DNA of 64,000 nucleotides from IMG/VR virus record IMGVR_UViG_3300032167_000006. One strand, given 5' to 3'. Below, one piece after another: positions 1 to 64,000 of the stretch. How positions within the stretch are numbered: the stretch's first letter is position 1; each line of letters opens with the position of its first letter. The notes below the pieces were generated by a model. That model was not told the origin of the DNA, ran no database searches, and saw only the letters and a list, made by a program, of their open reading frames with translations. This stretch comes from a virus. Lineage: Duplodnaviria > Caudoviricetes. The position numbers were made by a program, and so were the translations under genes.

Positions 1-129
1 ATCATAAACAACTTGAGCCGATTCAAAACCATCAGGAATAACATCTTCATGCTCATCATCTATATGATTTATAAGATCTTTTCTTATATATCTTTCATCA
101 CAATATGGGCATTTATATTTCTTAGCCAT
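1..129 (-). CDS. Zinc-finger protein, N-terminal part only (runs off the window edge)
   Basis: Own translation from the ATG at 129: MAKKYKCPYCDERYIRKDLINHIDDEHEDVIPDGF (CxxC-x12-H-x4-H). GGAGG RBS and a GACA-N6-TA motif lie upstream. Confidence 0.75.
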   Translation of the reverse strand, partial: MAKKYKCPYCDERYIRKDLINHIDDEHEDVIPDGFESAQVVYD

Positions 130-184
130 AGTAAATACCTCCATCTTATTAATTACTAACATGTCAACCTAAAATAAAAAAATA

Positions 185-210
185 AAAGAGAGGGATTAAT
201 CCCTCTCTTT
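185..210. terminator. Hairpin terminator (GGGA-N4-TCCC family)
   Basis: AAAGAGAGGGA TTAA TCCCTCTCTTT with an A-tract on the left. Confidence 0.8.
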
Positions 211-219
211 AATCTTTAT

Positions 220-423
220 TTATAAAGTTATCACTTTGTCTCTGTTTACAAACAGATTTTCTCTTGTAAATATACATTGTTCAATTTCTTCATCTGATGA
301 ACCAAGAGCTTTATGAATTCCATTACACAGATCTGTGACTTTTTCATAATCATTAACATCAAAGTTATTAGGATCGAGATTATCAGATATTTTATTAAGT
401 TCTTCGTAATTAATATTGCTCAT
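220..423 (-). CDS. Small hypothetical protein; likely start MSNINY at 423
   Basis: AAGGGAG RBS precedes the ATG at 423; a hairpin at 185-210 follows. Confidence 0.6.
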   Translation of the reverse strand: MSNINYEELNKISDNLDPNNFDVNDYEKVTDLCNGIHKALGSSDEEIEQCIFTRENLFVNRDKVITL

Positions 424-442
424 TTTTAACTCCCTTATTATT

Positions 443-1312
443 TCATTCAATAGGGTAATCTGTATATTTAATAGAATTGCCATTGCTATCAAATTCTTCA
501 ATTGTTATTGTATTGCTTCCACGATCATAATCATATAAATAAAAATCATCGGGTCTTCTATAATAACAACCATACCCATGTCTAGTTGTAGTATGATAAA
601 TATCCCCACATTTTATAATTGAAGTAATATCATAATTATTTTTACTAGGAATAATATTTATAAAATTATCATCTTCAGGACTATTATAATTATAATACTC
701 TGTATAGATACTACAATCTTTTAAATTTGTAATAACTTTAAGTTTTAAAGTTCCATTTCTATTATAAGTATAATTAGTACGTTTTTCCTTATCTTGTTTA
801 GCTAATAGTTTTCCATTAGAGTTATATGTATATAAAACTATATTATATTCAGATTCTTTACTTACTAAACGTCCATTTTCATAAATATAATTCCATGTAT
901 TGGCGACTTTTTCTCCATTTTCAAAATATGTAAGAATTTGTTTAATCAGATTGTTCTTATCATCATATTCATATGTAAATACACCATTATCAGAATAAGA
1001 TTCATGCTTATATATTAAATTATTATTAGCATCATATTTACAAGTTATTGTAAATCCATTTGAATCTTTAGTTAATACGAGATTATTATTTTCATCATAT
1101 TCATACCATATCTCAAATGTAAAATGAGGATATGTTACTTTTGTATGTGTGATATTTTTATTTTTATCATATTCCCATATTTGAGTAAAAATTGAATTTT
1201 TACAAAAAACCAAATTATCATTATTGTCATATTGTTTTTCATAGTGCATTCCGTTAATATACATAGTATAAATTTTATTTGCACTTGTATCTATAGTGTA
1301 AGTTTTATTCAT
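443..1312 (-). CDS. YD/RHS-like beta-repeat protein
   Basis: Repeated Y(E/K)YDxNNNL(I/V) units; AAGGAG RBS. Confidence 0.7.
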   Translation of the reverse strand: MNKTYTIDTSANKIYTMYINGMHYEKQYDNNDNLVFCKNSIFTQIWEYDKNKNITHTKVTYPHFTFEIWYEYDENNNLVLTKDSNGFTITCKYDANNNLIYKHESYSDNGVFTYEYDDKNNLIKQILTYFENGEKVANTWNYIYENGRLVSKESEYNIVLYTYNSNGKLLAKQDKEKRTNYTYNRNGTLKLKVITNLKDCSIYTEYYNYNSPEDDNFINIIPSKNNYDITSIIKCGDIYHTTTRHGYGCYYRRPDDFYLYDYDRGSNTITIEEFDSNGNSIKYTDYPIE

Positions 1313-1326
1313 TTTTATTTCTCCTT

Positions 1327-1947
1327 TTATTTAGTGTATGGAACTTCTGGCTCTATAATTATTTTATCAAAATCATTATATCTAATAGGAAGTTCTCCAT
1401 CATGTTCTTCACGATACATCTCTTCAAATAAATGACCGATAAATATTTTAAGCATATACCTATTAGATCTATTAATTGCTACATGAACATCTAAACCATC
1501 GTTTTTTGTTAAATCTATAAATTTATTTAATGCTAATTTTTTATATAAACCATCTTGTCTAATAAGGTTATTTTTAACATCTGACATTATTTTGCCAATA
1601 TTATTGTTATAAGGTTTTGTAGAATCATCTATTCCTGCAAATCTTATAAATTGTGCAGCACAGTCTTTATCTTTAACGTCAAAATAAGCTAGTAACCCAG
1701 CTGCTAGATCTGGTGTGATTCCTTTAATTTGTAATAGCCATCGTCCTACCACAAATTCTTTAACATAATTTAATAATTCAATATCTATATTATGAAGAAT
1801 ATTAGATATTTCATTTCTTGAGTTCTTATAAATACTATCAACAAGTGTTGTATTATCTACATCATAACAACTATAATTTAGTTCTTCATGAGTATGCAAT
1901 AATTCATCCCTTCTTTTTAGTAATTTTTTTACTTCTGTTTTTCTCAT
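1327..1947 (-). CDS. IS110/IS116/IS902 C-terminal (Nop-like) domain protein lacking the RuvC/DEDD domain
   Basis: Motif LLQIKGITPDLAAGLLAYF...AAQFIRFAGI...YN preceded by a helical segment; only 206 aa. Confidence 0.6.
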   Translation of the reverse strand: MRKTEVKKLLKRRDELLHTHEELNYSCYDVDNTTLVDSIYKNSRNEISNILHNIDIELLNYVKEFVVGRWLLQIKGITPDLAAGLLAYFDVKDKDCAAQFIRFAGIDDSTKPYNNNIGKIMSDVKNNLIRQDGLYKKLALNKFIDLTKNDGLDVHVAINRSNRYMLKIFIGHLFEEMYREEHDGELPIRYNDFDKIIIEPEVPYTK

Positions 1948-2091
1948 AATAATAAATTTCCTTTCTTGCTACGATTTAATTTTGTATATAATTATTTTTA
2001 TTATTACACATTTATATTATACAAATATAAATGTAAATATTAACATGAACAACTTTAAAATAAATATTTAGAGAAGGAGGATAATGAATAT

Positions 2092-2472
2092 ATGGAAGCA
2101 CATGTTCTTTCCCTAAATGAATTCAATATGCCAAAAGTATTTAATGAATCAGATAGTGCTTATGTGCATATAATACAACTTATTATGCTAGAACCTGGAA
2201 AGTATCAGTCACATCCTACGATGGGTGTTGGTATTAAAAGTAGATATCGTTATAATAATGAAGAAGGATTTCTTAATAATTTAAAAACTGATATTACTAA
2301 TCAAATTAATACTTTCCTACCAGAGTTAGCAGGTGTAACTATATCGCTAACTCTTAAAGACAACATTTTGGGTATCATTATAGATACATCCACAGGTACT
2401 TACGTAGTAGCATATAATTCTATTTCTGAAACAATGGAAGCTGCTGCTACTTATGTATTAGATCAACTCTAA
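2092..2472 (+). CDS. Baseplate wedge protein, T4 gp25-like
   Basis: Size and motif LIMLEPGKYQSHPTMGVGI...I...I..FLPE; late-type promoter upstream. Confidence 0.6.
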   Translation: MEAHVLSLNEFNMPKVFNESDSAYVHIIQLIMLEPGKYQSHPTMGVGIKSRYRYNNEEGFLNNLKTDITNQINTFLPELAGVTISLTLKDNILGIIIDTSTGTYVVAYNSISETMEAAATYVLDQL

Positions 2473-2502
2473 TTATAAAATTTCACTAGGAGGACACACA
2501 AT

Positions 2503-4227
2503 ATGGCAAAAGAAATCACATTAGACGATCTTGTTAAATCAAATCAAACTAACACAACAAAGGCTAAACCTGCAGTAAGAGCAGAAGAAATTAAAGAAGA
2601 ATCAGAAGTTGCGGCTAAGAAACCAGTTGTAGATTCTTCAAATATTAAAACTGCTAAGAAAATATCAACTGCTGAGCTTGGTAAAGATCTTCAGGCTAAA
2701 AATCCAGATGCTAAACCAAAGGTGGTCGAAGAGGATGCCCCTGTAGTTGCAAACGCATTTAAAGCTATGGAAGATACTCTTGCTGAGAAAAAAAGATTCT
2801 ATGATGAAGAAGTTTTTCCTGTAATGAGAGAAAATGCAAGAGAAATGGCAATGGAAAAAGAAATGGGAGAAGATTCAGAAGAATCTACTGTTGATACAGA
2901 AACTAATAATGCCTTCTTAGATAATGACTTTTCTGATCTTGAAGATGATGAAGAAGTTGAATCTAAAGATGATGGTGTTTATGTAGCTCCTGATGTAAAT
3001 GTAGAATCTAAAATAGAAGAAGAAGTTCATGCTATTGATGAAAAAGTAGAACCTATTGTTGAAAAAACCACTGATAAGAAAACTAAGCCTGCTAAAAAAG
3101 CAGAAGCATCTGAAGAGGAAATGGATCAAAATCTTGACGATCTTATGAAAGACCTTGGTCTTGAAGAGGAAGAAGATGATGTAATCGATACAGAAGAAGA
3201 AACAACTGAAGAGCTTCGTGAACGTTTTAAAGCTTCTCTTGAAGGCGTTAAAATTACACGTAATGAAATCGATCTTACAAAATTCCAGATTTCTAAAAAT
3301 CCTATAAGCTCTACAATGGCTCTTAATGCTATTGGTACAGCTGGTAATAAGAAGAGATGTGATCATCCGCTTCTCCATAGTAAGAGAAATATGACATTTG
3401 AAGAATGTAGTGGTCCTGAACTTGATGCTCTTCGTAAAACTATTAATAACAGTAATGGTATTAATGGTGTAATTGCATCACTTCGCTTTATTTATAATCA
3501 TAATATTGATGCTAATAAAAAGAGCTTTGAAGCTTGGTGTAAATCAATTCGTACAGAGGATATTGAATCACTCTACTTTGGTATGTATAAAGCTTGTTAT
3601 GGTGATACAAACCTTATAGCTAGAGCAGATGCTGGTGATAAGGGTTGCGATAAGACATCTCTTGTTGATACTCCTATTAAGGACATGCTTAAGTTTAAAG
3701 ATGATGAAGCTCAGAAGCTTTATGATGCTCTTATGGCACAAGATTCAACCAATCCTGGCGGTAAGATTAAATCACAAACTATGGTTGTATCTGATGATAT
3801 CGTTATCTCATACAGCGATCCTACACTGTACAGCACATTTATTCAGTATGCATCTCTTGATCCTAAGACTACAGAAAAGTATTCAGATCAGCTTAACACA
3901 ATGGCATACATTGATGGATTCTTCCGCATAGATTATGAGAACAATCAGCTTATTCCGATCGCTATTAAGGAATATCCTAATAATATTAATAAAACAATTA
4001 AGTCAAAACTTAAGACATATATTGATATTCTTAAGACTCTTACAAATGACCAGTATAATGTAATGACTACAAAACTGGATAATGTTATCGGCGAGTCTAA
4101 GATTTCTTATATTTATCCTGAAACAACATGTCCTGAATGTGAAAACACAATTCCTGAAGAGCCTATTGAGTCTATGCTTAACTTGCTTTTTACAAGAGCT
4201 CAGTTGGTTCAGGTCAAGAGTTTATAA
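2503..4227 (+). CDS. Baseplate hub assembly / tail assembly chaperone (T4 gp26-like C-terminus) with long acidic N-terminal extension
   Basis: C-terminal CPEC...LLF; follows the gp25-like gene; acidic low-complexity N-terminal half. Confidence 0.55.
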   Translation: MAKEITLDDLVKSNQTNTTKAKPAVRAEEIKEESEVAAKKPVVDSSNIKTAKKISTAELGKDLQAKNPDAKPKVVEEDAPVVANAFKAMEDTLAEKKRFYDEEVFPVMRENAREMAMEKEMGEDSEESTVDTETNNAFLDNDFSDLEDDEEVESKDDGVYVAPDVNVESKIEEEVHAIDEKVEPIVEKTTDKKTKPAKKAEASEEEMDQNLDDLMKDLGLEEEEDDVIDTEEETTEELRERFKASLEGVKITRNEIDLTKFQISKNPISSTMALNAIGTAGNKKRCDHPLLHSKRNMTFEECSGPELDALRKTINNSNGINGVIASLRFIYNHNIDANKKSFEAWCKSIRTEDIESLYFGMYKACYGDTNLIARADAGDKGCDKTSLVDTPIKDMLKFKDDEAQKLYDALMAQDSTNPGGKIKSQTMVVSDDIVISYSDPTLYSTFIQYASLDPKTTEKYSDQLNTMAYIDGFFRIDYENNQLIPIAIKEYPNNINKTIKSKLKTYIDILKTLTNDQYNVMTTKLDNVIGESKISYIYPETTCPECENTIPEEPIESMLNLLFTRAQLVQVKSL

Positions 4228-4409
4228 CCAAAATAGAATCTATTGCTACATATTATAAGGGCAGAACATCGTTCATGGAATTGATGAATATGCCCTTATC
4301 ATATATAGATGCTCTTTACCGAATCGCTGAGGAACGATTGAAAACAGAAGAAGGTAAAAAACAATTAGAATCAGAAGCTTTAGAAGATGAATTGGAGGAC
4401 GCTTTATAA
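4182..4409 (+). CDS. Unannotated -1 frame ORF overlapping the end of 2503..4227; probable frameshift extension (gp51/gpT-like)
   Basis: Open 75 codons ...EFITKIESIATYYKGRTSFMELMNMPLSYIDALYRIAEERLKTEEGKKQLESEALEDELEDAL*; stop overlaps the next ATG (TAATG); T-run at 4187-4191. Confidence 0.65.
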   Translation, partial: LAFYKSSVGSGQEFITKIESIATYYKGRTSFMELMNMPLSYIDALYRIAEERLKTEEGKKQLESEALEDELEDAL

Positions 4410-4714
4410 TGGATACATTAAATTTCGTAAAAGATGTACCCGCTGAGCAACTCGCATTAATCTTTAAAGATTATTTTGAACAACACATGTTTGCATATGA
4501 TTTACTTAGAGGAATTCAATTCGGAGGTATTAATTCAGTAGATATAAATACCGCTTCTATAATGTATTCTATTAGGCTTCTTGATACTGAAGATAAAGAT
4601 TCATTAGTAAAGCATTTGAATTCTAAAGCTGGATCATTAATAATATATGGTAAACACTATGTTCCTGAGATATTTTTCAGCGGCGATTTACTGTGCATTA
4701 CAATAAAAAAATAA
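4409..4714 (+). CDS. Hypothetical protein
   Basis: GGAGG RBS; coupled to the upstream stop; followed by a hairpin. Confidence 0.7.
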   Translation: MDTLNFVKDVPAEQLALIFKDYFEQHMFAYDLLRGIQFGGINSVDINTASIMYSIRLLDTEDKDSLVKHLNSKAGSLIIYGKHYVPEIFFSGDLLCITIKK

Positions 4715-4726
4715 AAAGATAAATAT

Positions 4727-4750
4727 TCCCCAGGGATTGCTCCCTGGGGA
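4727..4750. terminator. Bidirectional hairpin between convergent genes
   Basis: TCCCCAGGGA TTGC TCCCTGGGGA. Confidence 0.8.
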
Positions 4751-4763
4751 TTTAATTTAATCT

Positions 4764-5993
4764 TTAATAATCTTTTAATATAATGCCACGTTTTATAAGT
4801 TTATCACATACATCTTTTAAAGATGTATTACCAAAATTTCTAATTTTAAGTAAATCCTCTTTTGATTTTTTACTTAATTCAGAAATTGTATTTATACCTA
4901 CATCCGTCAAAGCATTATATGACCTAACTGATATATTTAAAGATTCTATATTATCTGGATATATCATGTTATTAGAATCTAATATAATGCCATGTTTCAT
5001 AAGCTTATCACATATATCTTTTAAACCTACAGTACCAAGATTTCTAATTTTAAGTAAATCCTCTTTTGATTTTTCCTTTAATTCAGAAACTGTATTTATA
5101 TATGCACGTTTTAAACATACGTATGCTCTAGTAGATAAATTTAAACATTCTATACAATCATCGATATGTATTGTTGAATTGGTGTGTTCATTATACCCAG
5201 TTTTTATATATTCTAATCTTGCTGGATGCCTTAATAAACGTAAAGCTTTATGATGTATTTGCCCTATTCTGCCAGCGCTTTTATTAAAGCGTTTAGCCAT
5301 TGATACATTGGTTTCTTTGCATACACCTATACCATATTTATATTTGACAATAGTAATCATAAATTCATTAAAAATGCTAATTAAAACTTCAAGACATCTA
5401 AGCTCTTCATCATCAGAAAGAGTAACAGAATCCACATTATATACATCTGCCATAAGAAGTTCTAATCCATATTTTACACCATGTATTTTTCTGTTATCAT
5501 TATTATTGGAATTTGATCTTAATACAAGACCATAGTCTTTTAAATTTTCTACAATATTATCTACGCTTCTTGCACTAATACCATTAAGTTGTAGTAAATC
5601 TAGCTTTGTCTTTGTTATAAGTTCTGAAATTTTGTTAATATTATTTTTTAAAAGAATATTATAAGTACGAGTTGTTAAATTAAGATTATATATATCATCA
5701 GTATCATTTATTTTATCTAAATATAAATTTAATTTATATTTTATACGATTATACATAGAATACGTACATCCTGTTGTAGTACCAATTGTTTCTGCAATTT
5801 TTTCAAATGTTTCATTATCTTCATATTTACTCTTTATAATAAACTTTTCTTTATCATTAAGTCTAAGATAGATTAATTCTTTTAATGTATTTTCTGTTTT
5901 TTGATCTAAAATACAATTTTCGGTTCCTTGATTTTTAGTAAGATCTGCGTATAATTTTTTAACTGCGTCATGTGTAAGTTGTTCGTTTTTCAT
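4764..5993 (-). CDS. Sigma70 region 4 / RNAP alpha-CTD multi-module protein (s4-aCTD-s4-aCTD-aCTD)
   Basis: RIGQIHHKALRLLRHPAR (region 4.2); three alpha-CTD-like units, e.g. LNLSTRAYVCLKRAYINTVSEL...DLLKIRNLG. Confidence 0.85.
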   Translation of the reverse strand: MKNEQLTHDAVKKLYADLTKNQGTENCILDQKTENTLKELIYLRLNDKEKFIIKSKYEDNETFEKIAETIGTTTGCTYSMYNRIKYKLNLYLDKINDTDDIYNLNLTTRTYNILLKNNINKISELITKTKLDLLQLNGISARSVDNIVENLKDYGLVLRSNSNNNDNRKIHGVKYGLELLMADVYNVDSVTLSDDEELRCLEVLISIFNEFMITIVKYKYGIGVCKETNVSMAKRFNKSAGRIGQIHHKALRLLRHPARLEYIKTGYNEHTNSTIHIDDCIECLNLSTRAYVCLKRAYINTVSELKEKSKEDLLKIRNLGTVGLKDICDKLMKHGIILDSNNMIYPDNIESLNISVRSYNALTDVGINTISELSKKSKEDLLKIRNFGNTSLKDVCDKLIKRGIILKDY

Positions 5994-6058
5994 AATAATA
6001 GTCCTTTGTTAAAATAAGATAATTAAAAAATAATTTTTATAAACTGCTACATAATATA

Positions 6059-6562
6059 TTATTCCTCATTTAATACTATACCACGTGTCTTTAATACATC
6101 AACAATTTCTTTAATGCCTTCTTCATTCATCATTCTAACTGATCTGAGATCATCTAAAGTTTTTGTTGATAATTCTTCAATAGAATTTATTCTTGCTCTA
6201 CGTAAAACATTATAAGTGCGAACAGAAAGATCAAGATTAATAATATCACTATCATTTTTCTGTTGTTTTTCTATCTGCGCATAAAATCTAAATTTTCGAA
6301 GAGCTTTTGATTCTATTTGTCTGATTCGTTCTCTTGTCACTCCAAATATTTTAGCCGTCTCTTCTAAAGTTTTCTGTTCGAAAATTCTGTATTTGATAGT
6401 ATCAAGTTCTCTATCAGTAAATTTTCCCATTGTTTTTATAAAGCTTAATTCTTCTTCAGCTGTTACTTCGTGGTTAATATTTTCTTCTATTGCTCCATTG
6501 GTAGCAACATATAATGCCTTCATGCCTTCTTTGGTAATAGAATTTATTTTTGTATTTTCCAT
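6059..6562 (-). CDS. Sigma70 region 4 - RNAP alpha-CTD fusion protein
   Basis: KTLEETAKIFGVTRERIRQIESKALRKFR followed by LDLSVRTYNVLRRARINSIEEL. Confidence 0.88.
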   Translation of the reverse strand: MENTKINSITKEGMKALYVATNGAIEENINHEVTAEEELSFIKTMGKFTDRELDTIKYRIFEQKTLEETAKIFGVTRERIRQIESKALRKFRFYAQIEKQQKNDSDIINLDLSVRTYNVLRRARINSIEELSTKTLDDLRSVRMMNEEGIKEIVDVLKTRGIVLNEE

Positions 6563-6624
6563 TGTTGAATTTCCTTTCTTTTTTTAATAATTTTATTTTA
6601 AATAATTCAACTTCTATTCATGAT

Positions 6625-6634
6625 TATAATATAT
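6625..6634 (-). promoter_or_regulatory. Early-type promoter ATATATTATA (sigma4-alphaCTD genes)
   Basis: Motif recurs ahead of accessory and nvRNAP genes. Confidence 0.6.
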
Positions 6635-6685
6635 AATTTAATTAATAAAAAATTACATTAAAAAAATAACCCTAGGGATAATCCC

Positions 6686-7156
6686 CTAGGATTTTATATA
6701 TTTTAAATGAATATAACGTTTTAAGAATTCTATTTTTGATATGAAAGATAGTTTATTATATTTAGAAAGTTGTAATAAAGCCTGCTTTACAAAATTAACT
6801 CCAAGTATAGATACAGCATATTCATCAGCATCATATTCCATTTTAGGCGTAAATCCAAAAGAACGCATAAATACCAATTTCTTAGTAATATCTTTAACAG
6901 TATTTAAATGCTTTAGTTTTATATGCCCAATTTCATGATACAATATGAATTGCTGTACATTATTTTCTAATTGTGAAAAATTAGTATCTGTTAGTATCAA
7001 TCCTGCATTTTTTACATTACCAATAACTGGCACTGCAGCGCTAAATATAAAACCATTTTTATACATAAACTCATCGCAAAAATCTTCATAAATAAATACA
7101 TTTGTATCTATATCCTGCATAAGTATTTTCCATTTACTCATATCATTTATATCCAT
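6686..7156 (-). CDS. Zincin metallopeptidase-like protein (M48-like)
   Basis: ILYHEIGH plus downstream EYDADEYA. Confidence 0.65.
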   Translation of the reverse strand: MDINDMSKWKILMQDIDTNVFIYEDFCDEFMYKNGFIFSAAVPVIGNVKNAGLILTDTNFSQLENNVQQFILYHEIGHIKLKHLNTVKDITKKLVFMRSFGFTPKMEYDADEYAVSILGVNFVKQALLQLSKYNKLSFISKIEFLKRYIHLKYIKS

Positions 7157-7255
7157 TTTATTCCCTCTTTCATTATATATTCAATTTTATAATATACGTT
7201 TACTTATATTTACTTTTACTCGACATTTTAATAAATTGAAAAGGAGGTTAAGTAT

Positions 7256-8899
7256 ATGGACAGAAAATTTACAATAGAACAATTAGACCAAGAAAGACTT
7301 ATTAAAGTAAATGATCTTCCTAAGGTTACTAACCCTGTTATATTTAATGCTAGTAGCCCTACAGGAGATGGATTACTTAGTAATGAATTATTTGGTATAA
7401 CAAAAGAAGAAAGAGCTGGCATATATGGTTATCTTGATTTAGAGGGAACTTTCATAAATCCATTTTATTATAAAATATGGTTAAAAATAGATCGTAACCT
7501 CAGGTCATGTATTTATGAGACTCAGAACTTTGTAATTTCCAAAGAAGGCTATTTGGAACCAAATGAGAACGGAGAGACAGGACTTAAATTTTTAATTAAA
7601 AATATTGATAATATAAACTTTAAGAATACTAAAAAGGATAATTTTCTTAAAGCTCTTATGGAAGCTAAAAAAGAAAATAAGTTATTCACAAAGAAGTTTG
7701 TTATTATCCCACCATACTATAGAGATGTAGATCATAAGTCTGGTGGTAGAGTTTCTATAGGTGAAATAAACAAGCTTTATGTGAATCTTCTTAATAATAT
7801 TAGAGCTTTAAATGAAATGCAAGATTATGGTTTATCTATAGCAGGTGGTATTAGAGGAAAAATTCAAGATAATCTGCTTGAAATATATAACTGGTTTACA
7901 GTTGGTGAATCTGTTATTGGTGGAGAACATACAGGTTCTGGTATATTTAAAAAGTTTGGCGTAATACGTAGAAGTGTTATGAGTAAAACAACAGACTATT
8001 CTGTTCGTTTAGTTTTATCAGCTGCAAATATTGATGTTGATAAAAAAGAAGACTTAATGGTAGATATGAATTATTCTGCTATACCATTATCTGCATCTTG
8101 TGTAATTGCATATCCATTTATAATTTACCAATTACGTCAATTCTTTAATAATGAATTTGGTGGCAGTATTTATTTTCAATTTATAACTAAAGATGGTAAT
8201 ATAGAACAAGTTGAATTGGATAATCCTCAGATTGCTTTTTCAGATGATAGATTTGATAAAGAATTAAATGAATTTATTCATGGTTATTCTAATCGTTTTA
8301 AAAGTGTTATTGTACCTAATAAAGAAAATAAAAATATACATCTTAAATTTAAGGGATACTCAATAACAGAAGAAGAATATAATAGAGGTATTAGAGAAAA
8401 TGGTAATATGATTGAAAGAGATATAACATGGATTGATATCTTTTATATTGCTGCTGTTGCTGCAACAGAAGATAAAATGGCTATGATTTCAAGATATCCA
8501 ATTGACTCACATTTCAATCAATTATATACAAAGATTCATGTAAATTCAACTATAGAAACAGAACCTATGGTTATAAATGGCAAATTCTATAAATGGTATC
8601 CTAAAATTCGTCAAGAAGATATTGGAAAAGATACATCTAATAAATTCGTAGATACTTGTCAGATTTCTAATCCATATTGCAAAATGATGGGTGCCGACTA
8701 CGATGGTGACCAGGTTACAGTATCTATGCCATTCTCTGTGGAAGCAAATAAAGAACTTGAGAATCATTTGAATTCTACAGGTCAGTTTATAGGTCTTAAT
8801 GGTGAAAATGGTCGTAAGGCTACTAATGAAGCAATACAGGCAATGTATAATCTAACATTAGTATTACCAGGCACAAAGCTTACAAATCCAGAATTTTAA
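7256..8899 (+). CDS. Multisubunit RNA polymerase beta'-like subunit, catalytic (N-terminal) piece; probably virion RNAP
   Basis: Catalytic ADYDGDQ; also DGLLSNELFG, IIPPYYRD, KTTDYSVRLV and SRYP; late-type promoter at 7222. Confidence 0.9.
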   Translation: MDRKFTIEQLDQERLIKVNDLPKVTNPVIFNASSPTGDGLLSNELFGITKEERAGIYGYLDLEGTFINPFYYKIWLKIDRNLRSCIYETQNFVISKEGYLEPNENGETGLKFLIKNIDNINFKNTKKDNFLKALMEAKKENKLFTKKFVIIPPYYRDVDHKSGGRVSIGEINKLYVNLLNNIRALNEMQDYGLSIAGGIRGKIQDNLLEIYNWFTVGESVIGGEHTGSGIFKKFGVIRRSVMSKTTDYSVRLVLSAANIDVDKKEDLMVDMNYSAIPLSASCVIAYPFIIYQLRQFFNNEFGGSIYFQFITKDGNIEQVELDNPQIAFSDDRFDKELNEFIHGYSNRFKSVIVPNKENKNIHLKFKGYSITEEEYNRGIRENGNMIERDITWIDIFYIAAVAATEDKMAMISRYPIDSHFNQLYTKIHVNSTIETEPMVINGKFYKWYPKIRQEDIGKDTSNKFVDTCQISNPYCKMMGADYDGDQVTVSMPFSVEANKELENHLNSTGQFIGLNGENGRKATNEAIQAMYNLTLVLPGTKLTNPEF

Positions 8900-8920
8900 T
8901 AAAAAATAAAAGATAATTAA

Positions 8921-8950
8921 ATAACCCTAGGGATTACTCCCTAGGGTTAT
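8921..8950. terminator. Hairpin terminator after the RNAP gene
   Basis: ATAACCCTAGGGA TTAC TCCCTAGGGTTAT. Confidence 0.8.
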
Positions 8951-9137
8951 CCATTTGCTTATAATTGATGATTTAATTTATAGTATAGATTTGATTTCAT
9001 GCTGTTTATGAATTATCTTTCTACTCCAATAGTAAGATGATCCATTTATGTCACCACCAATCTAGCAAATGAAATGCTTGGAGCAAATAAATGCTCCAAG
9101 TTATTCATATTTATATTATACAATTATTAAATATAAC

Positions 9138-9734
9138 TTATTCAACTATATCGGTTAAATCTTCAGCATCAACAGTTTCAACAATTTCTTCTGCAGGAGC
9201 TTCTACGTCTTCAACTACCGCAGTGTCTTCAGTAACAACTTCTTCTGTAGTTTCAACTGTCTCTTCCTCAACTACTGAAAGGTTGGCTACGGCTTCATCA
9301 GCAGCAGCTCTAGCAGCAGCTTTTGCAGCTTTACGCTGTTTATTTGACATTGATGAAAAATCTACATTAGCGAGTGCTTCATCATATGCAGCTTGCCATA
9401 CAGCCTTATTAGCGTCTGGATTGGTTTCTACTTCTGTTTCAGCTACAACTTCTTCTTCTGTTGAAGATGTTTCAACTGCAACTGATACTTCTGTTTCTAC
9501 TTCTTTCTCTTCTGCTTTTTCAATTACAGGAACTAATACTTTATTATAGTTATGTAATCCAAGTCTAACAGTTGTGCCATCTGGTAAAATTTCATCTACA
9601 ATAGCTCTACGCATAAGGCATGTTCTAATATCACCAAATGTCTTATACACTCTTTTTGTAGCTACTCTAATAGGCGGATTAAAATCCGTAATAGGCATAG
9701 ATGGGTAAATATTTACTAATTTCTTATTATTCAT
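9138..9734 (-). CDS. Hypothetical protein with Glu/Thr/Val-rich C-terminus
   Basis: AAGGAG RBS; last gene of a - strand operon. Confidence 0.7.
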   Translation of the reverse strand: MNNKKLVNIYPSMPITDFNPPIRVATKRVYKTFGDIRTCLMRRAIVDEILPDGTTVRLGLHNYNKVLVPVIEKAEEKEVETEVSVAVETSSTEEEVVAETEVETNPDANKAVWQAAYDEALANVDFSSMSNKQRKAAKAAARAAADEAVANLSVVEEETVETTEEVVTEDTAVVEDVEAPAEEIVETVDAEDLTDIVE

Positions 9735-9752
9735 TATATTAAATCTCCTTTA

Positions 9753-9983
9753 TTAATCTTCTGGTACTACGTAATCAACATAGCCTTCATCGTCATCATA
9801 ATCTTCATCATCTTCAAGTTCATCTTCATCTTCTTCAAACGAACCCTCAGTATCATCATCAATACCAGCTATATTGTCTATATCGTTATAATCATCTTCC
9901 ACAATATCTTCCATGGCATCTACGATTTTTTCTGCTTGATCATCGACAATCATATCTTCAGCTGTATCAATATAATCTACCAT
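9753..9983 (-). CDS. Small, very acidic protein
   Basis: AAGGAGG RBS; D/E-rich. Confidence 0.7.
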   Translation of the reverse strand: MVDYIDTAEDMIVDDQAEKIVDAMEDIVEDDYNDIDNIAGIDDDTEGSFEEDEDELEDDEDYDDDEGYVDYVVPED

Positions 9984-9997
9984 ACTGAATACCTCCT

Positions 9998-10195
9998 TTA
10001 GAATATATCTAGATTATCATCATCTATATCATCAATATCTTCAATTGCGTCCCTAGATGATGTATCATCAAATAATCCTACAGTATTTGTAGGAATTATA
10101 TCATCAATTGCATCTTCTGTAAAAACAAAATCTAAATCTTCTTCTACCATTTCTTTAAGAAAAAGATTTTCAACATCGGTTCTAATTTTCTCCAT
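9998..10195 (-). CDS. Small acidic protein; likely start MEKIR at 10195
   Basis: GGAGG RBS at 10205-10209. Confidence 0.65.
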   Translation of the reverse strand: MEKIRTDVENLFLKEMVEEDLDFVFTEDAIDDIIPTNTVGLFDDTSSRDAIEDIDDIDDDNLDIF

Positions 10196-10211
10196 TAAAT
10201 TATTCCTCCAA

Positions 10212-11432
10212 TCATTCAGGTGTTTTAGCAAGCATATTTTGTATATTACTATCTAAAATAAAGATAGTGATAGGTATTAAATAATATAATTCTACATTAT
10301 TCATATAATCAATATGTTTAAGAGATTCTAATTGCTCATTAGTTATATTCTCATTATTAAAAAATCCTATAAGAATATCTTTCATAACATTTCCTGTTTT
10401 TACATTATTTTTTATTTTATTACCAAAATCAGGATCATCAAAAATATCTATTATATGAAATCTACCATTGGATCTAGCGTATTCCATATAATAATAATCT
10501 TGCGGATATGCATATAATAAAGAGAGTTTTTGAGTTACAAGCAATAAATTACCAATATATAAACCAATATGCTTCTTAAGCTCCTTATGATCTATAGAAG
10601 AAAATATAGTTCTATCATAATCAACTCCAAAAGTTGCAGGTAAGAATAACTGATGATCAAGATATAGATAATTAGTAGAACCTGATAGTATATCATTTCT
10701 AATTAAAAATTCTAATAAATAAGGATCATGTACTTTAAAACCTGCACTATCTCTATAGTAGCACATTGTTTGAACTCTTGAATCATAAAACAGCTGAATA
10801 TAATAATCTTTAAGCATTACAGATGCATCCTGTAATTCTGTAATAGCGGAATATGTCTCATCTTCTATAAGACAAGCATAATTAGTACCCATATTACTAT
10901 ATACAAACTTAAATGATTTAACTACTTTGTCTTCAATTTCTTGTATTCCATCACTTGCACAAAGGGCATAATTGGCTTTATACATAACAGAGCCAGTATC
11001 AAGAGTATTAGGATTAACATGAGTTATTTGGAATATATATTTATCCCCTAATTGATCTAAAGTAAATCTATCGCCAGGATAAGGTATTACTGTATTAGGG
11101 AGTATAATAACTTCGCCTTCAACGTTATCACCTTCAAGGCCATATTCAGTAATATCCATATTAGGTTCAATTTTACTTATACCAAAAAGATAAAATCCAG
11201 ATACTTTATTAAATCTTAATGGGCTATTAGCTTCAAGTTCACCATAGTTAGATCTTGTAGCTTCATCAAGCGTAGTCATAGTTGTATTAAGATTATAATA
11301 AGTAGCAATAGAAGCAGTCTTATCATTAAATAAATAATATGGATTATTTAATATAGTTTTAACACTATTAGGTATAGTTGTTTCTGTCATTGCTTGCCTA
11401 ACAGAATTTGTATTAATAAAACCTTTAGCCAA
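10212..11432 (-). CDS. Putative virion structural (neck/head-completion-type) protein
   Basis: TTG start with AAGGAGG RBS; AACA-N6-TA promoter; ILPNTVIPYPGD motif reminiscent of phiKZ-group virion proteins. Confidence 0.5.
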   Translation of the reverse strand: MAKGFINTNSVRQAMTETTIPNSVKTILNNPYYLFNDKTASIATYYNLNTTMTTLDEATRSNYGELEANSPLRFNKVSGFYLFGISKIEPNMDITEYGLEGDNVEGEVIILPNTVIPYPGDRFTLDQLGDKYIFQITHVNPNTLDTGSVMYKANYALCASDGIQEIEDKVVKSFKFVYSNMGTNYACLIEDETYSAITELQDASVMLKDYYIQLFYDSRVQTMCYYRDSAGFKVHDPYLLEFLIRNDILSGSTNYLYLDHQLFLPATFGVDYDRTIFSSIDHKELKKHIGLYIGNLLLVTQKLSLLYAYPQDYYYMEYARSNGRFHIIDIFDDPDFGNKIKNNVKTGNVMKDILIGFFNNENITNEQLESLKHIDYMNNVELYYLIPITIFILDSNIQNMLAKTPE

Positions 11433-11464
11433 AATTAACCCTCCTTTTCAAGTATACTCAGATT

Positions 11465-11476
11465 TACCCAAATGTT
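11465..11476 (-). promoter_or_regulatory. Late promoter AACA-N6-TA
   Basis: AACA TTTGGG TA upstream of 10212..11432. Confidence 0.7.
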
Positions 11477-11590
11477 CGCAAATAACACAATTACAAGCAA
11501 AAAATAAAAGAGCATTTGATACTCTTTTATTTTTAAACAAATCAATGAAGATTTGTTTACAATCAAAGCTACGCCATTTAGTAAATGCAT

Positions 11591-11863
11591 TTATAAATTG
11601 TTATTGGCAATCTCTTTAGTAGTTTTACTAAATAATATTAATAATTTATCTTCATCATTATCTAAATCATAATATAATTCTTTTGCAGAAGGAGCATAAT
11701 TACCATCAATAGCCATACAAGCAGCTTTACTTTTTTCATCTAAGTCAATAGCTTTTGCTCTAATTTTAAGCAATGTACTAACAATATTATCAATATTATC
11801 AATAATATTGTTAGCAGTATTTTTAGCATCTATTGCTTTTTCACGTGCTTCACATATATCCAT
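11591..11863 (-). CDS. Hypothetical protein (early)
   Basis: ORF downstream of an early-type motif at 11946. Confidence 0.55.
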   Translation of the reverse strand: MDICEAREKAIDAKNTANNIIDNIDNIVSTLLKIRAKAIDLDEKSKAACMAIDGNYAPSAKELYYDLDNDEDKLLILFSKTTKEIANNNL

Positions 11864-12001
11864 AAAATTACCATAGAAACATAGAATATTTTATTGTTCC
11901 TTAACCTTTCTAAATAGAGTAATACTTCTAACCTCTATTCACAATTATAATATATAATTAAAAAATAAAATAATTACAGAGGTAGGGATAATCCCTACCT
12001 C

Positions 12002-12361
12002 TTAAACTATTTTAACCATATCGAATTGACGTTTTTGCCTTTCACATTCTTTTTTAAGAAATGGATAAGCTTCTGCTATTTTATTTAATGTACAATTTTT
12101 ATATTGATCATAGTCATTATCTGTTCTATGAATTCTTTTTACTTGTTTAATCAATTCATCATAATTTGAATAATTATGACGAATATTATTTACCATAATA
12201 GCATTTATATTATTTTCATAATATTCATCTAATGATTTACCATATTCATACTGTATAGCGTCTTCAAATATTTTTCTACAATCTTCAGATTTTATAATAA
12301 TTGAATCTAAAGTATTATATAGTCTTATTGTTTTTTCTAAATCAGAACACTTGTGATTCAT
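12002..12361 (-). CDS. Hypothetical protein
   Basis: Overlaps the primase stop; followed by a hairpin. Confidence 0.65.
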   Translation of the reverse strand: MNHKCSDLEKTIRLYNTLDSIIIKSEDCRKIFEDAIQYEYGKSLDEYYENNINAIMVNNIRHNYSNYDELIKQVKRIHRTDNDYDQYKNCTLNKIAEAYPFLKKECERQKRQFDMVKIV

Positions 12362-13415
12362 GTATAACTCTCATATTATCTGTTATTCTATTCATAGGAA
12401 CACCAAAGTCTTTCTCACCAGGATATCCATTTCTATGAATAATAATATTAGATGGAAGCAATTGAACTTTGCGTTGCACATCCATATAGAAATCATTATC
12501 TGTTACATCAGAATCTGGATAATAATGTACTTCATAATTTACAATACCAGTTTCAAGTAATATAAATTCTAATGCCTGAGCATATGATTTACCACCACAT
12601 GCTATATAAATATTTTGAGTTCTATTACAATTATTCAAATTATAGAATATAGATAAAATATCAAATTGCCCTTCAGCTAAATGGATTTTCACTGGCTCTG
12701 GACTTATTAGACTAACCATAGTAGGAATAACATAGAAATTCTTTGCATCATCAGTTTTATTTACTAATACATAATTAATATAACGCTTATTAATAGTCTT
12801 ATATAATTCTTTATCAGTAAGTTTTCTTAATCCGGCAAATGAATTATCATATGAAATAAATCCCATAAACCATTTATCTAAATCATCACAAGTCATTTGA
12901 TGTCTTGTAAGCTCTAAATTATTAGGTTGAATTATATCGTATAAATTTAAAAATATTTTTAATCCAGGTAAATCAGATAATTTAAAATCACTACCTATAC
13001 GATCATTAATATATTTTAATTTATATTTATTTAATGGATTATCTCTAATATAATTCATATTAAGTGGATAAACGTCAATCTGTTTAATAGATTTATATTT
13101 CGGTAATTTAAATACCTCAGCATTATGCTTACTTACTTCAACTAGAAGACTTGTATCTTCGCATCCAATTTTACGTAAAACATCAACATCCACGACTCCA
13201 TGAGCAGGACATTTTTTACAATGATAAAAAGCAAGCTCTTCTTCATTTTGAGGTACCGAAATATACATATGAGCATGTTTTAAATCTTTAGAATCTCCGC
13301 AAAATGGGCAACGGCATACAACTTCCGATTGCCCACTTGCTATTTTAAGATTTGGATAGAATGATCTAATCCTATTTATAAAATTTTGGCCTGTTAAATT
13401 ATACATACTTAACAC
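12342..13415 (-). CDS. DNA primase (T4 gp61/DnaG-type)
   Basis: Zinc finger CRCPFCGDS...YHCKKC; TOPRIM LAEGQFD and YPDSD; KDFG. Confidence 0.88.
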   Translation of the reverse strand: MLSMYNLTGQNFINRIRSFYPNLKIASGQSEVVCRCPFCGDSKDLKHAHMYISVPQNEEELAFYHCKKCPAHGVVDVDVLRKIGCEDTSLLVEVSKHNAEVFKLPKYKSIKQIDVYPLNMNYIRDNPLNKYKLKYINDRIGSDFKLSDLPGLKIFLNLYDIIQPNNLELTRHQMTCDDLDKWFMGFISYDNSFAGLRKLTDKELYKTINKRYINYVLVNKTDDAKNFYVIPTMVSLISPEPVKIHLAEGQFDILSIFYNLNNCNRTQNIYIACGGKSYAQALEFILLETGIVNYEVHYYPDSDVTDNDFYMDVQRKVQLLPSNIIIHRNGYPGEKDFGVPMNRITDNMRVIHESQVF

Positions 13416-13430
13416 AACCTTTCTTATAAA

Positions 13431-14573
13431 TTAATATGTTATAAAAGCATCATATTTATTTTTATTAAATATTTTATTAGTAATGTGCAAAACACTATTA
13501 GATTTAAAAATATTATCTTGCATTTGGAATCCAGCAGCTTGTTTATGACCACCGCCACCAAGACCACTTACGCTTCCAAGTCTGCTAGCTAACGCTGCAC
13601 AATTAATATCTTTAGCTGTATATAAAGAATATTTATGCTGGTCGCCAATAAATTGGTACGATATAACTATATCATAATTATATATTCTATCGCCAAACAT
13701 TGTACTATCACCACGTTTATTTACAACAAAACAGTTATATTGTTTGTTCTCTGTGTGATCAACTATCATACATTCATAACCATAATAGTCGCATATTTCT
13801 TCGTTCTCAATTTCATTATATTCCATTATTGTTGTGCCTTTGGATATAGCTTCAGTAATGAATTTAGTCATATAAGATTCGACAACAGCATGATTTCCAT
13901 CTTCTATAGAAAATAAATTTTCTATAAGTGCACTGTTATATTTAAATATCATACTAAATAAATTTGTAGGAGCATGCTTTATAGATTTCATTCCATGATT
14001 AAATTCTGTAGTCTTATCTAAATTATGCTTCCATGTATCCCATGAATCCACATACTTTATAAATAACGGAATATATTCAATATAATTATGCACTTTATCA
14101 ATGTGTGAATTAATAATATAACCTACGTCTCTACTAAATAGCGGATCTAAACTTAAAATCGCATAAAGATATGCTAAATATGCTCCACAATATTCAGTAT
14201 TAATATAATAATCTATACATGCGTTTCTGTATATTTCTCTTGATTGTATGGAAGGATCATTTACTAAATTATGTGATGTTTTATGATGATCAATCCATAC
14301 TATTTTATTACCTTTATTGCCAAGCTCAAACATATAGTTTAAATTATCACTATTACTAAATGAATAGTCTACAAAATAAATTTCATCTTGTACAGGTAGA
14401 TTTGATGGGAGTACTGTACGTAAATCCATAGAATAATCTATTTTATAAAATAAATACTTTGCTTTTGTATTTTCTCTTTTATTTTTAATTTTTAAATATT
14501 CATAAATTACTGCAGCTGCAGTTATACCATCCATATCAGTATGGTGGCAAATATGGTATGCTTTCATATTCAT
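13431..14573 (-). CDS. DHH/DHHA1 phosphoesterase
   Basis: HHTDMDG, FVDYS, WIDHHKT and GGGGHKQAAGF motifs. Confidence 0.92.
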   Translation of the reverse strand: MNMKAYHICHHTDMDGITAAAVIYEYLKIKNKRENTKAKYLFYKIDYSMDLRTVLPSNLPVQDEIYFVDYSFSNSDNLNYMFELGNKGNKIVWIDHHKTSHNLVNDPSIQSREIYRNACIDYYINTEYCGAYLAYLYAILSLDPLFSRDVGYIINSHIDKVHNYIEYIPLFIKYVDSWDTWKHNLDKTTEFNHGMKSIKHAPTNLFSMIFKYNSALIENLFSIEDGNHAVVESYMTKFITEAISKGTTIMEYNEIENEEICDYYGYECMIVDHTENKQYNCFVVNKRGDSTMFGDRIYNYDIVISYQFIGDQHKYSLYTAKDINCAALASRLGSVSGLGGGGHKQAAGFQMQDNIFKSNSVLHITNKIFNKNKYDAFITY

Positions 14574-14671
14574 TTCCTTTCTAATACATAAAAGTTTACC
14601 AGAGTGGTCGCGGCACCACTCTGGATTCTTTGAAGGATTTTACCAAATAATTAATATACTTTACTTAAGTG

Positions 14672-14968
14672 TTATGACTCTTGAATGTTCTTATTATTAA
14701 AATTTATAGTAAGTTCAATTCCAAGAGCATTAGTATATTTAATTAAACTTCTTAATGTAGGTGAACTAGATTCACCGCTTTCAATATTAGATATACATGA
14801 CTCTGATAATCCAGATTTTCTAGATAATTCTTTTTGAGAAAGATGTCTTGCTTTACGAGCGTTATATAATTGTATACGCAGCATTTTATCATCTATCATA
14901 GCATCAGCGTTACTATAAGCAGATGTATTTATGTATCCATCAAGTTTTTCTTTCTTTTTTCTAGCCAT
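14672..14968 (-). CDS. XRE-family helix-turn-helix protein
   Basis: ARKARHLSQKELSRKSGLSESCISNIESG...PTLRSL. Confidence 0.9.
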   Translation of the reverse strand: MARKKKEKLDGYINTSAYSNADAMIDDKMLRIQLYNARKARHLSQKELSRKSGLSESCISNIESGESSSPTLRSLIKYTNALGIELTINFNNKNIQES

Positions 14969-15024
14969 ATAGATCCCTCCAAAAAATAAATACTGGGAGT
15001 AATCTAACTCCCAGTATTAATATA

Positions 15025-16590
15025 TTAAATCGATGTAATAAATAACATAAGCTCTTCTTTTATTACATCGTTTATCATAGGAACATACTTGCCGTCCCAT
15101 GCTGTTGGCTCTCCCTTTTCGGTATCCCAATCAATTATTTCAAACGAAGAAGACATGACAGCTCCAATAAATTCATATATTTTTTGCTCAATCTTTGGAT
15201 TATTGTATTTTTGTTTTATTTGCTCATATAATTGGCTTGTCTCAATAGCAATCATATCTTTTTTACTTATAATCTTTCTTGTAGCAATTCTAAGAATACG
15301 TCCAGAAATAATATATGGAAGTATTACCATTCCTGAATTTAATAATTTTCTTTTAGCTGCAATAATAAGTTTAATATAATCTGTTTGGTTATGTATAGCT
15401 AATAAAGTAATTGGATCTCCAAAATCTTTATCATACATATAACTGATTAATTGTCTTTGGAATTCATTAATAGCTGGAGCGCCGTCTCTTGTTAGCTTCC
15501 TTCTATAATGCTCTATTTCAGCCTCATCAAATGGACCATATAAAGCTTCAATTTTGCTAACTGTTTGCTCTGCACTAACTTTATTTTGCAAAGCAAGAGC
15601 TTCATCTTTCTTATTTAAGCGAGCTTCATAGCGGTCATATTCACTATTCTGATCAGCATCACGCTTAGATGAGCTCATTTTATAAAATGGGTATTCATAA
15701 CGAATATCAGTGACCTTAAATTTAAGGCATTGTCTGCCACTAAAATATATGAAGTTAATAATATTATTATCATAGCTGTATTTAGGTATAATATTCATAA
15801 TGATATCAACTACAGTATCTTTAGTATGTGTAGTTGTATTAGTACCACGAATCTGATTCTTTTCCCAAAGTATTTTATCTGGATTCTTGGATTTATTAAC
15901 TATAGAAACAGCTGTTTCATATAGTTTATCATAAATATATATTCCTCTTTCTTCTTCATACTTAGTTACACATAAGTCAAATAAATTAAGCATAAATTTC
16001 TGAATTTCATCAGAAAACTTAATACCATGAATATACATGTAATGAGTAGCTAAGGGGATATACATATTCATTAGTAATGAAATTTCATAAAGTACTTTTG
16101 CATGATCATTATTAAACTGAAGATTAGGTGTTTTATTATTATTTGATGATAATTTCATAAGATAATTATCATCAACAAAATGCCTAACTTTATACGTTAA
16201 TTGAGAATTTCGAATTATATATCGATTGACATCATCCATAAAATGACCTATTTCATACGAACGCATATAGTCTATATTCAATTTAATTCTATAAAGTATC
16301 ATTAATAGTTCTTTATCATAATCATAGAACTTTTCAAAATAATTTAGATATCTACAGATATGCTCTCTTGTCTCATCAGAATTATAGCTACGTTTTGTGT
16401 TCATAGCAAAATAATTTAAAGAGCTCTTTTCGGGATCTCCATTATAGAAAAATTCTGCAATAGGTAAAATAATTTCTCCACGAATATTTCTAAATATTCT
16501 ATCTTGTTCTGTTATTGGATTGGCTTCGCTATCCCATTCATCTACAGGGATATGATTGCCTTTATCCACTATCTTACACATCTCAATCAT
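15025..16590 (-). CDS. Probable promoter-specificity (sigma-like) subunit of the non-virion RNAP (AR9 gp226 / phiKZ gp68-like)
   Basis: Inference only: 521-aa helical protein two genes from the chaperonin (AR9 has gp226 and chaperonin gp228) with an early-type promoter at 16620. Confidence 0.55.
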   Translation of the reverse strand: MIEMCKIVDKGNHIPVDEWDSEANPITEQDRIFRNIRGEIILPIAEFFYNGDPEKSSLNYFAMNTKRSYNSDETREHICRYLNYFEKFYDYDKELLMILYRIKLNIDYMRSYEIGHFMDDVNRYIIRNSQLTYKVRHFVDDNYLMKLSSNNNKTPNLQFNNDHAKVLYEISLLMNMYIPLATHYMYIHGIKFSDEIQKFMLNLFDLCVTKYEEERGIYIYDKLYETAVSIVNKSKNPDKILWEKNQIRGTNTTTHTKDTVVDIIMNIIPKYSYDNNIINFIYFSGRQCLKFKVTDIRYEYPFYKMSSSKRDADQNSEYDRYEARLNKKDEALALQNKVSAEQTVSKIEALYGPFDEAEIEHYRRKLTRDGAPAINEFQRQLISYMYDKDFGDPITLLAIHNQTDYIKLIIAAKRKLLNSGMVILPYIISGRILRIATRKIISKKDMIAIETSQLYEQIKQKYNNPKIEQKIYEFIGAVMSSSFEIIDWDTEKGEPTAWDGKYVPMINDVIKEELMLFITSI

Positions 16591-16619
16591 ATCTATTGTC
16601 CTCCTTATGATGTCAAAAA

Positions 16620-16629
16620 TATAATATAC
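16620..16629 (-). promoter_or_regulatory. Early-type promoter GTATATTATA (sigma-like subunit)
   Basis: Same motif about 30 nt before the start codon. Confidence 0.6.
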
Positions 16630-16643
16630 AATTCAATTAATAT

Positions 16644-17435
16644 TTACGAAGTTTTAGGCCTCTTCGCAGATATACGTTTAACCGTCTTTACATTTTTAGC
16701 AGCACTAGAGACTTTAGATACAGTTGAAACTTTAGATATAGGGCTGAGTTTGGCATGTTTACTTTGAATCTCAGTGTTTCTTTTTTCAGCTTGTTTTTCC
16801 TTAGCTTTTTCTTTATCAAGTTTTTCTTGGGCTTTTTGTCTAGCATCAATTTTATCTGAAGCATCTGTAATCTTAGTTATTAATTCTCTTTTATTATATT
16901 TAGAACTATGCTGGTTTAATATACTTCTATTAAATAGATGATACCTTTCCATAGTAAGATACGCAAAGTAAAGTGACTTTACATACCATACATTATCTTT
17001 AGGATTCCTAATAGTTGCTTCTTTTTTCAATGCAGCTTTAGTCATTTTAGGTTCTAAATCTTTAATAAACAAATTATTTTTATTAAATGCATGAGCAAAT
17101 GTATACACAAATGCTGGATCGTTTGAATAAAACTGAACTGCATATTCCCTTAGACTAACATTAAGTTTCTTTTTATTTTCAGTTGTAAACAATCTTACAA
17201 CTACATCATAATAGAATTTTTCTATTACTTCAGATGGGATTTTCATATAAATATAATATGAGTCTTGTCCATCTTTAGCTTGGTAAACTTTCCATTCAAT
17301 GTTACCGCTTTCACGTAATAGAACCTTATCAAATTTTGATTTATACATATCCTTATACATGTTTCTATTAGTAATAACAGAAGCACCGCCAGAAGGATTA
17401 TCAATATATTTATCAAAACTCATTCCATCTGCCAT
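16644..17435 (-). CDS. Hypothetical protein with basic C-terminal tail
   Basis: Clean ORF with RBS; Lys/Ser-rich tail. Confidence 0.7.
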   Translation of the reverse strand: MADGMSFDKYIDNPSGGASVITNRNMYKDMYKSKFDKVLLRESGNIEWKVYQAKDGQDSYYIYMKIPSEVIEKFYYDVVVRLFTTENKKKLNVSLREYAVQFYSNDPAFVYTFAHAFNKNNLFIKDLEPKMTKAALKKEATIRNPKDNVWYVKSLYFAYLTMERYHLFNRSILNQHSSKYNKRELITKITDASDKIDARQKAQEKLDKEKAKEKQAEKRNTEIQSKHAKLSPISKVSTVSKVSSAAKNVKTVKRISAKRPKTS

Positions 17436-17518
17436 GGTAAAGTCCTACCTTTCTTTAATATATAATTTCTGCCATTTTCTTCTAGGGTAGCCTTATGGCT
17501 ACCCTATTAATATATTAT

Positions 17519-19231
17519 TTATTCATCTTCAGCGTACACATTATGTGCAGGTGTTTGTACAAGATACTGATTTGTTATAAACATAAGCGACAAAATCTTA
17601 TTAATAGCTTCTAAGATAACTACATCTGAACGAATACTAGAAAGTACTTTCTTATCATATTCGTTAGTTCTAATATTAAGCGGGCAACCATTATTGATAG
17701 AGCCAGCAATAATATCATCTACATCATCGCTAGTATACGATTTACTATAAAGAATTCTAATAAGCATTTCATATGCATCATACAGAATATCTACTACGGC
17801 ATCGCCGCAATAATTGCTATCATTTTTCATCTCCATAAGTGTAGAATATGCCATGTAGTTAGCACCGTATCCAACGCCATTTATAGCAGCACTTCTACAG
17901 TTAAGAACAGCATCCTCTACAGAAGCTTTAAGATTATTTCTATCTGATAACGTAATACCACCGATTAAGAAATCAACCATATTACCCTTAAAGCAATTAT
18001 AACGTCTCTTAGCTCTTGCAGTTGCTTCAACACCAGCATCTTCAGCTTCGCATTTATCAATCTGAGTTTTAAGATAAGCAACCATAGCATTATATTCATC
18101 TGAATATGAGCCATCTTCATTAAACATTTTTGCAGGTCTAATAATTTTGGTTTTATTATCGTCAGCTTGTACAAGATCTGCACTACCACAGAAATCACAG
18201 ATATTCTCTAATGTAGGAGCGAGGCCTGCTTGCTGGTCAGCTTCTTGCATTTCAAGATTAAGATATTTTTTAATGAACGGAGAACCAGTCATCTTAGCAA
18301 TATCTTCATATAAATAATCCTGATGAATATCGCTTACGATAAGAAGAGGCACATCGTCATATGTATTCATAAGCTTAACTACTTTTTCGAAATATGATGC
18401 TGTATCGGATGATATGTGTTTACAGAAAATAACTGTAGGAACAGGCATTTTAACACTATTAGGCCTATAAGCATCTATAATATTTCTATCAATGATAGCT
18501 TGTACCATAGAAGTCATTTCTGGTGTGTCTATCGGGTCATTAAAACAATAAATTTTAGGACTTCTTATATAACTACAATTATCCTGTTTATTATTGATAA
18601 AGCAAATGTCTGTATAACCAGTATCAAGTGTCATACCATCATACTCTTTTACAATATTATTTACTTCTGTAGAAATGCCTACATCTATAAATACATCCAT
18701 ACCATATTTTTCATACATTGCCTTTAATATACCAGCAATTTCTTCATTATTATTGGTAGATATAAGTGCAATATTATAGATATCTTCTAATGTGCATTCT
18801 CTGCTTTTAGAAAGAATACGATTTGATACTTCTTTTATCACAGAATTAATACGATTAAGTGTATCTGCAGGGCTATTTTCAATAATAACATTTGCATCAC
18901 ATAATCTATCAAATACAGTTTTACAAAGAATTATTGCAGAAGTAGTACCGTCTCCAACTTCCTTTACAACATAACGTGTTAAATCTGTAAGAATATCCTG
19001 CACAGATCTTTCAATCGGATGAAGGAATTGAATATTACTAACTATGGTATGTCCATCTTTTGTGTGTTCAGATGCCACATTAACACCCTTAGGATCAATA
19101 TTTTTTACAAATGCTGTAGATGAGCCTTTAGGTCCAAATGATTTACAAAGAGCTTCAGAAATAATATTAAGAGTTTCTTTTTGAACTTCTCTTACTTTAT
19201 GCTCAGGTACAATATTAGAGTAAATCTTCAT
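17519..19231 (-). CDS. groEL: Phage GroEL-like chaperonin
   Basis: SFGPKG, TKDGHTI, VGDGTTSA and VEDAV motifs. Confidence 0.93.
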   Translation of the reverse strand: MKIYSNIVPEHKVREVQKETLNIISEALCKSFGPKGSSTAFVKNIDPKGVNVASEHTKDGHTIVSNIQFLHPIERSVQDILTDLTRYVVKEVGDGTTSAIILCKTVFDRLCDANVIIENSPADTLNRINSVIKEVSNRILSKSRECTLEDIYNIALISTNNNEEIAGILKAMYEKYGMDVFIDVGISTEVNNIVKEYDGMTLDTGYTDICFINNKQDNCSYIRSPKIYCFNDPIDTPEMTSMVQAIIDRNIIDAYRPNSVKMPVPTVIFCKHISSDTASYFEKVVKLMNTYDDVPLLIVSDIHQDYLYEDIAKMTGSPFIKKYLNLEMQEADQQAGLAPTLENICDFCGSADLVQADDNKTKIIRPAKMFNEDGSYSDEYNAMVAYLKTQIDKCEAEDAGVEATARAKRRYNCFKGNMVDFLIGGITLSDRNNLKASVEDAVLNCRSAAINGVGYGANYMAYSTLMEMKNDSNYCGDAVVDILYDAYEMLIRILYSKSYTSDDVDDIIAGSINNGCPLNIRTNEYDKKVLSSIRSDVVILEAINKILSLMFITNQYLVQTPAHNVYAEDE

Positions 19232-19883
19232 TTTCTTGATTACCTTCTTTCTTTAAATATCTATACTTTATTTTAGTATAGAGGTCTATTAAATGAACTA
19301 TATTTACATCTGCATATAAAGCGCATAATCTACTAACCATATCCTTATCTTCTTCCATATTAAACTTAGCAGCTGGAATATAAATATGTTTTCCTTCTAT
19401 TGTAGAATATTCTGCTAAATATGCTATATATTTAACATATAAAACACTATATTTTGCTAATACAATATCACGCCTATTTGGTATTACAATTGTATTTAAA
19501 ATAGGATTAAGCTTTTTAATAAATGCTTCTTCTATTTTAGATTTACACCATACAGTAATTCCTACAGATGATGCATTATTTAAAAATGTAATCATTAATC
19601 CGAATGTATCATATGCAGTAGCATATTTTAGTAGTTCCTCATAATGATTTTCCATAATATCAAAATATAAATTAGTAGTTTCTACTTCTGGCATTATAAT
19701 CTCAAGAGGATTAATATGCTTACGATTGAGTAATTTATAAACTACAACTCTCTCATCAGGCTCATTAATAAAGTCTTGATCAACATATTCTGCATTTTTA
19801 TATTTATCTTTGATAAATCTATACATTGCAATATCTAAATCAATAAGAGATTCAAATTCTACTAAAAGTTCATTGTCATGCAT
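19215..19883 (-). CDS. Hypothetical protein, possibly a degenerate HAD fold
   Basis: N-terminal LLVEFESLIDLD loosely resembles HAD motif I without the catalytic Asp. Confidence 0.45.
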   Translation of the reverse strand: MHDNELLVEFESLIDLDIAMYRFIKDKYKNAEYVDQDFINEPDERVVVYKLLNRKHINPLEIIMPEVETTNLYFDIMENHYEELLKYATAYDTFGLMITFLNNASSVGITVWCKSKIEEAFIKKLNPILNTIVIPNRRDIVLAKYSVLYVKYIAYLAEYSTIEGKHIYIPAAKFNMEEDKDMVSRLCALYADVNIVHLIDLYTKIKYRYLKKEGNQENEDLL

Positions 19884-19942
19884 ATAATCACCTTAAATAA
19901 AAAAATTAAAGACGTTACCTAATACGGGTAACGTCTTTATAT

Positions 19943-20728
19943 TTATATCATACTAGAAGCAATATCATCAAATGTAGATGATTCATATTCTTTAGGAATC
20001 ATACTATTAGCATTATTATTAGTAGTAGAACCAGAATTATTTAAAAATGTCTTATTATTAAATTTAGCAGGATTAGAATTACCACTATTAACTTGAACTC
20101 CGCATTTCTCTGCAATTGATTTAATAAGATTGATTTCATAATCATGTCTATACATGTTAGCTTCCCATACAGATGCTGCTATTGCTGAGCTTGATGCTTT
20201 ATAATATTCATCAAGAGCCATTGCAAATGTATCTAACTCAATATCATCAAACCCTACTGTATCATACTTATTATCTAAATAATTTACAGCACCAGTATGG
20301 AATCCGGCTTTAGTTTGATATACGATTTCATGTACCGAACTATCTTCTGATGCATATGAAATAGAAATACAAGGAGACGGTGAACCATATTCTGTTCCAT
20401 CAGAAACCTTAATAAGACCATTCTTAAGTTCAACACATACATTATGAGTATCTGGTTCATTCTTAAGCTTTTGAATAAGCAAATATAAGATTCTTGCTTT
20501 AACATTTGATACATATACGCTCACAGCGTTATCATTATCATAGGTCGCGAAATCATTATTAGAACCACCATTGTTTCTTGCAGCAATGGCAATTTTCATA
20601 ACTCTGTTGAAATAACTAATGCTAATCTTGGTCTGACCTATAGTTGACTCAGGATTAGAGAAAGAAATACCCGAATATGTTGTACAAGTCGGGGTTCTGT
20701 CATTGTTATTATATGACTTGAATGCCAT
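19943..20728 (-). CDS. Putative ssDNA-binding protein
   Basis: Beta-rich core, Asn/Ser-rich linker and acidic tip (SSTFDDI); inferred from architecture only. Confidence 0.4.
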   Translation of the reverse strand: MAFKSYNNNDRTPTCTTYSGISFSNPESTIGQTKISISYFNRVMKIAIAARNNGGSNNDFATYDNDNAVSVYVSNVKARILYLLIQKLKNEPDTHNVCVELKNGLIKVSDGTEYGSPSPCISISYASEDSSVHEIVYQTKAGFHTGAVNYLDNKYDTVGFDDIELDTFAMALDEYYKASSSAIAASVWEANMYRHDYEINLIKSIAEKCGVQVNSGNSNPAKFNNKTFLNNSGSTTNNNANSMIPKEYESSTFDDIASSMI

Positions 20729-20888
20729 AATTTTTGTCCTCCTTAAAATAAATTATTTATTTGTTAGTGCTTATGTAAATTTGCACAAATTAATGAGAGA
20801 AGCTATAAAGCTTCTCCCAATTAATTAATCATATAAAAATCTTTTACCTCCTTATATACAGAGGTATAATATATCATTTTTTAGTTGT

Positions 20889-22037
20889 TTAGGTCATATC
20901 AGGATAAAATACCTGAATAGCACTATCATATCTATCTCTTACAGTCTGCTCTTTTGCTGCTCTCTGTCTAATATCGTAGAGATCGTTTAAAGCATCCATT
21001 ACAGATTTTCTTTCATCTTCACTAATATTCTCTGCAAGATAATCCTGAAGGATTGTTACATCTGTATTTACCTGACGAATAATATACATTAAATCTTCAG
21101 CAGATTCTGCTGTTCTAAGTCTAAGATTAAGCTCATATATATCATTTTTTATAGAGCGAATACCTTTGATTTTAAAGTCATTAAACTTCTTAGAGAATCT
21201 TGCTTTGATATCATCAATAAATCCTTCATTAAGACCAAGATCTGTTCTGCTCATTATATTTGCAGCGTATGTAAGTTCTCTCTGTTCAAGCTTAGATGCA
21301 GTAAGTTGCTTTGCTTTATTAAGAGTTCTTACAGCTGGTAATCTACGAAGAACAAATTCATTTCTTAATCTTAATACCCAAGATAATGCAATGAAACGAT
21401 CATCTACACTTTTAGCCATATAAGTAGAAGATCTTACAACTTTTCTCATTGCAGATTCTAAATCAGGACCATATCCGCATGATACAACAAATGTATCTGC
21501 AATAGTTTCTGTATTGCCTACTTTAGTAAACAATGAACCCATTTTCACAATAGAGTCTTTAAGAGCATAACCGATAAGTTCTTTATATCCCTTTGAAGCA
21601 TTTAAATCTACATAATCTCCGGTTCTAGCAAAATATAAATCTATCTGAGCTCGTACTTCATCTATAGTAGATGTATCATAAACAATATGACCAACCTCGT
21701 GTAATAATATAGCCGTCTTCTCTCTTTTATTTAATCCAAGCATTGGATCAAATAACTTAGAATCTAACTCTACATAATATTCTTCAAATGCTGATGTTTT
21801 CTTATCCCCTAAGATTTCCATAGCTTTATCGCCATCAAAGATAGGATAAACCCTCATGCCAAAGAAGAGCTTATCAGTATTTACTGTATAAAGAACCTCT
21901 TTACATTTTGCTTTAATAAAGAATTTATTAAGTTCATTTCTAAGTTTAGAAAGATCTGAAGAAGAATGATTATCTTCCATATTAAACATGAGTTTTTCAA
22001 TCATGCCAAAGTTATAATTACTTGCTACTCTTTCCAT
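20889..22037 (-). CDS. Putative virion protein with HEXXH metallopeptidase motif
   Basis: ILLHEVGH...ETIADTF; downstream of the capsid gene under a late promoter. Confidence 0.55.
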   Translation of the reverse strand: MERVASNYNFGMIEKLMFNMEDNHSSSDLSKLRNELNKFFIKAKCKEVLYTVNTDKLFFGMRVYPIFDGDKAMEILGDKKTSAFEEYYVELDSKLFDPMLGLNKREKTAILLHEVGHIVYDTSTIDEVRAQIDLYFARTGDYVDLNASKGYKELIGYALKDSIVKMGSLFTKVGNTETIADTFVVSCGYGPDLESAMRKVVRSSTYMAKSVDDRFIALSWVLRLRNEFVLRRLPAVRTLNKAKQLTASKLEQRELTYAANIMSRTDLGLNEGFIDDIKARFSKKFNDFKIKGIRSIKNDIYELNLRLRTAESAEDLMYIIRQVNTDVTILQDYLAENISEDERKSVMDALNDLYDIRQRAAKEQTVRDRYDSAIQVFYPDMT

Positions 22038-22203
22038 CTATTTTACCTCCATCTATTTTATTTTCTGTAGGAACATTTTTCTTTAATTTATCATCCCAAT
22101 GAGTATATACGCTATTTAAATCATGCATAGGATATGTCATTGGTTTTGAAGGAGATGTTGTATTGGTAATAACAACACCTCTTGTAGTTACAATATTATT
22201 CAT
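22018..22203 (-). CDS. Small hypothetical protein
   Basis: First ORF after the AACA-N6-TA motif at 22230-22241. Confidence 0.5.
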   Translation of the reverse strand: MNNIVTTRGVVITNTTSPSKPMTYPMHDLNSVYTHWDDKLKKNVPTENKIDGGKIDGKSSK

Positions 22204-22343
22204 ATACGTCCCAACTTCCTAAAAGTTTTTATATTATTGTTCAGGAGTTTCAATAACATTAGTGAAATAAATCCAGGATGCCAATTAAGGCATCCTGAAC
22301 TATTATTTATTTAATAAATTAACGACTTCACAATCATTTATTA

Positions 22344-24194
22344 TTAGAGAGTATTCTCAGTTACTTCGTTAGCACCTGTCTCAGGATTATAGTGGCTATA
22401 TACTGAGCCGAGATCATTATTTGAGTACATTGTACCGATAGGATCTACATTAGGGAGGTGCTCACGTAAACCAGAGGGATTAGCAACGAAGAGTCTGCCC
22501 TGAACTTCCTGGAATCCAAAGAACTTGTATCTCTGGAAGGCAGTGAGTGCGGGAAGGCTGGGATTCTCTGCATCTCTGATTTCATTTGAGATATACATCT
22601 GGTAGTCATAGAGACGATAGATAATTCTGTTTGTATTCTTAGGAATAAGAAGTACGATAAGATTATCATTACCAAAGAGCTTATCTGAAGAAATGAAGTT
22701 GTAAACTCTCTTATCTGAAGTAACAACAGTCTTCTTGAAGTCAAGCTCGATAGGACCTACGTTAGCAGGTGTCTGGTAAGCATACTCAACAGGTGTGATC
22801 ATTCTGATAAGGCCAGGACGACCAATGATGTTGATCTGCATGTTAGGATCTCTCAGTACTGTAAGAAGACCTGTGATGAACTGATCCAATGTGTTCATGA
22901 AAGTCTCCTGGAGCCACTGGAGATGTGTGCCGTAGTAACCATCGCGGGGAGCGAAGTCTACAGTCTTAGCAAGCTTATGATCGTTATCAAGGCGAGCAAA
23001 TGACTCATCAAGGTGCTCCTTAATATCATCATCCTTAACGTTCTCCATGATATCCTTAATCATGCTCATGTATTTAGTAACCTGGTTGATGCCATAGAGA
23101 GCACCGATATCCTTAACTTCCTCAGGAGTAATCGGAATGGTGATACCATCATTCTCAGGAATCTGAACGAATGTTGTTCTCTCCTGCCACTCAACACGGT
23201 TTGTCTTAAGCATTCTTGAAGAAGCATCGTAACGAGCTACCATCTTAACAGCCTTAATCTTGCCGCCAGAATTGATCTCGAACATATTCTCCTGCTGTGA
23301 AGCAAAGATTGTGTCGTGGAAGATTTCCTCAACACCGCCCTCGCCAACGATTTTAATATCTACAGGCTTAACGATGATTCTGTTGTACTCACCATAACCA
23401 GGAGTGAACTCAGCTTTCCAAGGTTTCCACATAAGAGCAACGCCAGCCTCTTCAGCGGGAGCCTCTGTGTATGTAACTCTACCAGCTTCATCCTTACCCT
23501 CTGTAAGAACCATATCACCAACTTCAGCATAAGCTTCGATAGCTACAGCACCGATGTGTGTTGCAACTGAAAGATGATGTGAAAGTCTTGATACGTTGAA
23601 GTACTCATCAAGGATGTCGATTGTATGAGCCTCGGGAAGGGGCATAACAACCTCTACCGGCTTATTTGTATCCTTCCAAGCGCCGAAGATCTCATTCTGC
23701 TGATTAGCGATATCAATCTTACGACCATCGGGAGTAACCATGTAACGAGTCTCCATTGTCTCTGTCCAAGCTGGAGCTTTAGCAACGAATCTCGGAACAG
23801 CCTGAGCAAATACACAGTTGAGCATGAGATATTTATGCATGGGGAGCGAGAGACCGATCATCGGATTCCAGCTAGCCATACCAGCTACAGCGTTCTCTCT
23901 AACGGCCTGATAGTCGTTAATAAACGCCTCTTTCATCATGTCAACCTGATCCTGATATTCCTCAGTTGTCATGTGGTTGCGGTCGCCAATAACCGCGTTC
24001 TCTACGAAAAATGACTGCAGCTGATCAACGTTACCCTTGAGTGAGAGAGCACGAGTTGGCTCTGAAGCATAATCAATACCAGATTCTCTGAGAATGTTCT
24101 GCTGTGCCTCAAGGAAAGATGCTGCATATGCGTGCATGGGATTCTTGGCAAAATTACCCATGTTAGGATTTTTTCTTTCACCTACGCTAGGCAT
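22344..24194 (-). CDS. Major capsid protein; likely start MPSVG at 24194
   Basis: About 616 aa; strongest codon bias and highest GC in the window; own late promoter, GGAGG RBS and terminator; near the protease gene; N-terminal propeptide-like segment. Confidence 0.8.
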   Translation of the reverse strand: MPSVGERKNPNMGNFAKNPMHAYAASFLEAQQNILRESGIDYASEPTRALSLKGNVDQLQSFFVENAVIGDRNHMTTEEYQDQVDMMKEAFINDYQAVRENAVAGMASWNPMIGLSLPMHKYLMLNCVFAQAVPRFVAKAPAWTETMETRYMVTPDGRKIDIANQQNEIFGAWKDTNKPVEVVMPLPEAHTIDILDEYFNVSRLSHHLSVATHIGAVAIEAYAEVGDMVLTEGKDEAGRVTYTEAPAEEAGVALMWKPWKAEFTPGYGEYNRIIVKPVDIKIVGEGGVEEIFHDTIFASQQENMFEINSGGKIKAVKMVARYDASSRMLKTNRVEWQERTTFVQIPENDGITIPITPEEVKDIGALYGINQVTKYMSMIKDIMENVKDDDIKEHLDESFARLDNDHKLAKTVDFAPRDGYYGTHLQWLQETFMNTLDQFITGLLTVLRDPNMQINIIGRPGLIRMITPVEYAYQTPANVGPIELDFKKTVVTSDKRVYNFISSDKLFGNDNLIVLLIPKNTNRIIYRLYDYQMYISNEIRDAENPSLPALTAFQRYKFFGFQEVQGRLFVANPSGLREHLPNVDPIGTMYSNNDLGSVYSHYNPETGANEVTENTL

Positions 24195-24286
24195 ACGTAT
24201 TACCTCCAATTTTTTGAATTTTTAATTTTCTTTTAAAGAATAATTATTTATATAAATAATTAGGCTTATATTTAATCCTAAATATT

Positions 24287-24298
24287 TATTATATTGTT
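24287..24298 (-). promoter_or_regulatory. Late promoter AACA-N6-TA (major capsid gene)
   Basis: AACA ATATAA TA; the same motif precedes most structural genes. Confidence 0.8.
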
Positions 24299-24321
24299 TA
24301 CATTTGTTATCTTGTATTTTA

Positions 24322-25302
24322 TCATTTTGAAGTTTTTTGAGTTAATGCTTTAAGCATTGTATTAAGTTGTGTTAAAATAACAAGTGCTTGTTTATAGTAA
24401 GTCATATTTTCTATATAAGTTCTTGTGACATATGTAGTTGTTATAATATAATTTACCATATCTTTAAGTTCTACAACTCTATCAGCAATAAATGTAATAG
24501 GACGAGTATTTGTATATGTTTTAGGAATCTTATTGATACTATCAAATATAGTATTTAAAGTTTCATAAAGCTCAATATAGTTTTTAAGTAACTCAGTATT
24601 TTTTATTGCTAATTGCTGAGGTGATAAATCTGAAAATAGATTTTTCTCCATTCCTGCTAAAGTATTTTCGGTATCATTAGTTTTATCATCTGTAGAATCT
24701 GTATTTTCACCATCAGTTTCATCGACGTTATCGCCTTCTGAATCTACTTCGCCTTCATCATTTTCATCAGTCATTTGAGTATAGTCGGTTGTATCATTAC
24801 CTGTACCGGTATCTGTTTCAGTATCAGTATTATCACCTTCTGAGTCATCTCCGCCCTCAACACTACCTTCATCATCCTCAAATTCATCTTCTGTGAAGTC
24901 TTCTAAATCTCCACCCTCATCAGTATCAGAAACATCATCTGCAGTATCTTCTGTTTCAGTAGTATCTTCAGTAGCCTCATCATCAGTTTCTGTATTATCG
25001 GTATCAGAAACATCATCTGCTTCTGTATCATCATCTTCAGCAGTATCATCTACATCTTCAGTTTCATCATCATCCATTTCTTCTTCTGTATAATCAGTTG
25101 GTTCTACATAATTGGTGAAGTCATCTAAATCATCGCCTTCATCTTCAGCTACTTCATCTTCTGTATCGTTTTCTGTTTCTGTTGCTTCATCTTCAGTTTC
25201 AGGATCTTCTTCCATAGATGTATAATCTTCAGTTTCATCATCTACTTCTTCACCATTTATTTCCAACTCATTAAAATATTTAATATTAGGACCAAATATC
25301 AT
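24322..25302 (-). CDS. Very acidic prohead core/scaffold-like protein
   Basis: About 200 aa of D/E/T-rich sequence with repeated D(Y/F)T motifs, then a helical C-terminus; directly upstream of the capsid gene. Confidence 0.5.
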   Translation of the reverse strand: MIFGPNIKYFNELEINGEEVDDETEDYTSMEEDPETEDEATETENDTEDEVAEDEGDDLDDFTNYVEPTDYTEEEMDDDETEDVDDTAEDDDTEADDVSDTDNTETDDEATEDTTETEDTADDVSDTDEGGDLEDFTEDEFEDDEGSVEGGDDSEGDNTDTETDTGTGNDTTDYTQMTDENDEGEVDSEGDNVDETDGENTDSTDDKTNDTENTLAGMEKNLFSDLSPQQLAIKNTELLKNYIELYETLNTIFDSINKIPKTYTNTRPITFIADRVVELKDMVNYIITTTYVTRTYIENMTYYKQALVILTQLNTMLKALTQKTSK

Positions 25303-25321
25303 TCTATTTCACCTCCAAATA

Positions 25322-27838
25322 TTAATCATTGTCAGTAGATGTATTTGGCACATTTTGTTTATGAATAACGTGCATGTTATATTTAATTCTTTGCTGTTGT
25401 CTTTGAAGGTTTCTTTGAATAATTTCTAACTGTCTTACCTTTTTAAGATCACCCTCATCCTCAGCTTGTCTAATATATCTTTCACACATTTTAAGCTCAA
25501 GATCTATATCATCTACTATTATTTGACGTTCTTTAGCTCTAAGTTTTTTGCTACATGCAAAAGCTCCAATAGCTCCTATAACTGCTACTGCTGGATTAAT
25601 TGCCCATGCAACTCCTGCAGCACAAGCTAACTTAATGCATTTAGATGCTGAAGGTAATATTCTACCTTTAATAACAGCTTCTCTATTATCATTCATCATA
25701 GCAGTTTCCATGCTTTTACTTACATTATTAACAGATACATCAATAGAGTTTGATATTTGTTTGTCTTTATCTTTAAGCTTAATAGCAGTTTTCTTAAGCC
25801 TATCAACAGCAAGTTTAAGAGTATTACTAAAATTAAGTTCCATAATGTATTCTTGTGAGGCATTCATATTAACCATTTCATTTAAACAAGCAAGATAGCA
25901 GCGAATTCCTCTAAGATTATTACTTGTTGCATATACATTTGTATCGGTTTTTAATTTACGAATATTATCATTAAGGCAATCAATTCGTACACAATTTGAT
26001 ATATTGAAATTTTCTCTTAAAGAATCTCTATGTATTTCCATTGCTTCACATAATTTATCTTTTTCAAGAATAACAGGAACTGTAATAGAAAAATCAGCTA
26101 ATGAATCTATGGAATCATTATCTAATTTATATAGATTATTGAAAACGATACCTTCTACATTATCATCTATCAATCCTTCATTAATAGATTCCATAACATC
26201 AGCTATATACACAATAGATGCAGCTTCTTCAAAATCATCATCGTCCCATTCATCATCAAAATCCCAATCATCATCAGAATTATCTACATCAGAACCATAA
26301 TCTGTTGATGTATCTCTATCCCAATTTTCATCATCTGAATAAAGATTATTTTCATAATGCTTGATTTTTTCATAATCCTTTTTTAATTCGGTTAGGTATT
26401 TTTCCAAATCAGCTTTTCTATTTTTATCTGTTGTTTTTTCTAATTTAGCTTTAATTGAATCTATTTCTTTTTCATATGCCTTTATTATTTTTTCAGTCTG
26501 CTTTCTAGATAATGTCATCTGTATGATTTTATCTGTAATAAAAGCTATTAATGCTACTATTGGATGTATATTAATACTAGCTACTATAAATAATCCTCTT
26601 ATGATTGAGAAAAACTTAGGTAAACCATTTACTATTTGATATGGGTTTTTAGCAAACATGCTTGTCACTAAAGATTTTAATCTTGTAATATTATTTTTAT
26701 TATCAGGATCTTTAGCGCAATCCTTTCTAAATTTATTAATATCTTCTAATACTTCAGGATCTATTCTTTCATCAGGATTACCCTTTTTAGCATTTTTAAT
26801 TAAATCTTTAGTCGCCTTTTTAATTTCTTTAGTTTTATCCACAATGGGTTTTAATAATTTTCCTTCCTCATGAAACGGAGAGCAATATGATTCTATTAAT
26901 TCATCAGCACTGCTATATTCATCAGCATAATCAGTACCAAATATTTCATCTTCTGTTTTATCATATAAATAATAAAGAGCCTTATTAAAAGCATCCTGCT
27001 TCATTACTACAGATTTCTTCTTAACTTCATTAATTGCTGATAATTCTTCTTCTCTTATTACTGAAGAAAAAATAAAATAATCTGTAACAGCTTCAATTAT
27101 TTTTTCTGACGGATAATTCATATTATGCTTATTAAGAGCATAATATGAAGTCTCTAAAGCATGAGAATATTTATTTTTAAATGGGATAGTATAAGTATCT
27201 ATACATTCTGTTATTTCCATTACAGCAAAATAAATATCATCGACATTAGTTACTTCAGATACTATTTTATCTATATTAAATCTTTTGCTAATTTTACTAT
27301 AATTTTCAATTATTCTATCACATTCTTGTATCTTTTGGCATTGATCAATTAAAGCATTAAAACTTTCTTCAGTAGCCTGATTTGAATTAGTGATACTTGT
27401 AGTTACAGCAACGCCTTTAGAGGAAAGGGCTTTATTTATTGCATTTATTGAATCTGAAATAGCACTATTAACTGGTTTATAGCCTGCTGTTATTTTAGCT
27501 TTAGCTTTACTTTTCTGATGACTAATACGATGCTTAAATGATCTCATAAGTTGAGAAGCATCCCTTACTTTATCAACATTTTCAACAAGAAATGCGCTGC
27601 ATGTCTTAATAGTTGAAGCATTTTCATTAGCACATACTTCTTCAAAAATATCTAATGCTTTATTAAATGCCTCATTAGAATTTTCTGCTAAAGATTCCCA
27701 ATTCATTATTGAATGGATGGCATTATCTGTACAAAATACATTACTCTCCGTATACAGCCTAGGAATTATTGCAGAACCGGTAATTTTATTACCTTTATTA
27801 CGAATACGTTTAGAAATATCATTATATGTAATATTCAT
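25322..27838 (-). CDS. Large putative internal head/virion protein
   Basis: 838 aa in the head module; late promoter; two hydrophobic segments and coiled coils. Confidence 0.5.
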   Translation of the reverse strand: MNITYNDISKRIRNKGNKITGSAIIPRLYTESNVFCTDNAIHSIMNWESLAENSNEAFNKALDIFEEVCANENASTIKTCSAFLVENVDKVRDASQLMRSFKHRISHQKSKAKAKITAGYKPVNSAISDSINAINKALSSKGVAVTTSITNSNQATEESFNALIDQCQKIQECDRIIENYSKISKRFNIDKIVSEVTNVDDIYFAVMEITECIDTYTIPFKNKYSHALETSYYALNKHNMNYPSEKIIEAVTDYFIFSSVIREEELSAINEVKKKSVVMKQDAFNKALYYLYDKTEDEIFGTDYADEYSSADELIESYCSPFHEEGKLLKPIVDKTKEIKKATKDLIKNAKKGNPDERIDPEVLEDINKFRKDCAKDPDNKNNITRLKSLVTSMFAKNPYQIVNGLPKFFSIIRGLFIVASINIHPIVALIAFITDKIIQMTLSRKQTEKIIKAYEKEIDSIKAKLEKTTDKNRKADLEKYLTELKKDYEKIKHYENNLYSDDENWDRDTSTDYGSDVDNSDDDWDFDDEWDDDDFEEAASIVYIADVMESINEGLIDDNVEGIVFNNLYKLDNDSIDSLADFSITVPVILEKDKLCEAMEIHRDSLRENFNISNCVRIDCLNDNIRKLKTDTNVYATSNNLRGIRCYLACLNEMVNMNASQEYIMELNFSNTLKLAVDRLKKTAIKLKDKDKQISNSIDVSVNNVSKSMETAMMNDNREAVIKGRILPSASKCIKLACAAGVAWAINPAVAVIGAIGAFACSKKLRAKERQIIVDDIDLELKMCERYIRQAEDEGDLKKVRQLEIIQRNLQRQQQRIKYNMHVIHKQNVPNTSTDND

Positions 27839-27914
27839 AGTTTTATACCGCCTTTCCTCAATTATTATTTAATATAAAGTTGAGTAATTTAGGGGTTAAG
27901 GGTTATTATTCTGT

Positions 27915-27926
27915 AACATAAAAATA
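27915..27926 (+). promoter_or_regulatory. Late promoter AACA-N6-TA (protease)
   Basis: AACA TAAAAA TA. Confidence 0.75.
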
Positions 27927-27957
27927 AAAACATTTTTAAGGGAGGTTCTTAAAATTT

Positions 27958-28785
27958 ATGGATAAAATTATTGCTAATATTATCCTTGAAGGAGCCGCTA
28001 CTGTAGAAGATTCTATCATTACAGATGGTAACGGCAAGAGAGTTGTAGCTGAAGGAACTCTCCAGGATATGGACGTTGAAAATAGAAATAAAAGAATTTA
28101 TGCTAAAGCTGATTTAATACCTGAAATAAATGGTCCTAGAATGACAGAGCTTATTAAAGCAAAACAATTCTGCGGTGAATACGGTCATCCTTTATCAGAT
28201 GACTTAGTAAGACAGCAGACTATAGATCCTAAACTTGTTTGTGTTCGTTTTAACAAAGTTTGGGTTGAGGATAATCTTGTTAAAGCTAGATTCCAAGGCA
28301 CTAATAATGATTATGGTGAATATTTTGATAGAGATCTCAGAGATGGTTGTAAACCAGCATTCTCACTTAGAGCTCTTGGTGCTATAGAAAATGTTAGTGG
28401 TAAAGCATATGTTAAGGGTATTAAAATTATCACTTGGGATAGCGTTATTTATCCTTCACATAGAGTTGCTTACACATCAAACATTGTAACAGAATCTACT
28501 ATGGATGGTAAACCATTATTTGAGAATCAAATTGTAGTTCCTAATAATGACCCTGGTACAATTATTACATTAAGAGAATCTGATGCTAGAACGGTCATTA
28601 GCAGACTTCAGAAAGAATCAGCTAATATGGATCTTATTCTTAGCACATTTGATGGTATCTACGATAAGATTAGTCTTGTAAATGAAAATACAATTATGCT
28701 TACTAATGCTATGGGTGGAAAGATTTCAGTTAATCTTGAAAATCATGTACAAAATCTTATTATGGATTATGTAACCAAATATTAA
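27958..28785 (+). CDS. Prohead core protease (T4 gp21-like)
   Basis: NRNKRIY, GEYGHP, FSLRALG, ITWDSVIYPSH. Confidence 0.9.
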   Translation: MDKIIANIILEGAATVEDSIITDGNGKRVVAEGTLQDMDVENRNKRIYAKADLIPEINGPRMTELIKAKQFCGEYGHPLSDDLVRQQTIDPKLVCVRFNKVWVEDNLVKARFQGTNNDYGEYFDRDLRDGCKPAFSLRALGAIENVSGKAYVKGIKIITWDSVIYPSHRVAYTSNIVTESTMDGKPLFENQIVVPNNDPGTIITLRESDARTVISRLQKESANMDLILSTFDGIYDKISLVNENTIMLTNAMGGKISVNLENHVQNLIMDYVTKY

Positions 28786-28804
28786 AAAATAAAAAAATAA
28801 AATA

Positions 28805-28828
28805 ACCCAAGGGAGAAATCCCTTGGGT
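28805..28828. terminator. Bidirectional hairpin between convergent genes
   Basis: ACCCAAGGGA GAAA TCCCTTGGGT. Confidence 0.8.
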
Positions 28829-28834
28829 GTAGTT

Positions 28835-29614
28835 TTATACTTTTTTACACATAAGATTTTTAACATCTGCAGTTATTTTTATAAGTAATCGTTGATTTAT
28901 ATAATCTATTTCATATCTACAATCATACACTCCAGTACACTGATATCTTGATATAAAATTATTATATAATTCTATTGGTATTAAATTGCCATTAAAATTA
29001 ACATCTATTGATTCTTGATTAATTTGAATGGTAATTAATTCATTATTATCTATACAATCTTTTATACAATTATAAAGTCTACTGGCTATATCTTTATTAA
29101 ATCTGCATAAATAATCTAAGCACATAAATATATGATCATGATAATATCTACGTTCATATTTTAAACCTGGTAAATACCAATGTTTAATAAATGTATCATA
29201 TCTAGGTTTATCAAATATCACATCCAGGTTAAATACATTATTAATTTCATTTATATGACTAGATATATATAATAAAGTTTCTAACTCGCATGCATGTTCT
29301 ATGTATTTATTATAATTAGAATCAGCCAAATAAAGTTGATAATTAATCAATTGATCTGTATGATATAATTCATGTATTATAGTAGATAATATGGAAATTT
29401 TTAAATCTATAATATCTTCATTATATCTACTTATTACAACAGGATTTATAGATACAATATTAGGTAATCTAGAATAACCACCTTCATTACTTGCCATTAA
29501 ATTTGCCCAATTAATATCTAAAACAGCTTTATTAATAGGATTAATTCTTCCATTATAATAATTAAATACATTGATTATAAAATCGTTTATTTCTTTATCA
29601 TAGTTATTAATCAT
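28835..29614 (-). CDS. HEXXH-containing hypothetical protein (early)
   Basis: IIHELYH...EHACE; early-type promoter at 29645. Confidence 0.55.
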   Translation of the reverse strand: MINNYDKEINDFIINVFNYYNGRINPINKAVLDINWANLMASNEGGYSRLPNIVSINPVVISRYNEDIIDLKISILSTIIHELYHTDQLINYQLYLADSNYNKYIEHACELETLLYISSHINEINNVFNLDVIFDKPRYDTFIKHWYLPGLKYERRYYHDHIFMCLDYLCRFNKDIASRLYNCIKDCIDNNELITIQINQESIDVNFNGNLIPIELYNNFISRYQCTGVYDCRYEIDYINQRLLIKITADVKNLMCKKV

Positions 29615-29702
29615 TTTAATTCATCCTTTCTAATTTATTATAAATATAATATACAATCTTAGCATAATTTACCGGACAAATAATTAAAACGGAGGTGATA
29701 AT

Positions 29703-30482
29703 ATGCCAGCACATTCAATTATAAGATCTGGTAATCAAATGACTCAATTATTAAATAAAATTGAGCGTAGACTTGGTCTGTCTGTTCTTCCATTACCAGA
29801 AGCTATATCTAAAGATACTTGGCATACTGTAATAGAGGAAGATACTATTCCTACATTTAGTAGATATTTTCCATATAAGATAACTGTTGTTATAGATAAT
29901 ACATGTGAAAAAGATGGTTTCTTTTTCATTGATAAAGATCTTCCTGAAGGATGTAAGATTCTTGGTGTTAAAGATATAGATTGGCAGTCGTATAGATGTG
30001 ATCCTAGATTTGATCGTTATGGAATAAATTTCTCTACTTATGATTTTATCAGTAGAGATTATGGTGTAGATGATGTAGCATTTTCTCAAATGTCTGCTGA
30101 TTATTTAAGCTTATTTAATTTAGGAATATATATTGAATTTGAATATCCTAATAAAATTAAACTTGTATCAGTTAATGGTTCACCAGTATCTAGATATCGC
30201 CCATTCCCTCTTCAGGTATTTATAGAGCATCCTGCTAACTTGATGACTATAAGTCCTACAATGATGGAAACTTTTGAAAAATTAGCCCAAGCAGATATTG
30301 CTACTATGATATATCAGCAACTTAAATTCTATGATAATACTGAAACTGTATTTGCTAATATTGATCTTAAACTTGATGATATCAGATCATGGAGTGAGAA
30401 GAGAGATGATATCGTAAGAGAGCTTGATGAAGCACATGTATCTACAGCTAATGAGTTTGGTTCTTTAATCATGACTGTATAA
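29703..30482 (+). CDS. Putative neck/head-tail connector protein
   Basis: LNKIERRLG N-terminus reminiscent of T4 gp13-type neck proteins; late promoter. Confidence 0.5.
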   Translation: MPAHSIIRSGNQMTQLLNKIERRLGLSVLPLPEAISKDTWHTVIEEDTIPTFSRYFPYKITVVIDNTCEKDGFFFIDKDLPEGCKILGVKDIDWQSYRCDPRFDRYGINFSTYDFISRDYGVDDVAFSQMSADYLSLFNLGIYIEFEYPNKIKLVSVNGSPVSRYRPFPLQVFIEHPANLMTISPTMMETFEKLAQADIATMIYQQLKFYDNTETVFANIDLKLDDIRSWSEKRDDIVRELDEAHVSTANEFGSLIMTV

Positions 30483-30490
30483 AAAATAAA

Positions 30491-30516
30491 TTCCGTAGGG
30501 AGAAATCCCTACGGAA
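30491..30516. terminator. Bidirectional hairpin between convergent genes
   Basis: TTCCGTAGGGA GAAA TCCCTACGGAA. Confidence 0.8.
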
Positions 30517-30519
30517 ATA

Positions 30520-31254
30520 TTATTCTGTTTTTGCTCCTACTTTATCAAAGAATGATTGTTTGTCATATTTCTTAATACTATTATTTTCTCCAGTCATTAA
30601 ATTATATGAATTAGTACCATATGCAGGTCGACCAATATAATTTAACATATTTTGAGCCATTACATACATATTACAAGTTGTAAGCATGTGGAATAATGAA
30701 AATAATGTATCTGAAGTCATAAAGAAAAATGTACCATCATTATTTAAATATACTTTCAAACCTATAGTTTCAAATCCATTAACCATATCAACAGCAGGTT
30801 CAAATTCAATATAATTATTAAATGCTAAATTAACCTTTATAGGTTCTGGATGAGTTGGTATAAATATTTTTCCATCTTTTTTAGAAAATATTGTATTAAT
30901 ACCATCTTCACCAATAAACCATTGCATAACTTTTTTAAGATTAAATATAAGAAAATATATATTTTCAGGACCTATAATAACTCTATCTTTAATATCTTTT
31001 GTATTATACTCTATAGAAAAATAGTAAGTGAAATCTCTTATTATTTTAACTCTATATGAAATATCATTTGGATTGGTTTTATATAAATATTCTCTATGAA
31101 AGTTTTCTTTAATTCTATCATTTGTATTATTATTTTTTCTTTGAAAATACAAATCTATATTAAAATTTAATGTAGCTCCAAATCCTAACCACATCACTTT
31201 ATCACTAATTCTATCATAATCATTATGAACTAAAGTGCACATTTCAACCATCAA
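30520..31254 (-). CDS. Hypothetical protein
   Basis: Clean ORF with an AACT-N6-TA motif upstream. Confidence 0.65.
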   Translation of the reverse strand: MMVEMCTLVHNDYDRISDKVMWLGFGATLNFNIDLYFQRKNNNTNDRIKENFHREYLYKTNPNDISYRVKIIRDFTYYFSIEYNTKDIKDRVIIGPENIYFLIFNLKKVMQWFIGEDGINTIFSKKDGKIFIPTHPEPIKVNLAFNNYIEFEPAVDMVNGFETIGLKVYLNNDGTFFFMTSDTLFSLFHMLTTCNMYVMAQNMLNYIGRPAYGTNSYNLMTGENNSIKKYDKQSFFDKVGAKTE

Positions 31255-31389
31255 TATACAGCCCTTCCTAAATTGATTTAAACTATTATATTTTAGTTTA
31301 AAGCAAAATAAAAAATAATATTTAGAAAATGAAATAGGGAGAGTTTATAACTCTCCCCATTCATTCCCTTTGGTCACTATATAGTAATT

Positions 31390-32646
31390 TTACTTACCAG
31401 CATTATTTGTAAGATGGGCTGGGATAAAATGCATATCATACTGCATAGCTCCATTCGGCAACATAATAGGATTAGGATTAAACAATATAACTATGATTTT
31501 ACCTTTATCTTTACAAGGTGTTGTAAATGCTATCGGATACTTAGCTAATAATTCAGGTATATCAATATACTCATTTATATTAACCTCAGTCAACTTAATA
31601 TTATTAGGTCTATCCGTAGCATTAAGACTCTTCATTTTATCCTTAAAATGTTTGCTATGGATTAAATCATATAAAGCATAAACTGAAAGGTTACTAGTAC
31701 CCAATAAAGATACTAAATGCTTGGCATTATCAGCCTCCATCTCGGCATCAGATAATCCACATGTTTTATGTTTAAAGCATGAAGGAATGTTCTGCTGATT
31801 CTGAGCATTCTGCTGATTTGTTGTAGTATTTACAACCGCAGGTTCTGTTTTGGTCTTTGGCATATTAGGTCCGAGCACAATTTTACCACCAGCAATACCA
31901 GCAGCTACAGGTGTTGTTTTGCTAGGCGTGATAAAATTATTAATATTAAAACCTGTTCCTACTGTACTAGCTACTGCTGGCTGTTGAACAGTACTATGCT
32001 CTGTAGAATTCATTACAGGTGCTGATTCCACACTGGCATTTTCAATATTTTGATCTTTAGCCTTATCTACTTTTTTAGATTCTTTAACAGGTTTGTTACA
32101 ATCTGGAGTATTATTAATCTCTTTACTTAATAATTCATATGCAGCTTTACGTTTTGCATTTGTAACTCCGAGTAAATCACCCCTCATCATATCTTTATTA
32201 GTGGAACCAAGTGCATTGGTTTCTTCATCAGGATCATACTCAGCAGCATATGCTATAATTTCATTTCTGCTTAAACCCTTAAGAGGTGAAGATTTATCCT
32301 CTGCTTCAGAGTCTTTTATTTCATTATTTTCTAAGCAACCAAGATCTACACTATTAGATTTAATATTAATTATAGATTTAAGTACATTATCTAAATTAAC
32401 GTTAAATTCTTTATTTTTATCTTCATTCTGCATAATACCTGCTAAGATATATGCTTCATTATAGTTATGACCTAGGCAAAGATTAATATAAGAAGAGTAT
32501 GCTTTTGATAATTCATCTGCATTTGATGCATTATGCATTTTAGAGATCACATCTTTAAAATCTTCATTTGGGAAGTTTTTAATTGTATGATTTTCCATCA
32601 AATGAATTACGACTCTTGCACCTTCTTTAATTTTGTTAATATTCAT
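31390..32646 (-). CDS. Hypothetical early protein with central low-complexity linker
   Basis: GAGGAGG RBS; early-type motif at 32726. Confidence 0.7.
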   Translation of the reverse strand: MNINKIKEGARVVIHLMENHTIKNFPNEDFKDVISKMHNASNADELSKAYSSYINLCLGHNYNEAYILAGIMQNEDKNKEFNVNLDNVLKSIINIKSNSVDLGCLENNEIKDSEAEDKSSPLKGLSRNEIIAYAAEYDPDEETNALGSTNKDMMRGDLLGVTNAKRKAAYELLSKEINNTPDCNKPVKESKKVDKAKDQNIENASVESAPVMNSTEHSTVQQPAVASTVGTGFNINNFITPSKTTPVAAGIAGGKIVLGPNMPKTKTEPAVVNTTTNQQNAQNQQNIPSCFKHKTCGLSDAEMEADNAKHLVSLLGTSNLSVYALYDLIHSKHFKDKMKSLNATDRPNNIKLTEVNINEYIDIPELLAKYPIAFTTPCKDKGKIIVILFNPNPIMLPNGAMQYDMHFIPAHLTNNAGK

Positions 32647-32764
32647 TTATTTGTCCTCCTCAAGACATAATTTTTATTTATATTTATAGTGACCTTTTAA
32701 GATATTCTATATCTTATTACACTATTATATTATATAATTAAAAAAACCTTTAATTACAAAAATA

Positions 32765-32794
32765 ATACAGATAGGGATTTCTCCCTATCTGTAT
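32765..32794 (-). terminator. Hairpin terminator after the helicase gene
   Basis: ATACAGATAGGGA TTTC TCCCTATCTGTAT. Confidence 0.8.
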
Positions 32795-34314
32795 CATTCT
32801 TTATATACTGTAGTACACATTACATTTTTAGTATTGTATTTCTTTTCTATAGATACAGACCTATTTTCTAATTCTTCATCACTCATAAATATATCTTTAC
32901 ATGATTTAGAATATACTGAAAATATTGGTTTCTTTGCCTCGTAGTATTTTTTGGTAAAGAAGAATCCATTATCTACAACGTCTATATATAAAGTATTATC
33001 TTCCCTACATCTTCCAAGTGTCTGTCTAGCTAAAACTTCTGATTTAAATGGCTCTGCTAAATTAATAACACACCTAAGATCTTTTATATCACTTGCAGCT
33101 CCGCATGACTTAGTAGTACTAAGAATTATCTTATTATACAAATTGACTTCTTTGGCTCCTTTTTCAACAGCACTTGTATATATTCCTACACTGCCATTTA
33201 AAAATGGAAATTGAGAAATGATATAGTCGTAAACCGTCGTAATACCTGCATTTGTACCTATATAAATAAGTATCTTACCATTTATATTAAATACCATATC
33301 TATAAGTATAGTAACAAGCTTAAGAAAGTTAGGTCTATTTACAATATATGATACATATCTATTACGATCAAATCCATATTGATTTTTACATCTATTAATA
33401 TCCATAGCTGTTGGATGGGAATTAAAATGCATCGCACAATAGTTAACATGTGGATCTGTTTCTTCATTAAATAAAGAAATAGCTGGTATATTTTTAAAAT
33501 ACATTTTATATATTTCATTTTCTTCTTTAGAAGATCTTGCAGGGGTTGCTGTTAAATATAAAGTCTTTTTAGTATTAGAATGAAAATCTATTTTACACAT
33601 ATTATCGAAATATAAATGAGCCTCATCAAATACTTTTAATGAGCATTTTAAATATTTAAATAATTCATCAACAGTATTCCATCCATATTTATCACCATAT
33701 GATCTTATAGTAGCATGAGACGCTAATATGATTTGATATTGCATTGGATCTCTATTAAGTATTTTATGAATGCTTGAAGAACCTGTTAGCATATAGATTT
33801 GTTTTTCATCTAACTGAGTATATTCTAATATTCTATCTTTCCATTGATTTAACCAATCAATAGAGTTAGTTATTATAATAGCTCGTGATCCAGTATAACA
33901 TACTGTGGCTACAGTTAGAAATGTTTTACCAGAACCTGTAGTTGAGTTAACACATAATTGCGATTTTGATTTTGTATAAAAATACTTGTCTTCGCCTAAA
34001 ATAAATTTAAGAATTTCTAATTGCCTATCATCTTTAGGTAAATATTTTATAGGCATAGGCTCAGTATTTTCAAAAGGATCACATGATTTATCTACTACAG
34101 GCTCGCACATAAATGTATTTTTAAGATAATTTATATCAAATCCTCTTGGGATGATAAGTTTCTTATTTTCTTCATCATATTCAATCGCTTTAAAGAATGA
34201 TTGATGATATGTAGGATTCCATACAGAAAATAAATATTCTAAACGTGGAGCATCTCCCATTTCATAATTATTTATTTCTATTCTAGAATGCTTTAAAATA
34301 ATTTTATCCATCAT
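32794..34314 (-). CDS. Superfamily 2 DEAH helicase (UvsW-like)
   Basis: TTGSGKT, VFDEAH, LTATPAR and QTLGRCR motifs. Confidence 0.92.
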   Translation of the reverse strand: MMDKIILKHSRIEINNYEMGDAPRLEYLFSVWNPTYHQSFFKAIEYDEENKKLIIPRGFDINYLKNTFMCEPVVDKSCDPFENTEPMPIKYLPKDDRQLEILKFILGEDKYFYTKSKSQLCVNSTTGSGKTFLTVATVCYTGSRAIIITNSIDWLNQWKDRILEYTQLDEKQIYMLTGSSSIHKILNRDPMQYQIILASHATIRSYGDKYGWNTVDELFKYLKCSLKVFDEAHLYFDNMCKIDFHSNTKKTLYLTATPARSSKEENEIYKMYFKNIPAISLFNEETDPHVNYCAMHFNSHPTAMDINRCKNQYGFDRNRYVSYIVNRPNFLKLVTILIDMVFNINGKILIYIGTNAGITTVYDYIISQFPFLNGSVGIYTSAVEKGAKEVNLYNKIILSTTKSCGAASDIKDLRCVINLAEPFKSEVLARQTLGRCREDNTLYIDVVDNGFFFTKKYYEAKKPIFSVYSKSCKDIFMSDEELENRSVSIEKKYNTKNVMCTTVYKE

Positions 34315-34615
34315 TCAATATCCTTTCTTGAACTAGGTTTTAAAGTAGCATTGGTCATAGTAGCTCCACAATGCGGACAAAAAGGCAAATGACTCATATC
34401 TATAATAACGCCATTACCATCATATGATAAACACATTCTACAATTACTACAACCACATCTATCATTTACAAATATCCATTCTGCAAATATTTCTTCTTTT
34501 ACTTTAGCAGGTTCCATATTATTTATTGCTTCTTTAGTTACAAACATGTCTGGCATAACCGCTAATGGCAAATACTGCCAGGAAATTTTATCAACTTCAA
34601 TATATTTTTTATTCA
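34311..34615 (-). CDS. Small zinc-ribbon protein
   Basis: AEW...CSNC...FCPHCGATM; start approximate (MNKK near 34616, after a GAGGTG RBS). Confidence 0.65.
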
Positions 34616-34667
34616 TTAATATCACCTCTTAAAAAATAATAAATCAACCGCAATATAACATTATTGT

Positions 34668-34761
34668 AATATATATGACTGTGGTTGGTTATATGTATTG
34701 CATATTTCTCCTAATACACATTATTATGACAGCATCCCGTAGGGTTAACGCCCTACGGGAT
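34668..34761 (+). ncRNA. Candidate late sRNA with an anti-RBS loop
   Basis: AACA-N6-TA at 34657; stem TGTATTG/TAATACA with loop CATATTTCTCC; terminal hairpin 34734-34761. Confidence 0.45.
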
Positions 34762-34772
34762 AACTGTTCTTT

Positions 34773-35159
34773 TTATCTGAGTATTGTAGTTTCTAAACCA
34801 TTAATAAAAGTTACTCTAATAGTATTTTGTTTGAAGTGATTTTTAAGTTCTTCAGCATGTATAAAAACATTTCGTTTCCATTCATGAATATCTATACCTT
34901 TATCATACTCGGTATAATCAGCTTCTAAAACAAATACTTCTTCTCCGCCATTAGGACATCCCCATATTTGTTTGTAAACGGTTTTAGCAGGTTTAACAAG
35001 CCAAGATATAGAACCATCATTATAATTTTCTTCAAATTCTTGAAGAAATCTACAAAAATTATCAAAAGACATTCCGGAAACTAATTCTCCAGAATGATAA
35101 CCTTCAATTGTTGAAATTGTTACTATAGCTTTTGTATGATTTAATTTATATTCTTCCAT
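34773..35159 (-). CDS. Hypothetical protein
   Basis: Coupled downstream of the RNAP subunit gene. Confidence 0.7.
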   Translation of the reverse strand: MEEYKLNHTKAIVTISTIEGYHSGELVSGMSFDNFCRFLQEFEENYNDGSISWLVKPAKTVYKQIWGCPNGGEEVFVLEADYTEYDKGIDIHEWKRNVFIHAEELKNHFKQNTIRVTFINGLETTILR

Positions 35160-35161
35160 TT

Positions 35162-37357
35162 TTATTTTCCTTCTTTTTCTACAATCTTAACCATTTCTAT
35201 ACCTTTATCAGGATCATTAATTTTAACATCATCGCTAAATAATCCATCTGACATATAGACCTGAGGTTGCTCACAGAAGAATAAATCAAAGAATGATGGT
35301 GCATGCTTAGAATATGACAGCGGATCATAGAGAACTTTACCAAGATTCTTATACAATAATGATACAACAATACTAGGATTATTAACAAGAGCATGGTCAA
35401 GTGTTAATAATTTATATTGTGTATATGGATTATTCCAATTAGGTTTAGCTAATACATTATCGGGTGATACTATCTGATTTGCCAATATTACTTCAAGATG
35501 AACAGCATCTACATCAAGTCCACCATCTATTACCAAATCAATAAGAGTCTGTAAGGCTTCATCTTTAGTCATCTTTTCAGTGACATCAGATTTATTAATA
35601 CAGTTAATAATATCATTCATAGTCTTACTAATCTCATCATTTGATATTTTGATATAGAATAATATATCTTCGGTAAGAGCACTTAAAGGAATAGCTACCT
35701 TACCATCTACAGCAGAAGCTTTATTACGAATTTGCTTATTAAGCTCATTTGAAATATATAAAGAATCATTATCTTGAGTTCCACATTCTATCATTTCACC
35801 AGTAGGTGTTTGTATATAGAATCTGGTAACGTATTCATTATAAACTCCAGAATTTTCATCTATATCAAAAGCTATTTCATTACCATCATCATCATATGAT
35901 ATAGTATCTTCTTCCTCATTAACAAGAAATACATCTTCTGGATCTATAATCATAAAATATTTCTTAAGATCTATGTCATCTAAATCTGTAAGTTTAATAG
36001 CATTAGATTCTACATCAAAGAAATCTTGAAATTGCGGTAACCATTTCATGGCAACAATATGAGTTTCAAGAAGATGTTTTGCTGATAATAGAATCTGTGT
36101 TAATATTGATGATAATATTTCTGCAGCAATCTTACCTACGTTAATATTAATATTGGTGTAGAAAAGATCTCCATAACAGCATTTACAAATACCTGTACCT
36201 GAAGTTCTAGATGCACAAGTCATTGGACTTTTAAGATATATAGTTTGACCTATAAGATGCTTATCTTTTTTATAATCAACAAGATACTGCATACCATTAG
36301 GTTTAAAACGATAATATCTATTTTTAATCATATTAAGATGCTTCTCAGTTTTTACTTCATACTTCATAAAATGCTGAGACATGCATTCATAATTAAAATC
36401 TGGATTCAATATAGTGTCAATATTATTCAGTCCAAGAAGTCTTGCAAAGTCACCAGAATCACCAACGTTATTCTTAGATAGAATCTGAGCTTTTCTAGCT
36501 GTAGATGATTCTATAAAATAATCTGTTGGCGTATTAACGCCACCTGTAGTAAAGCTTCTGTCAATCTTATGATCAAATACCAATCCATCATTAGCTGGTT
36601 TTGTGCCAATATTAAGTCTTGCTTCTTTAAACTGTCTTGGGTTTATAGCTTCAGATGCTTTAAAACTATTAGCAAGCCCATGGTCATAACCCAAATATTG
36701 TCTGCTATTTTTGATTATTTCAATAGCTTTATTTGTTGCTTCCATACCAGCATCCTTAACTTGGTCAAATGGCACATCGGCTAAAGATACATGAAGCAGA
36801 TCTCTATATGCAGGAACTGCCTTCATGAGTGCTATATCATCTTCATTATTAATTGTATTTGCTAAATAATAAGAAAAATGTTCTATATTACTATAGTTCC
36901 ATAATCCATCGCAAATATTATTATTCAGAAATACATTACCATATTTAATCTTATTTTCTTTTGTTAACACATATTCATCGACAAAGTTCTTAATATTTTT
37001 TCTTTTGAGCTCTGGTGACCAGAATATATGCTTAGGTCTTATTTGATTATTGTTTTTAAGCACCATACTCCACATGAATAAACTAAACCAATAATCCACA
37101 ATAAATAATTTGCAAGATATGTTATTCTCCCATGCAATTTCAATCATTAGATTATGTATATAATCCTCATCAATACCATCTTTTAAGATGGCTCCTATAC
37201 CATCAATATGGTCTGCAATGTTCTCTGCTGTTATATCCTTAGGAACATAGATTGAAATACATGTTTCACGATTTTTTATCATATCTGCATAGATATAATA
37301 ATTTTTAAAATTCACCAGATAAGTTTCTGGAATTTGTGTGGTTGTTGTTTGTGACAT
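35162..37357 (-). CDS. Multisubunit RNA polymerase beta'-like subunit, C-terminal piece; probably non-virion RNAP
   Basis: Bridge-helix-like SGDFARLL; zinc site KSPMTC...ICKCCYG; trigger-loop-like GKIAAEILSSILTQILLSAKH; VHLEVI; early-type promoter at 37387. Confidence 0.9.
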   Translation of the reverse strand: MSQTTTTQIPETYLVNFKNYYIYADMIKNRETCISIYVPKDITAENIADHIDGIGAILKDGIDEDYIHNLMIEIAWENNISCKLFIVDYWFSLFMWSMVLKNNNQIRPKHIFWSPELKRKNIKNFVDEYVLTKENKIKYGNVFLNNNICDGLWNYSNIEHFSYYLANTINNEDDIALMKAVPAYRDLLHVSLADVPFDQVKDAGMEATNKAIEIIKNSRQYLGYDHGLANSFKASEAINPRQFKEARLNIGTKPANDGLVFDHKIDRSFTTGGVNTPTDYFIESSTARKAQILSKNNVGDSGDFARLLGLNNIDTILNPDFNYECMSQHFMKYEVKTEKHLNMIKNRYYRFKPNGMQYLVDYKKDKHLIGQTIYLKSPMTCASRTSGTGICKCCYGDLFYTNININVGKIAAEILSSILTQILLSAKHLLETHIVAMKWLPQFQDFFDVESNAIKLTDLDDIDLKKYFMIIDPEDVFLVNEEEDTISYDDDGNEIAFDIDENSGVYNEYVTRFYIQTPTGEMIECGTQDNDSLYISNELNKQIRNKASAVDGKVAIPLSALTEDILFYIKISNDEISKTMNDIINCINKSDVTEKMTKDEALQTLIDLVIDGGLDVDAVHLEVILANQIVSPDNVLAKPNWNNPYTQYKLLTLDHALVNNPSIVVSLLYKNLGKVLYDPLSYSKHAPSFFDLFFCEQPQVYMSDGLFSDDVKINDPDKGIEMVKIVEKEGK

Positions 37358-37386
37358 ATATTTATTCCTCCTTATATTATTATAGA

Positions 37387-37396
37387 TATAATATAC
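37387..37396 (-). promoter_or_regulatory. Early-type promoter GTATATTATA (RNAP beta' C-terminal piece)
   Basis: Same motif about 30 nt before the start codon. Confidence 0.6.
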
Positions 37397-37518
37397 ATTT
37401 AAAAAAGATTTATATCCATATTAATAAAAAGTACTTTTAAGAATAAAATTATAAAATAAATAAACCGTATGGGTTTCCCCATACGGCTATCTATTTATAC
37501 AGAGAGTGAAATATTAAA

Positions 37519-38013
37519 TTAGAAAGTAATCTTGGGAAGTGCAGGCATTTTCTTCATATTCTTAATATGCTGAACCTGAGATTTCTTTGCAACCATTTTT
37601 GCTTTGGTTTCATATTTCTTGAAAATGCGGCTACGAAGATCGCGTTCTCTAACTCTGTTAAGAGCAAGTTTATTAAAGAGAGGATCTTTTGCATTACGAG
37701 CAAGGATTAAGCTTGCTAAGTGAGCACGACGAGTAAAGTCATCATTTTTGTTAAGACGAACAAAAGTCTTTTTACTCATCTTTCTAGCCTCAACAAGAGC
37801 CTGAACTTCTGCAGATTCTACAAATGATTTCTGAGCATTCTCACCGCCATCGAAATATGTAACGCTTTCAAGAGCTGCAGCTTGCATATTTGCATCAACT
37901 TCAGCAGCAATAGCATCCATACCCTCTTCGGTTTCAGGATCTGCAATATTAGCAGCTATATCAATATCGTTAATTGTATTAGCATCGCTTTCTAAAACTT
38001 TTCCAAATAACAT
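37519..38013 (-). CDS. Putative abundant internal virion protein (acidic N-terminus, basic C-terminus)
   Basis: Late promoter; strong RBS; several (V/L/F)-x-E candidate protease sites. Confidence 0.5.
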   Translation of the reverse strand: MLFGKVLESDANTINDIDIAANIADPETEEGMDAIAAEVDANMQAAALESVTYFDGGENAQKSFVESAEVQALVEARKMSKKTFVRLNKNDDFTRRAHLASLILARNAKDPLFNKLALNRVRERDLRSRIFKKYETKAKMVAKKSQVQHIKNMKKMPALPKITF

Positions 38014-38087
38014 GGTATATACCTCCTAAATAGTTTATTTTGTTTAGATCTAAAAAATTAAGTATATTTATAAATGCACTTAAGATT

Positions 38088-38099
38088 TATTAATATGTT
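38088..38099 (-). promoter_or_regulatory. Late promoter AACA-N6-TA
   Basis: AACA TATTAA TA upstream of 37519..38013. Confidence 0.7.
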
Positions 38100-38176
38100 T
38101 ATGATTTTAAATATGGTTAAACTTCCAAATAAAAATATATTATATATTTGTAATATATTGAAAGGAGAAATAAAAA

Positions 38177-40309
38177 ATGTCGCAAGATTTTATGAAGGCT
38201 ATGAGCCTTAAAGCTATTCAAGAATACGAACAAGTAATGGTAGATGGATTAAAACGTTCTTTTCCATTATTAAACGAATGTGAATTAAGAGAAGCAATTC
38301 AATATTCTATTACAAATCGTCTTGAAAACAAACCAGCTTATTTGGAAAATAATTACACAAAAAATAAAATCAATGGCACAGTTTTAGATATAATAAACTA
38401 TATCCAAAAACTAGAACCTATAATGACATCAAGCGGTGTTTTATTTAAGAAGCACAAAGAAGCAGATAATCCACTTGCAAAAATGATTATGGGTTTTATC
38501 GAACAACGTGGAATTTATAAGAAGGAAATGTTTAAGCATCCTAAAGGAACTGAAATGTTTGAACGATATAATCTCTTTCAGTTACTTGAAAAACTTAATG
38601 CGAATGCAACCTATGGTGTATTGGGTGCCCCTACGTCGTTGTATTACAATATCTATGTAGCTGAAGCAATTACCAGGCAAGGACGTTCATATATCAGTTG
38701 TTCTATTATGTTATTTGAATCACTATTAGCTAACAATATTAAATTTAATAACCTTAATGAAATAATAACTTTCATTAATAATGTGGAACATGAAAAACCT
38801 AATAGAAAACTTATTGATAGTTATATTTTAGATAGAAATATAACTCTTGAAGAATGTTTCTTTAAAGTAATGAATACTGTTGATATGATGATATGGGTTC
38901 CATCTGAAGATGAAATGGCAAGAGTATGGGAATACTTAAGAGGATTATCTCAAGAAGATATAAATCGTATTTATTATAAAAATAATTTATATACTTTTGT
39001 AGATTTACCAATAGTAACTGATCTTATTATTAAAATACTTTGTGAAATTGATGACCCATTTATGGATCCCAATAAACCACCAAAGAATATTAAAGAAGAT
39101 CTTGATACTTTAGTATCAATGGTTAAAGAATATGTATATTACCCACATTTCTATATTGATAAATTAGATAGATTGGAATATATGCAGAGAGATATAGTTG
39201 CTATAAGTGATACTGACTCAACCATTATATCATTTGATGCATGGTATAGATTTATTCTTGATAAAGTTTATAATATAGATATGCCTGTAAAGCATCAGAA
39301 ACGTGATATGGTAGAAGTAATCAAAGCAGATGAATGGGGAGATAAGCCATTAAGAGAAATGGTCACTTATGTAGAACCAAGATATGATTATAATTTCTAT
39401 ACTGATGAGGTTATTGAATTAGATCGACTTGTTGAACCATGCGTATTAGTCCCTCAAGATAATCTTAGATATGCTATTATAAATATTATTGCTTATATAT
39501 GTAGTGATCTTGTTGTGGATTATCTTGCAGAATATACAAAACTCTCTGGTAGTTATGTCGAAGGTACTAAATGTCGCATGATTATGAAAAATGAATTCTT
39601 ATTCCAACGTGTTATGCTTACTGAGAGTCGTCGAAATTATGCAGATATACAGAATCTTCAAGAGGGTAATATTATTCCTAAAGGTATTAAAAGCCAGTTA
39701 GCAATAATGGGTTTACCTATGAATAAAACTACATTATCAGACGACGTTAGAAAAAGATTACAGCAAATTTTATATGAAGATGTGTTAACTGCAGATAAGG
39801 TTGATCAAGTTAATGTAATGAAAAAGCTTATAATATTTGAAAAAGAAATTTATAATAGTATTATGAATAAAGAAACCAAGTATTATAAACCTGATAATAT
39901 AGCAGCTATAAATAGTTATAATAAAGATCCATTGTCTGTAAATGGTATTCTTGCAGCTACTATTTATAATGAGATGCGCAATGAAGATATGCCTGCTATT
40001 AATCTTGAAGAACGTAATAAGATTACTAAAATTAAGATTGACGTTAATAAAAAGAATGTAGATAAAATCAAAGATACTTATCCAGAAGAACATGCTAAAT
40101 TAGTTAGACTTCTAAATCATCCAATACTTGGAGCTAAAGTTACAGTTATAGGATTACCACCTGATGTCGCTGTTCCAGATTGGGTGTTGAGTTTCGTTGA
40201 CTTTACTACAATTATTAACGATCAGCTTAAGAACTTCCCTCTTGATAGTATTGGGCTTAAGAGATTGAATAATGATTCGGTTAACGTATCTAATATAATT
40301 CAATTATAA
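38177..40309 (+). CDS. Family B DNA polymerase, C-terminal piece (motifs B and C)
   Basis: LLEKLNANATYG (motif B) and ISDTDS (motif C); no exonuclease domain or motif A. Confidence 0.88.
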   Translation: MSQDFMKAMSLKAIQEYEQVMVDGLKRSFPLLNECELREAIQYSITNRLENKPAYLENNYTKNKINGTVLDIINYIQKLEPIMTSSGVLFKKHKEADNPLAKMIMGFIEQRGIYKKEMFKHPKGTEMFERYNLFQLLEKLNANATYGVLGAPTSLYYNIYVAEAITRQGRSYISCSIMLFESLLANNIKFNNLNEIITFINNVEHEKPNRKLIDSYILDRNITLEECFFKVMNTVDMMIWVPSEDEMARVWEYLRGLSQEDINRIYYKNNLYTFVDLPIVTDLIIKILCEIDDPFMDPNKPPKNIKEDLDTLVSMVKEYVYYPHFYIDKLDRLEYMQRDIVAISDTDSTIISFDAWYRFILDKVYNIDMPVKHQKRDMVEVIKADEWGDKPLREMVTYVEPRYDYNFYTDEVIELDRLVEPCVLVPQDNLRYAIINIIAYICSDLVVDYLAEYTKLSGSYVEGTKCRMIMKNEFLFQRVMLTESRRNYADIQNLQEGNIIPKGIKSQLAIMGLPMNKTTLSDDVRKRLQQILYEDVLTADKVDQVNVMKKLIIFEKEIYNSIMNKETKYYKPDNIAAINSYNKDPLSVNGILAATIYNEMRNEDMPAINLEERNKITKIKIDVNKKNVDKIKDTYPEEHAKLVRLLNHPILGAKVTVIGLPPDVAVPDWVLSFVDFTTIINDQLKNFPLDSIGLKRLNNDSVNVSNIIQL

Positions 40310-40310
40310 A

Positions 40311-40336
40311 ATAGAGAGGGAGAAATCCCTCTCTAT
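40311..40336 (+). terminator. Hairpin after the polymerase C-terminal piece
   Basis: ATAGAGAGGGA GAAA TCCCTCTCTAT. Confidence 0.75.
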
Positions 40337-40359
40337 AAATTTATTAAGGAGAAATTATA

Positions 40360-40857
40360 ATGAAATTAGCAGTAAGTTATTTTTATCAAATTAGATTTTT
40401 TAAACCTTATATGATACCTATATCCACTGCAGTATGGGATCCTAAATGGTATCATGCAAATAAAGATCAAAAATATATTTTTAAAGATAAAAATGGAGTT
40501 ATTAATGGCGTAAGATCCGCCATGCTAATGCCAGGAGAAACATGCAAAGATTTATGTCGTGGTCCTGGAATGTGTTTTTGTAAAACCGGAATAGTTGATC
40601 CTAATAATTGTGATTTTCTTAAAGCATATACGAATCAATTAAATAGTATAGATTTTAATATATTTATGAATAACTTAGAAGAAATGTGTAATAAAGTTAA
40701 AAATGTATTAAACTTTTATGAAGAGCCTATTGTCGTGTTCATTGTGCATGAATCATGTGATAATATATGTAGCGAAAGAATTCCAATTATAAATGTATTT
40801 AGAAATAAAGGATATGAAATTGATGAATTGAAATATCCTATAAAAGAAAATTATTAA
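40360..40857 (+). CDS. Hypothetical protein, DUF488-like
   Basis: N-terminal SYF..I...PIST..W.P.WY and late VFIVHE...CSER pattern. Confidence 0.45.
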   Translation: MKLAVSYFYQIRFFKPYMIPISTAVWDPKWYHANKDQKYIFKDKNGVINGVRSAMLMPGETCKDLCRGPGMCFCKTGIVDPNNCDFLKAYTNQLNSIDFNIFMNNLEEMCNKVKNVLNFYEEPIVVFIVHESCDNICSERIPIINVFRNKGYEIDELKYPIKENY

Positions 40858-40872
40858 AAGGAGAATATTAAA

Positions 40873-41076
40873 ATGAGTATTGAAGAAATTATTGAAGCAA
40901 GGGTAGAAGAGATTATAGAAAAATATAGAAACGGATTTCAGTTAAATGGAAACGCTATGTCTGAACGAGATGAAGTATTTTTAAGAAATGGTATTGCTAA
41001 TGGTATAGTTATTGCCGGATTAGCATTAACTAATACTAATTGCGATAATATATTAAATCCAAATAAAAATAAATAA
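40873..41076 (+). CDS. Small hypothetical protein
   Basis: AAGGAG RBS; terminator follows. Confidence 0.65.
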   Translation: MSIEEIIEARVEEIIEKYRNGFQLNGNAMSERDEVFLRNGIANGIVIAGLALTNTNCDNILNPNKNK

Positions 41077-41083
41077 TTAAATT

Positions 41084-41125
41084 AATACCATAGGGAGAAA
41101 TCCCTATGGTATTTTTATTTTTTTT
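41084..41125 (+). terminator. Intrinsic terminator with T-tract
   Basis: AATACCATAGGGA GAAA TCCCTATGGTATT followed by TTTATTTTTTTT. Confidence 0.85.
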
Positions 41126-41129
41126 AATT

Positions 41130-41139
41130 ATATATTATA
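41130..41139 (+). promoter_or_regulatory. Early-type promoter ATATATTATA (Trp-repeat operon)
   Basis: Same motif directly after a terminator. Confidence 0.6.
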
Positions 41140-41199
41140 ATAGTGATAGTAAATGAGGTCGATATTGCTATTAATAAAATTTATAGGAGAATAAATATT

Positions 41200-42666
41200 A
41201 TGAACTTTAAAAACGCCGAGAATAAACGCAATGCTAAAAAAGAGGCTGAAAAATACGCCAGAGATATAGCTAACACAGTGTATTGGAATAGAATATTAAA
41301 TATATTCGATGATTTTTTAATAGATGAAGAGCATATTAATTACTTATATGGATTAAATATTGATACTTTTAATAGATTAACTATGAAGTTTACATTATCC
41401 GAATATGTAATTAGAACATTTAAAAATAGTATAGACTGGCAGTGCATTTTAACATATCAAAAGTTATCTGAAGATTTCATACGAGAAATGAAAGACCACA
41501 TTGATAACTGGTATTTTGTATCAAGATATCAAAAATTATCTGAAGATTTTATTAGAGAATTTCAAGATAAAGTTTGCTGGGATACAATATTTCAATTCCA
41601 AGATTTATCAGAGAAATTTATAGAAGAATTTGAAGATAAAATTGATAACTGGTATTTTGTATCAAGATATCAAAAATTATCAGATAATTTTATTGAAAAA
41701 TTTCATGACAAAGTCAATTGGGATTATATACTAAAGTATCAAAATGTATCAAAAGTATTAGTTAAAAAATATAAAGAAGAATATTATTTTGATTATATTA
41801 ATATGATTGGAGATATATCTAAAAATGATATAATACAATACCAAGATAAAATTAATTGGAATTTGCATTATATATATAAAAATATGTCTATAGATCTTAT
41901 TAGAGAATTTAAAGATAAAATTAATTGGGATTTGGTATGCGAAAATTGTGATCTATCAATAGATTTACTTAGAGAATTTAAAGATTATCTTGATTGGACC
42001 AGCGTATTATGCAATGTAGATGTATCTTTAGATTTTATTAGAGAATTTAAAGATTATGTCGACTGGGAATATATGACTTCTGAATTTGAATTGTATGATA
42101 GTTTTATCAGAGAATTTAGAAATTATGTCGATTGGGATGATATATCTGGATGCTATACTCTTACTGAAGATTTTATTAGAGAATTTCAAGATAAGGTTAA
42201 TTGGCATTTAATATCGGAATACCAAAAATTATCTGAAGATTTCATTAAAGAATTTCAAAATAAAATAGATTGGTGTTGTATATCGGAGCATCAGAAGTTA
42301 TCTGAAGAATTTATAACTAAATTTAAATATAAAGTCGATTGGAAAAAAATATCTCAATATCAGGTATTATCTAAAGATTTTATTATTAAATTTAAAAGTT
42401 TTGTGTATTGGGAAAACATTCAAAAATATCAAGATGCATATAAATCCTGTAGTGGTGTTTATAAAAGATACAAAACAAAATACGAAAAACTTAAACGTCA
42501 AAAATCTTGGGATGAGGAATCTTTAGTTTATCGTAATAATGGATGTTCATGTTATAATTCCGCATATGGATTAATTGCCGAACGTGATGAAGATTTAGAA
42601 TCTATTAAATACATATTAAATTCAAACCGCTATAACACATGGGAAAATATATTAAAGGAGAAATGA
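41200..42666 (+). CDS. Tryptophan-repeat protein 1; likely start MNFKN at 41200
   Basis: More than 12 copies of an ~23-aa unit W..IS.YQKLSEDFIREFQDK(V/I)(N/D). Confidence 0.85.
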   Translation: MNFKNAENKRNAKKEAEKYARDIANTVYWNRILNIFDDFLIDEEHINYLYGLNIDTFNRLTMKFTLSEYVIRTFKNSIDWQCILTYQKLSEDFIREMKDHIDNWYFVSRYQKLSEDFIREFQDKVCWDTIFQFQDLSEKFIEEFEDKIDNWYFVSRYQKLSDNFIEKFHDKVNWDYILKYQNVSKVLVKKYKEEYYFDYINMIGDISKNDIIQYQDKINWNLHYIYKNMSIDLIREFKDKINWDLVCENCDLSIDLLREFKDYLDWTSVLCNVDVSLDFIREFKDYVDWEYMTSEFELYDSFIREFRNYVDWDDISGCYTLTEDFIREFQDKVNWHLISEYQKLSEDFIKEFQNKIDWCCISEHQKLSEEFITKFKYKVDWKKISQYQVLSKDFIIKFKSFVYWENIQKYQDAYKSCSGVYKRYKTKYEKLKRQKSWDEESLVYRNNGCSCYNSAYGLIAERDEDLESIKYILNSNRYNTWENILKEK

Positions 42667-42670
42667 TAAA

Positions 42671-43120
42671 ATGCTAATAGCAAATGATACTGACAGATGG
42701 GATTTTGAAAAATCCGAAAAATTTATTAAAGATAATTTACAACAAGGTGATGAAGATGTAATATATTCACAGGCAGAATATTTAAAAGTGACAGAAGATT
42801 TTGCTAGAGAATTTAAAGATAAACTAGAAATAGAATTATTTTGTATCTGCGCCGAGTTATCAGAGGATTTCTTACGTGAATTTAAAGATGAATTCGACTG
42901 TGTGGATTGGATCAATATATCTTATTTACAAGAACTATCAGAAGATTTTATTCGTGAATTTCAAGATAAAGTTAATTGGACCGGCATAACAATGTGTCAG
43001 GATATATCTGAAGATTTCATACGTGAATTTCAGGATAAAATAGATTGGGATGCTATGCCAGTTGATAAATTATCTTATGAATTACTTGATGAATTTGAAG
43101 ACAAATTTGATTTGGGTTGA
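42671..43120 (+). CDS. Tryptophan-repeat protein 2
   Basis: Same LSEDFIREFQDK..W unit, about 5 copies. Confidence 0.85.
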   Translation: MLIANDTDRWDFEKSEKFIKDNLQQGDEDVIYSQAEYLKVTEDFAREFKDKLEIELFCICAELSEDFLREFKDEFDCVDWINISYLQELSEDFIREFQDKVNWTGITMCQDISEDFIREFQDKIDWDAMPVDKLSYELLDEFEDKFDLG

Positions 43121-43134
43121 TTGAGGTTTTATAA

Positions 43135-44046
43135 ATGAAAGAAATAAATATAGAAAAATTACAAAGCTTAATTGATGACACATCATATGAAATTATTAAT
43201 TGGAATTATATGGTGACAAATTATTATTTACCTGAAGATTTATTAAATGCTATTATAAAAAATACTTCTAAAGGTCTGGACTTAATTAAATCAATACTAC
43301 AGCATCAAAAACTATCACAAGATTTTATTAAAAAATATATTAATGATTCTAATTATAGCTATAAAATATCATTAAATAAAAATTTATCTGAAGAACTGAT
43401 TACTGATCTTGATGATGCTAAAATTAATTGGGATAATTACTTTTCAACCCATAAATTATCTGAAGATTTTATTAGGAAATTTAAAGATAAAGTATCTTGG
43501 ACGACCATAATAAATACCCAGGATTTATCTGAAGATTTTCTTATGGAATTTAAAGATGAAATTAAATGGCATGATATTATTACAGAAGTATATAAAAATT
43601 TACCTAAAAATATTATTGAAAATATTAAGAATAATATAAAATGGGATGATATATTTTATTATACACTTACAGAATGGGATGAAATTAAAAAGTGTATGCC
43701 AAGTAAGCATGAAGACTTTATTAGAAAATTTCAAGACATGCCATTTAATTGGAAATATATTTTTATATTAGGTAGTTATAGTGGTTTTAATCTATCTAGT
43801 AAATTTATTAAAGAATTTCATAGTAAAGTTGGTTGGGCTTTTATAATTCCAAGATATAAACTAAGAGCAAATTTTATTAGAGAATTTAAAAATGAATTTA
43901 CATATAGCGATTTAAAATTACTACATCGCTATCAAAAAATGTCATCAGATCTTAAGTATGAATTGCATAAAACTATTAAACCACCTGCACCAGAAAACCC
44001 TTATGCTCCAAGACCAGCAAAACGAGCAGAAGATACTAATGCATAA
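43135..44046 (+). CDS. Tryptophan-repeat protein 3 (more diverged)
   Basis: LSEDFIRKFKDKVSW and related units. Confidence 0.8.
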   Translation: MKEINIEKLQSLIDDTSYEIINWNYMVTNYYLPEDLLNAIIKNTSKGLDLIKSILQHQKLSQDFIKKYINDSNYSYKISLNKNLSEELITDLDDAKINWDNYFSTHKLSEDFIRKFKDKVSWTTIINTQDLSEDFLMEFKDEIKWHDIITEVYKNLPKNIIENIKNNIKWDDIFYYTLTEWDEIKKCMPSKHEDFIRKFQDMPFNWKYIFILGSYSGFNLSSKFIKEFHSKVGWAFIIPRYKLRANFIREFKNEFTYSDLKLLHRYQKMSSDLKYELHKTIKPPAPENPYAPRPAKRAEDTNA

Positions 44047-44229
44047 TTATGGATGGGCTGTAATTACAGCCCATCTAATTCCAATAAAGTATTTTATTTT
44101 TGCAAAAGGTTTGCCAGTAGGATAACCCTACTGGCAATTTCATCTTAATTATAAAATCATTTTATAATTTATTATAAAAGACAAAGAACCTTCTTATACA
44201 GTGTATAAAACTTTTTACTTTTACCTTTA

Positions 44230-44775
44230 TTATATTGTCAGTATTTTATTCTCATCAAATTGAACTTTTAGGCCTAAAACCATAGCATGATGAGCAATTG
44301 CCATCTTTTCAGCAGGAATATTGATATTATCATAGACAGAAATATCAACTCCGTCCTTTAATCCGGCATAGATTTCATAAAGCTGATCTTTATTATAACC
44401 AGCATTTACATACTTGGTTAAATCAAAACCTTCAGCCAATGCAGTAACAGCCCAGTTGGAAATCACATAAGGAATTTCAGGATTAAAATACGGATGCAAC
44501 TGTTCTGTGGTTAAACCATGGGAATAACCTGTAAGAAGAATCTGCATCTGAGTTGCATTAAGATCAGTATTAAGAAAACCAGTTGTCCAAATTTCTTGAT
44601 TTTCTTTAGCAGATGTAAATACTGATACTAAAAGTTGCAACTGCTCAGTATCAAAATTGCTAAGTACTTCTTCAGGTATTGCACAATTAACTATTAGATG
44701 TGTCGCATTTTCAATCCATCCTGATGAGTATTTAGGGTTATCCAAGAGTTTCAATTGTAAATTTTTTTGTTCCAT
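44230..44775 (-). CDS. Hypothetical helical-repeat protein
   Basis: Repeats of the type Q(L/M)..I..G...G.D...Y. Confidence 0.6.
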   Translation of the reverse strand: MEQKNLQLKLLDNPKYSSGWIENATHLIVNCAIPEEVLSNFDTEQLQLLVSVFTSAKENQEIWTTGFLNTDLNATQMQILLTGYSHGLTTEQLHPYFNPEIPYVISNWAVTALAEGFDLTKYVNAGYNKDQLYEIYAGLKDGVDISVYDNINIPAEKMAIAHHAMVLGLKVQFDENKILTI

Positions 44776-44881
44776 TTTTGATAGTCTCCTTTCAATAGAT
44801 TTTATTATAAAGTAAAGTTTATTTTATATTTGTAATATTTTTCTTTTTATTTAATTTCCTCCATTTTGCTTAGGTTGGCGA

Positions 44882-44893
44882 AACATTACAATA
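44882..44893 (+). promoter_or_regulatory. Late promoter AACA-N6-TA (terminase)
   Basis: AACA TTACAA TA. Confidence 0.75.
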
Positions 44894-44920
44894 AAATCTA
44901 ACAAAAGGAGGTAAAATAAA

Positions 44921-47275
44921 ATGGCTTATAATCAGCCACCTAATATGATGGGTGCAGGTCCAGCCTACGGTAATATAATGCCAGGTAGAGCTGTGGTAAA
45001 TCCAGGTCAACCGCCCCCTCAGGCTATGCCTAGAAAAAGACCTCAACAAATAAGAACTATATATGCTCAAAAAACTACTAAAAATAAAAGTTTTTTAGAT
45101 ATGCATCATTATCTTAAATCTATTGGAATTAAGAATAATGAGTTCATGTTAACACTTATTGATCCAGATCTTGATGGAATAGATCCTCATGATCCTAATT
45201 TAAATTCATATTATAAACAAAAAGTATTGCGAGAATGCTTATGTAATTATTGGTATTTCATCAGAGAAGTAGTAAGAGTTCCTTCATCTGGTAAACCAAG
45301 AATGTATAAATTAACTAGAGCCAATCTTGCATTAAACTTTTGTATGTGTTTAAACCTTAATGTGTTTGAGGAAATTCCTCGTCAGCAAGGTAAGACTGTA
45401 TCTGTTGCGATTAGATTATTATATATTTATAATTTTGGCACTACAAACTCTAAGATGGCTTTCTTACATAAGAACATGGACGGTGCTAAGGATAACTTAC
45501 AGACTCTTAAAGATATTAGAGATACTTTACCTCCATACTTAATTATGAAAGAAAGAATGTTACCAGATGGTAAAGTAGATAAGGGTAAGAATAATACTAA
45601 TGAAATAGTAAACCCATTTAATAATAATGCTATTAAAGCATATGCTTCAGCTACTAATAAAGCTAAAGCGGCATCGTTACTTAGAGGTAAGACACTTACA
45701 CTCATGTGGTATGACGAGTATGGCTTCTTACCATATAATGATGTAATCTACATGAATGCAGCTCCTGCATTTAAGACAGCTTCTATGATAGCAAAACAAA
45801 ATGGTGCTCCGCATGGTATTGTTATAACAACAACACCTGGCTTTATGACAACTCCTGAAGGTCAGGAAGCTTACCATACTAAAGAGATGGCTACTAAATT
45901 TAGTGAATCTTGGTATGATAAGACTTATAATGAATTAATTAGTATTATTAATGCAAATACCAAATCAGACTTTATATATATTAAATACACATATCAGCAA
46001 TTAGGCTGTACTGAAGAATGGTTTAATGATGTATGTAAACTTCTTAAAAACTCATGGCCGGATATTCGAAGAGAAATCTTGCTTGAATGGGCTACTGGTG
46101 TTGAAAACTCACCATTTAAAGAAGAAGATCTTGACACAATCAGCGGTCTTTTACGACAGCCAATTAGCGAAGTTTACTTACTTGGTAAATATCGCTTTGA
46201 AACTTATCTCCAAGCAGATACTAGAACTTACCCTGCATTGATAGGTGTCGACGTATCTGGCGGTTATAAACAAGATAGCTCAACCATTACTGTAGTAGAC
46301 TCATTGTCAACCAAAGTACTTGGTTGTATGAACTGTAATTATATTAGTACTCTTGATTTGGCAAGATGTATTGAGTTTATTGTTAAGAATTGGATGCCTA
46401 ATGCTATCGTCAATGTAGAACGAAACGGTGGTTTCGGTGCTACTGTTATAGCTAAGCTTATGAAGATGGGTCTTAAGAGAAATCTTTATTATGAAATAAA
46501 AGATATTGTTGTTGAAGAACGACAAGATGGTGTTCATTCATATAAGCAAAAGGTTCGTACAAAAGTATATGGACTTACATCTACCAAAGCAATCAGACAA
46601 CTTCTTATTGATATATTACTTGAACGTGTAGAAAATCATAAAGATAAAATCATATCTCCAATTATCTATAATGAATTATTAGGTATGGAGATTAAGCGTA
46701 ATGGTAAGATAGAACACTCTGCTAGCACGCACGATGACCAGGTATTCTCAATGTTAATGGCTCTTTATATGTGGTATGAAGGCGTTAATATGGCCGAACG
46801 TTTTGGTATGAAAAAGACATCTATTAAAACTGATGATGAGATAGATGAGCAGATTGATTACTATAATGATGACACTGTAGAAATTGTAGAACACTTCAAT
46901 CAACAAGATGAATTACATGAAGAAATAGAAAAAGATCTACAATCTGCAATTGCTGCAGGCGGTACTAGAATGCAAGACTTTATAGAGCAACGTAGAGCTG
47001 AAGAAAAAGCTAAATTCGAAGCTCTTGTTACTACACCTTTGGGTGAAAAAGCATATAGACAGACTTATAATATTCCAGATAGTGTTCCATTAAGTAATTA
47101 TTTTAATGATGCCAATGGATTCACTGTACCTGATTCTGTATTATTAGGATTCTATGCTGATGGAAATGCTATATTTGATATGACGGAAAGAGTAAGTGTT
47201 TCTGTAGCATCTGATGATAATCTTGGAGCTTTAGAAGATGGAGAATATAGATACCAGGATCACTTTAATTTCTAA
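44921..47275 (+). CDS. terL: Terminase large subunit
   Basis: Walker A PRQQGKT, LRGKT, Walker B WYDE, ITTTPG; nuclease motifs IGVDVSGG and HDDQV. Confidence 0.95.
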   Translation: MAYNQPPNMMGAGPAYGNIMPGRAVVNPGQPPPQAMPRKRPQQIRTIYAQKTTKNKSFLDMHHYLKSIGIKNNEFMLTLIDPDLDGIDPHDPNLNSYYKQKVLRECLCNYWYFIREVVRVPSSGKPRMYKLTRANLALNFCMCLNLNVFEEIPRQQGKTVSVAIRLLYIYNFGTTNSKMAFLHKNMDGAKDNLQTLKDIRDTLPPYLIMKERMLPDGKVDKGKNNTNEIVNPFNNNAIKAYASATNKAKAASLLRGKTLTLMWYDEYGFLPYNDVIYMNAAPAFKTASMIAKQNGAPHGIVITTTPGFMTTPEGQEAYHTKEMATKFSESWYDKTYNELISIINANTKSDFIYIKYTYQQLGCTEEWFNDVCKLLKNSWPDIRREILLEWATGVENSPFKEEDLDTISGLLRQPISEVYLLGKYRFETYLQADTRTYPALIGVDVSGGYKQDSSTITVVDSLSTKVLGCMNCNYISTLDLARCIEFIVKNWMPNAIVNVERNGGFGATVIAKLMKMGLKRNLYYEIKDIVVEERQDGVHSYKQKVRTKVYGLTSTKAIRQLLIDILLERVENHKDKIISPIIYNELLGMEIKRNGKIEHSASTHDDQVFSMLMALYMWYEGVNMAERFGMKKTSIKTDDEIDEQIDYYNDDTVEIVEHFNQQDELHEEIEKDLQSAIAAGGTRMQDFIEQRRAEEKAKFEALVTTPLGEKAYRQTYNIPDSVPLSNYFNDANGFTVPDSVLLGFYADGNAIFDMTERVSVSVASDDNLGALEDGEYRYQDHFNF

Positions 47276-47381
47276 TTAAAATACTTTATTAGAGGAGGAT
47301 AATTCCTCCTCTATTATTTTTTGAATTTTATATAAAAAAGTACAAGTATATAAAATATAAATTTAAGGAGGTACCCTTTAT

Positions 47382-48185
47382 ATGAATATGGGAAGTGTTG
47401 AGCCATATCGTATTAATAATGAGTATAATATTAGTGAAATTTTAGCTCATTTTGGCTCTGAATATACAATGCATGCTCTTGAAGATAAGTTAGATCATAT
47501 AGATTATACTTCATCACTTATCGAACCTAATTTTGTTAGTGCTTATGAAAATAATTTTAAACTTATGGAAGAAGAATATCCTGGAGATAGTTTAAATATC
47601 AGATCAGTGCGAGAAGAAGTATATAGAGATATTATTAATCTTTTATGTAAAAAATTTAATTTATCTTTTAATAGTGCAGATGATACAATTGATTTATACA
47701 CAGCAGCATATTATTTGTATGATTTCTTAGTTTGTAATAGAAATAATATTATGGTTAATTTCTTTACAGCATTTATTATAAATAATAAAGATACTCTATA
47801 TAATATTTTAACACAAGAGGACTTAAAAAAGAATAAAGATAGTTCTTCAGCATACGGAAAAAGAGTTTATGTTGATCCTAAATATATTGCAATTAGTGCA
47901 AACATTCCTAGAATTATAAACTATATTAGCACATTTGATATTCAGCTTAATAATATTTTCCAAAGCACATATGTAGATTTTAATATAGTGCAATTTCTTG
48001 ATAATGCATTTGCTGACAATGGTAATTTCTTTAAAGATTATTATTGTAGCGTTGTAAATAATATAGAAATGGCACCAATTATTATTATAAATATAAGACT
48101 TGCATTACAACGTCTTGTTGGAGATATTAGTGCATCACATATTGATGAGCTTATAACATCAGATACAATAGAAGAAAATAAATAA
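47382..48185 (+). CDS. Hypothetical late protein
   Basis: AAGGAGG RBS; TACA-N6-TA motif at 47341. Confidence 0.7.
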   Translation: MNMGSVEPYRINNEYNISEILAHFGSEYTMHALEDKLDHIDYTSSLIEPNFVSAYENNFKLMEEEYPGDSLNIRSVREEVYRDIINLLCKKFNLSFNSADDTIDLYTAAYYLYDFLVCNRNNIMVNFFTAFIINNKDTLYNILTQEDLKKNKDSSSAYGKRVYVDPKYIAISANIPRIINYISTFDIQLNNIFQSTYVDFNIVQFLDNAFADNGNFFKDYYCSVVNNIEMAPIIIINIRLALQRLVGDISASHIDELITSDTIEENK

Positions 48186-48208
48186 ATTATTTTAAGGAGA
48201 ATAATTTT

Positions 48209-49246
48209 ATGAACGAAGAAATTAAAAATGAAGAAGTAAATACAACTCTTACAGATGAACAGGTTCACCATATTTATACTGAATTATCTGATGTAGATAA
48301 AGAAAGTATGGATAATTTAGCAGCTGCTAAAAAAGAAACAGAGGAAACTGTTTATACATCAGAGGATAATACTGAAATAACTGAAGAATTTATATCTGGA
48401 GTTACTATATCTGAAGTTGAAGACATTAAAGAAAATGAAGAAGATGTAAAAGATGCTCTTAGTGGATATGATTTAGATAATGAATCTATGATGCAAATGC
48501 TAAATCTTATCAATGATTATAAAGCCGGTAAACAAACTAATTTATATTCTAAATTACCTGAATCTTTTAAGAAACTTGTTGATAATATGGTAGCAAGTGA
48601 AAATGTACCTAAAAATCAAAAAGTAGCAATGAGAAATGAAGCAGCTAAAATACTTATAGATAGCTTTATTAATGATGCTAAAATGTCAGCCACTATAGAT
48701 GAATTTTCCGCAGAATTAAACACTGCCATATGTGAAATGAATTCAGAATATGATAAAATGATTTCAGATGCAATGGATGAAACATTTAGCAAAATAGAAG
48801 AAATCAGAGCAGAAGATCCAGAACAAGCTGAAAAATTGGAATCGATTAAAAATGCATTTGATAATGCTTTAACATTTGACAAACAGCTTGAATGGATTAA
48901 AATGATGCCAGCAAATGCTCTTAAAAAACTAGCAGATAAAGAGTACAGTAATTACGTTAGACAATTCAACACAAGAGTAAATAACAATACTTTTGGAGTT
49001 ACAATTCCCGATGTTAGTGAACTTCTTCCTATAATTAAAGCTGCTTTTGATGGTAAATATAGTGGTAATACTATTAAAAAGTTTATATTAGCAATATGCA
49101 GAACTTCTGCTAATCCTAATGATCTTGCTGGTACTGCATATAATTATAGAATAGTTTCTAGTATTTACAGATATAAGTTTACAGCAATAGACGAGAAAGG
49201 TGAAATTATCTTTAGGAATATCTCCAAGGTTATTGAAGAAATCTAG
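48209..49246 (+). CDS. Hypothetical acidic helical protein
   Basis: AAGGAG RBS; same operon. Confidence 0.7.
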   Translation: MNEEIKNEEVNTTLTDEQVHHIYTELSDVDKESMDNLAAAKKETEETVYTSEDNTEITEEFISGVTISEVEDIKENEEDVKDALSGYDLDNESMMQMLNLINDYKAGKQTNLYSKLPESFKKLVDNMVASENVPKNQKVAMRNEAAKILIDSFINDAKMSATIDEFSAELNTAICEMNSEYDKMISDAMDETFSKIEEIRAEDPEQAEKLESIKNAFDNALTFDKQLEWIKMMPANALKKLADKEYSNYVRQFNTRVNNNTFGVTIPDVSELLPIIKAAFDGKYSGNTIKKFILAICRTSANPNDLAGTAYNYRIVSSIYRYKFTAIDEKGEIIFRNISKVIEEI

Positions 49247-49262
49247 GGAGGTAACTTAGTAT

Positions 49263-50102
49263 ATGTATAGTCATATTATAAATGGTCATTACATGTTTGG
49301 TAATACATTTATTCAACCAGAAATGTATAGATACAATAAAATTCGCCATCATTATATGGCACCTGCTAAAAGGCCTATGCCGCCATATCCTGATATGGTT
49401 AATAGACCAATTCAATGCCCTAATGCAGGTGCAGCTGGATGCTGTTTGGCATATGAGGATAATGGTACTAAAGTAGATGCACCATATACAGATTCTAATA
49501 AAGACGGTGCTAATAAATGTGCTGATTGTAAAGATTGTCCATTCTCATCAGATGGCATCATAAGAGATCCTTTATTAACAAATTTAGTTAATATAGAAAC
49601 TTCTGTAGTGAAGACTCTTAAAATTACTTTATATGGAACTTCAACAGAACAGGATAAAACTATTGAGATGAAAACAGGTGGTCGTTACGCTGTTACATAT
49701 ATAACTGAACATGGCCTTGTAACATCTGTAGGATATCTTGAATTGATTAGCGATAGCGTTCCAGACGAATGCACTAGATATATTAATACTACTAATGCAG
49801 CAGCTGTATCTACAGCTTATATAGGAATGGATTGTTCTACTGAAGGGCATTCTGATAAAAGAAAGATTTATATATCTACTATAAGATCTATACAAGTTCT
49901 TGCTGAAGGTGAAGAGCCGGAAACTCCAGAAGTTAAATCAATGAGAGAAAGACTTCAATCATTATTAGATGCTATAGAAAAAGGCGAATTAGTATTCTGT
50001 GATGATAATTGCGGTGTTGGAACTGAAGAAATTAAACCATCAGATCCTGAAGACAATTATGATGATGGCGATGATGGTTTTGATGTTGAAATTATAGGAT
50101 AA
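49263..50102 (+). CDS. Hypothetical protein with Pro/Cys-rich N-terminus
   Basis: GGAGG RBS; CP...CC...CADCKDCP. Confidence 0.7.
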   Translation: MYSHIINGHYMFGNTFIQPEMYRYNKIRHHYMAPAKRPMPPYPDMVNRPIQCPNAGAAGCCLAYEDNGTKVDAPYTDSNKDGANKCADCKDCPFSSDGIIRDPLLTNLVNIETSVVKTLKITLYGTSTEQDKTIEMKTGGRYAVTYITEHGLVTSVGYLELISDSVPDECTRYINTTNAAAVSTAYIGMDCSTEGHSDKRKIYISTIRSIQVLAEGEEPETPEVKSMRERLQSLLDAIEKGELVFCDDNCGVGTEEIKPSDPEDNYDDGDDGFDVEIIG

Positions 50103-50105
50103 ATA

Positions 50106-50135
50106 TAACCCATAGGGATCACTCCCTATGGGTTA
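50106..50135. terminator. Hairpin terminator
   Basis: TAACCCATAGGGA TCAC TCCCTATGGGTTA. Confidence 0.8.
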
Positions 50136-50178
50136 AAATTTCGGACTTTAAAATAAATATAAGAGGAGGTGCTATGCC

Positions 50179-50889
50179 ATGGATTTTTTTAAAACTGTTA
50201 AAGATAAAGTTATATTTAGCGGAGATGGCGAGTTAATTTACTATGTTCCTGAGAAGTATTTTGAAATTAAAGCGGCTGAAGCTGTAGGTGAACGAATTGG
50301 CACAATAGGTATATTTACATATGCTGTATTTGATAAAAATGGTAAAAGACTATTATTAAAACCATTTAATTGCCCTACAATGATAGAATGTATTCCAAAT
50401 TCTATAACTAAAGAAGCTAATTATACTTTAGAAGGTACAAAAGAACCTAAAGCATACAGATTACTTCATTTTAAAAATGGCGATGAATTAATTTGTTCCA
50501 CACAAATACCTGTAGATTTTGCAGTATTGGAAAAGTTTATTAATATATTCAAACGTGGTAATTTACCAGAGAATATTCCTTATAATCAAATACAAGATTA
50601 CATACTTAAAAATGCAGAATTATGTAAATTTGATTATAAAGTATCAGCTCAAATTATAGGTATGGTTATATCTGAAATATACCGTAGTGAAAGTGATCTT
50701 AGTAAGCCATTTCGTATTGCTGATACAAATGATATGCTAGCATACAAAGCAATTTCTATAGATAAGGTTCCAAAGTACACTTCTGCGTTTACTGCGGTAA
50801 CCTCTGATAACGCAGATGAAGCTATTGCAGCTGCTATGACATCTAAGACTCATAAGGATTCTCCATTAGAGAAGATAGTCATGGTATAG
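50179..50889 (+). CDS. Conserved hypothetical late protein
   Basis: Strong RBS; late promoter; immediately before the sheath gene. Confidence 0.65.
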   Translation: MDFFKTVKDKVIFSGDGELIYYVPEKYFEIKAAEAVGERIGTIGIFTYAVFDKNGKRLLLKPFNCPTMIECIPNSITKEANYTLEGTKEPKAYRLLHFKNGDELICSTQIPVDFAVLEKFINIFKRGNLPENIPYNQIQDYILKNAELCKFDYKVSAQIIGMVISEIYRSESDLSKPFRIADTNDMLAYKAISIDKVPKYTSAFTAVTSDNADEAIAAAMTSKTHKDSPLEKIVMV

Positions 50890-50900
50890 CGGCTTTTATA

Positions 50901-50912
50901 AACATATCAGTA
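50901..50912 (+). promoter_or_regulatory. Late promoter AACA-N6-TA (sheath-tube)
   Basis: AACA TATCAG TA. Confidence 0.8.
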
Positions 50913-50974
50913 AAGCTAACGCTTTAGTTTATTTATAAATAAATTAAAAACAACTATAAGGAGGTAATACCAAT

Positions 50975-52873
50975 ATGAAGGGTTATCCTAAATCTCGTTT
51001 TGAGATTGTTAATCAGTTACAAACTCAGACTATAGATACCACAGCTTCAGGTAATAATATTGCTTTGTATATGCAGCTTTATACAAGTGATAAAGGTTCT
51101 GAAGGTTGGGAATTATTAACTGGATTTGATGGATTTACAAAAACCAAAGGTGGTATGAGTTTTGCTAAGCATGGTCAGGCACAGCTTACTGTAGCTCAGG
51201 CACTTAGAAGCGGAGCCTATGTTTTAGGTAAACGTTTAGTTAGTGACGATGCAGCTCTTGCTAATGTTACTGTTATGGCCAGAGTAGTAAAAACTAGCAA
51301 ACTTGAAATTGGCGACGGTACTGCAACTAATAAAGGCGATACATCAAATGTTTATTTCTATACAACTTCTGTTGCAGGTTGTACAGATTTTGAAAAAGCT
51401 TGTGAAGATGGTGTAAAGGGTAAGAAAGATGTTAATGACATTCCGTTACTTACTATTACCGCAATGGGTCGTGGTGTAAGTGCAGCTAGCATTCGTATTG
51501 CTCCAGAATATTCTGTATCTAGAAATAGAGGCAATGCAAATTATGCTAAATATTCATTTGAAGTAATTGAAAATAATGAAACACTTGAAAACATCATCGT
51601 TTCAATGAATCCCGACATCATTACAAATGGTGCAGCTCAAGGCTTTAATCCTAAAATTAGAGCTAATTCTAATCAGGTTCGTGTTAAATTATATGATGAG
51701 GGAGTATACGCTTTAGTTTCAAAACTTGCTGAAACAGCTGTAGACGCTAATGGCGAAAGCATCCCTGTTGCAGGTTTAATCAATCTTGATTTTATTAATG
51801 GTTGTGATCTTAAGGGCAATCTTATTTCTGGTATTGCAACAGCTGGAGAAGAACATAGTGTATGGGAAAGCAATAGACCCGAAGATATCATAGATGTTTT
51901 ATGTGATTTATCAGCTATTACAGGTATTCAATTAAAGAATGGTTCATATGGTGCAATGGGTAGTGTTCCTATGAACAACACTGATGAAATTGAAAAACTT
52001 ATGCTTGAAGCTATCACACCACCCGCAGATCGTGAAAATTCAAAATTTGATACAATTATATATGATTTAGATGCATATAAAATTGATTGTACCTTTGACT
52101 GCGCATGGTCTAATAAAGTTAAAAACGCTATTATCGATCTCATTGATTTTAGAGGCGATATGGTATTCTTAACTGACTTGGGTAAAGAAGCAAATTCACT
52201 TTATGGTATTAAAGAAATTGTTACTGGATATAGAGAAGGAGATGAGACTTCTGGTATTAAACCCAGCAATAACTCAGTTCTTTACCACAACTATTTCAAT
52301 ATTATTGATCCTTTCTCAAAGAAAGAAATCACTGTAACAATGCCCTATCTTCTCATTGATAAAATGACAAATCATATTGCTAAGGGTGTAGGTCGTCCGT
52401 TTGCAGGCATTGCTAATAACATCGTATTCGATGGTATTATTGAAAATTCTGTAAACTTCTTCCCCGTATCAATTCCTGGTCTTGATGAGAAACAAGAGCT
52501 TGTAGAAATGAATGTAAACTATCTTAGTTTATATGATGGTGTTCCTGTAATGGAGACCATGTATGTAAATGATACAACATACTCACAGTTATCTTACTTG
52601 CATAATATCATGCTCGTTCAGGATGTTATTAAAACTATCCGTACTAAATGCCCTCAGACTCGTTATACATTCCTTGATGGTGACGATTTAGAGACATATA
52701 TTTCTGACGTTCAGGCAATTGTTAGAGAATATAGTTCTTCGTTTAAGAGCATTTCTTGCGAATATATGGCTGACGAGAGATATGAGCAGAATAATATATT
52801 CTATGCAGTACTTAAAGTACAGTTCAAGAACTTCATTCAGGAAGAGTACTTTAAGATTATTGCTATTTCTTAA
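50975..52873 (+). CDS. Contractile tail sheath protein
   Basis: 632 aa; MSFAKHGQ N-terminus and sheath-like C-terminus (SQLSYLHNI...F....D.L...); precedes the tube gene; AACA-N6-TA promoter. Confidence 0.85.
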   Translation: MKGYPKSRFEIVNQLQTQTIDTTASGNNIALYMQLYTSDKGSEGWELLTGFDGFTKTKGGMSFAKHGQAQLTVAQALRSGAYVLGKRLVSDDAALANVTVMARVVKTSKLEIGDGTATNKGDTSNVYFYTTSVAGCTDFEKACEDGVKGKKDVNDIPLLTITAMGRGVSAASIRIAPEYSVSRNRGNANYAKYSFEVIENNETLENIIVSMNPDIITNGAAQGFNPKIRANSNQVRVKLYDEGVYALVSKLAETAVDANGESIPVAGLINLDFINGCDLKGNLISGIATAGEEHSVWESNRPEDIIDVLCDLSAITGIQLKNGSYGAMGSVPMNNTDEIEKLMLEAITPPADRENSKFDTIIYDLDAYKIDCTFDCAWSNKVKNAIIDLIDFRGDMVFLTDLGKEANSLYGIKEIVTGYREGDETSGIKPSNNSVLYHNYFNIIDPFSKKEITVTMPYLLIDKMTNHIAKGVGRPFAGIANNIVFDGIIENSVNFFPVSIPGLDEKQELVEMNVNYLSLYDGVPVMETMYVNDTTYSQLSYLHNIMLVQDVIKTIRTKCPQTRYTFLDGDDLETYISDVQAIVREYSSSFKSISCEYMADERYEQNNIFYAVLKVQFKNFIQEEYFKIIAIS

Positions 52874-52887
52874 GGAGGTGAACGAAT

Positions 52888-53850
52888 ATGGCTATTAAAA
52901 GAGATTGGACAGTAACAAACCCTGCAAATGCGAATGTTATGGATCAGAATAAGAAAGTAAGTTCATTATTTGAAAATACTAAAGATTTTAAAGATGTGAC
53001 TACTTATCGTCTTATGAGAGGTGTTCCGGACTTTGGCTCTCTCGTTCAGTTTAATCCTTATGAAACTGGTTATGCTGCATTCATTATTTGTCAGATTCCT
53101 AAATTCATGGAGAAATTGGCATCTAAGGATGCAAACTATAATAAGTTAGTTAATAACTGGGCTCATATTATCGAATATGAATTCAAGAGCTTTGATGGTC
53201 TTGATAACCTTTCTGCAGATACTATTACTCTTGGCGATGAGTTAAATAGCATTAACGTAATTTCTAGAATTAATGGTATGAATGCTGCAGAGTTTACTCT
53301 TGGTTATGAAGAGAAATCTGGTAGTCCTCTTACAAAGTTTGCTAAATTATATCTTACTGGTATTAAGGATCCTCGTACTCAGGTTAAAACTTACCATGGT
53401 TTAATTCACTCTGGTGAGATGGAGCCTGGTTTCGAAAACGAAGTATTTACATTCCTCTTTATCAATACAGATAACACAATGCGTAAAGTTGAAGCTGCAT
53501 ACCTTCTCTTAGGTTGTCAGTTAAACTCTGCTGACCTTGATATGTATAACTACACCAAGGGTGATATCGGTAAGAGAGATGTTAACGTTAAGTTTAGTGG
53601 ATATCCTGTACAGTCTACTAAGATTGATAAAGCTGCTCAGGCTATGTTAGATTATCTTCTTAGCGCTGAAGCTGGAGCTCGTCAGATTATCGTTAATAGC
53701 GATGAATACAATTACACCGGTATTAATGAAATTGGCAAGACTCTTGATAGATACGCTGGTACTGGCAGAGCTAAAGATCTTGGTATCGAAGTAACTGGCA
53801 CAGAGTATGATGTTGCAACATACACTGGTGTTGAAGCTATTACTGAGTAA
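52888..53850 (+). CDS. Tail tube protein
   Basis: Directly after the sheath gene; strong codon bias; beta-rich; terminator follows. Confidence 0.75.
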   Translation: MAIKRDWTVTNPANANVMDQNKKVSSLFENTKDFKDVTTYRLMRGVPDFGSLVQFNPYETGYAAFIICQIPKFMEKLASKDANYNKLVNNWAHIIEYEFKSFDGLDNLSADTITLGDELNSINVISRINGMNAAEFTLGYEEKSGSPLTKFAKLYLTGIKDPRTQVKTYHGLIHSGEMEPGFENEVFTFLFINTDNTMRKVEAAYLLLGCQLNSADLDMYNYTKGDIGKRDVNVKFSGYPVQSTKIDKAAQAMLDYLLSAEAGARQIIVNSDEYNYTGINEIGKTLDRYAGTGRAKDLGIEVTGTEYDVATYTGVEAITE

Positions 53851-53873
53851 TTTACTAAAATTATATAAATTAT

Positions 53874-53899
53874 TCCCCATGGGAGCAATCCCATGGGGA
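53874..53899. terminator. Bidirectional hairpin between tube and portal genes
   Basis: TCCCCATGGGA GCAA TCCCATGGGGA. Confidence 0.8.
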
Positions 53900-53909
53900 T
53901 ATATTTTCT

Positions 53910-56303
53910 TTAAGCTAGATTCTCAGGATTAGATATTGTATCTTCAGTGGCACCTTGTTTTGCTTTATTTATAATTTGTTTGATAACATCCATATTTAAG
54001 TATGATCCTAAGTGATAGATTTTAAGTTCTTTTGCAAACTTAGCTTTAATCACTTCATTAGGCTCGTCAGCCATTATAATATTAGTAACGTTTTCACAAT
54101 AATCACTAGTATTAGTAATAAGCTGACCTGAGTTAATCATATTCATAAATAACGGAGGAGGTAATGTTACAGTTATCTGATCATTACAACCATATTCAAT
54201 ATCATAAATCTTAGTATATAACGGAGCTATTACTTTTTGGAACTCTCCTTGACGGCTATAAGTAAATCTTAAAAATTTAGAGTTAGCCATAGTAAGCTGC
54301 ATTGCATAGTCTGGAGATAAACGTGCTTGGATTATTTCCATTGGCACACCAGTAACGCTAATAGCAGACTCTTCAAGAAGATTAAGCAAATCAGTTTTAA
54401 TTTCAATTTGCTGACCCTGAATAACTTCAACATCAATCGGAGACTGACCATCATTGCCACGGGGGATGATATAGTCGTTAAATCTACCAGTAATATTAAG
54501 AACTGAATTAATATTTTCAATCTGTCTGATACCAAAATTGGATTTCTTAATTTCATTAATTGTTTTTAATAAAGTTTTAGAAATATTAGATTCAACAGAT
54601 TGTTTTACATAATAAACACGCTTATCGTTACCGCGTGTCATAACACCTAAACAGTTAGTAATATAAATAGCAACCCATAATTTAGCAGGAATTAAACTAA
54701 GATTAAGATCACTAATACCTCTACCAGTATCTTCATCAAGGTCAAAATAAATATGATGAATATCTTCAGGTGGAATATAACTAACACGAATATTATTAGT
54801 AGAACCAGCAGCGGCATTAAATGAATCATTATATTTAAGGATATAATAAATCTCTTTTTTAAGATCCTGATTGGCATTGATAAACTTAGCATCAATTTTA
54901 TCTGCCAAGTTATTGGCAATGCTTCTTAATAGTTCTTCTCTTCTTTGTATAGAATCAAATGCTTCTGATCTACCATTACTTCTTAAACCAGTAATAGTAT
55001 TAACCATTCCAGTTGTTGTATGTCTTTCTTCAAATAATGCTGCTTGATCATCAAAATCAAAATAGTAATATCCTAAACAAATATCATTAAGAATTATAGG
55101 AGTTACTCTTTCACGCTTAAGAATTTTAACTATACAGCCATTCATGTCTTTAATGTTAGAATTTCCTTTATTGGAAGTATAGAGTCCGTCAGCTGTCGTA
55201 TCATCCTCGTTAGGGAGCTGTAAATCATCATCGAGCACTCGATCAAATTTATGGTGTGCAGGAATTTTTGCCCCCATTTCAAGATCATGATTCATTGAAT
55301 TGTCAAATGCATATGGTTTACCATCATTAGCAATTGAATCAATTCCTTCTGTAATAACATCAGAACTGCCATTAATAGCTAATTCCATTAAGTATTGCTC
55401 TGTAAGAGATTGCTCTCTTACTACTTTTCTTTGTTCTCTAGCAGACTTTTCATTTTCAACAATAGAAGAAATTATTCCATTTTCTATTTTAATATCAAAA
55501 TTAAAATTATCTTCTGTTTCGTTAAGCTTATAATCATTAGAAGATGAAACCTTTACAGGTTCAAATTCAGATATACCACTTTCAATAAGTACTTCTCCAG
55601 ATTCAAAATTTGTTCTAACTTTAATATTTCTATCATCTGTAGTGGAATTTTTTCTATCTATAAGTTTTCTTATAGCTTTACTATACGGAACGCAGTATAC
55701 AAAAGTTTCGCCATATTTAGAAGTCTTTTCATAAATCTCACTTGTTAACTTAAGCATATTATAACGATTTTTCATATCGTTAATATTTCTTGCAAACTGT
55801 TCCTCAGATTCTCTAGTTGGTGACAATTTAGATTCTATATTAAGAAAATCTTTTGAAAAGCTATCTGATGCTAATATATTATCTCTAATTGTATCTAGAG
55901 CTTCTTGAAGTTTAGGCATATATCTTAATACCTCATCAATTTCAGTATCAACAGCCTTAATCCATCTATTGTCTAAATATGAACTTGTTAAATTATTAAT
56001 AAATTCATTATCACCAAATATACGTTCAAACTCTTTTACAGTATCTGGATCTCCCTGAGAACTTAAAAGAAGTCGTTCATATAATCTAGATATATTAGGC
56101 TCGCCAATATTATCAGAGTTAACATTCATTATATCTTTAATAGATGTAGTTATATCTGTTTTTATAGCCTGTAATTGATCTTTATTATGCGGGTCTGCAA
56201 AATATGTTGTGCGGTACATATCATCCATATTACCTTGAACAAGGGTAGCTAATCTACGCAATACACCTGTACGAGGTTTCTGTTCATTTTGTTGTGAAGG
56301 CAT
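53910..56303 (-). CDS. Portal protein
   Basis: P.LQEALDTIRDNI, KYGETFVY, TRGNDKRVYYV, DYIIPR and IEVIQGQ-like segments recall T4 gp20-type portals; late promoter. Confidence 0.8.
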   Translation of the reverse strand: MPSQQNEQKPRTGVLRRLATLVQGNMDDMYRTTYFADPHNKDQLQAIKTDITTSIKDIMNVNSDNIGEPNISRLYERLLLSSQGDPDTVKEFERIFGDNEFINNLTSSYLDNRWIKAVDTEIDEVLRYMPKLQEALDTIRDNILASDSFSKDFLNIESKLSPTRESEEQFARNINDMKNRYNMLKLTSEIYEKTSKYGETFVYCVPYSKAIRKLIDRKNSTTDDRNIKVRTNFESGEVLIESGISEFEPVKVSSSNDYKLNETEDNFNFDIKIENGIISSIVENEKSAREQRKVVREQSLTEQYLMELAINGSSDVITEGIDSIANDGKPYAFDNSMNHDLEMGAKIPAHHKFDRVLDDDLQLPNEDDTTADGLYTSNKGNSNIKDMNGCIVKILKRERVTPIILNDICLGYYYFDFDDQAALFEERHTTTGMVNTITGLRSNGRSEAFDSIQRREELLRSIANNLADKIDAKFINANQDLKKEIYYILKYNDSFNAAAGSTNNIRVSYIPPEDIHHIYFDLDEDTGRGISDLNLSLIPAKLWVAIYITNCLGVMTRGNDKRVYYVKQSVESNISKTLLKTINEIKKSNFGIRQIENINSVLNITGRFNDYIIPRGNDGQSPIDVEVIQGQQIEIKTDLLNLLEESAISVTGVPMEIIQARLSPDYAMQLTMANSKFLRFTYSRQGEFQKVIAPLYTKIYDIEYGCNDQITVTLPPPLFMNMINSGQLITNTSDYCENVTNIIMADEPNEVIKAKFAKELKIYHLGSYLNMDVIKQIINKAKQGATEDTISNPENLA

Positions 56304-56328
56304 AATAACACACTCCTTTCTTATAATT

Positions 56329-56340
56329 TATTCTCATGTT
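56329..56340 (-). promoter_or_regulatory. Late promoter AACA-N6-TA (portal)
   Basis: AACA TGAGAA TA. Confidence 0.75.
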
Positions 56341-56390
56341 CGCCATTGGCTAAAATACCTAGGTTGTGGGTAATATACCCACAACCGTAT

Positions 56391-57011
56391 TTATTGTACT
56401 TTTATAAAATTTATATAAGTTATTATATTAAATTTCTTTTTACTAATACGAAATCTTGAAATAAATGTATGAATCAAGTCAGGTTGAAATATTTGTAAGT
56501 ATAATTTATCACTTTTTGTAGTTGGTAATATTGATGAGAATAAAGTCATATAATAACCTTCATAAATTACACTAGCAGCACCATCTGCTTTGCTCATACT
56601 TTGAATTTTACTTAAAATTTCAGGTATTTCAACTTCATTAATGGCTATTTGAGTTGTATTATCAATTGATATGGCATATTTATATTTATTATAAGCAAAA
56701 GATATTATTCTTTGATCAAGACCAATTAATAATTCTCCCCCACCAACTGTTCTAAGAGTTGTATCTATAGAATCAAATTCAAAATCTGATTCTATAGATA
56801 TAGTTTTAATAAATGCAGATAATGAACGCTGATTAATTATAATACCATTAAAATAATTATTTATGAAATTGCTATCTAACAAGACATAAGTTACTATATA
56901 TTGAATATTATCAAGTCCAATTATAGCATTATCAATAAGAACAAAATCTTTTTGTTTTAAAGCTTTAGCAGCTTCATTAATATATACTAATTCACTGGTT
57001 GTTATATTCAA
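56391..57011 (-). CDS. Hypothetical protein coupled to the DNA polymerase N-terminal piece
   Basis: Overlaps the polymerase stop codon. Confidence 0.6.
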   Translation of the reverse strand: MNITTSELVYINEAAKALKQKDFVLIDNAIIGLDNIQYIVTYVLLDSNFINNYFNGIIINQRSLSAFIKTISIESDFEFDSIDTTLRTVGGGELLIGLDQRIISFAYNKYKYAISIDNTTQIAINEVEIPEILSKIQSMSKADGAASVIYEGYYMTLFSSILPTTKSDKLYLQIFQPDLIHTFISRFRISKKKFNIITYINFIKVQ

Positions 57012-58905
57012 ATTTACTCATCCTTTCTTGCTTATAGCACATTTCTCTACCAACAGAATTATCCACAATTATACACATTTCTCTCTTATTTTTATTAGGA
57101 ACTATAGTACACATAATTCTACCACCATTAATAGTATCACTTGAATATAATCCTCTCATTGGAGCTTTAATGGTTGAAAAATATTTTATTATATCATAAT
57201 ACATATCCAAATAGCCTGCAAGATTAAGATATCTTTGACAAAAATTAAGTCTATCATGAGATATGAAATCTTCCATAAACCATACTGTTCTATCATAATA
57301 TGGATTATTAAATCTATTCTCCTTAGGATCAAGAACTTCAGGGAAGAATACTTTACCATGCTGTGTCATCGGGCTCATATTAGATTCATCAATTATAGAC
57401 GGATACAGACTCTTATAGTCAAAGTCATCCAGATTATCACATAACATTGTCGGACGACCATCTATTTTAACTCTAGGTTTCTCACTTACTAAAGTCGGAT
57501 CGGCTACAAATGCACCTGCAAATCCAACTTTTTCATTGCTCTTATTAGTATTGCATCCAAGAATATAACCCATATTTCTAAAATCTTTAACACCACGATT
57601 AACAAGATAAGTTGTCTGTCTATGAACTTTAGAATATCTTGTATTTGTAGTCATAGCTTTAGAATATACAAAGTCTATATCATTAACTTTATTTTCTATA
57701 CATAACTGAACAATTGTATCCATAATATTATAGAAAACAAAAGTTCTATAATCTAGATAAGGAAGTTTAGATATATTAGTTGTAATATTAGAATAATCAA
57801 GTTTCTTAACACCTGCTATTAATCCACCAACATAATCAAGTTTAAATGATGCTATTGCTCTTTGACCTTTACGACGAGATGCAAATGTAACTAATTGATC
57901 TATATATACAGAATATGAAGATACTTGAGCATAATCTCCACGTTCTTCAAACTTATCAGCCCTCTTATCAACGTAATAATAACATTCTTTAACCTTGAAA
58001 TCTTTATGACAAATAATTTCACATGGATCATATCCAAGATTAATAATTCTTTGAATAAGATACGGTAAGTCGAATGGCATGTTCCATGCTATTGAAAAAT
58101 CTGGTTTAATTATATTGATTACATTAAATGCATCAGTTAATAATTTTATTTCTTCATCATAAAACATGATTTTATATTCAAATGGATCAAGACCTAAACG
58201 ATGTTCTTGTTTCCAACCACCAACTGTATCTTGAACAAATTGCTTTATTTTTATAGGTATATCTTTTTCCGTTTTAAATAAATCAATTAATGGATTATTG
58301 TAATTATCTAAAAGTAAAGTATATACCTTTTTATTAATATCATCAACTAATGTTATGGCGTTTACAGGACATTCTCCAGGTTCAGGAAAATCTCCTCTCA
58401 TATCAATAGTATCAGCCTCGATATCGAAGTACAATTTAGTGGGTTTAAACTGTTCATTTTTATATAATAAATCAAATCTATATCTATAAAAATCTTCAAT
58501 ATGCATATCAGCACCAAATATAGAAGGTATCTGAAATAACTTATCATTATCTCTAGCATTTCCTGTACGAAGATTATCATAAAAGAACTCAAGATTACCA
58601 GTTCTCTCAGCTATATCTTTTTTCAAATCATTATATTTACAAGTAACTTGATAAACATCTTTTTCTTCAATACATAATTTATTATAATCTACAGGTACAC
58701 CTTCATTTGTCATCCAATAAGTATATTCTGGTTCGGAAATATGTTGGACTTTCTTTTCCATAGTATCCATATCTTTATAAATTATATCTATACTATCTTT
58801 TCCATATTTTCCAGTCTCAATATCTTTTTTAGGTTTATGATATATTATATTTAATAGAGATATATTAGCACCTATGGGATAACCTTTAATAAATGATTTA
58901 TCCAT
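56992..58905 (-). CDS. Family B DNA polymerase, N-terminal piece (3'-5' exonuclease plus motif A)
   Basis: ExoI YFDIEAD, ExoII AWNMPFDLPY, KLDYV, ExoIII YNIMDT; motif A DFDYKSLYPSII. Confidence 0.92.
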   Translation of the reverse strand: MDKSFIKGYPIGANISLLNIIYHKPKKDIETGKYGKDSIDIIYKDMDTMEKKVQHISEPEYTYWMTNEGVPVDYNKLCIEEKDVYQVTCKYNDLKKDIAERTGNLEFFYDNLRTGNARDNDKLFQIPSIFGADMHIEDFYRYRFDLLYKNEQFKPTKLYFDIEADTIDMRGDFPEPGECPVNAITLVDDINKKVYTLLLDNYNNPLIDLFKTEKDIPIKIKQFVQDTVGGWKQEHRLGLDPFEYKIMFYDEEIKLLTDAFNVINIIKPDFSIAWNMPFDLPYLIQRIINLGYDPCEIICHKDFKVKECYYYVDKRADKFEERGDYAQVSSYSVYIDQLVTFASRRKGQRAIASFKLDYVGGLIAGVKKLDYSNITTNISKLPYLDYRTFVFYNIMDTIVQLCIENKVNDIDFVYSKAMTTNTRYSKVHRQTTYLVNRGVKDFRNMGYILGCNTNKSNEKVGFAGAFVADPTLVSEKPRVKIDGRPTMLCDNLDDFDYKSLYPSIIDESNMSPMTQHGKVFFPEVLDPKENRFNNPYYDRTVWFMEDFISHDRLNFCQRYLNLAGYLDMYYDIIKYFSTIKAPMRGLYSSDTINGGRIMCTIVPNKNKREMCIIVDNSVGREMCYKQERMSKFEYNNQ

Positions 58906-58993
58906 AATTTTACCTCCTAATTTACATTATTTCATTGTACTAGACTTTGTTTAATCGTATAAACCGACGTATTTTGGCAATTAACATAACTAT

Positions 58994-59200
58994 AATGATT
59001 AGGCATAACACCCCATAAAACCAAATCATTTTTATATATCTTCTTGCCAGATTTGTGTGTTGTGTGTAGTTTTTCGTTTTTGTAACTTTGCTCGTAAAAG
59101 GCATAGTGAAAACTCCTTTTTATCATAAATTTCCTCTTAAAATTTTAGCATATATACCGTACTCGTGCTGTGGGGTGGCACGAGTATATTTTGTGCTTTT
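58994..59200 (+). ncRNA. Candidate late sRNA with two anti-RBS segments
   Basis: AACA-N6-TA at 58983; CATAGTGAAAACTCCTT and CATAAATTTCCTCTT; hairpin 59160-59186 followed by a T-rich tail. Confidence 0.45.
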
Positions 59201-59247
59201 TTATTTCACAAACAAAAAAGTAAAATCTTAAAGGAGGTTCTTTAACT

Positions 59248-60174
59248 ATGTCTTTTAATATTAATAAATTTGTTAAAGATTCTAACGAATATTCAAATCA
59301 CGATCTCAAACAAGAAGTTGCTGTAGTTGTTGAAACAGTAGACGAAACAAAAAAGAAAAAAAGCAAAAAAAGTGATTCTACAGAAATTGTTAAATCGCAA
59401 TCAAACTCTACAATTGTACCTGCTACTAGTATGAGCTATATTCAAGAAAACATACCATATGCTGGTGCGTATGTTGAAACCAATCAACAGCTTGATGAAA
59501 CTATAGCTCAATTAAATATGCTTGGTGCTGAAATAGTTACCGAATTGAATATGGTTCGTAGCAATAAAACTCTTCGTAACAAATATAGTATTGTTAATGA
59601 AATGACTCAAACTGCTACATCTATTTTAGGTACCAAACTTTCAGCTATTAAAGAAAAGAATTCAACAATTAATAGTATCAATAAACTTGAACTTGATAGA
59701 CTTAAACAAGTTAAAGTTTCTGCATCAGAAGAAGATGATAACGCTAGAATTGCAAATCTTTATGATGCATTTATCAATACACCTATTGGCGCTGGTCCTG
59801 GAATTCTTGGTCCATCAATGCAAGATATTATGGCTGGAGGACAAACAGGTCCATCTGTTCCTATGATGTCTCTTGGTAGCGATCAGCAAATGTGGGAAGC
59901 TGGATTAAATCCTGCAGAAAATAGAATGTTACTTGAAGCAAAAGGCGCAATTGAAACTGTTGTAATGTATGATTCTACAACTGGAAATCGTTGGTTTGAA
60001 GTAGTTGATAAAATTACCCGCCAACCAGTTCCAAATGTAGAAAAACCAGATAGCTCTTATATATATGATCTTGATATTAATGTGAGAGGTGGATTTGCTA
60101 AAGACGGTAATAGATCAGTAACATATCCTCTCATCTGTATTAATGGTGGAGATACCAGTATAACAGAATATTAA
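59248..60174 (+). CDS. Conserved hypothetical late protein with coiled coil
   Basis: AAGGAGG RBS; AACA-N6-TA at 59211. Confidence 0.7.
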   Translation: MSFNINKFVKDSNEYSNHDLKQEVAVVVETVDETKKKKSKKSDSTEIVKSQSNSTIVPATSMSYIQENIPYAGAYVETNQQLDETIAQLNMLGAEIVTELNMVRSNKTLRNKYSIVNEMTQTATSILGTKLSAIKEKNSTINSINKLELDRLKQVKVSASEEDDNARIANLYDAFINTPIGAGPGILGPSMQDIMAGGQTGPSVPMMSLGSDQQMWEAGLNPAENRMLLEAKGAIETVVMYDSTTGNRWFEVVDKITRQPVPNVEKPDSSYIYDLDINVRGGFAKDGNRSVTYPLICINGGDTSITEY

Positions 60175-60187
60175 TTAACATATTTAT

Positions 60188-60350
60188 AAATCACGTAGTG
60201 GTTTCATAGTTTTGTTTCCTTTCTTTATTCTAGATTCTATGAATAGACATTATCATAGAATATAGAATACAAAATCAACACAAGAAATATTTTTGTCATT
60301 TTACACTCTCCTTAAATAGACGCCCGTAGGGTTGGTCCCTACGGGTGCCT
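60188..60350 (+). ncRNA. Candidate late sRNA with two anti-RBS segments
   Basis: AACA-N6-TA at 60177; CATAGTTTTGTTTCCTTTC and CATTTTACACTCTCCTT; internal hairpin; terminal hairpin 60318-60350. Confidence 0.5.
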
Positions 60351-60358
60351 ATATTGTT

Positions 60359-63055
60359 TTAATATCTCCAAATTACATTACCGCCATAGTTAGCTCCAGG
60401 TACATCTTTAAGCATAATAATATCTGCAAGTTCAGATATTAATTCGCTATTATGGGATATAATAAAACATTGTTCACATCTAAGAATATTCATAAGATTA
60501 TCTAATAAAGTCATAAAATAAGATCTATTAGAACCATCTAATGAACCATCCATTTCATCAAGAGATATCACATTATATCTACTCTGAGATTGATATAAAA
60601 TTGAATATGATAATATCATACTTATCATTGATTTCTGAGCTGTAGACATAGAACTTATATCATCATGCATTAATCCAGAACCTAAACATGGAATTCTAAA
60701 TTCTTGCTCATTAATAACAAATGGTTGTAATGCAAATTCACCATCAAATAACATGGCTAATAACTCATTTGCAGTAGATAATATTTTATTCATATATAAT
60801 TGCATATATAAAGTCTGAATTCCTGTAGATGAAGATGAATAATATTTAATCTTTTCTATCTTAACGAACTTATCTTGATATTCTGCTAATTCTTTTCTAT
60901 AATCAACAAGCATTACCAATGAGTGTCTAATATTATCTCTTTCAGTTGTAAGTGATTTTATATCATTTATTATAGTATTATTATTAGCATTTAATTTACC
61001 AAGTTGTATTTCAAGTTCATTTAATTCAGATGTATTAGAGTCAAGTGTTGATTTTATTTTATTTAATTCTTCCTGTCTTTGTTCTGATGGCATTAGTGAA
61101 TCATTAATTTTAGAATATAAATTTGATACCTTTTGTTTGGTAGATTCTAATGTTTCTAATGATTGTTCTATCTCATTGATAGAATTATTATCACTATCTA
61201 ACTCATTAGCAACTTCATCTAATTTTTTAGATAAATCTTCAATATCAATTAAAATAGATTCTATAATATTATTTCTAGATTCATATAATTTATATTCTGC
61301 TTCATATTTCATCAATTGCTCTTTTGCAACTTTATATTCTTCAATCATATTTCCACAGTCTACAAATTTATATAATTCATCAATATCTTCAAATTTATCC
61401 ATTTCACATACTCTATATAAAAAAGTTTGTTGAAAGTCTTTTCTTATAGGAAGTTTCTTAATAAATCCAATTTTAGAATTGAGCTCCCTTTCAATATTTG
61501 TTATATATGATAATATTTCGGAATACCTATTAAATTGCTCAATCTCATGCTCTATAAATAATATTTCTTTATTCATATCATTTATTTCATTTTCTAATCT
61601 AATCATTTCAGCTTCTGGATATTCTAGATTAGCTTTAACTGCAGATTCTATATATGGACAATTATCAATTTTACAATTCTTTGGTCTATTAACTAACTCT
61701 GATGCTAATTCTCTTTTAGAAACAAATTTTGAATACTGTTTATTTAACTCATCACATTTACTTCTAAGAGAAGTTAATTTTTCTTTATATGACGGAATAG
61801 CTCTTATATAACCAACAACATCATTTCTATTATTAATTACTTGAGATATATCAACTAAAGAATATGAGCTAGATATATTATATGCAGATTCTTTTAAGTA
61901 CTTAAGAGATTCCATAGCAGAATCAAACTCTGTCTTAGTAATAATATTAATATTGCTTAATCTCATTTGTTTAAAAATTTCATCATATTCAGCAATAATT
62001 CTTCTAGCTTCTTCTGTAATTTGTTTTATATCTTCATAATTATAATCTGATTGAAGAGCATTTAATTGCTCTTTTTTAGATTGAAGACTTTTAAACTCAG
62101 ATTCTCTTCTAGTTAATAATACAGGAATCTTTGTTTTTAATGCTTCCCTCTTTGTTTCTAAAGATACAATCTGTTTCTCAATATTATCAAGAAATGGTTT
62201 AATTGTATTTATATCCATAATCTTATAGAAAGTTAATTGAGAATTAATGGAAGATTTTACAATTCTTATAGAAGCATTTAAATCTTTAAGCTCGCTAACG
62301 ATATCATCATAATTATTATCTCTAAGAATCTTAATATATTCAGAAATTTTTAATTTAACTGCAGCAATTGCTTCTATTGTAGTATTCTTCTCTTCTTCAA
62401 GAGTTGCTATTCTACCTTCAATATTTTGAAGCTTAGCATTAAGCTGAACTTCATTTCCTATAAAATCAATTTTATAAGTTAATGAATTAATTAATGATTT
62501 ATAAGTAGAAGCTTTCTTAGTTAATATCTTATTTATATTATTATAAGTTTCAAGATTATGAATAATAGAATTGACCAATTTCTTACGTTCCGCAGGTCTA
62601 GAATCAACCAATCCTCTATTTTCTGTAGTAAGCTTAGCTAATGATAAATAGTTACTATCCATATTAAATTCATCATAAAGAATATCTTTACAAGAAGATA
62701 TATTACCATTAGGATTTAATTCTACTAATTGACCATCAATTGTTTTTGATATGTATCCTTTAGTAGTACCTCTAATACCATTACTATTTACAGGATGTAT
62801 ATATCTAATCACATAATCAATTCCATTTTCAGTCAATACTATTGTTTTTCTAGCTTCTGAATTTGGAATAAAATAATCATTATTATCTGGATTTGGATTT
62901 ATTGCATTCAGTAAAGTAGATTTACCAGAACCATTTTTTCCTTTAATAATGATCTTATTAGTTATACATTTTGTGAAGTCTATTTTTATTTGAGTTAATC
63001 CCATACCGTTATATATACCAGCATAATTATGCAATTCTATACTTTTATATCTCAT
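60359..63055 (-). CDS. sbcC: SbcC/Rad50-like SMC ATPase; likely start MRYKS at 63055
   Basis: Walker A GKNGSGKST; long coiled coils with a central Cys pair (CKIDNCP); signature SMSTAQ; Walker B ISLDE; ISH. Confidence 0.9.
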   Translation of the reverse strand: MRYKSIELHNYAGIYNGMGLTQIKIDFTKCITNKIIIKGKNGSGKSTLLNAINPNPDNNDYFIPNSEARKTIVLTENGIDYVIRYIHPVNSNGIRGTTKGYISKTIDGQLVELNPNGNISSCKDILYDEFNMDSNYLSLAKLTTENRGLVDSRPAERKKLVNSIIHNLETYNNINKILTKKASTYKSLINSLTYKIDFIGNEVQLNAKLQNIEGRIATLEEEKNTTIEAIAAVKLKISEYIKILRDNNYDDIVSELKDLNASIRIVKSSINSQLTFYKIMDINTIKPFLDNIEKQIVSLETKREALKTKIPVLLTRRESEFKSLQSKKEQLNALQSDYNYEDIKQITEEARRIIAEYDEIFKQMRLSNINIITKTEFDSAMESLKYLKESAYNISSSYSLVDISQVINNRNDVVGYIRAIPSYKEKLTSLRSKCDELNKQYSKFVSKRELASELVNRPKNCKIDNCPYIESAVKANLEYPEAEMIRLENEINDMNKEILFIEHEIEQFNRYSEILSYITNIERELNSKIGFIKKLPIRKDFQQTFLYRVCEMDKFEDIDELYKFVDCGNMIEEYKVAKEQLMKYEAEYKLYESRNNIIESILIDIEDLSKKLDEVANELDSDNNSINEIEQSLETLESTKQKVSNLYSKINDSLMPSEQRQEELNKIKSTLDSNTSELNELEIQLGKLNANNNTIINDIKSLTTERDNIRHSLVMLVDYRKELAEYQDKFVKIEKIKYYSSSSTGIQTLYMQLYMNKILSTANELLAMLFDGEFALQPFVINEQEFRIPCLGSGLMHDDISSMSTAQKSMISMILSYSILYQSQSRYNVISLDEMDGSLDGSNRSYFMTLLDNLMNILRCEQCFIISHNSELISELADIIMLKDVPGANYGGNVIWRY

Positions 63056-63154
63056 AAGATTTCCTCCCATCCAAATTATCTTTTTATTTAAATGTATACG
63101 GCTTTATATTATCTTACATTTTATTATAAAAAATAATAAGAGTGAGGTAAACCC

Positions 63155-63454
63155 TCACTCTTTAAATTTATATCCAAATTGTTTTAATGTTTCTTTATGC
63201 CTTAACGGTCTTGCATACCCTTTAGTCCAATCAATAATAAATGTATTTTTACAAATAACACATTTTAAATATTCTACATTTCTTTCAGCAAGAAATTCTT
63301 TTAATTCGTTTGTATCTTGATTAGAATTATATAATTCCTTATAATCTATAATAGAATTATTTCTATTTCTAGTAAAAAATAACATATCATTTCCGCATAT
63401 AGGGCATGTGTAAGGATGTACAATTCTACACATTTCTTTAAGTTCCATTTTCAT
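63155..63454 (-). CDS. Small zinc-binding protein
   Basis: CPIC...CVIC; GGAGG RBS; AACA-N6-TA motif. Confidence 0.7.
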   Translation of the reverse strand: MKMELKEMCRIVHPYTCPICGNDMLFFTRNRNNSIIDYKELYNSNQDTNELKEFLAERNVEYLKCVICKNTFIIDWTKGYARPLRHKETLKQFGYKFKE

Positions 63455-63487
63455 CCCTCCAGTTACTATTTTGTTTGTGAAGGAATG

Positions 63488-63530
63488 AAAAAAAAATAAA
63501 ACTATAAGTAGAGGCTGGCTAGGCCTCTAC
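63488..63530 (-). terminator. Terminator of the tRNA transcript
   Basis: GTAGAGGC...GCCTCTAC stem with a long U-rich tail on the - strand. Confidence 0.75.
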
Positions 63531-63696
63531 TGCAAATATTTTCTATTCTCAAAGAAAGGTCGAAAGAAATAAGAAAATAAATGTGAAGATTTAATTCCTA
63601 CCACTTCATTAAATCTTCTTGCTTTTTGCCTAGGTAGAAGCATAACTACCAAATTTTTCACTTGCAAAATACTTACAGGAGGTCGCAACGTGCAAC

Positions 63697-63772
63697 TGGT
63701 CGGAGTAGAGAGACTTGAACTCCCGACATCTTGTTCCCAAAACAAGCGCGCTACCAACTGCGCTATACCCCG
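63697..63772 (-). tRNA. tRNA-Pro (anticodon UGG), CCA encoded
   Basis: Reverse complement CGGGGTATAGCGCAGTTGGTAGCGCGCTTGTTTTGGGAACAAGATGTCGGGAGTTCAAGTCTCTCTACTCCGACCA folds into a cloverleaf. Confidence 0.97.
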
Positions 63773-63997
63773 AGGATCCCCAGTCATAAGGCAAGTGACT
63801 GGCTCTTGTTGATAATATTAAATATTTAATTTCCCCGTTATATGACTACCAGATTCCTTTTACTCAAAGGGCTTTGTAGTCTAACCATTTTATTATCAAT
63901 AATAGGAAGTATCGTTTCCTATAACCCTGCAAATAATGTTTTGCCTTACATTTATTTGCTCCCAAAATATATCTCTATTCCTAACGATACTAGGGGC
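63773..63997. ncRNA. Candidate structured non-coding RNA with two loop-loop pairings
   Basis: Five or more hairpins; loops TAAGGCAA/TTGCCTTA and GTATCGT/ACGATAC are exact reverse complements. Confidence 0.6.
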
Positions 63998-64000
63998 TGG

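Follow-up and report, generated by a model that had tools for sequence, protein, structure and literature searches.

Sigma region 4-alpha-CTD fusion proteins of an RNA polymerase-encoding phage: candidate mimics of host promoter-reading modules

Known systems and the architecture of the two proteins

In the bacterial holoenzyme the C-terminal domain of the alpha subunit (aCTD) lies beside sigma region 4 (sigma4) on UP/-35 DNA, as in PDB 3N97 (also 1LB2 and 1KU7). Early products of several phages target these same two host modules: T4 AsiA/MotA and T4 Alt/ModA, ORF67 of phage G1 and p4 of phi29 each bind or modify them. A further group consists of free-standing sigma4-like helix-turn-helix (HTH) proteins from large phages, namely T4 gp33, whose one HTH binds the beta flap, and the minimal phage sigma factors surveyed in jumbo phages; proteins of this type come from jumbo phages without an RNA polymerase (RNAP) of their own and act together with gp55, which supplies region 2 (PMC7824862). 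Here we describe two adjacent genes of a giant phage whose products are copies of the two host modules themselves. They lie in a 64,000-nucleotide stretch of DNA (the window), and some searches covered the 82.6-kb phage record, about a third of the genome.

The first gene (6059..6562, minus strand) encodes a 167-aa protein with the order N-terminal helix, sigma region 4, short helical connector and aCTD, and the second (4764..5993, minus strand) encodes a 409-aa protein in which sigma4-like, aCTD, sigma4-like, aCTD and aCTD modules follow one another. Each is preceded by an AAAGGA Shine-Dalgarno-like sequence. In the 167-aa protein, Pfam Sigma70_r4 matched residues 46-92 (E 8.3e-14, 51 bits) and RNA_pol_A_CTD residues 98-158 (E 3e-13, 50 bits), and our two family module profiles gave 85 (sigma4) and 84 bits, this protein being one of the 25 sequences from which the profiles were built. 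Its Pfam-supported sigma4 module (residues 40-97; 6272..6445, minus strand) is preceded by only 39 residues and contains a canonical TRERIRQ recognition helix; the helix GVTRERIRQIESKALRK, which an earlier note on this DNA had called near-canonical, was indeed found at residues 74-90. The aCTD module (residues 98-167; 6062..6271, minus strand) was recovered by Pfam, family-profile alignment and fold match.

In the 409-aa protein, Pfam reported three RNA_pol_A_CTD domains (E 5.4e-44) and two weak Sigma70_r4 domains (E 8e-8), and family HMMs placed the aCTDs at residues 96-159, 278-338 and 347-407 and the sigma4-like pieces at 39-73 (E 2.8e-7) and 230-259. The first module (residues ~31-98; 5700..5903, minus strand), which has a degenerate recognition helix (TTGCTYSMYNRIKYKL) and overlaps a PHROG 1740 match at residues 36-100, is probably sigma4-like, with pLDDT there of 36-63. 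It is followed by aCTD 1 (residues 99-161; 5511..5699, minus strand), the most divergent copy (family HMM 38.6 bits; Pfam matches to HHH_5 and RNA_pol_A_CTD), by the helix YGLELLMADVY with the second sigma4-like module (residues 166-267; 5193..5498, minus strand), and by aCTD 2 and aCTD 3 (residues 272-409; 4767..5180, minus strand), a tandem duplication with 61% mutual identity. The PF03118 fold is present in four copies across the two proteins. Pfam and the family HMMs thus agreed with the architecture claimed earlier for both.

Predicted structures gave the same picture. The AlphaFold2 model of the 167-aa protein (mean pLDDT 84) matched the B. subtilis aCTD 1z3e_B (TM 0.90 by target, rmsd 2.1) and SigA region 4 (9fog_F; 65 columns, 45% identity). 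In the 409-aa model, residues 190-267 aligned with residues 534-611 of E. coli sigma70 (Z 9.4, 77 aligned, rmsd 3.2; VIA-align), the second sigma4-like module having pLDDT 78-95, and aCTD 2 and aCTD 3 matched solved aCTDs at Z 12-13.4. The domain calls and folds of both proteins are therefore secure. SigA and RpoA of Firmicutes/Clostridia were nearest to both module types, and the solved chains closest to the sigma4 of the 167-aa protein were Firmicute SigA region 4. Among these, 4g6d (SigA region 4) ranked second overall by sequence and first for the sigma4 half; this entry is the complex with ORF67 of the staphylococcal phage G1. As sources of the aCTDs, host RpoA and the fusion family described below gave similar identities (45-60%).

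Sigma region 2 binds core polymerase, recognises the -10 element and melts the DNA. Neither protein matched Sigma70_r2 (PF04542) or the alpha N-terminal domain (alpha-NTD; PF01000 / PF01193) at E <= 1, as the earlier note had stated, and the 82.6-kb record, about a third of the genome, yielded no Sigma70_r2 or region-2 partner at E <= 0.1 and no alpha-NTD. A split sigma factor with its region-2 partner encoded elsewhere was also considered, and no such partner was present in that record. Judged by domain content, neither protein can serve as a genuine sigma or alpha subunit.

Compared with the upstream unit of the holoenzyme, the two proteins have the same two folds, with 3n97 chains among both the sequence and the fold matches; the 167-aa protein retains the full -35-reading helix, and its short connector would be compatible with side-by-side modules. 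They differ in that both modules lie in one free polypeptide which, lacking sigma region 2 and alpha-NTD, has no link to core polymerase, and in that several module copies are without DNA-contact residues. Unlike the T4, G1 and phi29 factors, which act on host modules, they are copies of those modules, and they have neither sequence nor fold kinship with AsiA, MotA, ORF67 or p4. With gp33 and the minimal sigma factors they share a stand-alone sigma4-like HTH from a large phage; they differ in that this phage is of the RNAP-encoding type, reported in the jumbo-phage survey to be devoid of sigma factors (PMC7824862), and in that no region-2 protein was found in its 82.6-kb record.

A separate transcription unit in a variable slot

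As claimed earlier, the phage has its own polymerases: we found split RNAP subunits of the phiKZ/AR9 type. Infection by such phages is independent of host RNAP (PMC5312081). The early-promoter consensus of AR9 is AAATATATATTAT-(6N)-G (PMC5312081), and the motif ahead of the two genes, AATTATATATTATAAT-CA-TGA (6618..6638, minus strand), is identical to it at 12 of 13 bases with equal spacing to the G. The predicted start G, near 6619, lies 57 nt ahead of the ATG of the 167-aa gene, and TATATATTAT-AATCAT-G at 6619-6635 (minus strand) represents the extended AT-rich consensus, in which the start G follows after 6 nt. There are exactly three copies of the 19-base motif AATTATATATTATAAT-NN-TGA in the window, and six matches to the extended motif were found at up to three mismatches, a count that none of 100 shuffles reached (mean 1.5). 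Further copies stand directly 5' of genes, one of them at 16613-16633 ahead of an RNAP subunit gene. Enrichment was confined to this extended motif: neither the short motif TATATTATAA nor the 10-mer plus N6-G with one mismatch allowed exceeded chance. The early-type promoter proposed in the earlier note is thus borne out, and from its motif we infer early expression of the pair.

A terminator hairpin at 6668..6693 (minus strand; 11-bp stem with a T run after it) closes the upstream peptidase gene and so separates the pair from it. At the other end, a two-way terminator hairpin (4727..4750; 10-bp stem with 7 G-C pairs) stands where the 409-aa gene and gene 4409-4714 (plus strand) converge. By these signals the pair forms a transcription unit of its own, bounded by two terminator hairpins and located behind an AR9-like motif.

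The unit occupies a variable slot (4715..7255) between the conserved gene 4409-4714 and the beta' gene at 7256-8899 (plus strand). The flanks of this slot are syntenic in six related loci, where it measures ~75 bp, 1.35 kb or 3.7 kb and its gene content is unrelated; the 398-aa protein found there in the relative L178 was considered as possible kin of the 409-aa protein and proved unrelated. The slot of this phage also contains a 156-aa HExxH metallopeptidase-like gene (6686..7156, minus strand; weak M48 / M78-IrrE matches) with its own early-like motif at 7187-7196, which is missing from the relatives along with the pair. Five related giant phages (one 98% complete, one with terminal repeats) carry the same polymerases and do not have the pair. 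On this distribution the two genes are dispensable accessory cargo, and therefore not core to the phage transcription machinery.

This absence bears directly on the possibility that the proteins regulate the phage's own genes, either as a sigma4-like specificity or bridging factor for one of the phage polymerases or as a repressor or activator on phage DNA. Group-1 jumbo phages are reported to be without sigma factors, and their RNAPs retain a flap domain lacking a known sigma partner (PMC7824862), which could accommodate such a factor; the pair lies next to a beta' subunit gene, and the diverged sigma4 helices of the 409-aa protein could read new sites. Against this, the genes are missing from all five relatives with the same polymerases, and proteins of this kind are widespread in phages without a match to this phage's beta' subunit. 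Moreover, in the 82.6-kb record (a third of the genome) TTGACA was neither enriched nor avoided (19 occurrences versus 24.5 +/- 4.4 expected), full -35/-10 counts did not depart significantly from expectation in either direction, and no new motif was found to recur. We regard a role in the phage's own gene expression as improbable.

A large phage family and its DNA-contact residues

The fusion design is not unique to this phage, and database searches place it in a large unnamed family. We collected 2,217 clusters (E <= 1e-30), almost all phage-borne, whose members combine PF04545 and PF03118 within one protein of 180-300 aa. The pair fits this pattern: Sigma70_r4 precedes RNA_pol_A_CTD in a short protein that contains no further catalytic or assembly domain. 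The fusion was present in 22 of 80 viral loci versus none of the 80 bacterial loci listed, which consisted entirely of ordinary rpoD or rpoA genes; it does occur on a 1.97-Mb contig of one NCBI genome assembly. It was also found in four near-complete phages of 60-200 kb in which this phage's beta' subunit had no match, and by this distribution it is not peculiar to RNAP-encoding phages. The locus gave no blastn match among cultured phages. Used as tblastn queries, neither the 167-aa protein nor a typical family member identified an annotated cultured phage having the full architecture; the sole full-length match was an unannotated 7.6-kb faecal contig. In the literature searched there was no paper on the sigma4-aCTD architecture and no characterised system of such design, in keeping with the earlier statement that no host shut-off system of this kind was known.

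The pair shares domain order and conserved helices with the family and differs in having neither the typical coiled linker of 40-60 residues nor the NLGRKS hairpin; no relative exceeds 34% identity to it over the full length. Multi-unit relatives exist (for example, P0331 and P0131), and the five-module order of the 409-aa protein was found in this phage only. In 153 of 178 single-unit members each sigma4 is preceded by an N-terminal motif, YPxNL..(A)IFG, of which the pair has degenerate counterparts only (GMKALYVA, AVKKLYAD and YGLELLMADVY). When a profile of this motif was compared with Firmicute RpoB, the flap-tip helix was the best match in four of five cases (E about 0.03-0.05); against all PDB sequences it gave chance-level matches, with no RpoB flap or sigma4-flap chimera among them. 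Complex prediction with the N-terminal 35 residues and the sigma4 module of the 167-aa protein returned a score of 0.02 and a mark of 0.32, a result that speaks neither for nor against docking of the N-terminal helix on sigma4.

Studies of sigma70 and alpha mutants tie the residues considered here to DNA binding, and in E. coli the DNA-binding determinant of the aCTD consists of R265, N268, C269, G296, K298 and S299. Across the family, -35-contacting residues were conserved in 84-97% of 244 sigma4 modules and DNA-contacting aCTD residues in 69-91% of 352 modules. The earlier note had looked to loss of these contacts across homologues as an argument against promoter binding; since they are conserved, that argument does not hold at the level of the family.

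The two proteins of this phage depart from the family in this respect. All -35-reading residues are kept in one of their three sigma4 modules, that of the 167-aa protein, and the equivalents of R584, E585 and R588 are absent from both copies in the 409-aa protein. An R265 equivalent is present in all four aCTDs, N268 in three, and S299 and G296 in two each; K298 has an equivalent in one copy only, as R, and is lost in two of the three aCTDs of the 409-aa protein; the K298/S299 hairpin is affected in three of the four copies. The aCTD of the 167-aa protein, which is net acidic (-2), retains the R265 and N268 equivalents and has MMNEEG in place of NLGRKS as its second DNA-binding hairpin, which is acidic or neutral there (equivalents G296N, K297E, K298E and S299G). 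In total, five of the seven modules have lost DNA-contact residues while keeping fold and hydrophobic core. Because of these losses, the tethered UP/-35 clamp proposed in the earlier note, taken literally, suits the family consensus, which keeps the contacts, more than these two proteins, in which one sigma4 of three keeps its -35-reading residues and the second hairpin of three of the four aCTDs has lost key contacts.

Retention of the fold without the contacts is what would be expected of protein decoys or sponges, titrating factors of the host, a rival phage or a defence system that dock on SigA region 4 or on the aCTD. Proposed targets are Spx-type regulators, activators, anti-sigmas, NusA, modifying enzymes and the beta flap. 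The protein-contact surfaces may have been kept: the tyrosine with which the Firmicute aCTD helix contacts Spx (nearest solved structure 1z3e) is present in all four aCTDs, whose number would supply avidity, and the second sigma4 of the 409-aa protein retains a KALRLLRHPAR tail, corresponding to the KALRxLRHP patch, known to contact activators and the aCTD. A variable accessory slot is also a typical place for host-interaction genes. However, the sigma4 of the 167-aa protein retains all its DNA-reading residues, which are superfluous for a pure decoy, DNA contacts are conserved across the family, and the 409-aa protein is basic (pI 8.7; second sigma4 net +8). A decoy for the flap in particular is unlikely if the family N-terminal motif fills the flap-binding groove, and its likeness to the flap tip is weakly supported. 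We consider titration a serious rival explanation, if on balance an unlikely one.

A different use of DNA is suggested by the relatives, in which arrays of 10-11 aCTD copies exist and the modules are joined to Spo0A DNA-binding domains and SNF2 translocases. The proteins could be sequence-tolerant, architectural DNA-binding proteins in which the aCTD acts as a helix-hairpin-helix (HhH) minor-groove module, coating AT-rich DNA of the phage genome or host nucleoid for protection, compaction or the targeting of enzymes such as SNF2 helicases. The aCTD matches overlap generic HhH families, the phage genome is very AT-rich (28% GC), and in 7-8 of 19 viral loci the fusion has helicase and methyltransferase genes as neighbours. 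Most family neighbours are replication and methylation genes, which give no specific pointer to host shut-off. Nevertheless, the near-invariant SigA-type recognition helix of the family suits a specific hexamer target, the basic hairpin residues are gone from this phage's aCTDs, and the genes are dispensable in relatives. We therefore think an architectural role improbable.

Host promoters as a proposed target

The explanation that we tentatively favour is that the two proteins are promoter mimics aimed at the host, which are made early, are dispensable to the phage and interfere with SigA transcription in the host. They would then be stand-alone copies of the host modules that read upstream promoter DNA, most likely acting on SigA-dependent transcription of the host and not on the phage's own programme. 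Since its SigA-type region 4 is intact, the 167-aa protein should recognise -35-like TTGACA sites on host DNA; as it would do so without recruiting core polymerase, it would be a competitor of the holoenzyme at promoters. The 409-aa protein would be a multivalent, partly degenerate array that adds avidity for DNA or for partners of the modules. We infer this DNA target, the competition and any effect on the host from the modules described above. Promoter mimicry is supported by the lack of a core-binding part in the pair or the 82.6-kb record and by the contacts kept in the family and in the 167-aa sigma4, and the Spo0A and SNF2 fusions of relatives point to action on DNA at host-type promoters. 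On the other side stand the loss of DNA-binding-linked residues from most modules of the pair, the acidic aCTD of the 167-aa protein, and a TTGACA count in the phage record so near expectation that it gives no sign of selection around such binding.

In the family as a whole, the members probably occupy host promoter DNA or soak up host factors. It is possible, if rather doubtful, that phages have repeatedly made SigA region 4, the aCTD and the Spo0A domain of relatives into mix-and-match mimics that occupy or disable host promoters, the pair then representing an undescribed form of shut-off by subunit fragments and not by an enzyme inhibitor. This phage is well suited to a clean test, since its own transcription should be independent of the host polymerase. 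If its proteins do bind host promoters or regulators, they would define a new class of phage take-over factor, one assembled from pieces of the machinery that it attacks. The family comprises thousands of proteins of gut and rumen phages that currently have neither name nor assay, and its predicted compact, natural -35/UP-binding modules for Firmicute/Clostridia promoters may serve as probes or synthetic repressors. Even if the proteins are merely ordinary DNA-binding regulators, this would be the first annotation for a very common uncharacterised family.

Two genes built from sigma4 and alpha-CTD modules

The earlier note had described two adjacent genes made of sigma region 4 (sigma4) and alpha-CTD (aCTD) modules, and open reading frames, Pfam, profiles and predicted folds confirmed both, co-oriented on the minus strand, at 6059-6562(-) for a 167-aa protein and at 4764-5993(-) for a 409-aa protein, each with an AAAGGA ribosome-binding site. 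In the 167-aa protein, Pfam detected Sigma70_r4 at E 8.3e-14 and RNA_pol_A_CTD at E 3e-13; the 409-aa protein matched RNA_pol_A_CTD over three stretches (E 5.4e-44) and, weakly, Sigma70_r4 over two (E 8e-8). Profiles from relatives ordered the 409-aa modules as sigma4-like (about 31-98), aCTD (96-159), sigma4-like (about 190-267), aCTD (278-338) and aCTD (347-407); judged from its sequence, the first sigma4-like module is probably present. The AlphaFold2 model of the 167-aa protein (pLDDT 84) matched the B. subtilis aCTD (1z3e_B, TM 0.90 by target) and SigA region 4, and in the 409-aa model residues 190-267 aligned to sigma70 534-611 (Z 9.4) and the last two aCTDs reached Z 12-13.4. Among solved structures, both modules are nearest to Firmicute proteins (C. 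difficile and B. subtilis alpha; S. aureus and B. subtilis SigA), and the closest natural aCTDs belong to RpoA of Clostridia. Sigma region 2 and alpha-NTD were found in neither protein nor in the 82.6-kb IMG/VR record containing the window (CheckV completeness 33%), and their absence from both proteins bears out the earlier argument that these cannot be real sigma or alpha subunits.

The upstream peptidase gene ends in a terminator hairpin (6693-6668), a strong two-way hairpin (4727-4750) ends the pair, and a promoter motif, AATTATATATTATAAT-CA-TGA, sits between the 6693-6668 hairpin and the 167-aa gene. Three exact and three near-exact copies of this 19-base motif occur in the window, all immediately ahead of genes, among them an RNA polymerase (RNAP) subunit gene, and none of 100 shuffles gave as high a count. 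Because the motif of the pair is nearly identical to the AR9 early consensus AAATATATATTAT-(6N)-G, read by the virion polymerase (PMC5312081), "early-type promoter" is a fair label; this part of the earlier claim stood, and early timing we only infer. Other copies, at 11939-11959(-), 16613-16633(-), 32719-32739(-) and 41126-41146(+), could serve to define the early regulon of this phage. A weaker, one-mismatch early-like motif overlaps the 167-aa stop codon (6044-6060(-)) and an AACA-N6-TA late-type string lies just ahead of the 409-aa ATG (6004-6015(-)), both within chance expectation for such AT-rich DNA.

A variable slot in a giant-phage genome

The phage encodes phiKZ/AR9-type split RNAP subunits (7256-8899(+), beta'; 15025-16590(-); 35162-37357(-)), along with a large capsid protein and a chaperonin, and so ranks as a giant phage equipped with polymerases of its own. 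Its GC content is 25-33%, and the same phage was present in several metagenomes, on contigs up to 259 kb. GC peaked at 0.41, versus about 0.28, at 22001-24000, over a gene (22344-24209(-)) matching a major head protein family.

The order of the flanking genes is preserved at six loci in related giant phages, whose beta' is 65-75% identical; there, the interval from the 4409-4714(+) homologue to the beta' gene measures about 75 bp, 1.35 kb or 3.7 kb and contains unrelated genes. No aCTD was found in any of five related giant-phage records, one of them 98% complete and one with terminal repeats. An HExxH peptidase gene (6686-7156(-); 156 aa, YHEIGH, weak M48 and M78/IrrE-like matches), preceded by a separate early-like motif at 7187-7196, is missing from the relatives together with the pair. 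Since the slot is variable and the pair is missing from relatives, the pair and the peptidase gene are cargo, outside the lineage's transcription apparatus.

The neighbouring beta' gene is unbroken in the window and in one relative (L178); in others (L179-L183) it matches in two or three pieces about 300-400 nt apart (about 7245-7656), with the break after residue 416 (7278-7633 and 7872-8160 in L183), which may reflect an intron, intein or homing-endonuclease insertion. On the other side, 2503-4227(+) encodes a 574-aa protein whose N-terminal half is long, acidic and of low complexity and whose C-terminus carries a CxxC pair; it matched no Pfam or PHROG family and is kept at 45-52% identity and in synteny in all related giant phages.

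A family of phage-borne fusions

A word-seeded search returned more than 100 clusters with both Pfam domains (180-290 aa, nearly all unnamed), and when 1.84 billion cluster representatives were searched exhaustively with HMMER, 2,217 proteins passed E <= 1e-30. Among those retrieved, 185 are a single sigma4-aCTD unit; the others carry 2-11 aCTDs, repeated units or SNF2 helicase fusions, as in metagenomic proteins with 10-11 tandem aCTDs only (P0241, P0257) or with modules joined to SNF2/ResIII helicases (P0242, P0243), and one (P0240) joins the modules to three Spo0A_C DNA-binding domains. At L011/L027 an SNF2 helicase is encoded unfused, by a gene that overlaps the fusion gene at its end. A similar gene pair occurs on a 227.5-kb metagenomic contig (L184, 8001-10065), where the first gene encodes 543 aa with two sigma4-aCTD units, a YPxNL motif ahead of each, and the second a 138-aa sigma4-only protein.

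Among the matches listed, a pattern scan found the fusion on 22 of 80 viral contigs and in none of 80 bacterial loci; one NCBI genome assembly carries it. It lies in early or replication regions of phages, with DNA methyltransferases (8/19 loci) and helicases (7/19) as neighbours, and it also occurs in four near-complete phages (60-200 kb) that show no match to the beta' subunit of the window phage. Both kinds of module are already known, as is the broad principle that phages interfere with host transcription. A free protein made of copies of promoter-reading parts is not described in the sources searched: in agreement with the earlier note, no publication, Pfam or NCBIfam model, or cultured, annotated phage with this architecture was found in literature and sequence searches.

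DNA contacts and possible targets

We take R584, E585, R586, R588 and Q589 as the -35-contacting residues of sigma4, and R265, N268, C269, G296, K298 and S299 as the DNA contacts of aCTD, from the E. coli literature. Their equivalents are kept in 84-97% of sigma4 modules of the fusion proteins (n=244) and, among aCTD modules (n=352), in 91%, 83%, 69%, 91%, 75% (K or R) and 72%, respectively. The 167-aa protein keeps all the sigma4 residues, and its aCTD (net charge -2) has MMNEEG in place of the relatives' NLGRKS. In the 409-aa protein, R584, E585 and R588 are gone from both sigma4 helices and K298 from two of three aCTDs; the second sigma4 (+8) keeps its KALRxLRHP tail, and the protein is basic overall (pI 8.7). 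Generic DNA binding via HhH arrays seems rather unlikely.

Because most modules other than the 167-aa sigma4 have lost their DNA contacts, a protein decoy is a serious though less probable reading, and a second feature may weaken its flap version. Ahead of each sigma4, 153 of 178 single-unit family members carry YPxNL..(A)IFG, present only in degenerate versions in the window's two proteins; this motif is similar to the helix at the beta flap tip, LL(R/H)AIFGEKAREV, as read from five Firmicute rpoB genes. That helix was the best RpoB match of the motif profile in four of five cases, with marginal scores (E about 0.03-0.05), and a search of the whole PDB was negative; mimicry of the flap tip is a lead. 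If the resemblance is true, sigma4 would have its flap-binding groove occupied by part of its own protein, and a flap decoy would be less likely.

That the pair regulates genes of the phage itself is the least probable reading; TTGACA is neither enriched nor avoided in the 82.6-kb record, so the phage genome does not help in choosing among readings. We favour a host-directed role, because the pair is dispensable in relatives, lies behind an early-type promoter and has Firmicute SigA and RpoA modules as its closest relatives, and because relatives of this phage need no host polymerase, phages of the AR9 kind infecting without host RNAP (PMC5312081). From its intact SigA-type helix, the 167-aa protein is predicted to target -35-type DNA. 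Tentatively, the best explanation is that the 167-aa protein, bound there, would act as a competitor of the holoenzyme.

Follow-up and report, generated by a model that had tools for sequence, protein, structure and literature searches.

Results

Three late-promoter motifs in gaps without a downstream gene

The window, that is, the whole 64,000-nucleotide stretch of DNA that was analyzed, comes from an uncultured giant (jumbo) phage related to Bacillus phage AR9. Scanning it for the late motif AACA-N6-TAA placed exact plus-strand copies at 34657-34669, 58983-58995, and 60177-60189, each in an intergenic gap, as a first-pass annotation of this DNA had reported, and with no same-strand gene start within 150 nt. 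The strong hairpins that it had placed behind the motifs were also found, at 34734-34761, 59159-59187, and 60321-60347; the RNAs of units 1, 2, and 3 would be about 105, 200, and 165 nt long, respectively. The motif equals the late-promoter consensus of AR9, AACA-N6-TA/G, in which the last base is the transcription start (PMC5312081). AR9-type late transcription also calls for a split multisubunit RNA polymerase (RNAP), and the window encodes a homologue, a 731-aa protein matching phrog_3015 and the AR9 β' gene (27% identity).

By counts alone, the three orphan motifs are no more than chance; it is the comparison with relatives that lifts them. AACA-N6-TAA occurs 17 times in the whole window against 27 expected. 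For the window's intergenic DNA (40 gaps, 4717 nt), about 2.8 motifs are expected by chance, with P(≥3) = 0.52, which bears out a caution already voiced in the first-pass annotation; for the stricter form R-TAA, 1.4 are expected in the same 40 gaps (P = 0.18). In the window, the motif does serve as a real promoter signal, given that 12 of the 17 copies precede a same-strand gene by 9-90 nt; the genes preceded by a motif include those for the terminase (44882) and a virion protein (56340). When orphan motifs followed by a terminator were counted against a background in 268 kb from the phage and its relatives, 12 occurrences were obtained, compared with 0-3 for 11 permuted decoy motifs; since the loci are homologous, the 12 are not independent events.

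Unit 1 combines a 5' hairpin, an exposed linker, and a terminator

The late promoter of unit 1, AACATTATTGTAA (34657-34669, plus strand), is an exact motif with a predicted +1 at A34668, and it recurs at the equivalent place in the relatives L009/L039 and L010/L045. Of about 12 distinct relatives that bear the helicase, only 2 retain unit 1. A 5'-terminal hairpin of 14 bp, including 4 G·U pairs, is predicted to open exactly at +1 (34668-34699), with a folding energy of -11.1 kcal/mol on the plus strand vs -0.5 on the minus strand. Next comes a linker (34700-34727) that is predicted to be single-stranded and carries CAU at 34701-34703 and UCUCC at 34707-34711 (unpaired probability 0.92-0.97). 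The RNA would end in a terminator (34728-34776), in which an extended stem surrounds the hairpin at 34734-34761 and leads into a U-rich tail; the U-run begins about 8 nt past the core stem, making this an imperfect terminator. For the complete RNA, the predicted folding energy is -37.5 kcal/mol (z = -5.5). Both relatives share this design and differ in sequence: in L039, a 5' hairpin of different sequence folds at -12.3 on the plus vs -1.8 on the minus strand, and CCUCC takes the position of UCUCC with an unpaired probability of 0.99. The terminator is also situated behind a minus-strand 128-aa gene.

Two neighbors of this unit had been overlooked in the first-pass annotation. One is a plus-strand 54-aa ORF (34675-34839) without a Shine-Dalgarno (SD) sequence. 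The other is a putative AR9-type early promoter on the minus strand, TATATTAC-N6-G (34659-34673, start G34659), for the 104-aa and helicase genes, with one mismatch to the consensus TATATTAT-N6-G that is seen upstream of many genes. The early and late promoters overlap back to back within 34657-34673, the late motif being the exact complement of the early promoter.

Unit 2 is conserved beside the DNA polymerase gene

The promoter of unit 2, AACATAACTATAA (58983-58995, plus strand, exact motif; predicted +1 at A58994), has a plus-strand counterpart in all 13 of the diverged relatives compared, against 0.9 expected, and a minus-strand counterpart in none of the 13. Folding and comparison place a 5' hairpin at +1 (58994-59030), weak in the window and stronger in relatives; its foot lies 0-3 nt from +1 in 11 of 13 lineages, with differing stem sequences (position test, combined p = 0.002). 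Farther on come two tandem segments that mirror a ribosome site, CAU-N8-CUCCUUU and CAU-N6-UCCUCUU (59100-59138; unpaired probability 0.57-0.98), in which the elements are CAT 59102-59104 with ACTCC 59112-59116 and CAT 59124-59126 with CCTC 59133-59136. An intrinsic terminator, consisting of the hairpin at 59159-59187 and a T-run, closes the unit (59159-59202). The covariation looked for in related phages is present here, as 9 of 11 stem pairs show compensatory double changes; the U·G pairs are valid on the plus strand only, and the T-rich tails of the relatives likewise follow on that strand.

On the minus strand, the complement of the unit 2 segments reads SD-N5-10-ATG at ribosome-site spacing and is kept in 12 of 13 relatives with a free spacer sequence. 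The ORFs behind it are 1-64 aa long and mutually unrelated, measuring 1-14 aa in most lineages. Minus-strand readings of the three gaps had been described as mostly trivial peptides, which overlooked a 64-aa ORF (58932-59126) and a 54-aa ORF (58940-59104) in this gap and, in the third gap, a 20-aa ORF with a good SD. The 64-aa and 54-aa ORFs are unconserved and probably not genes; in L013, the closest relative, the mini-ORF has 11 aa and a start for the longer ORF is missing. No minus-strand early promoter was seen upstream of the mini-ORF in the window; perfect ones occur only in L020, L022, and L028, and in L017 and L018 an early promoter lies downstream of the mini-ORF. Because the anti-SD/anti-AUG segment also reads as a conserved opposite-strand ribosome site, a cis-antisense action would be equally possible at 58983.

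Unit 2 is flanked by two further promoter elements. A late-like variant, TACA-N6-TAA (58927-58939, minus strand), precedes the polymerase ATG by 21 nt and diverges from unit 2; among the relatives, 11 of 13 have YACA-N6-TAA, in nine of them 19-28 nt upstream of the used start. On the plus strand, a 308-aa gene starts at ATG 59248, 252 nt past 58995, and has its own canonical late promoter (59211-59223), which is conserved in the aligned relatives.

Unit 3 follows the 308-aa gene

The third promoter, AACATATTTATAA (60177-60189, plus strand, exact motif), begins 2 nt past the stop codon that ends the 308-aa gene, with a predicted +1 at A60188. The case for this unit is weaker because it is kept only in three close relatives: a late motif within about 30 nt of the 308-aa stop was found only in L014, L015, and L026, and most relatives have a gap of about 40 nt holding a terminator alone. 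A short 5' hairpin is predicted at +1 (60188-60204; -3.2 on the plus vs -0.4 on the minus strand); in L014 it has 9 bp and starts at +2. The segment CAU-N6-CUCUCC (60297-60311; CAT 60297-60299, CTCTCC 60306-60311) has an unpaired probability of 0.97-0.99, and L014 retains ACUCCC without the CAU. The terminator (60321-60347) is terminator-like on both strands and shared with a convergent SbcC-like gene. Fully antisense to unit 3 lies the 20-aa hydrophobic ORF MTKIFLVLILYSIFYDNVYS (60237-60299, minus strand), preceded by AAGGAG-N7-ATG; L014 has no equivalent of it.

The units share an architecture, not a sequence

A CU-rich anti-SD box is predicted to be unpaired in 20 of the 20 RNAs examined (probability 0.5-0.99). 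The three units had been proposed to form an RNA family, and they do so by shared architecture, as judged from sequence and fold, not by sequence homology. The claim that a CAT precedes a pyrimidine run at all three sites holds in the window, for instance as CAT 34701-34703 with CTCC 34708-34711 in unit 1. Across relatives, however, conservation of the anti-AUG part is confined to the unit beside the polymerase gene, and there the segment can just as well be read as an opposite-strand ribosome site; units 1 and 3 retain the CU box without the anti-AUG, and a minus-strand SD with a start codon is conserved at unit 2 and not at units 1 and 3. Conservation was uneven, covering 13 of 13 relatives for unit 2 and two for unit 1, and failing for unit 3 beyond its three close relatives.

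Positional conservation, the 5' hairpin at +1, G·U pairs specific to the plus strand, and covarying plus-strand terminators support the view that the sites act as genuine AR9-type late promoters for short, ORF-less, structured plus-strand RNAs.

AR9 has mapped equivalents

Differential RNA sequencing of AR9 maps two equivalent ORF-less intergenic late units in the portion of Table S3 covered here (Lavysh et al. 2017, PMC5312081). The start at 75478(-), labeled 'antisense g090', has a step height of 3757, the highest among the late-table rows covered; its RNA begins AAUGUCCUCCUG and contains a 16-bp hairpin. The start at 115851(+) ('g142') gives a 46-nt leader with CCCCUC and then a terminator. 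In PMC5312081, both transcripts are listed as antisense RNAs only, and no function is assigned to them. Judged from these entries, the AR9 units resemble ours in having an AACA-N6-TA promoter, an intergenic ORF-less RNA, an exposed CCUCC or CCCCUC box, a strong hairpin, and a U-run, and their initial AAUG is common to units 1 and 2 in relatives. They differ in lacking a 5' hairpin, their box being carried by an unstructured 5' leader. They share no sequence homology with the window units and are not syntenic with them, since the 731-aa RNAP protein matches the AR9 β' gene at 128225-129679 and not g089. Units 1 and 2, the two kept in related phages, look like the strongest late AR9 transcript among the rows covered. 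Given their conservation in relatives and these mapped equivalents, the RNA genes are probably real.

Pairing tests single out no target

Among the ribosome sites of about 90 phage genes tested as RNA targets, none stands out (best z about -2.4 to -3). Cognate vs non-cognate pairing gave marginal or negative results, with p = 0.037 for the 308-aa gene and 0.17 for the polymerase, and the start regions of early and late genes paired equally with the RNAs (p = 0.18-0.6). With predicted targets no better than chance, this modeling lends no support to the silencing of early or host mRNAs that had been proposed earlier. A generic anti-SD RNA made late would strike the phage's own late mRNAs too. 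No match near threshold was returned when Rfam was searched with the units.

Discussion

We lean, by a modest degree, toward reading the three sites as genuine late units of an AR9-type non-virion RNAP, each making a short non-coding and probably SD-pairing RNA. We infer that the phage's own polymerase of this type transcribes them in the source phage. The hairpin that opens at +1 or beside it would probably protect the 5' end, the single-stranded CU-rich box (UCUCC, CUCCU, or CCUC) would mirror SD sequences, and the intrinsic terminator would end each RNA. Most likely, the exposed box would pair with purine-rich ribosome-binding regions and thereby block ribosome access late in infection. The unit 2 RNA would mirror an entire opposite-strand ribosome site (SD, spacer, AUG, and A-run) and probably act in cis, on longer early transcripts running toward the polymerase gene, and units 1 and 3 may work in trans.

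It is also conceivable, if unlikely, that the plus-strand RNAs are real and their product beside the point. The late promoters, placed back to back with early or polymerase promoters or firing into convergent terminators, would then act by occlusion or transcriptional interference, or would serve the 308-aa gene, unit 2 as a distal promoter and attenuating leader, unit 3 as a 3'-UTR promoter, and the CU boxes would merely be the complement of functional minus-strand SDs. The overlapping promoters of unit 1 fit this reading, as do the late/early promoter overlap that L017 shows for unit 2, the divergence of unit 2 from the conserved polymerase YACA-N6-TAA 45-60 nt away, the position of unit 2 upstream of the 308-aa gene and of unit 3 directly behind it, and the lack of a specific pairing target among phage ribosome sites; in the jumbo phage 201phi2-1, moreover, 8 of 11 sRNAs are 5' UTRs cut short by premature termination (PMC11512511). 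Yet occlusion requires no 5' hairpin, exposed linker, or efficient terminator, all of which are conserved; the 308-aa gene has its canonical promoter past the unit 2 terminator; and the AR9 analogues are abundant discrete RNAs.

Rather improbable, in our estimate, is a reading in which every signal belongs to the minus strand and no functional plus-strand RNA exists. The AACA motifs would then have arisen by chance or would complement early-promoter starts, as the unit 1 motif complements TATATTAC-N6-G and as the chance-level count of orphan motifs would allow; the hairpins would terminate upstream minus-strand genes or form 5' stem-loops, and SD plus ATG would be mini-ORF ribosome sites or 5' stabilizers in the helicase and polymerase leaders. 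The SD-N5-10-ATG kept in 12 of 13 relatives before unconserved ORFs agrees with this, together with the perfect early promoters in L020, L022, and L028 and with the AR9 polymerase leader, which has AAAGGAAG-N7-GTG and a 2-codon ORF just past its early start. However, the plus-strand motif is retained by all 13 lineages, whereas its bases are a poor fit to the early consensus when read on the minus strand, and most lineages have no visible minus-strand promoter upstream of the mini-ORF. The T-runs and U·G pairs of unit 2 and the G·U-dependent 5' hairpins of unit 1 function on the plus strand only, the unit 2 hairpin has no upstream minus-strand gene to terminate, and units 1 and 3 keep the CU box and not the anti-AUG. 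Far less credible still is a type I toxin-antitoxin-like arrangement for unit 3 and, in the source phage, unit 2, with the antisense late RNA repressing a small hydrophobic peptide, either the 20-aa product of 60237-60299 or that of the 54-aa ORF at 58940-59104, which has a membrane-like segment. The strong SD before MTKIFLVLILYSIFYDNVYS, the MIWFYGVLCLIIIVMLIA within the 54-aa ORF, and the complete coverage of both ORFs by the plus-strand RNAs would suit it, but both ORFs lack conservation even among the closest relatives, L014 lacks the 20-aa one, the unit 2 mini-ORFs shrink to 1-14 aa in most lineages, and a promoter for the peptide mRNAs is not evident.

An SD-pairing RNA would have known counterparts. 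In Firmicutes, the small RNAs RsaE/RoxS and RNAIII carry an unpaired, pyrimidine-rich, SD-complementary box between stem-loops and a terminator, a layout that the window units resemble in this general comparison. The box in the window, UCUCC/CCUCC, copies the 16S anti-SD core, whereas that of RsaE/RoxS and RNAIII is CCCC/UCCC. Unlike these, the window RNAs would be phage-encoded and read by a phage RNAP, have no Rfam match, and showed no conserved specific target among the phage ribosome sites tested. A speculative extension, to which we assign a low probability, is that very abundant late RNAs of AR9-like jumbo phages, which would copy the 16S anti-SD core and, at the polymerase gene, a complete ribosome-binding site in mirror form, are general competitors for SD-led start regions; if so, anti-SD RNAs would reprogram which mRNAs the host ribosome loads late, rather than regulating one target.

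In the 5' mRNA stabilizers of Bacillus (cryIIIA STAB-SD; SP82 polypurine), a long leader holds a hairpin followed by an SD-like sequence, which may or may not be accompanied by a mini-ORF. Unit 2 read on the minus strand matches this layout, as does the polymerase leader of AR9. A stabilizer role needs a position near the 5' end of the minus-strand transcript, and a fitting promoter is visible in only a minority of relatives. Among jumbo phages, 201phi2-1 and phiKZ of Pseudomonas have ORF-less 'sRNA' units running from start to terminator, some of them intergenic and one positionally conserved across genera, with no function assigned (PMC11512511). They share with the window units their short length and their occurrence in jumbo phages encoding RNAPs; they differ in phage lineage, in their TATG-type promoters, and in that an anti-SD box is unreported for them, and they come from long-read transcriptomics, whereas the window units are predicted from sequence.

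Phage identity and promoter classes

The window belongs to a contig of 82.6 kb derived from an uncultured jumbo phage of the AR9/PBS1 type. Its genes include those for a split multisubunit RNA polymerase subunit, a split family-B DNA polymerase, the terminase, and virion proteins. Its 731-aa RNA polymerase protein showed 27% identity with the AR9 β' gene. Early promoters of AR9 have the form AAATATATATTAT-N6-G and late promoters the form AACA-N6-T-A/G, with transcription starting at the last base (PMC5312081). Both classes were seen in the window, where the early form TATATTAT-N6-G precedes many genes. AACA-N6-TAA has 17 matches, 12 of them 9-90 nt upstream of a gene on the same strand, and the extended late consensus upstream of the window genes is AACA-N5-R-TAA-A. 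A consensus late motif (AACACAAGAGTAAA, 48968-48980, +) was also found inside gene 48209-49246, with the next gene beginning 282 nt further on, and may be an internal late promoter; 13 internal late promoter sites have been reported in AR9 (PMC5312081).

Orphan late motifs and chance expectation

The first-pass annotation had proposed a family of ORF-less late small RNAs, silencing early or host mRNAs, from three + strand late motifs at 34657 (unit 1), 58983 (unit 2), and 60177 (unit 3). The motifs, the hairpins following them, and the CAT-N-pyrimidine elements were all found where it had placed them. Its caveat that such motifs arise by chance was borne out as well: the 40 intergenic gaps of the window, when shuffled, gave 2.8 motifs (P(≥3) = 0.52), and on counts alone the three orphan motifs mean nothing. 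The combination of an orphan motif, no gene, and a + strand terminator occurred 12 times in 268 kb, comprising the window phage and non-redundant related loci, versus 0-3 times in 11 composition-matched decoys; since these loci are homologous, this test accounts for composition but not for common ancestry.

Unit 2 is conserved beside the DNA polymerase gene

Related loci (8 viral and 26 metagenomic) were fetched via the neighboring gene for a 308-aa late protein (59248-60174, +), which adjoins the polymerase gene in all of them (29-83% identity) and in the window phage has ORF-less units on both sides. This protein had no Pfam, PHROG, or Atlas family, and no cultured relative was found when the phage collection was searched with the 308-aa region at the nucleotide and protein levels. 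We compared 13 distinct lineages that have the divergent polymerase/308-aa arrangement in common, with 49-83% identity in the 308-aa protein. AACA-N6-TA was present on the + strand in all 13 and on the minus strand in none (about 0.9 expected), always 50-110 nt from the polymerase start. The gap is mostly unalignable; what can be aligned is a block after the start, CAU-N5-10-(U)CUCC(U), a strong hairpin, and the late promoter of the 308-aa gene. Nine of the 11 pairs of this terminator hairpin show compensatory double changes, its U.G pairs become C-A mismatches on the opposite strand, and its T-rich tails lie on the + strand. Because no + strand gene lies upstream of the terminator, a + transcript starting inside the gap is implied. 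The predicted RNA (from A58994 in the window; 125-221 nt across lineages) begins with a hairpin no more than 3 nt from +1 in 11/13 lineages, with differing stem sequences (position test, combined p = 0.002). We regard unit 2 as very likely a genuine RNA gene.

The complement of the unit 2 box is a full ribosome site in 12 of the 13 lineages, with a Shine-Dalgarno (SD) sequence, a 5-10-nt spacer of free sequence, ATG, and an A-run. The ORF behind it spans 1-64 codons and is unrelated among lineages; a kept SD/spacer/ATG with unrelated ORFs is the pattern expected from selection for minus-strand ribosome recognition. The minus-strand ORFs of 64 and 54 aa were rejected as genes, not being kept even in the closest relative. 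Perfect minus-strand early promoters were found upstream of the ribosome site in three related loci (L020, L022, and L028).

In L020, L021, L022, and L028, TATAATATATAAT adjoins the SD of the 308-aa homologue, just upstream of the gene; in the three of these scanned (L020, L022, and L028), the opposite strand of this sequence reads as a perfect early promoter (TATATTAT-N6-G/A) directed through the hairpin to the polymerase gene. In the window, TACA-N6-TAA (58927-58939, -) precedes the polymerase ATG by 21 nt, and YACA-N6-TAA is present in 11/13 relatives; it looks like a conserved late-type promoter of a replication gene, non-consensus in its first base (Y).

Units 1 and 3

The predicted unit 1 RNA, starting at A34668, folds with -37.5 kcal/mol (z = -5.5) into a 14-bp hairpin at +1 and a 28-nt unpaired linker with UCUCC; the terminator that follows has an extended stem and a U-rich tail. 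On the minus strand lies an early promoter (TATATTAC-N6-G, start G34659) to which the late motif is exactly complementary; whenever an early promoter has T at -1 and TT at +2/+3, AACA-N6-TAA necessarily appears on the opposite strand. The 5' hairpin contains four G.U pairs and is strand-specific (-11.1 kcal/mol on the + strand versus -0.5 on the minus strand). In the related locus L039, a hairpin of other sequence opens exactly at +1 (-12.3 versus -1.8) and is followed by CCUCC and then a terminator; L045 has the same plan. The + strand RNA probably exists alongside the minus-strand early promoter, in a back-to-back arrangement. Among roughly a dozen distinct relatives with the helicase gene, only these 2 keep unit 1, and we consider it likely to be a real RNA gene, a shade less so than unit 2. 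A + strand 54-aa ORF (34675-34839) was rejected: no SD precedes it, its start falls within the 5' hairpin, and it reads through the terminator; L039 has 3 codons at this place. Early and late signals occupy the same bases of opposite strands once more at 22229-22251, where a perfect + strand early motif (TATATTAT-N6-G, start 22244) overlaps a bona fide minus-strand late promoter at 22241.

Unit 3 is the weakest of the three. Its motif begins 2 nt behind the stop of the 308-aa gene, and the RNA, with a predicted start at A60188, would carry a short hairpin at +1 and an unpaired CUCUCC before a terminator common to the convergent SbcC-like gene. A late motif right after the 308-aa stop codon was found in L014, L015, and L026, while in most relatives the gap is 40 nt long and holds only a terminator. 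The balance tips slightly toward a real RNA gene.

Analogous units in AR9

Two AR9 late starts yield RNAs of similar layout. The start at 75478 ('g090, antisense') has a step height of 3757, the highest among the late starts in Table S3, part 1 of 2 (PMC5312081); its ORF-less RNA, in the g090-g091 gap, reads AAUGUCCUCCUG... and continues into a 16-bp hairpin with a U-rich tail behind it. The start at 115851 ('g142, antisense'; step height 278; PMC5312081) gives a 46-nt leader with CCCCUC and then a terminator. Units of the same design are thus transcribed in the model phage AR9, one of them very strongly. The AR9 units are not syntenic with those of the window: synteny of unit 1 with g089-g090 was rejected, as the neighboring RNA polymerase gene is a gp154-like β' homologue, and so was an AR9 counterpart of unit 2, as the gene upstream of the AR9 polymerase lies on the same strand, the polymerase has an early promoter, and Table S3, part 1 of 2, lists no late antisense start there. 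The 'secondary' late leader of g075 was discarded as a further unit, being CU-rich without clear structure. A Rfam search of the units gave no family match, and we found no description of anti-SD small RNAs in jumbo phages in the literature searched. ORF-less transcription units with no assigned function also occur in the jumbo phages 201phi2-1 and phiKZ (PMC11512511).

An AAUG start (TAATG) is much commoner in the orphan units (units 1 and 2 of the window and of its relatives, and AR9 75478) than at the late promoters close to genes, which read TAAA. This places an AUG at +2/+3, and the ORFs behind it have 3-23 codons and are unrelated. The AR9 polymerase early leader (110130-110190; 1680-1740 of the fetched region L063) opens with AGAAAGGAAG-N7-GTG-ATT-TAG, an SD-like box and 2-codon ORF some 12 nt downstream of the early start, possibly a 5' stabilizer.

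Possible function

The CU box, the pyrimidine segment complementary to the SD, was predicted to be unpaired in each of the 20 RNAs analyzed (probability 0.5-0.99). Ranking of targets over the phage start regions gave best z values of only about -2.4 to -3 among ~90 genes, none convincing, and early- and late-gene start regions paired equally with the unit RNAs. With the 308-aa gene, cognate pairing was marginally better than non-cognate pairing (p = 0.037); with the polymerase it had no advantage (p = 0.17). The RNA genes proposed in the first-pass annotation are probably real, given their conservation, folds, and AR9 analogues; their proposed role in silencing is hypothetical.

For unit 2, we prefer a reading in which a late cis-antisense RNA would mask the leader ribosome site of early polymerase transcripts, because the minus-strand ribosome site is kept, early promoters lie upstream of it in relatives, and the AR9 leader has an SD-like box. 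The anti-AUG (the CAU before the CU box) is not kept in units 1 and 3 or in the AR9 units, so these may act in trans or have a non-RNA role.

To our knowledge, work on how giant phages that encode multisubunit RNA polymerases regulate their genes has dealt almost exclusively with transcription. If the units are expressed, AR9-like phages, including the laboratory model AR9 as far as Table S3, part 1 of 2, indicates, spend one of their strongest late promoters on a small RNA whose sole conserved single-stranded feature mirrors ribosome-binding sites. The early-to-late switch would thereby gain a post-transcriptional layer, and conserved 'empty' gaps of metagenomic jumbo-phage genomes would be marked as RNA genes. 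The AR9 analogue is already present, labeled 'antisense', in the published data (PMC5312081).

Terminators and other features

The terminator hairpins at 30492-30515, 34734-34761, 50109-50132, 60321-60347, and in many other gaps have the stem words CCCGTAGGG...CCCTACGGG in common (10 near-matches versus 0.9 expected), and terminator hairpins genome-wide have the apex GGGAGAAATCCC in the mRNA sense. These shared stems and apex suggest a phage-specific terminator design or a recognized element. At 30518-30529 (-), AACAGAATAATA overlaps the stop codon of gene 30520-31254 and directly abuts the terminator hairpin; this site could be a minimal unit yielding only a ~40-nt hairpin RNA with the apex UUUCUCCC. 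A tRNA gene (63700-63772, -; 66.6 bits) lies near the window end, and further structured sequence follows it past that end.

What the first reader, a model, noticed from the sequence alone, without database searches (positions are those of the whole stretch)
63773..64000. Structured non-coding element with two perfect kissing-loop pairs beside tRNA-Pro
Seen: hairpins at 63780-63802, 63844-63881, 63902-63922, 63929-63959 and 63980-63994, plus a long-range stem 63806-63816/63892-63902. Loop TAAGGCAA (63787-63794) is the exact reverse complement of TTGCCTTA (63941-63948), and loop GTATCGT (63909-63915) is the exact reverse complement of loop ACGATAC (63984-63990). Two independent 7-8 bp loop-loop matches in about 225 nt are unlikely by chance. 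The last three bases (TGG) would read CCA on the - strand, possibly the end of another tRNA, so tRNA processing could release the element. Established: ROOL and GOLLD RNAs lie near phage tRNA genes, and phi29 pRNA oligomerises through loop-loop pairing. Inference: a compact pseudoknotted or self-assembling phage RNA. The strand is unresolved: G-U pairs favour +, context favours -.
Basis: partly seen in the sequence, partly recalled or inferred. Interest (0 to 1): 0.78.

Follow-up and report, generated by a model that had tools for sequence, protein, structure and literature searches.

The report
Kissing-loop RNA in phage tRNA array
The 225-base gap between two phage tRNA genes encodes a member of a small, apparently undescribed family of folded RNAs; relatives in four other large phages preserve one of the two proposed loop-loop contacts and a pseudoknot through compensating mutations, but its function is unknown.

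Summary
All five hairpins, the long-range stem and both loop complements are present, and they exceed chance (0 of 400 shuffles show two loop-loop matches of 7 nt or more). The final TGG is the CCA end of tRNA-Asp.

The stretch is the spacer between tRNA-Asp and tRNA-Pro. It lies on the minus strand, in a five-tRNA operon of a jumbo phage.

Neighbouring proteins led to four homologous copies in related phages. These define a new family with three parts:
- **5' module:** three hairpins.
- **Centre:** a variable domain, absent in one relative.
- **3' module:** an H-type pseudoknot whose two helices both covary, ending 6-9 nt before the next tRNA.

No Rfam family matches any copy. A model of the family finds nothing in 39 other phage records, nearly all of them carrying tRNA arrays.

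My best reading is a compact RNA co-transcribed with the tRNAs and released by tRNA-processing enzymes. Its function is unknown, and self-assembly was not tested.

The scan had noted this same stretch once before, in an overlapping window, but not on other DNA.

The parts
63773..63997 (-). Whole element: 225-nt spacer RNA between tRNA-Asp and tRNA-Pro
   Evidence: It has homologues in four other phages.
63998..64000 (-). Encoded CCA end of tRNA-Asp(GTC); the gene continues past the window (L001 1999-2075)
   Evidence: ARAGORN and Rfam tRNA model, 70.1 bits.
63980..63994 (-). Hairpin Ha: 4-bp stem and 7-nt loop (63984-63990), one partner of the conserved kissing loop
   Evidence: The stem is paired in 5 of 5 homologues, with 2 pairs changed on both sides. 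The loop pairs with the Hc loop.
63929..63959 (-). Hairpin Hb: 11-bp stem and 8-nt loop. The position is conserved but the sequence is not. In this phage its loop carries the 8-nt complement to the pseudoknot loop.
   Evidence: Pair probability 0.98. Every homologue has a hairpin at the same place. The loop complement is full only here.
63902..63922 (-). Hairpin Hc: 7-bp stem and 7-nt loop (63909-63915), the other partner of the kissing loop
   Evidence: The stem is 97% paired and 5 of its 7 pairs changed on both sides. For the loop-loop helix, 34 of 35 cells are paired and 3 pairs covary.
63809..63899 (-). Variable central domain: long-range stem (63809-63817 with 63891-63899) enclosing hairpin 63844-63881
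   Evidence: It folds on both strands. It does not align with the relatives and is absent from the 141-nt copy in L068.
63805..63808 (-). Pseudoknot helix S1, 5' strand (CAAG on the RNA)
   Evidence: It pairs with the first four loop bases of hairpin 63780-63802. The helix is paired in 5 of 5 homologues and 3 of its 4 pairs covary (hand-aligned).
63780..63802 (-). Pseudoknot helix S2 (7-bp hairpin). Its loop holds the S1 3' strand (63792-63795) and the C-rich loop L3 (63787-63791).
   Evidence: 97% paired, with 6 of 7 pairs changed on both sides. Pair probability 0.98.
63773..63779 (-). 7-nt tail (contains GGAUCC) between the pseudoknot and the RNase P site of tRNA-Pro
   Evidence: GGAUCC is present in three of the five homologues. 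Its role is inferred only.
63697..63772 (-). tRNA-Pro(TGG), downstream neighbour
   Evidence: ARAGORN and Rfam, 66.6 bits.

Best explanation
The stretch encodes, on the minus strand, a member of a small and so far undescribed family of structured RNAs. The family is embedded in the tRNA arrays of one clade of roughly 260-kb phages.

Shown:
- **5' module.** Three hairpins, in which the 7-nt loops of the first and third form a 7-bp kissing interaction that is maintained by compensatory mutations.
- **Centre.** A variable domain that can be absent.
- **3' module.** A classical H-type pseudoknot: a 4-bp S1, a 1-3 nt L1, a 7-bp S2, no L2, and a C-rich L3. It ends 6-9 nt before the next tRNA gene.

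Inferred:
- The RNA is transcribed as part of the tRNA operon. A promoter-like site lies upstream of the array, there is no terminator inside it, and a terminator follows tRNA-Pro.
- The RNA is cut out by the enzymes that mature the flanking tRNAs: RNase P at its 3' side, and 3'-end maturation of tRNA-Asp at its 5' side.
- The kissing loop near its 5' end and the pseudoknot at its 3' end give it a compact shape that resists nucleases. It would then accumulate as a stable small RNA during infection and act in trans, most likely as a scaffold or decoy for a host or phage protein.

The function itself is not known.
For: **Context.**
- Five co-oriented tRNA genes lie on the minus strand, and the element fills the Asp-Pro gap exactly.
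- No minus-strand terminator lies within the array. One follows tRNA-Pro, and a promoter-like site lies upstream of the array.

**Homologues.** These came from contigs carrying relatives of the adjacent 97-aa protein.
- L063 and L077 have the element in the Asp-to-Pro gap.
- L078 has it after Asp without the tRNA-Pro.
- L068 has it in a Glu-to-Asp gap, as a minimal 141-nt form.
- A covariance model built from three copies, using only the nested hairpins, recovers L068 (47.6 bits, E 2e-6) and L063 (E 1e-3). It recovers nothing else in 410 kb.

**Kissing helix.** This helix was not part of the model used to make the alignment.
- It is 97.1% paired.
- Three pairs (four cells) changed on both sides, and none changed on one side only.
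- 4 of 500 shuffles reach these values. Slid controls give 18-53% paired and no compensation.

**Whole 5' module.** 19 of its 29 pairs carry a double change, and 0 of 500 shuffles reach that.

**Conservation of the loops.** The two loops are 86-100% identical among the three closest copies, while the rest of the module is 54-69% identical.

**Pseudoknot.**
- S2 has 6 of 7 pairs covarying and is 97% paired.
- S1 is paired in 5 of 5 copies, with 3 of 4 pairs covarying.

**Strand.**
- G-U wobbles fall on the tRNA-sense strand 5 times, against 1 A-C cell that would be a wobble on the other strand.
- The sense strand has the lower folding energy in both copies folded on both strands: this window and L063.

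**Independence from tRNA-Pro.** L078 keeps the element although tRNA-Pro is gone, so it is more than a leader for that tRNA.
Against: - There are no expression data.
- There are only five homologues, all from one phage clade, so the covariation statistics rest on few events. The A-U pair shared by L078 and L068 may be a single event.
- The pseudoknot S1 table is hand-aligned.
- On the minus strand the first hairpin has only 4 bp, and RNAfold predicts a competing local fold.
- The trans-acting, nuclease-resistant role is pure inference.
- A purely cis role in tRNA processing fits the position equally well.
- Several relatives of the phage lack the whole tRNA array (L064, L065, L066, L070, L075), so the element is dispensable for the phage type.
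Confidence: 0.6

Rival explanations
1. It is a cis-acting spacer module. The self-contained fold insulates neighbouring tRNAs from misfolding in the polycistronic precursor, and it presents the downstream tRNA leader (6-9 nt after the pseudoknot) to RNase P. The excised RNA is a by-product that is degraded.
For: - The element always fits tightly between a tRNA 3' end and, in 4 of 5 cases, a tRNA 5' end.
- Other spacers of these arrays also hold self-closed structured modules.
- The distance from the pseudoknot to the next tRNA is conserved.
Against: - L078 keeps the element without a downstream tRNA.
- Most tRNAs in these and other phage arrays are only 3-10 nt apart, with no such module, so a module is not needed for processing.
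- Conservation of a specific tertiary contact goes beyond what an insulating hairpin requires.
Confidence: 0.25
2. It is a self-assembling RNA. The complementary loops pair between molecules rather than within one, giving dimers or larger RNA-only assemblies. This would be a miniature analogue of ROOL and GOLLD.
For: - Complementary 7-nt loops can pair in trans as well as in cis.
- This phage has a second 8-nt loop complement, and a palindromic GGAUCC lies in the 3' tail.
- ROOL and GOLLD lie near phage tRNA islands and use kissing loops for assembly (PMC12286853).
Against: - Sequence cannot tell pairing in cis from pairing in trans.
- The second loop pair is not conserved and competes with the pseudoknot.
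- The element is 141-287 nt, far smaller than ROOL or GOLLD, and matches neither model.
Confidence: 0.08
3. It is a self-cleaving or otherwise catalytic RNA that helps to cut the tRNA precursor.
For: Its compact hairpin-plus-pseudoknot architecture, next to processing sites, resembles small ribozymes in general layout (from my own knowledge of pistol and twister folds).
Against: - No ribozyme family in Rfam matches, even at E up to 10.
- No known catalytic core motif was found.
- Apart from the paired loops, few unpaired nucleotides are conserved.
Confidence: 0.04
4. It is a non-functional spacer or a DNA-level element, such as protein-binding inverted repeats or decayed tRNA genes, and the loop matches are chance.
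For: - The spacer is AT-rich and evolves fast.
- The middle of the element is not conserved.
- An 8-nt or 9-nt inverted repeat alone is not rare in 225 nt: a repeat of 9 nt or more appears in 18% of shuffles.
Against: - Compensatory changes occur in four helices and in the loop-loop helix.
- G-U pairs lie on the sense strand.
- No tRNA-like signal appears in the spacer even at E up to 10.
Confidence: 0.03

Closest known systems
Phage T4 RNAC and RNAD (species 1 and 2 RNAs)
   Same: These are small, stable phage RNAs of unknown function that are expressed during infection (PMC9697503). From my own knowledge, they are encoded inside the T4 tRNA gene cluster and released from tRNA precursor transcripts.
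   Different: There is no detectable sequence similarity: the blastn search of the whole array against 50,697 phage records returned only tRNA matches. Whether the T4 RNAs have a kissing loop or pseudoknot was not examined here. The host and phage lineage differ.
ROOL and GOLLD RNAs
   Same: They are phage or prophage non-coding RNAs, often found near tRNA islands. Their function is unknown, and kissing loops are key tertiary and quaternary contacts (PMC12286853).
   Different: They are roughly 500 to more than 800 nt long and form 8- to 14-mer cages. This element is 141-287 nt, matches neither Rfam model, and its oligomeric state is unknown.
Functional RNAs derived from tRNA-operon spacers in E. 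coli (for example the leuZ 3' external transcribed spacer, which acts as an sRNA sponge)
   Different: Those spacers are short, weakly structured and act by linear base-pairing through Hfq. This element is highly structured, and no target is known.
Kissing complexes of fully complementary 7-nt loops (ColE1 RNA I/RNA II, TAR-TAR*)
   Same: Two hairpins whose 7-nt loops are fully complementary (from my own knowledge of these systems). The duplex energy here is -7.0 kcal/mol.
   Different: Those complexes form between two molecules, for antisense control. Here both loops lie in one RNA, 62-70 nt apart.
The three-copy RNA family in the same array (L001 2078-2242, 2291-2423, 3170-3283)
   Same: It is another unclassified structured RNA family, on the same strand of the same tRNA operon, closed by a covarying terminal stem.
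   Different: It is a different family. Its covariance model scores the target at 6.7 bits (E 0.88), which is noise. It is widespread (42 IMG/VR loci), whereas the target family is confined to one clade.

Membership tests
New family defined here (model R2 plus the 3' pseudoknot) | Three hairpins in the order Ha-Hb-Hc. Ha and Hc have 7-nt loops that are mutually complementary and lie 62-70 nt apart. | tested here: met
   Window copy scores 117.7 bits. All five copies have this layout, and 34 of 35 loop-loop cells are paired.
New family defined here (model R2 plus the 3' pseudoknot) | 3' H-type pseudoknot: a 4-bp S1 formed with the first four loop bases of a 7-bp hairpin, and a C-rich L3 | tested here: met
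   The window copy is at 63780-63808.
New family defined here (model R2 plus the 3' pseudoknot) | Lies within a phage tRNA array, on the tRNA strand, directly after a tRNA 3' end | tested here: met
   L063 has an 89-nt hairpin inserted between the tRNA and the element.
New family defined here (model R2 plus the 3' pseudoknot) | Expressed and released as a discrete RNA | not testable with these tools
ROOL (Rfam) / GOLLD (Rfam) | Match to the Rfam covariance model; length of about 500-800 nt or more | tested here: not met
   No match at E up to 10 in the window copy or up to 0.1 in the relatives. Length here is 141-287 nt.
tRNA or tRNA-like element (including decayed tRNA genes) | Cloverleaf detectable by ARAGORN or by the Rfam tRNA model | tested here: not met
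   Only the flanking tRNAs are found, even at E up to 10.
Three-copy array RNA family (model R1) | Conserved core (invariant P2 helix and 19-nt internal loop) detected by model R1 | tested here: not met
   The best score in the target is 6.7 bits, E 0.88. True copies score 78-95 bits.
T4 RNAC/RNAD-type stable RNAs of phage tRNA clusters | Encoded within a phage tRNA cluster, co-oriented with the tRNAs | tested here: met
T4 RNAC/RNAD-type stable RNAs of phage tRNA clusters | Sequence relatedness to the T4 RNAs | tested here: not met
   blastn of the array against the phage collection gave only tRNA matches. No structure-level comparison was made.
T4 RNAC/RNAD-type stable RNAs of phage tRNA clusters | Accumulates as a stable RNA during infection | not testable with these tools
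   No RNA data were available.
Known small self-cleaving ribozymes (hammerhead, twister, pistol, hatchet and others in Rfam) | Match to the family model or core motif | tested here: not met
   No match at E up to 10.

The most novel reading that the evidence does not exclude
The family is a miniature relative, in principle though not in sequence, of the ornate phage RNAs. On this reading the tRNA-processing enzymes release a roughly 140-230 nt RNA whose complementary loops pair between molecules, building defined RNA-only oligomers during infection. The extra 8-nt loop complement that this phage alone has gained would be a second bridge.
Probability: 0.08. Interest if true: 0.85.

Novelty: new variant of a known kind. 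Interest (0 to 1): 0.58.

Why it matters
Phage tRNA clusters have long been known to carry passenger RNAs of unknown function, such as T4 RNAC and RNAD, ROOL and GOLLD.

This element adds a small and tractable example. Its tertiary structure, a kissing loop plus an H-type pseudoknot, is already supported by natural compensatory mutations, and a natural minimal form of 141 nt exists. That makes it a convenient object for structure determination, and for asking what such passengers do: stability, decoy, scaffold or assembly.

The same arrays hold at least three further unclassified structured RNA families. tRNA arrays of large phages may therefore be a rich and under-explored reservoir of non-coding RNAs.

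Tried and rejected
- **Rfam.** Searches at gathering and at permissive thresholds, on the window, on the extended locus and on the relatives, gave only tRNAs.
- **blastn against 50,697 phage records.** Only tRNA matches.
- **Three-copy family.** I suspected by eye that the central hairpin was a diverged copy of the three-copy family in the same array. The family model R1 rejects this (6.7 bits).
- **Exact-pattern scans built on the loop sequences or the flanking tRNAs.** IMG/VR and the JGI metagenomes gave only chance hits in coding DNA, or unrelated arrays.
- **Protein-guided locus searches.**
  - The 903-aa neighbour found one IMG/VR relative with no tRNAs at all, and none in the JGI metagenomes.
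  - An alignment of the 97-aa family found none in IMG/VR.
- **Strains of the same phage.** Five samples carry the element 100% identical, so they tell nothing about covariation.
- **My first reading of L063.** I took its 89-nt 5' hairpin for the equivalent of Hb and concluded that the kissing loops were not conserved. The later homologues and model R2 showed that this hairpin is an insertion and that Ha, Hb and Hc follow it in the usual order.
- **Model R2 on 39 other phage records.** No match. There is one copy only in the window's own genome.
- **Literature searches.** No description of this element was found.

Full report
**1. Where the stretch lies**

The window is bases 17200-81199 of an 82.6-kb IMG/VR virus record. 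I fetched the sequence beyond the window's end as L001. A window position w equals L001 position w minus 61999.

The minus strand carries a tRNA operon in this order:
- tRNA-Leu(TAA)
- a 413-nt spacer
- tRNA-Asn
- an 85-nt spacer
- tRNA-Asn
- two copies of a repeated RNA element
- tRNA-Asp(GTC)
- the 225-nt stretch under study (window 63773-63997)
- tRNA-Pro(TGG)
- a trailer of about 165 nt, then a terminator

A third copy of the repeated element and a promoter-like site precede tRNA-Leu. No minus-strand terminator lies inside the array.

**2. The observation**

The second loop complement extends to 9 nt.

Against dinucleotide shuffles the stretch is clearly enriched in inverted repeats. It has 8 of 7 nt or more, against a mean of 2.4, and 4 of 400 shuffles reach 8. 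No shuffle of 400 gave two loop-loop complements of 7 nt or more.

On the minus strand three hairpins are essentially certain in the ensemble, with open loops: 63780-63802, 63902-63922 and 63929-63959. The 4-bp hairpin at 63980-63994 competes with another local fold.

**3. Known families**

- Rfam 15 gives nothing but tRNAs at any threshold.
- The phage collection gives only tRNA matches.
- The array holds a conspicuous three-copy RNA family. I tested whether the target is a diverged member. That family's conserved motif occurs in 42 IMG/VR loci, and its terminal stem covaries. Its model R1 scores the true copies at 78-95 bits and the target at 6.7 bits. The target is therefore a different RNA.

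**4. Finding relatives**

DNA-pattern scans and searches with the 903-aa neighbour led nowhere.

The 97-aa protein encoded just downstream of the array has 38 relatives in the large protein collection. Their contigs gave three kinds of result:
- **The same phage.** It occurs at 99.9% identity in at least five samples, with the element 100% identical.
- **Relatives without an array.** Several relatives lack any tRNA array at this locus, so the array is an insertion between two conserved genes.
- **Relatives with a homologous element.** There are four:
  - L063 (identical to L074): Asp, a 287-nt spacer, Pro.
  - L077: Asp, a 233-nt spacer, Pro.
  - L078: Asp, the spacer, no tRNA-Pro.
  - L068: a 141-nt spacer between tRNA-Glu and tRNA-Asp.

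L068 was recognised by covariance model R2. That model was built from the window copy, L077 and L078, using the three nested hairpins only. It scores L068 at 47.6 bits (E 2e-6) and L063 at E 1e-3, and it hits nothing else in 410 kb of phage loci.

**5. The conserved architecture**

*5' module.*
- Ha has a 4-5 bp stem and a 7-nt loop.
- About 55 nt follow, holding a hairpin (Hb) whose sequence is free.
- Hc has a 6-7 bp stem and a 7-nt loop.
- Ha is 100% paired, with 2 pairs changed on both sides. Hc is 97% paired, with 5 of its 7 pairs changed on both sides.

*The loop-loop helix.* The two 7-nt loops are complementary in every copy. The pairs are the same in the window copy and L077. One C-G pair becomes A-U in L078 and L068. 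In L063, U-A becomes C-G and G-C becomes A-U, with one terminal mismatch.
- Counted on alignment A8, which was not fitted to this helix, 34 of 35 cells are paired.
- Three pairs (four cells) changed on both sides, and none changed on one side only.
- 4 of 500 shuffles reach these values. Sliding the partner by one to three columns gives 18-53% pairing and no compensation.
- Among the three closest copies the loops are 86-100% identical, while the rest of the module is 54-69% identical.

*Centre.* The part between Hc and the 3' module does not align among the copies and is missing from L068. In this window it is the long-range stem plus the 63844-63881 hairpin. It is a variable insert.

*3' module.* The hairpin at 63780-63802 is conserved, and 6 of its 7 pairs changed on both sides. 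In all five copies the first four bases of its loop pair with four bases that lie 1-3 nt upstream of the hairpin. Three of those four pairs covary. The order is:
- S1 5' strand
- a 1-3 nt linker (L1)
- S2 5' strand
- S1 3' strand, with no gap after the S2 5' strand
- a 3-5 nt C-rich loop (L3)
- S2 3' strand

This is the classical H-type pseudoknot. It ends 6-9 nt before the next tRNA in four copies. In L078 the tRNA is gone but the element remains.

**6. The first loop pair**

The 8-nt complement between the Hb loop and the pseudoknot loop is perfect only in this phage (-10.5 kcal/mol).
- L077 and L078 keep an interrupted 3+4 bp match (-5.6 kcal/mol).
- L068 keeps 4 bp.
- L063 keeps none.

It also uses bases that form S1 and L3 of the pseudoknot, so the two cannot fully coexist.

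By hand comparison, every difference between this phage and L077 in the two loops improves the pairing here. A lineage-specific extra contact, or an alternative state, is therefore possible but unproven.

**7. Strand**

- All homologues lie on the tRNA strand.
- G-U wobbles in the conserved helices fall on the sense strand 5 times, against 1 A-C cell.
- The sense strand has the lower folding energy in both copies folded on both strands.

**8. How it probably works**

Shown: it is a conserved, compact RNA fold on the tRNA strand, with a tertiary loop-loop contact and a pseudoknot.

Inferred:
- It is co-transcribed with the tRNAs.
- It is released by RNase P at its 3' side and by tRNA-Asp 3' maturation at its 5' side.
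- A structured module sits at each end, so it should resist exonucleases and persist.

This resembles what is known of T4 RNAC and RNAD, whose functions are still unknown (PMC9697503). Their location in the T4 tRNA cluster is from my own knowledge.

A purely cis role in precursor folding or RNase P presentation is the main rival. It is weakened by L078, and by the many closely spaced tRNAs elsewhere in these arrays that need no such module.

Intermolecular use of the loops, as in ROOL and GOLLD (PMC12286853), cannot be told from intramolecular use by sequence.

**9. Distribution and novelty**

- Model R2 finds no copy in 39 other phage records, 4.6 Mb in total. Most are records whose fetched loci carry tRNA arrays.
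- It finds one copy only in the window's own genome.
- The family is so far confined to the clade defined by the 97-aa protein. It is absent from Rfam 15, and it was not found in the literature searches.

I class it as a new RNA family within a known kind: passenger RNAs of phage tRNA clusters.

**10. Limits**

- There are only five distinct copies.
- There are no expression data.
- The S1 table is hand-aligned.
- The protein-guided contig look-ups were exhausted, so further copies in public assemblies may exist.

Noticed in passing
L001 2078-2242, 2291-2423, 3170-3283 (minus strand; beyond the window end): Three copies of an unclassified structured RNA. It has a covarying terminal stem, an invariant inner helix and an invariant 19-nt internal loop. 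Its exact 20-nt motif occurs in 42 IMG/VR loci, mostly inside or beside phage tRNA arrays, and several copies have their own sigma-70-like promoter. No Rfam match.
   Followed up: partly
L001 2500-2584 (minus strand): The 85-nt spacer between the two tRNA-Asn genes folds into a closed three-way element with an 11-bp GC-rich hairpin. It holds 2 perfect inverted repeats of 7 nt or more, against 0.1 in shuffles.
   Followed up: no
L068 1827-2162; L077 about 1340-1650; L078 about 1605-1920: A conserved element of about 330 nt in the arrays of relatives. In L068 it is closed by a 17-bp terminal stem, and its internal motifs are shared among the three phages. No Rfam match.
   Followed up: no
L068 2548-2684 and L077 538-667: A further shared inter-tRNA element of about 130 nt with conserved G-rich motifs. 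This may be a fourth RNA family in these arrays.
   Followed up: no
Window 63455-64000 and L001 to 3449, compared with L064, L065, L066, L070, L075: The whole 1.9-kb tRNA array is an insertion between a conserved gene of about 206 aa and the 97-aa gene. Several relatives have the two genes only about 55 nt apart. Others carry arrays of different tRNA content at the same place.
   Followed up: partly
L063 82-170: In this relative an 89-nt hairpin with a 15-bp stem is inserted between tRNA-Asp and the element. Its apical part holds a good sigma-70-like promoter match.
   Followed up: no
L077 1092-1241, L078 1351-1506, L068 2787-2933: A conserved small ORF of 48-51 aa, with its own ribosome-binding site, sits among the tRNA genes of the relatives. 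It is absent from the window's array. In L078 it follows a terminator that replaces tRNA-Pro.
   Followed up: no
Window 63155-63454 (minus strand): The 97-aa protein next to the array has four invariant cysteines in two C-x-x-C pairs. One source names it as an RPC12/RpoP-like zinc ribbon, and it has no Pfam hit. The identical protein occurs on 17 or more contigs, one of them 259 kb long, so the phage is a jumbo phage found in several samples.
   Followed up: partly
L012, L015, L022, L024, L048 (IMG/VR loci carrying the three-copy family): Several of these phage arrays encode suppressor tRNAs with anticodon CTA, which suggests phages that reassign the TAG stop codon.
   Followed up: no
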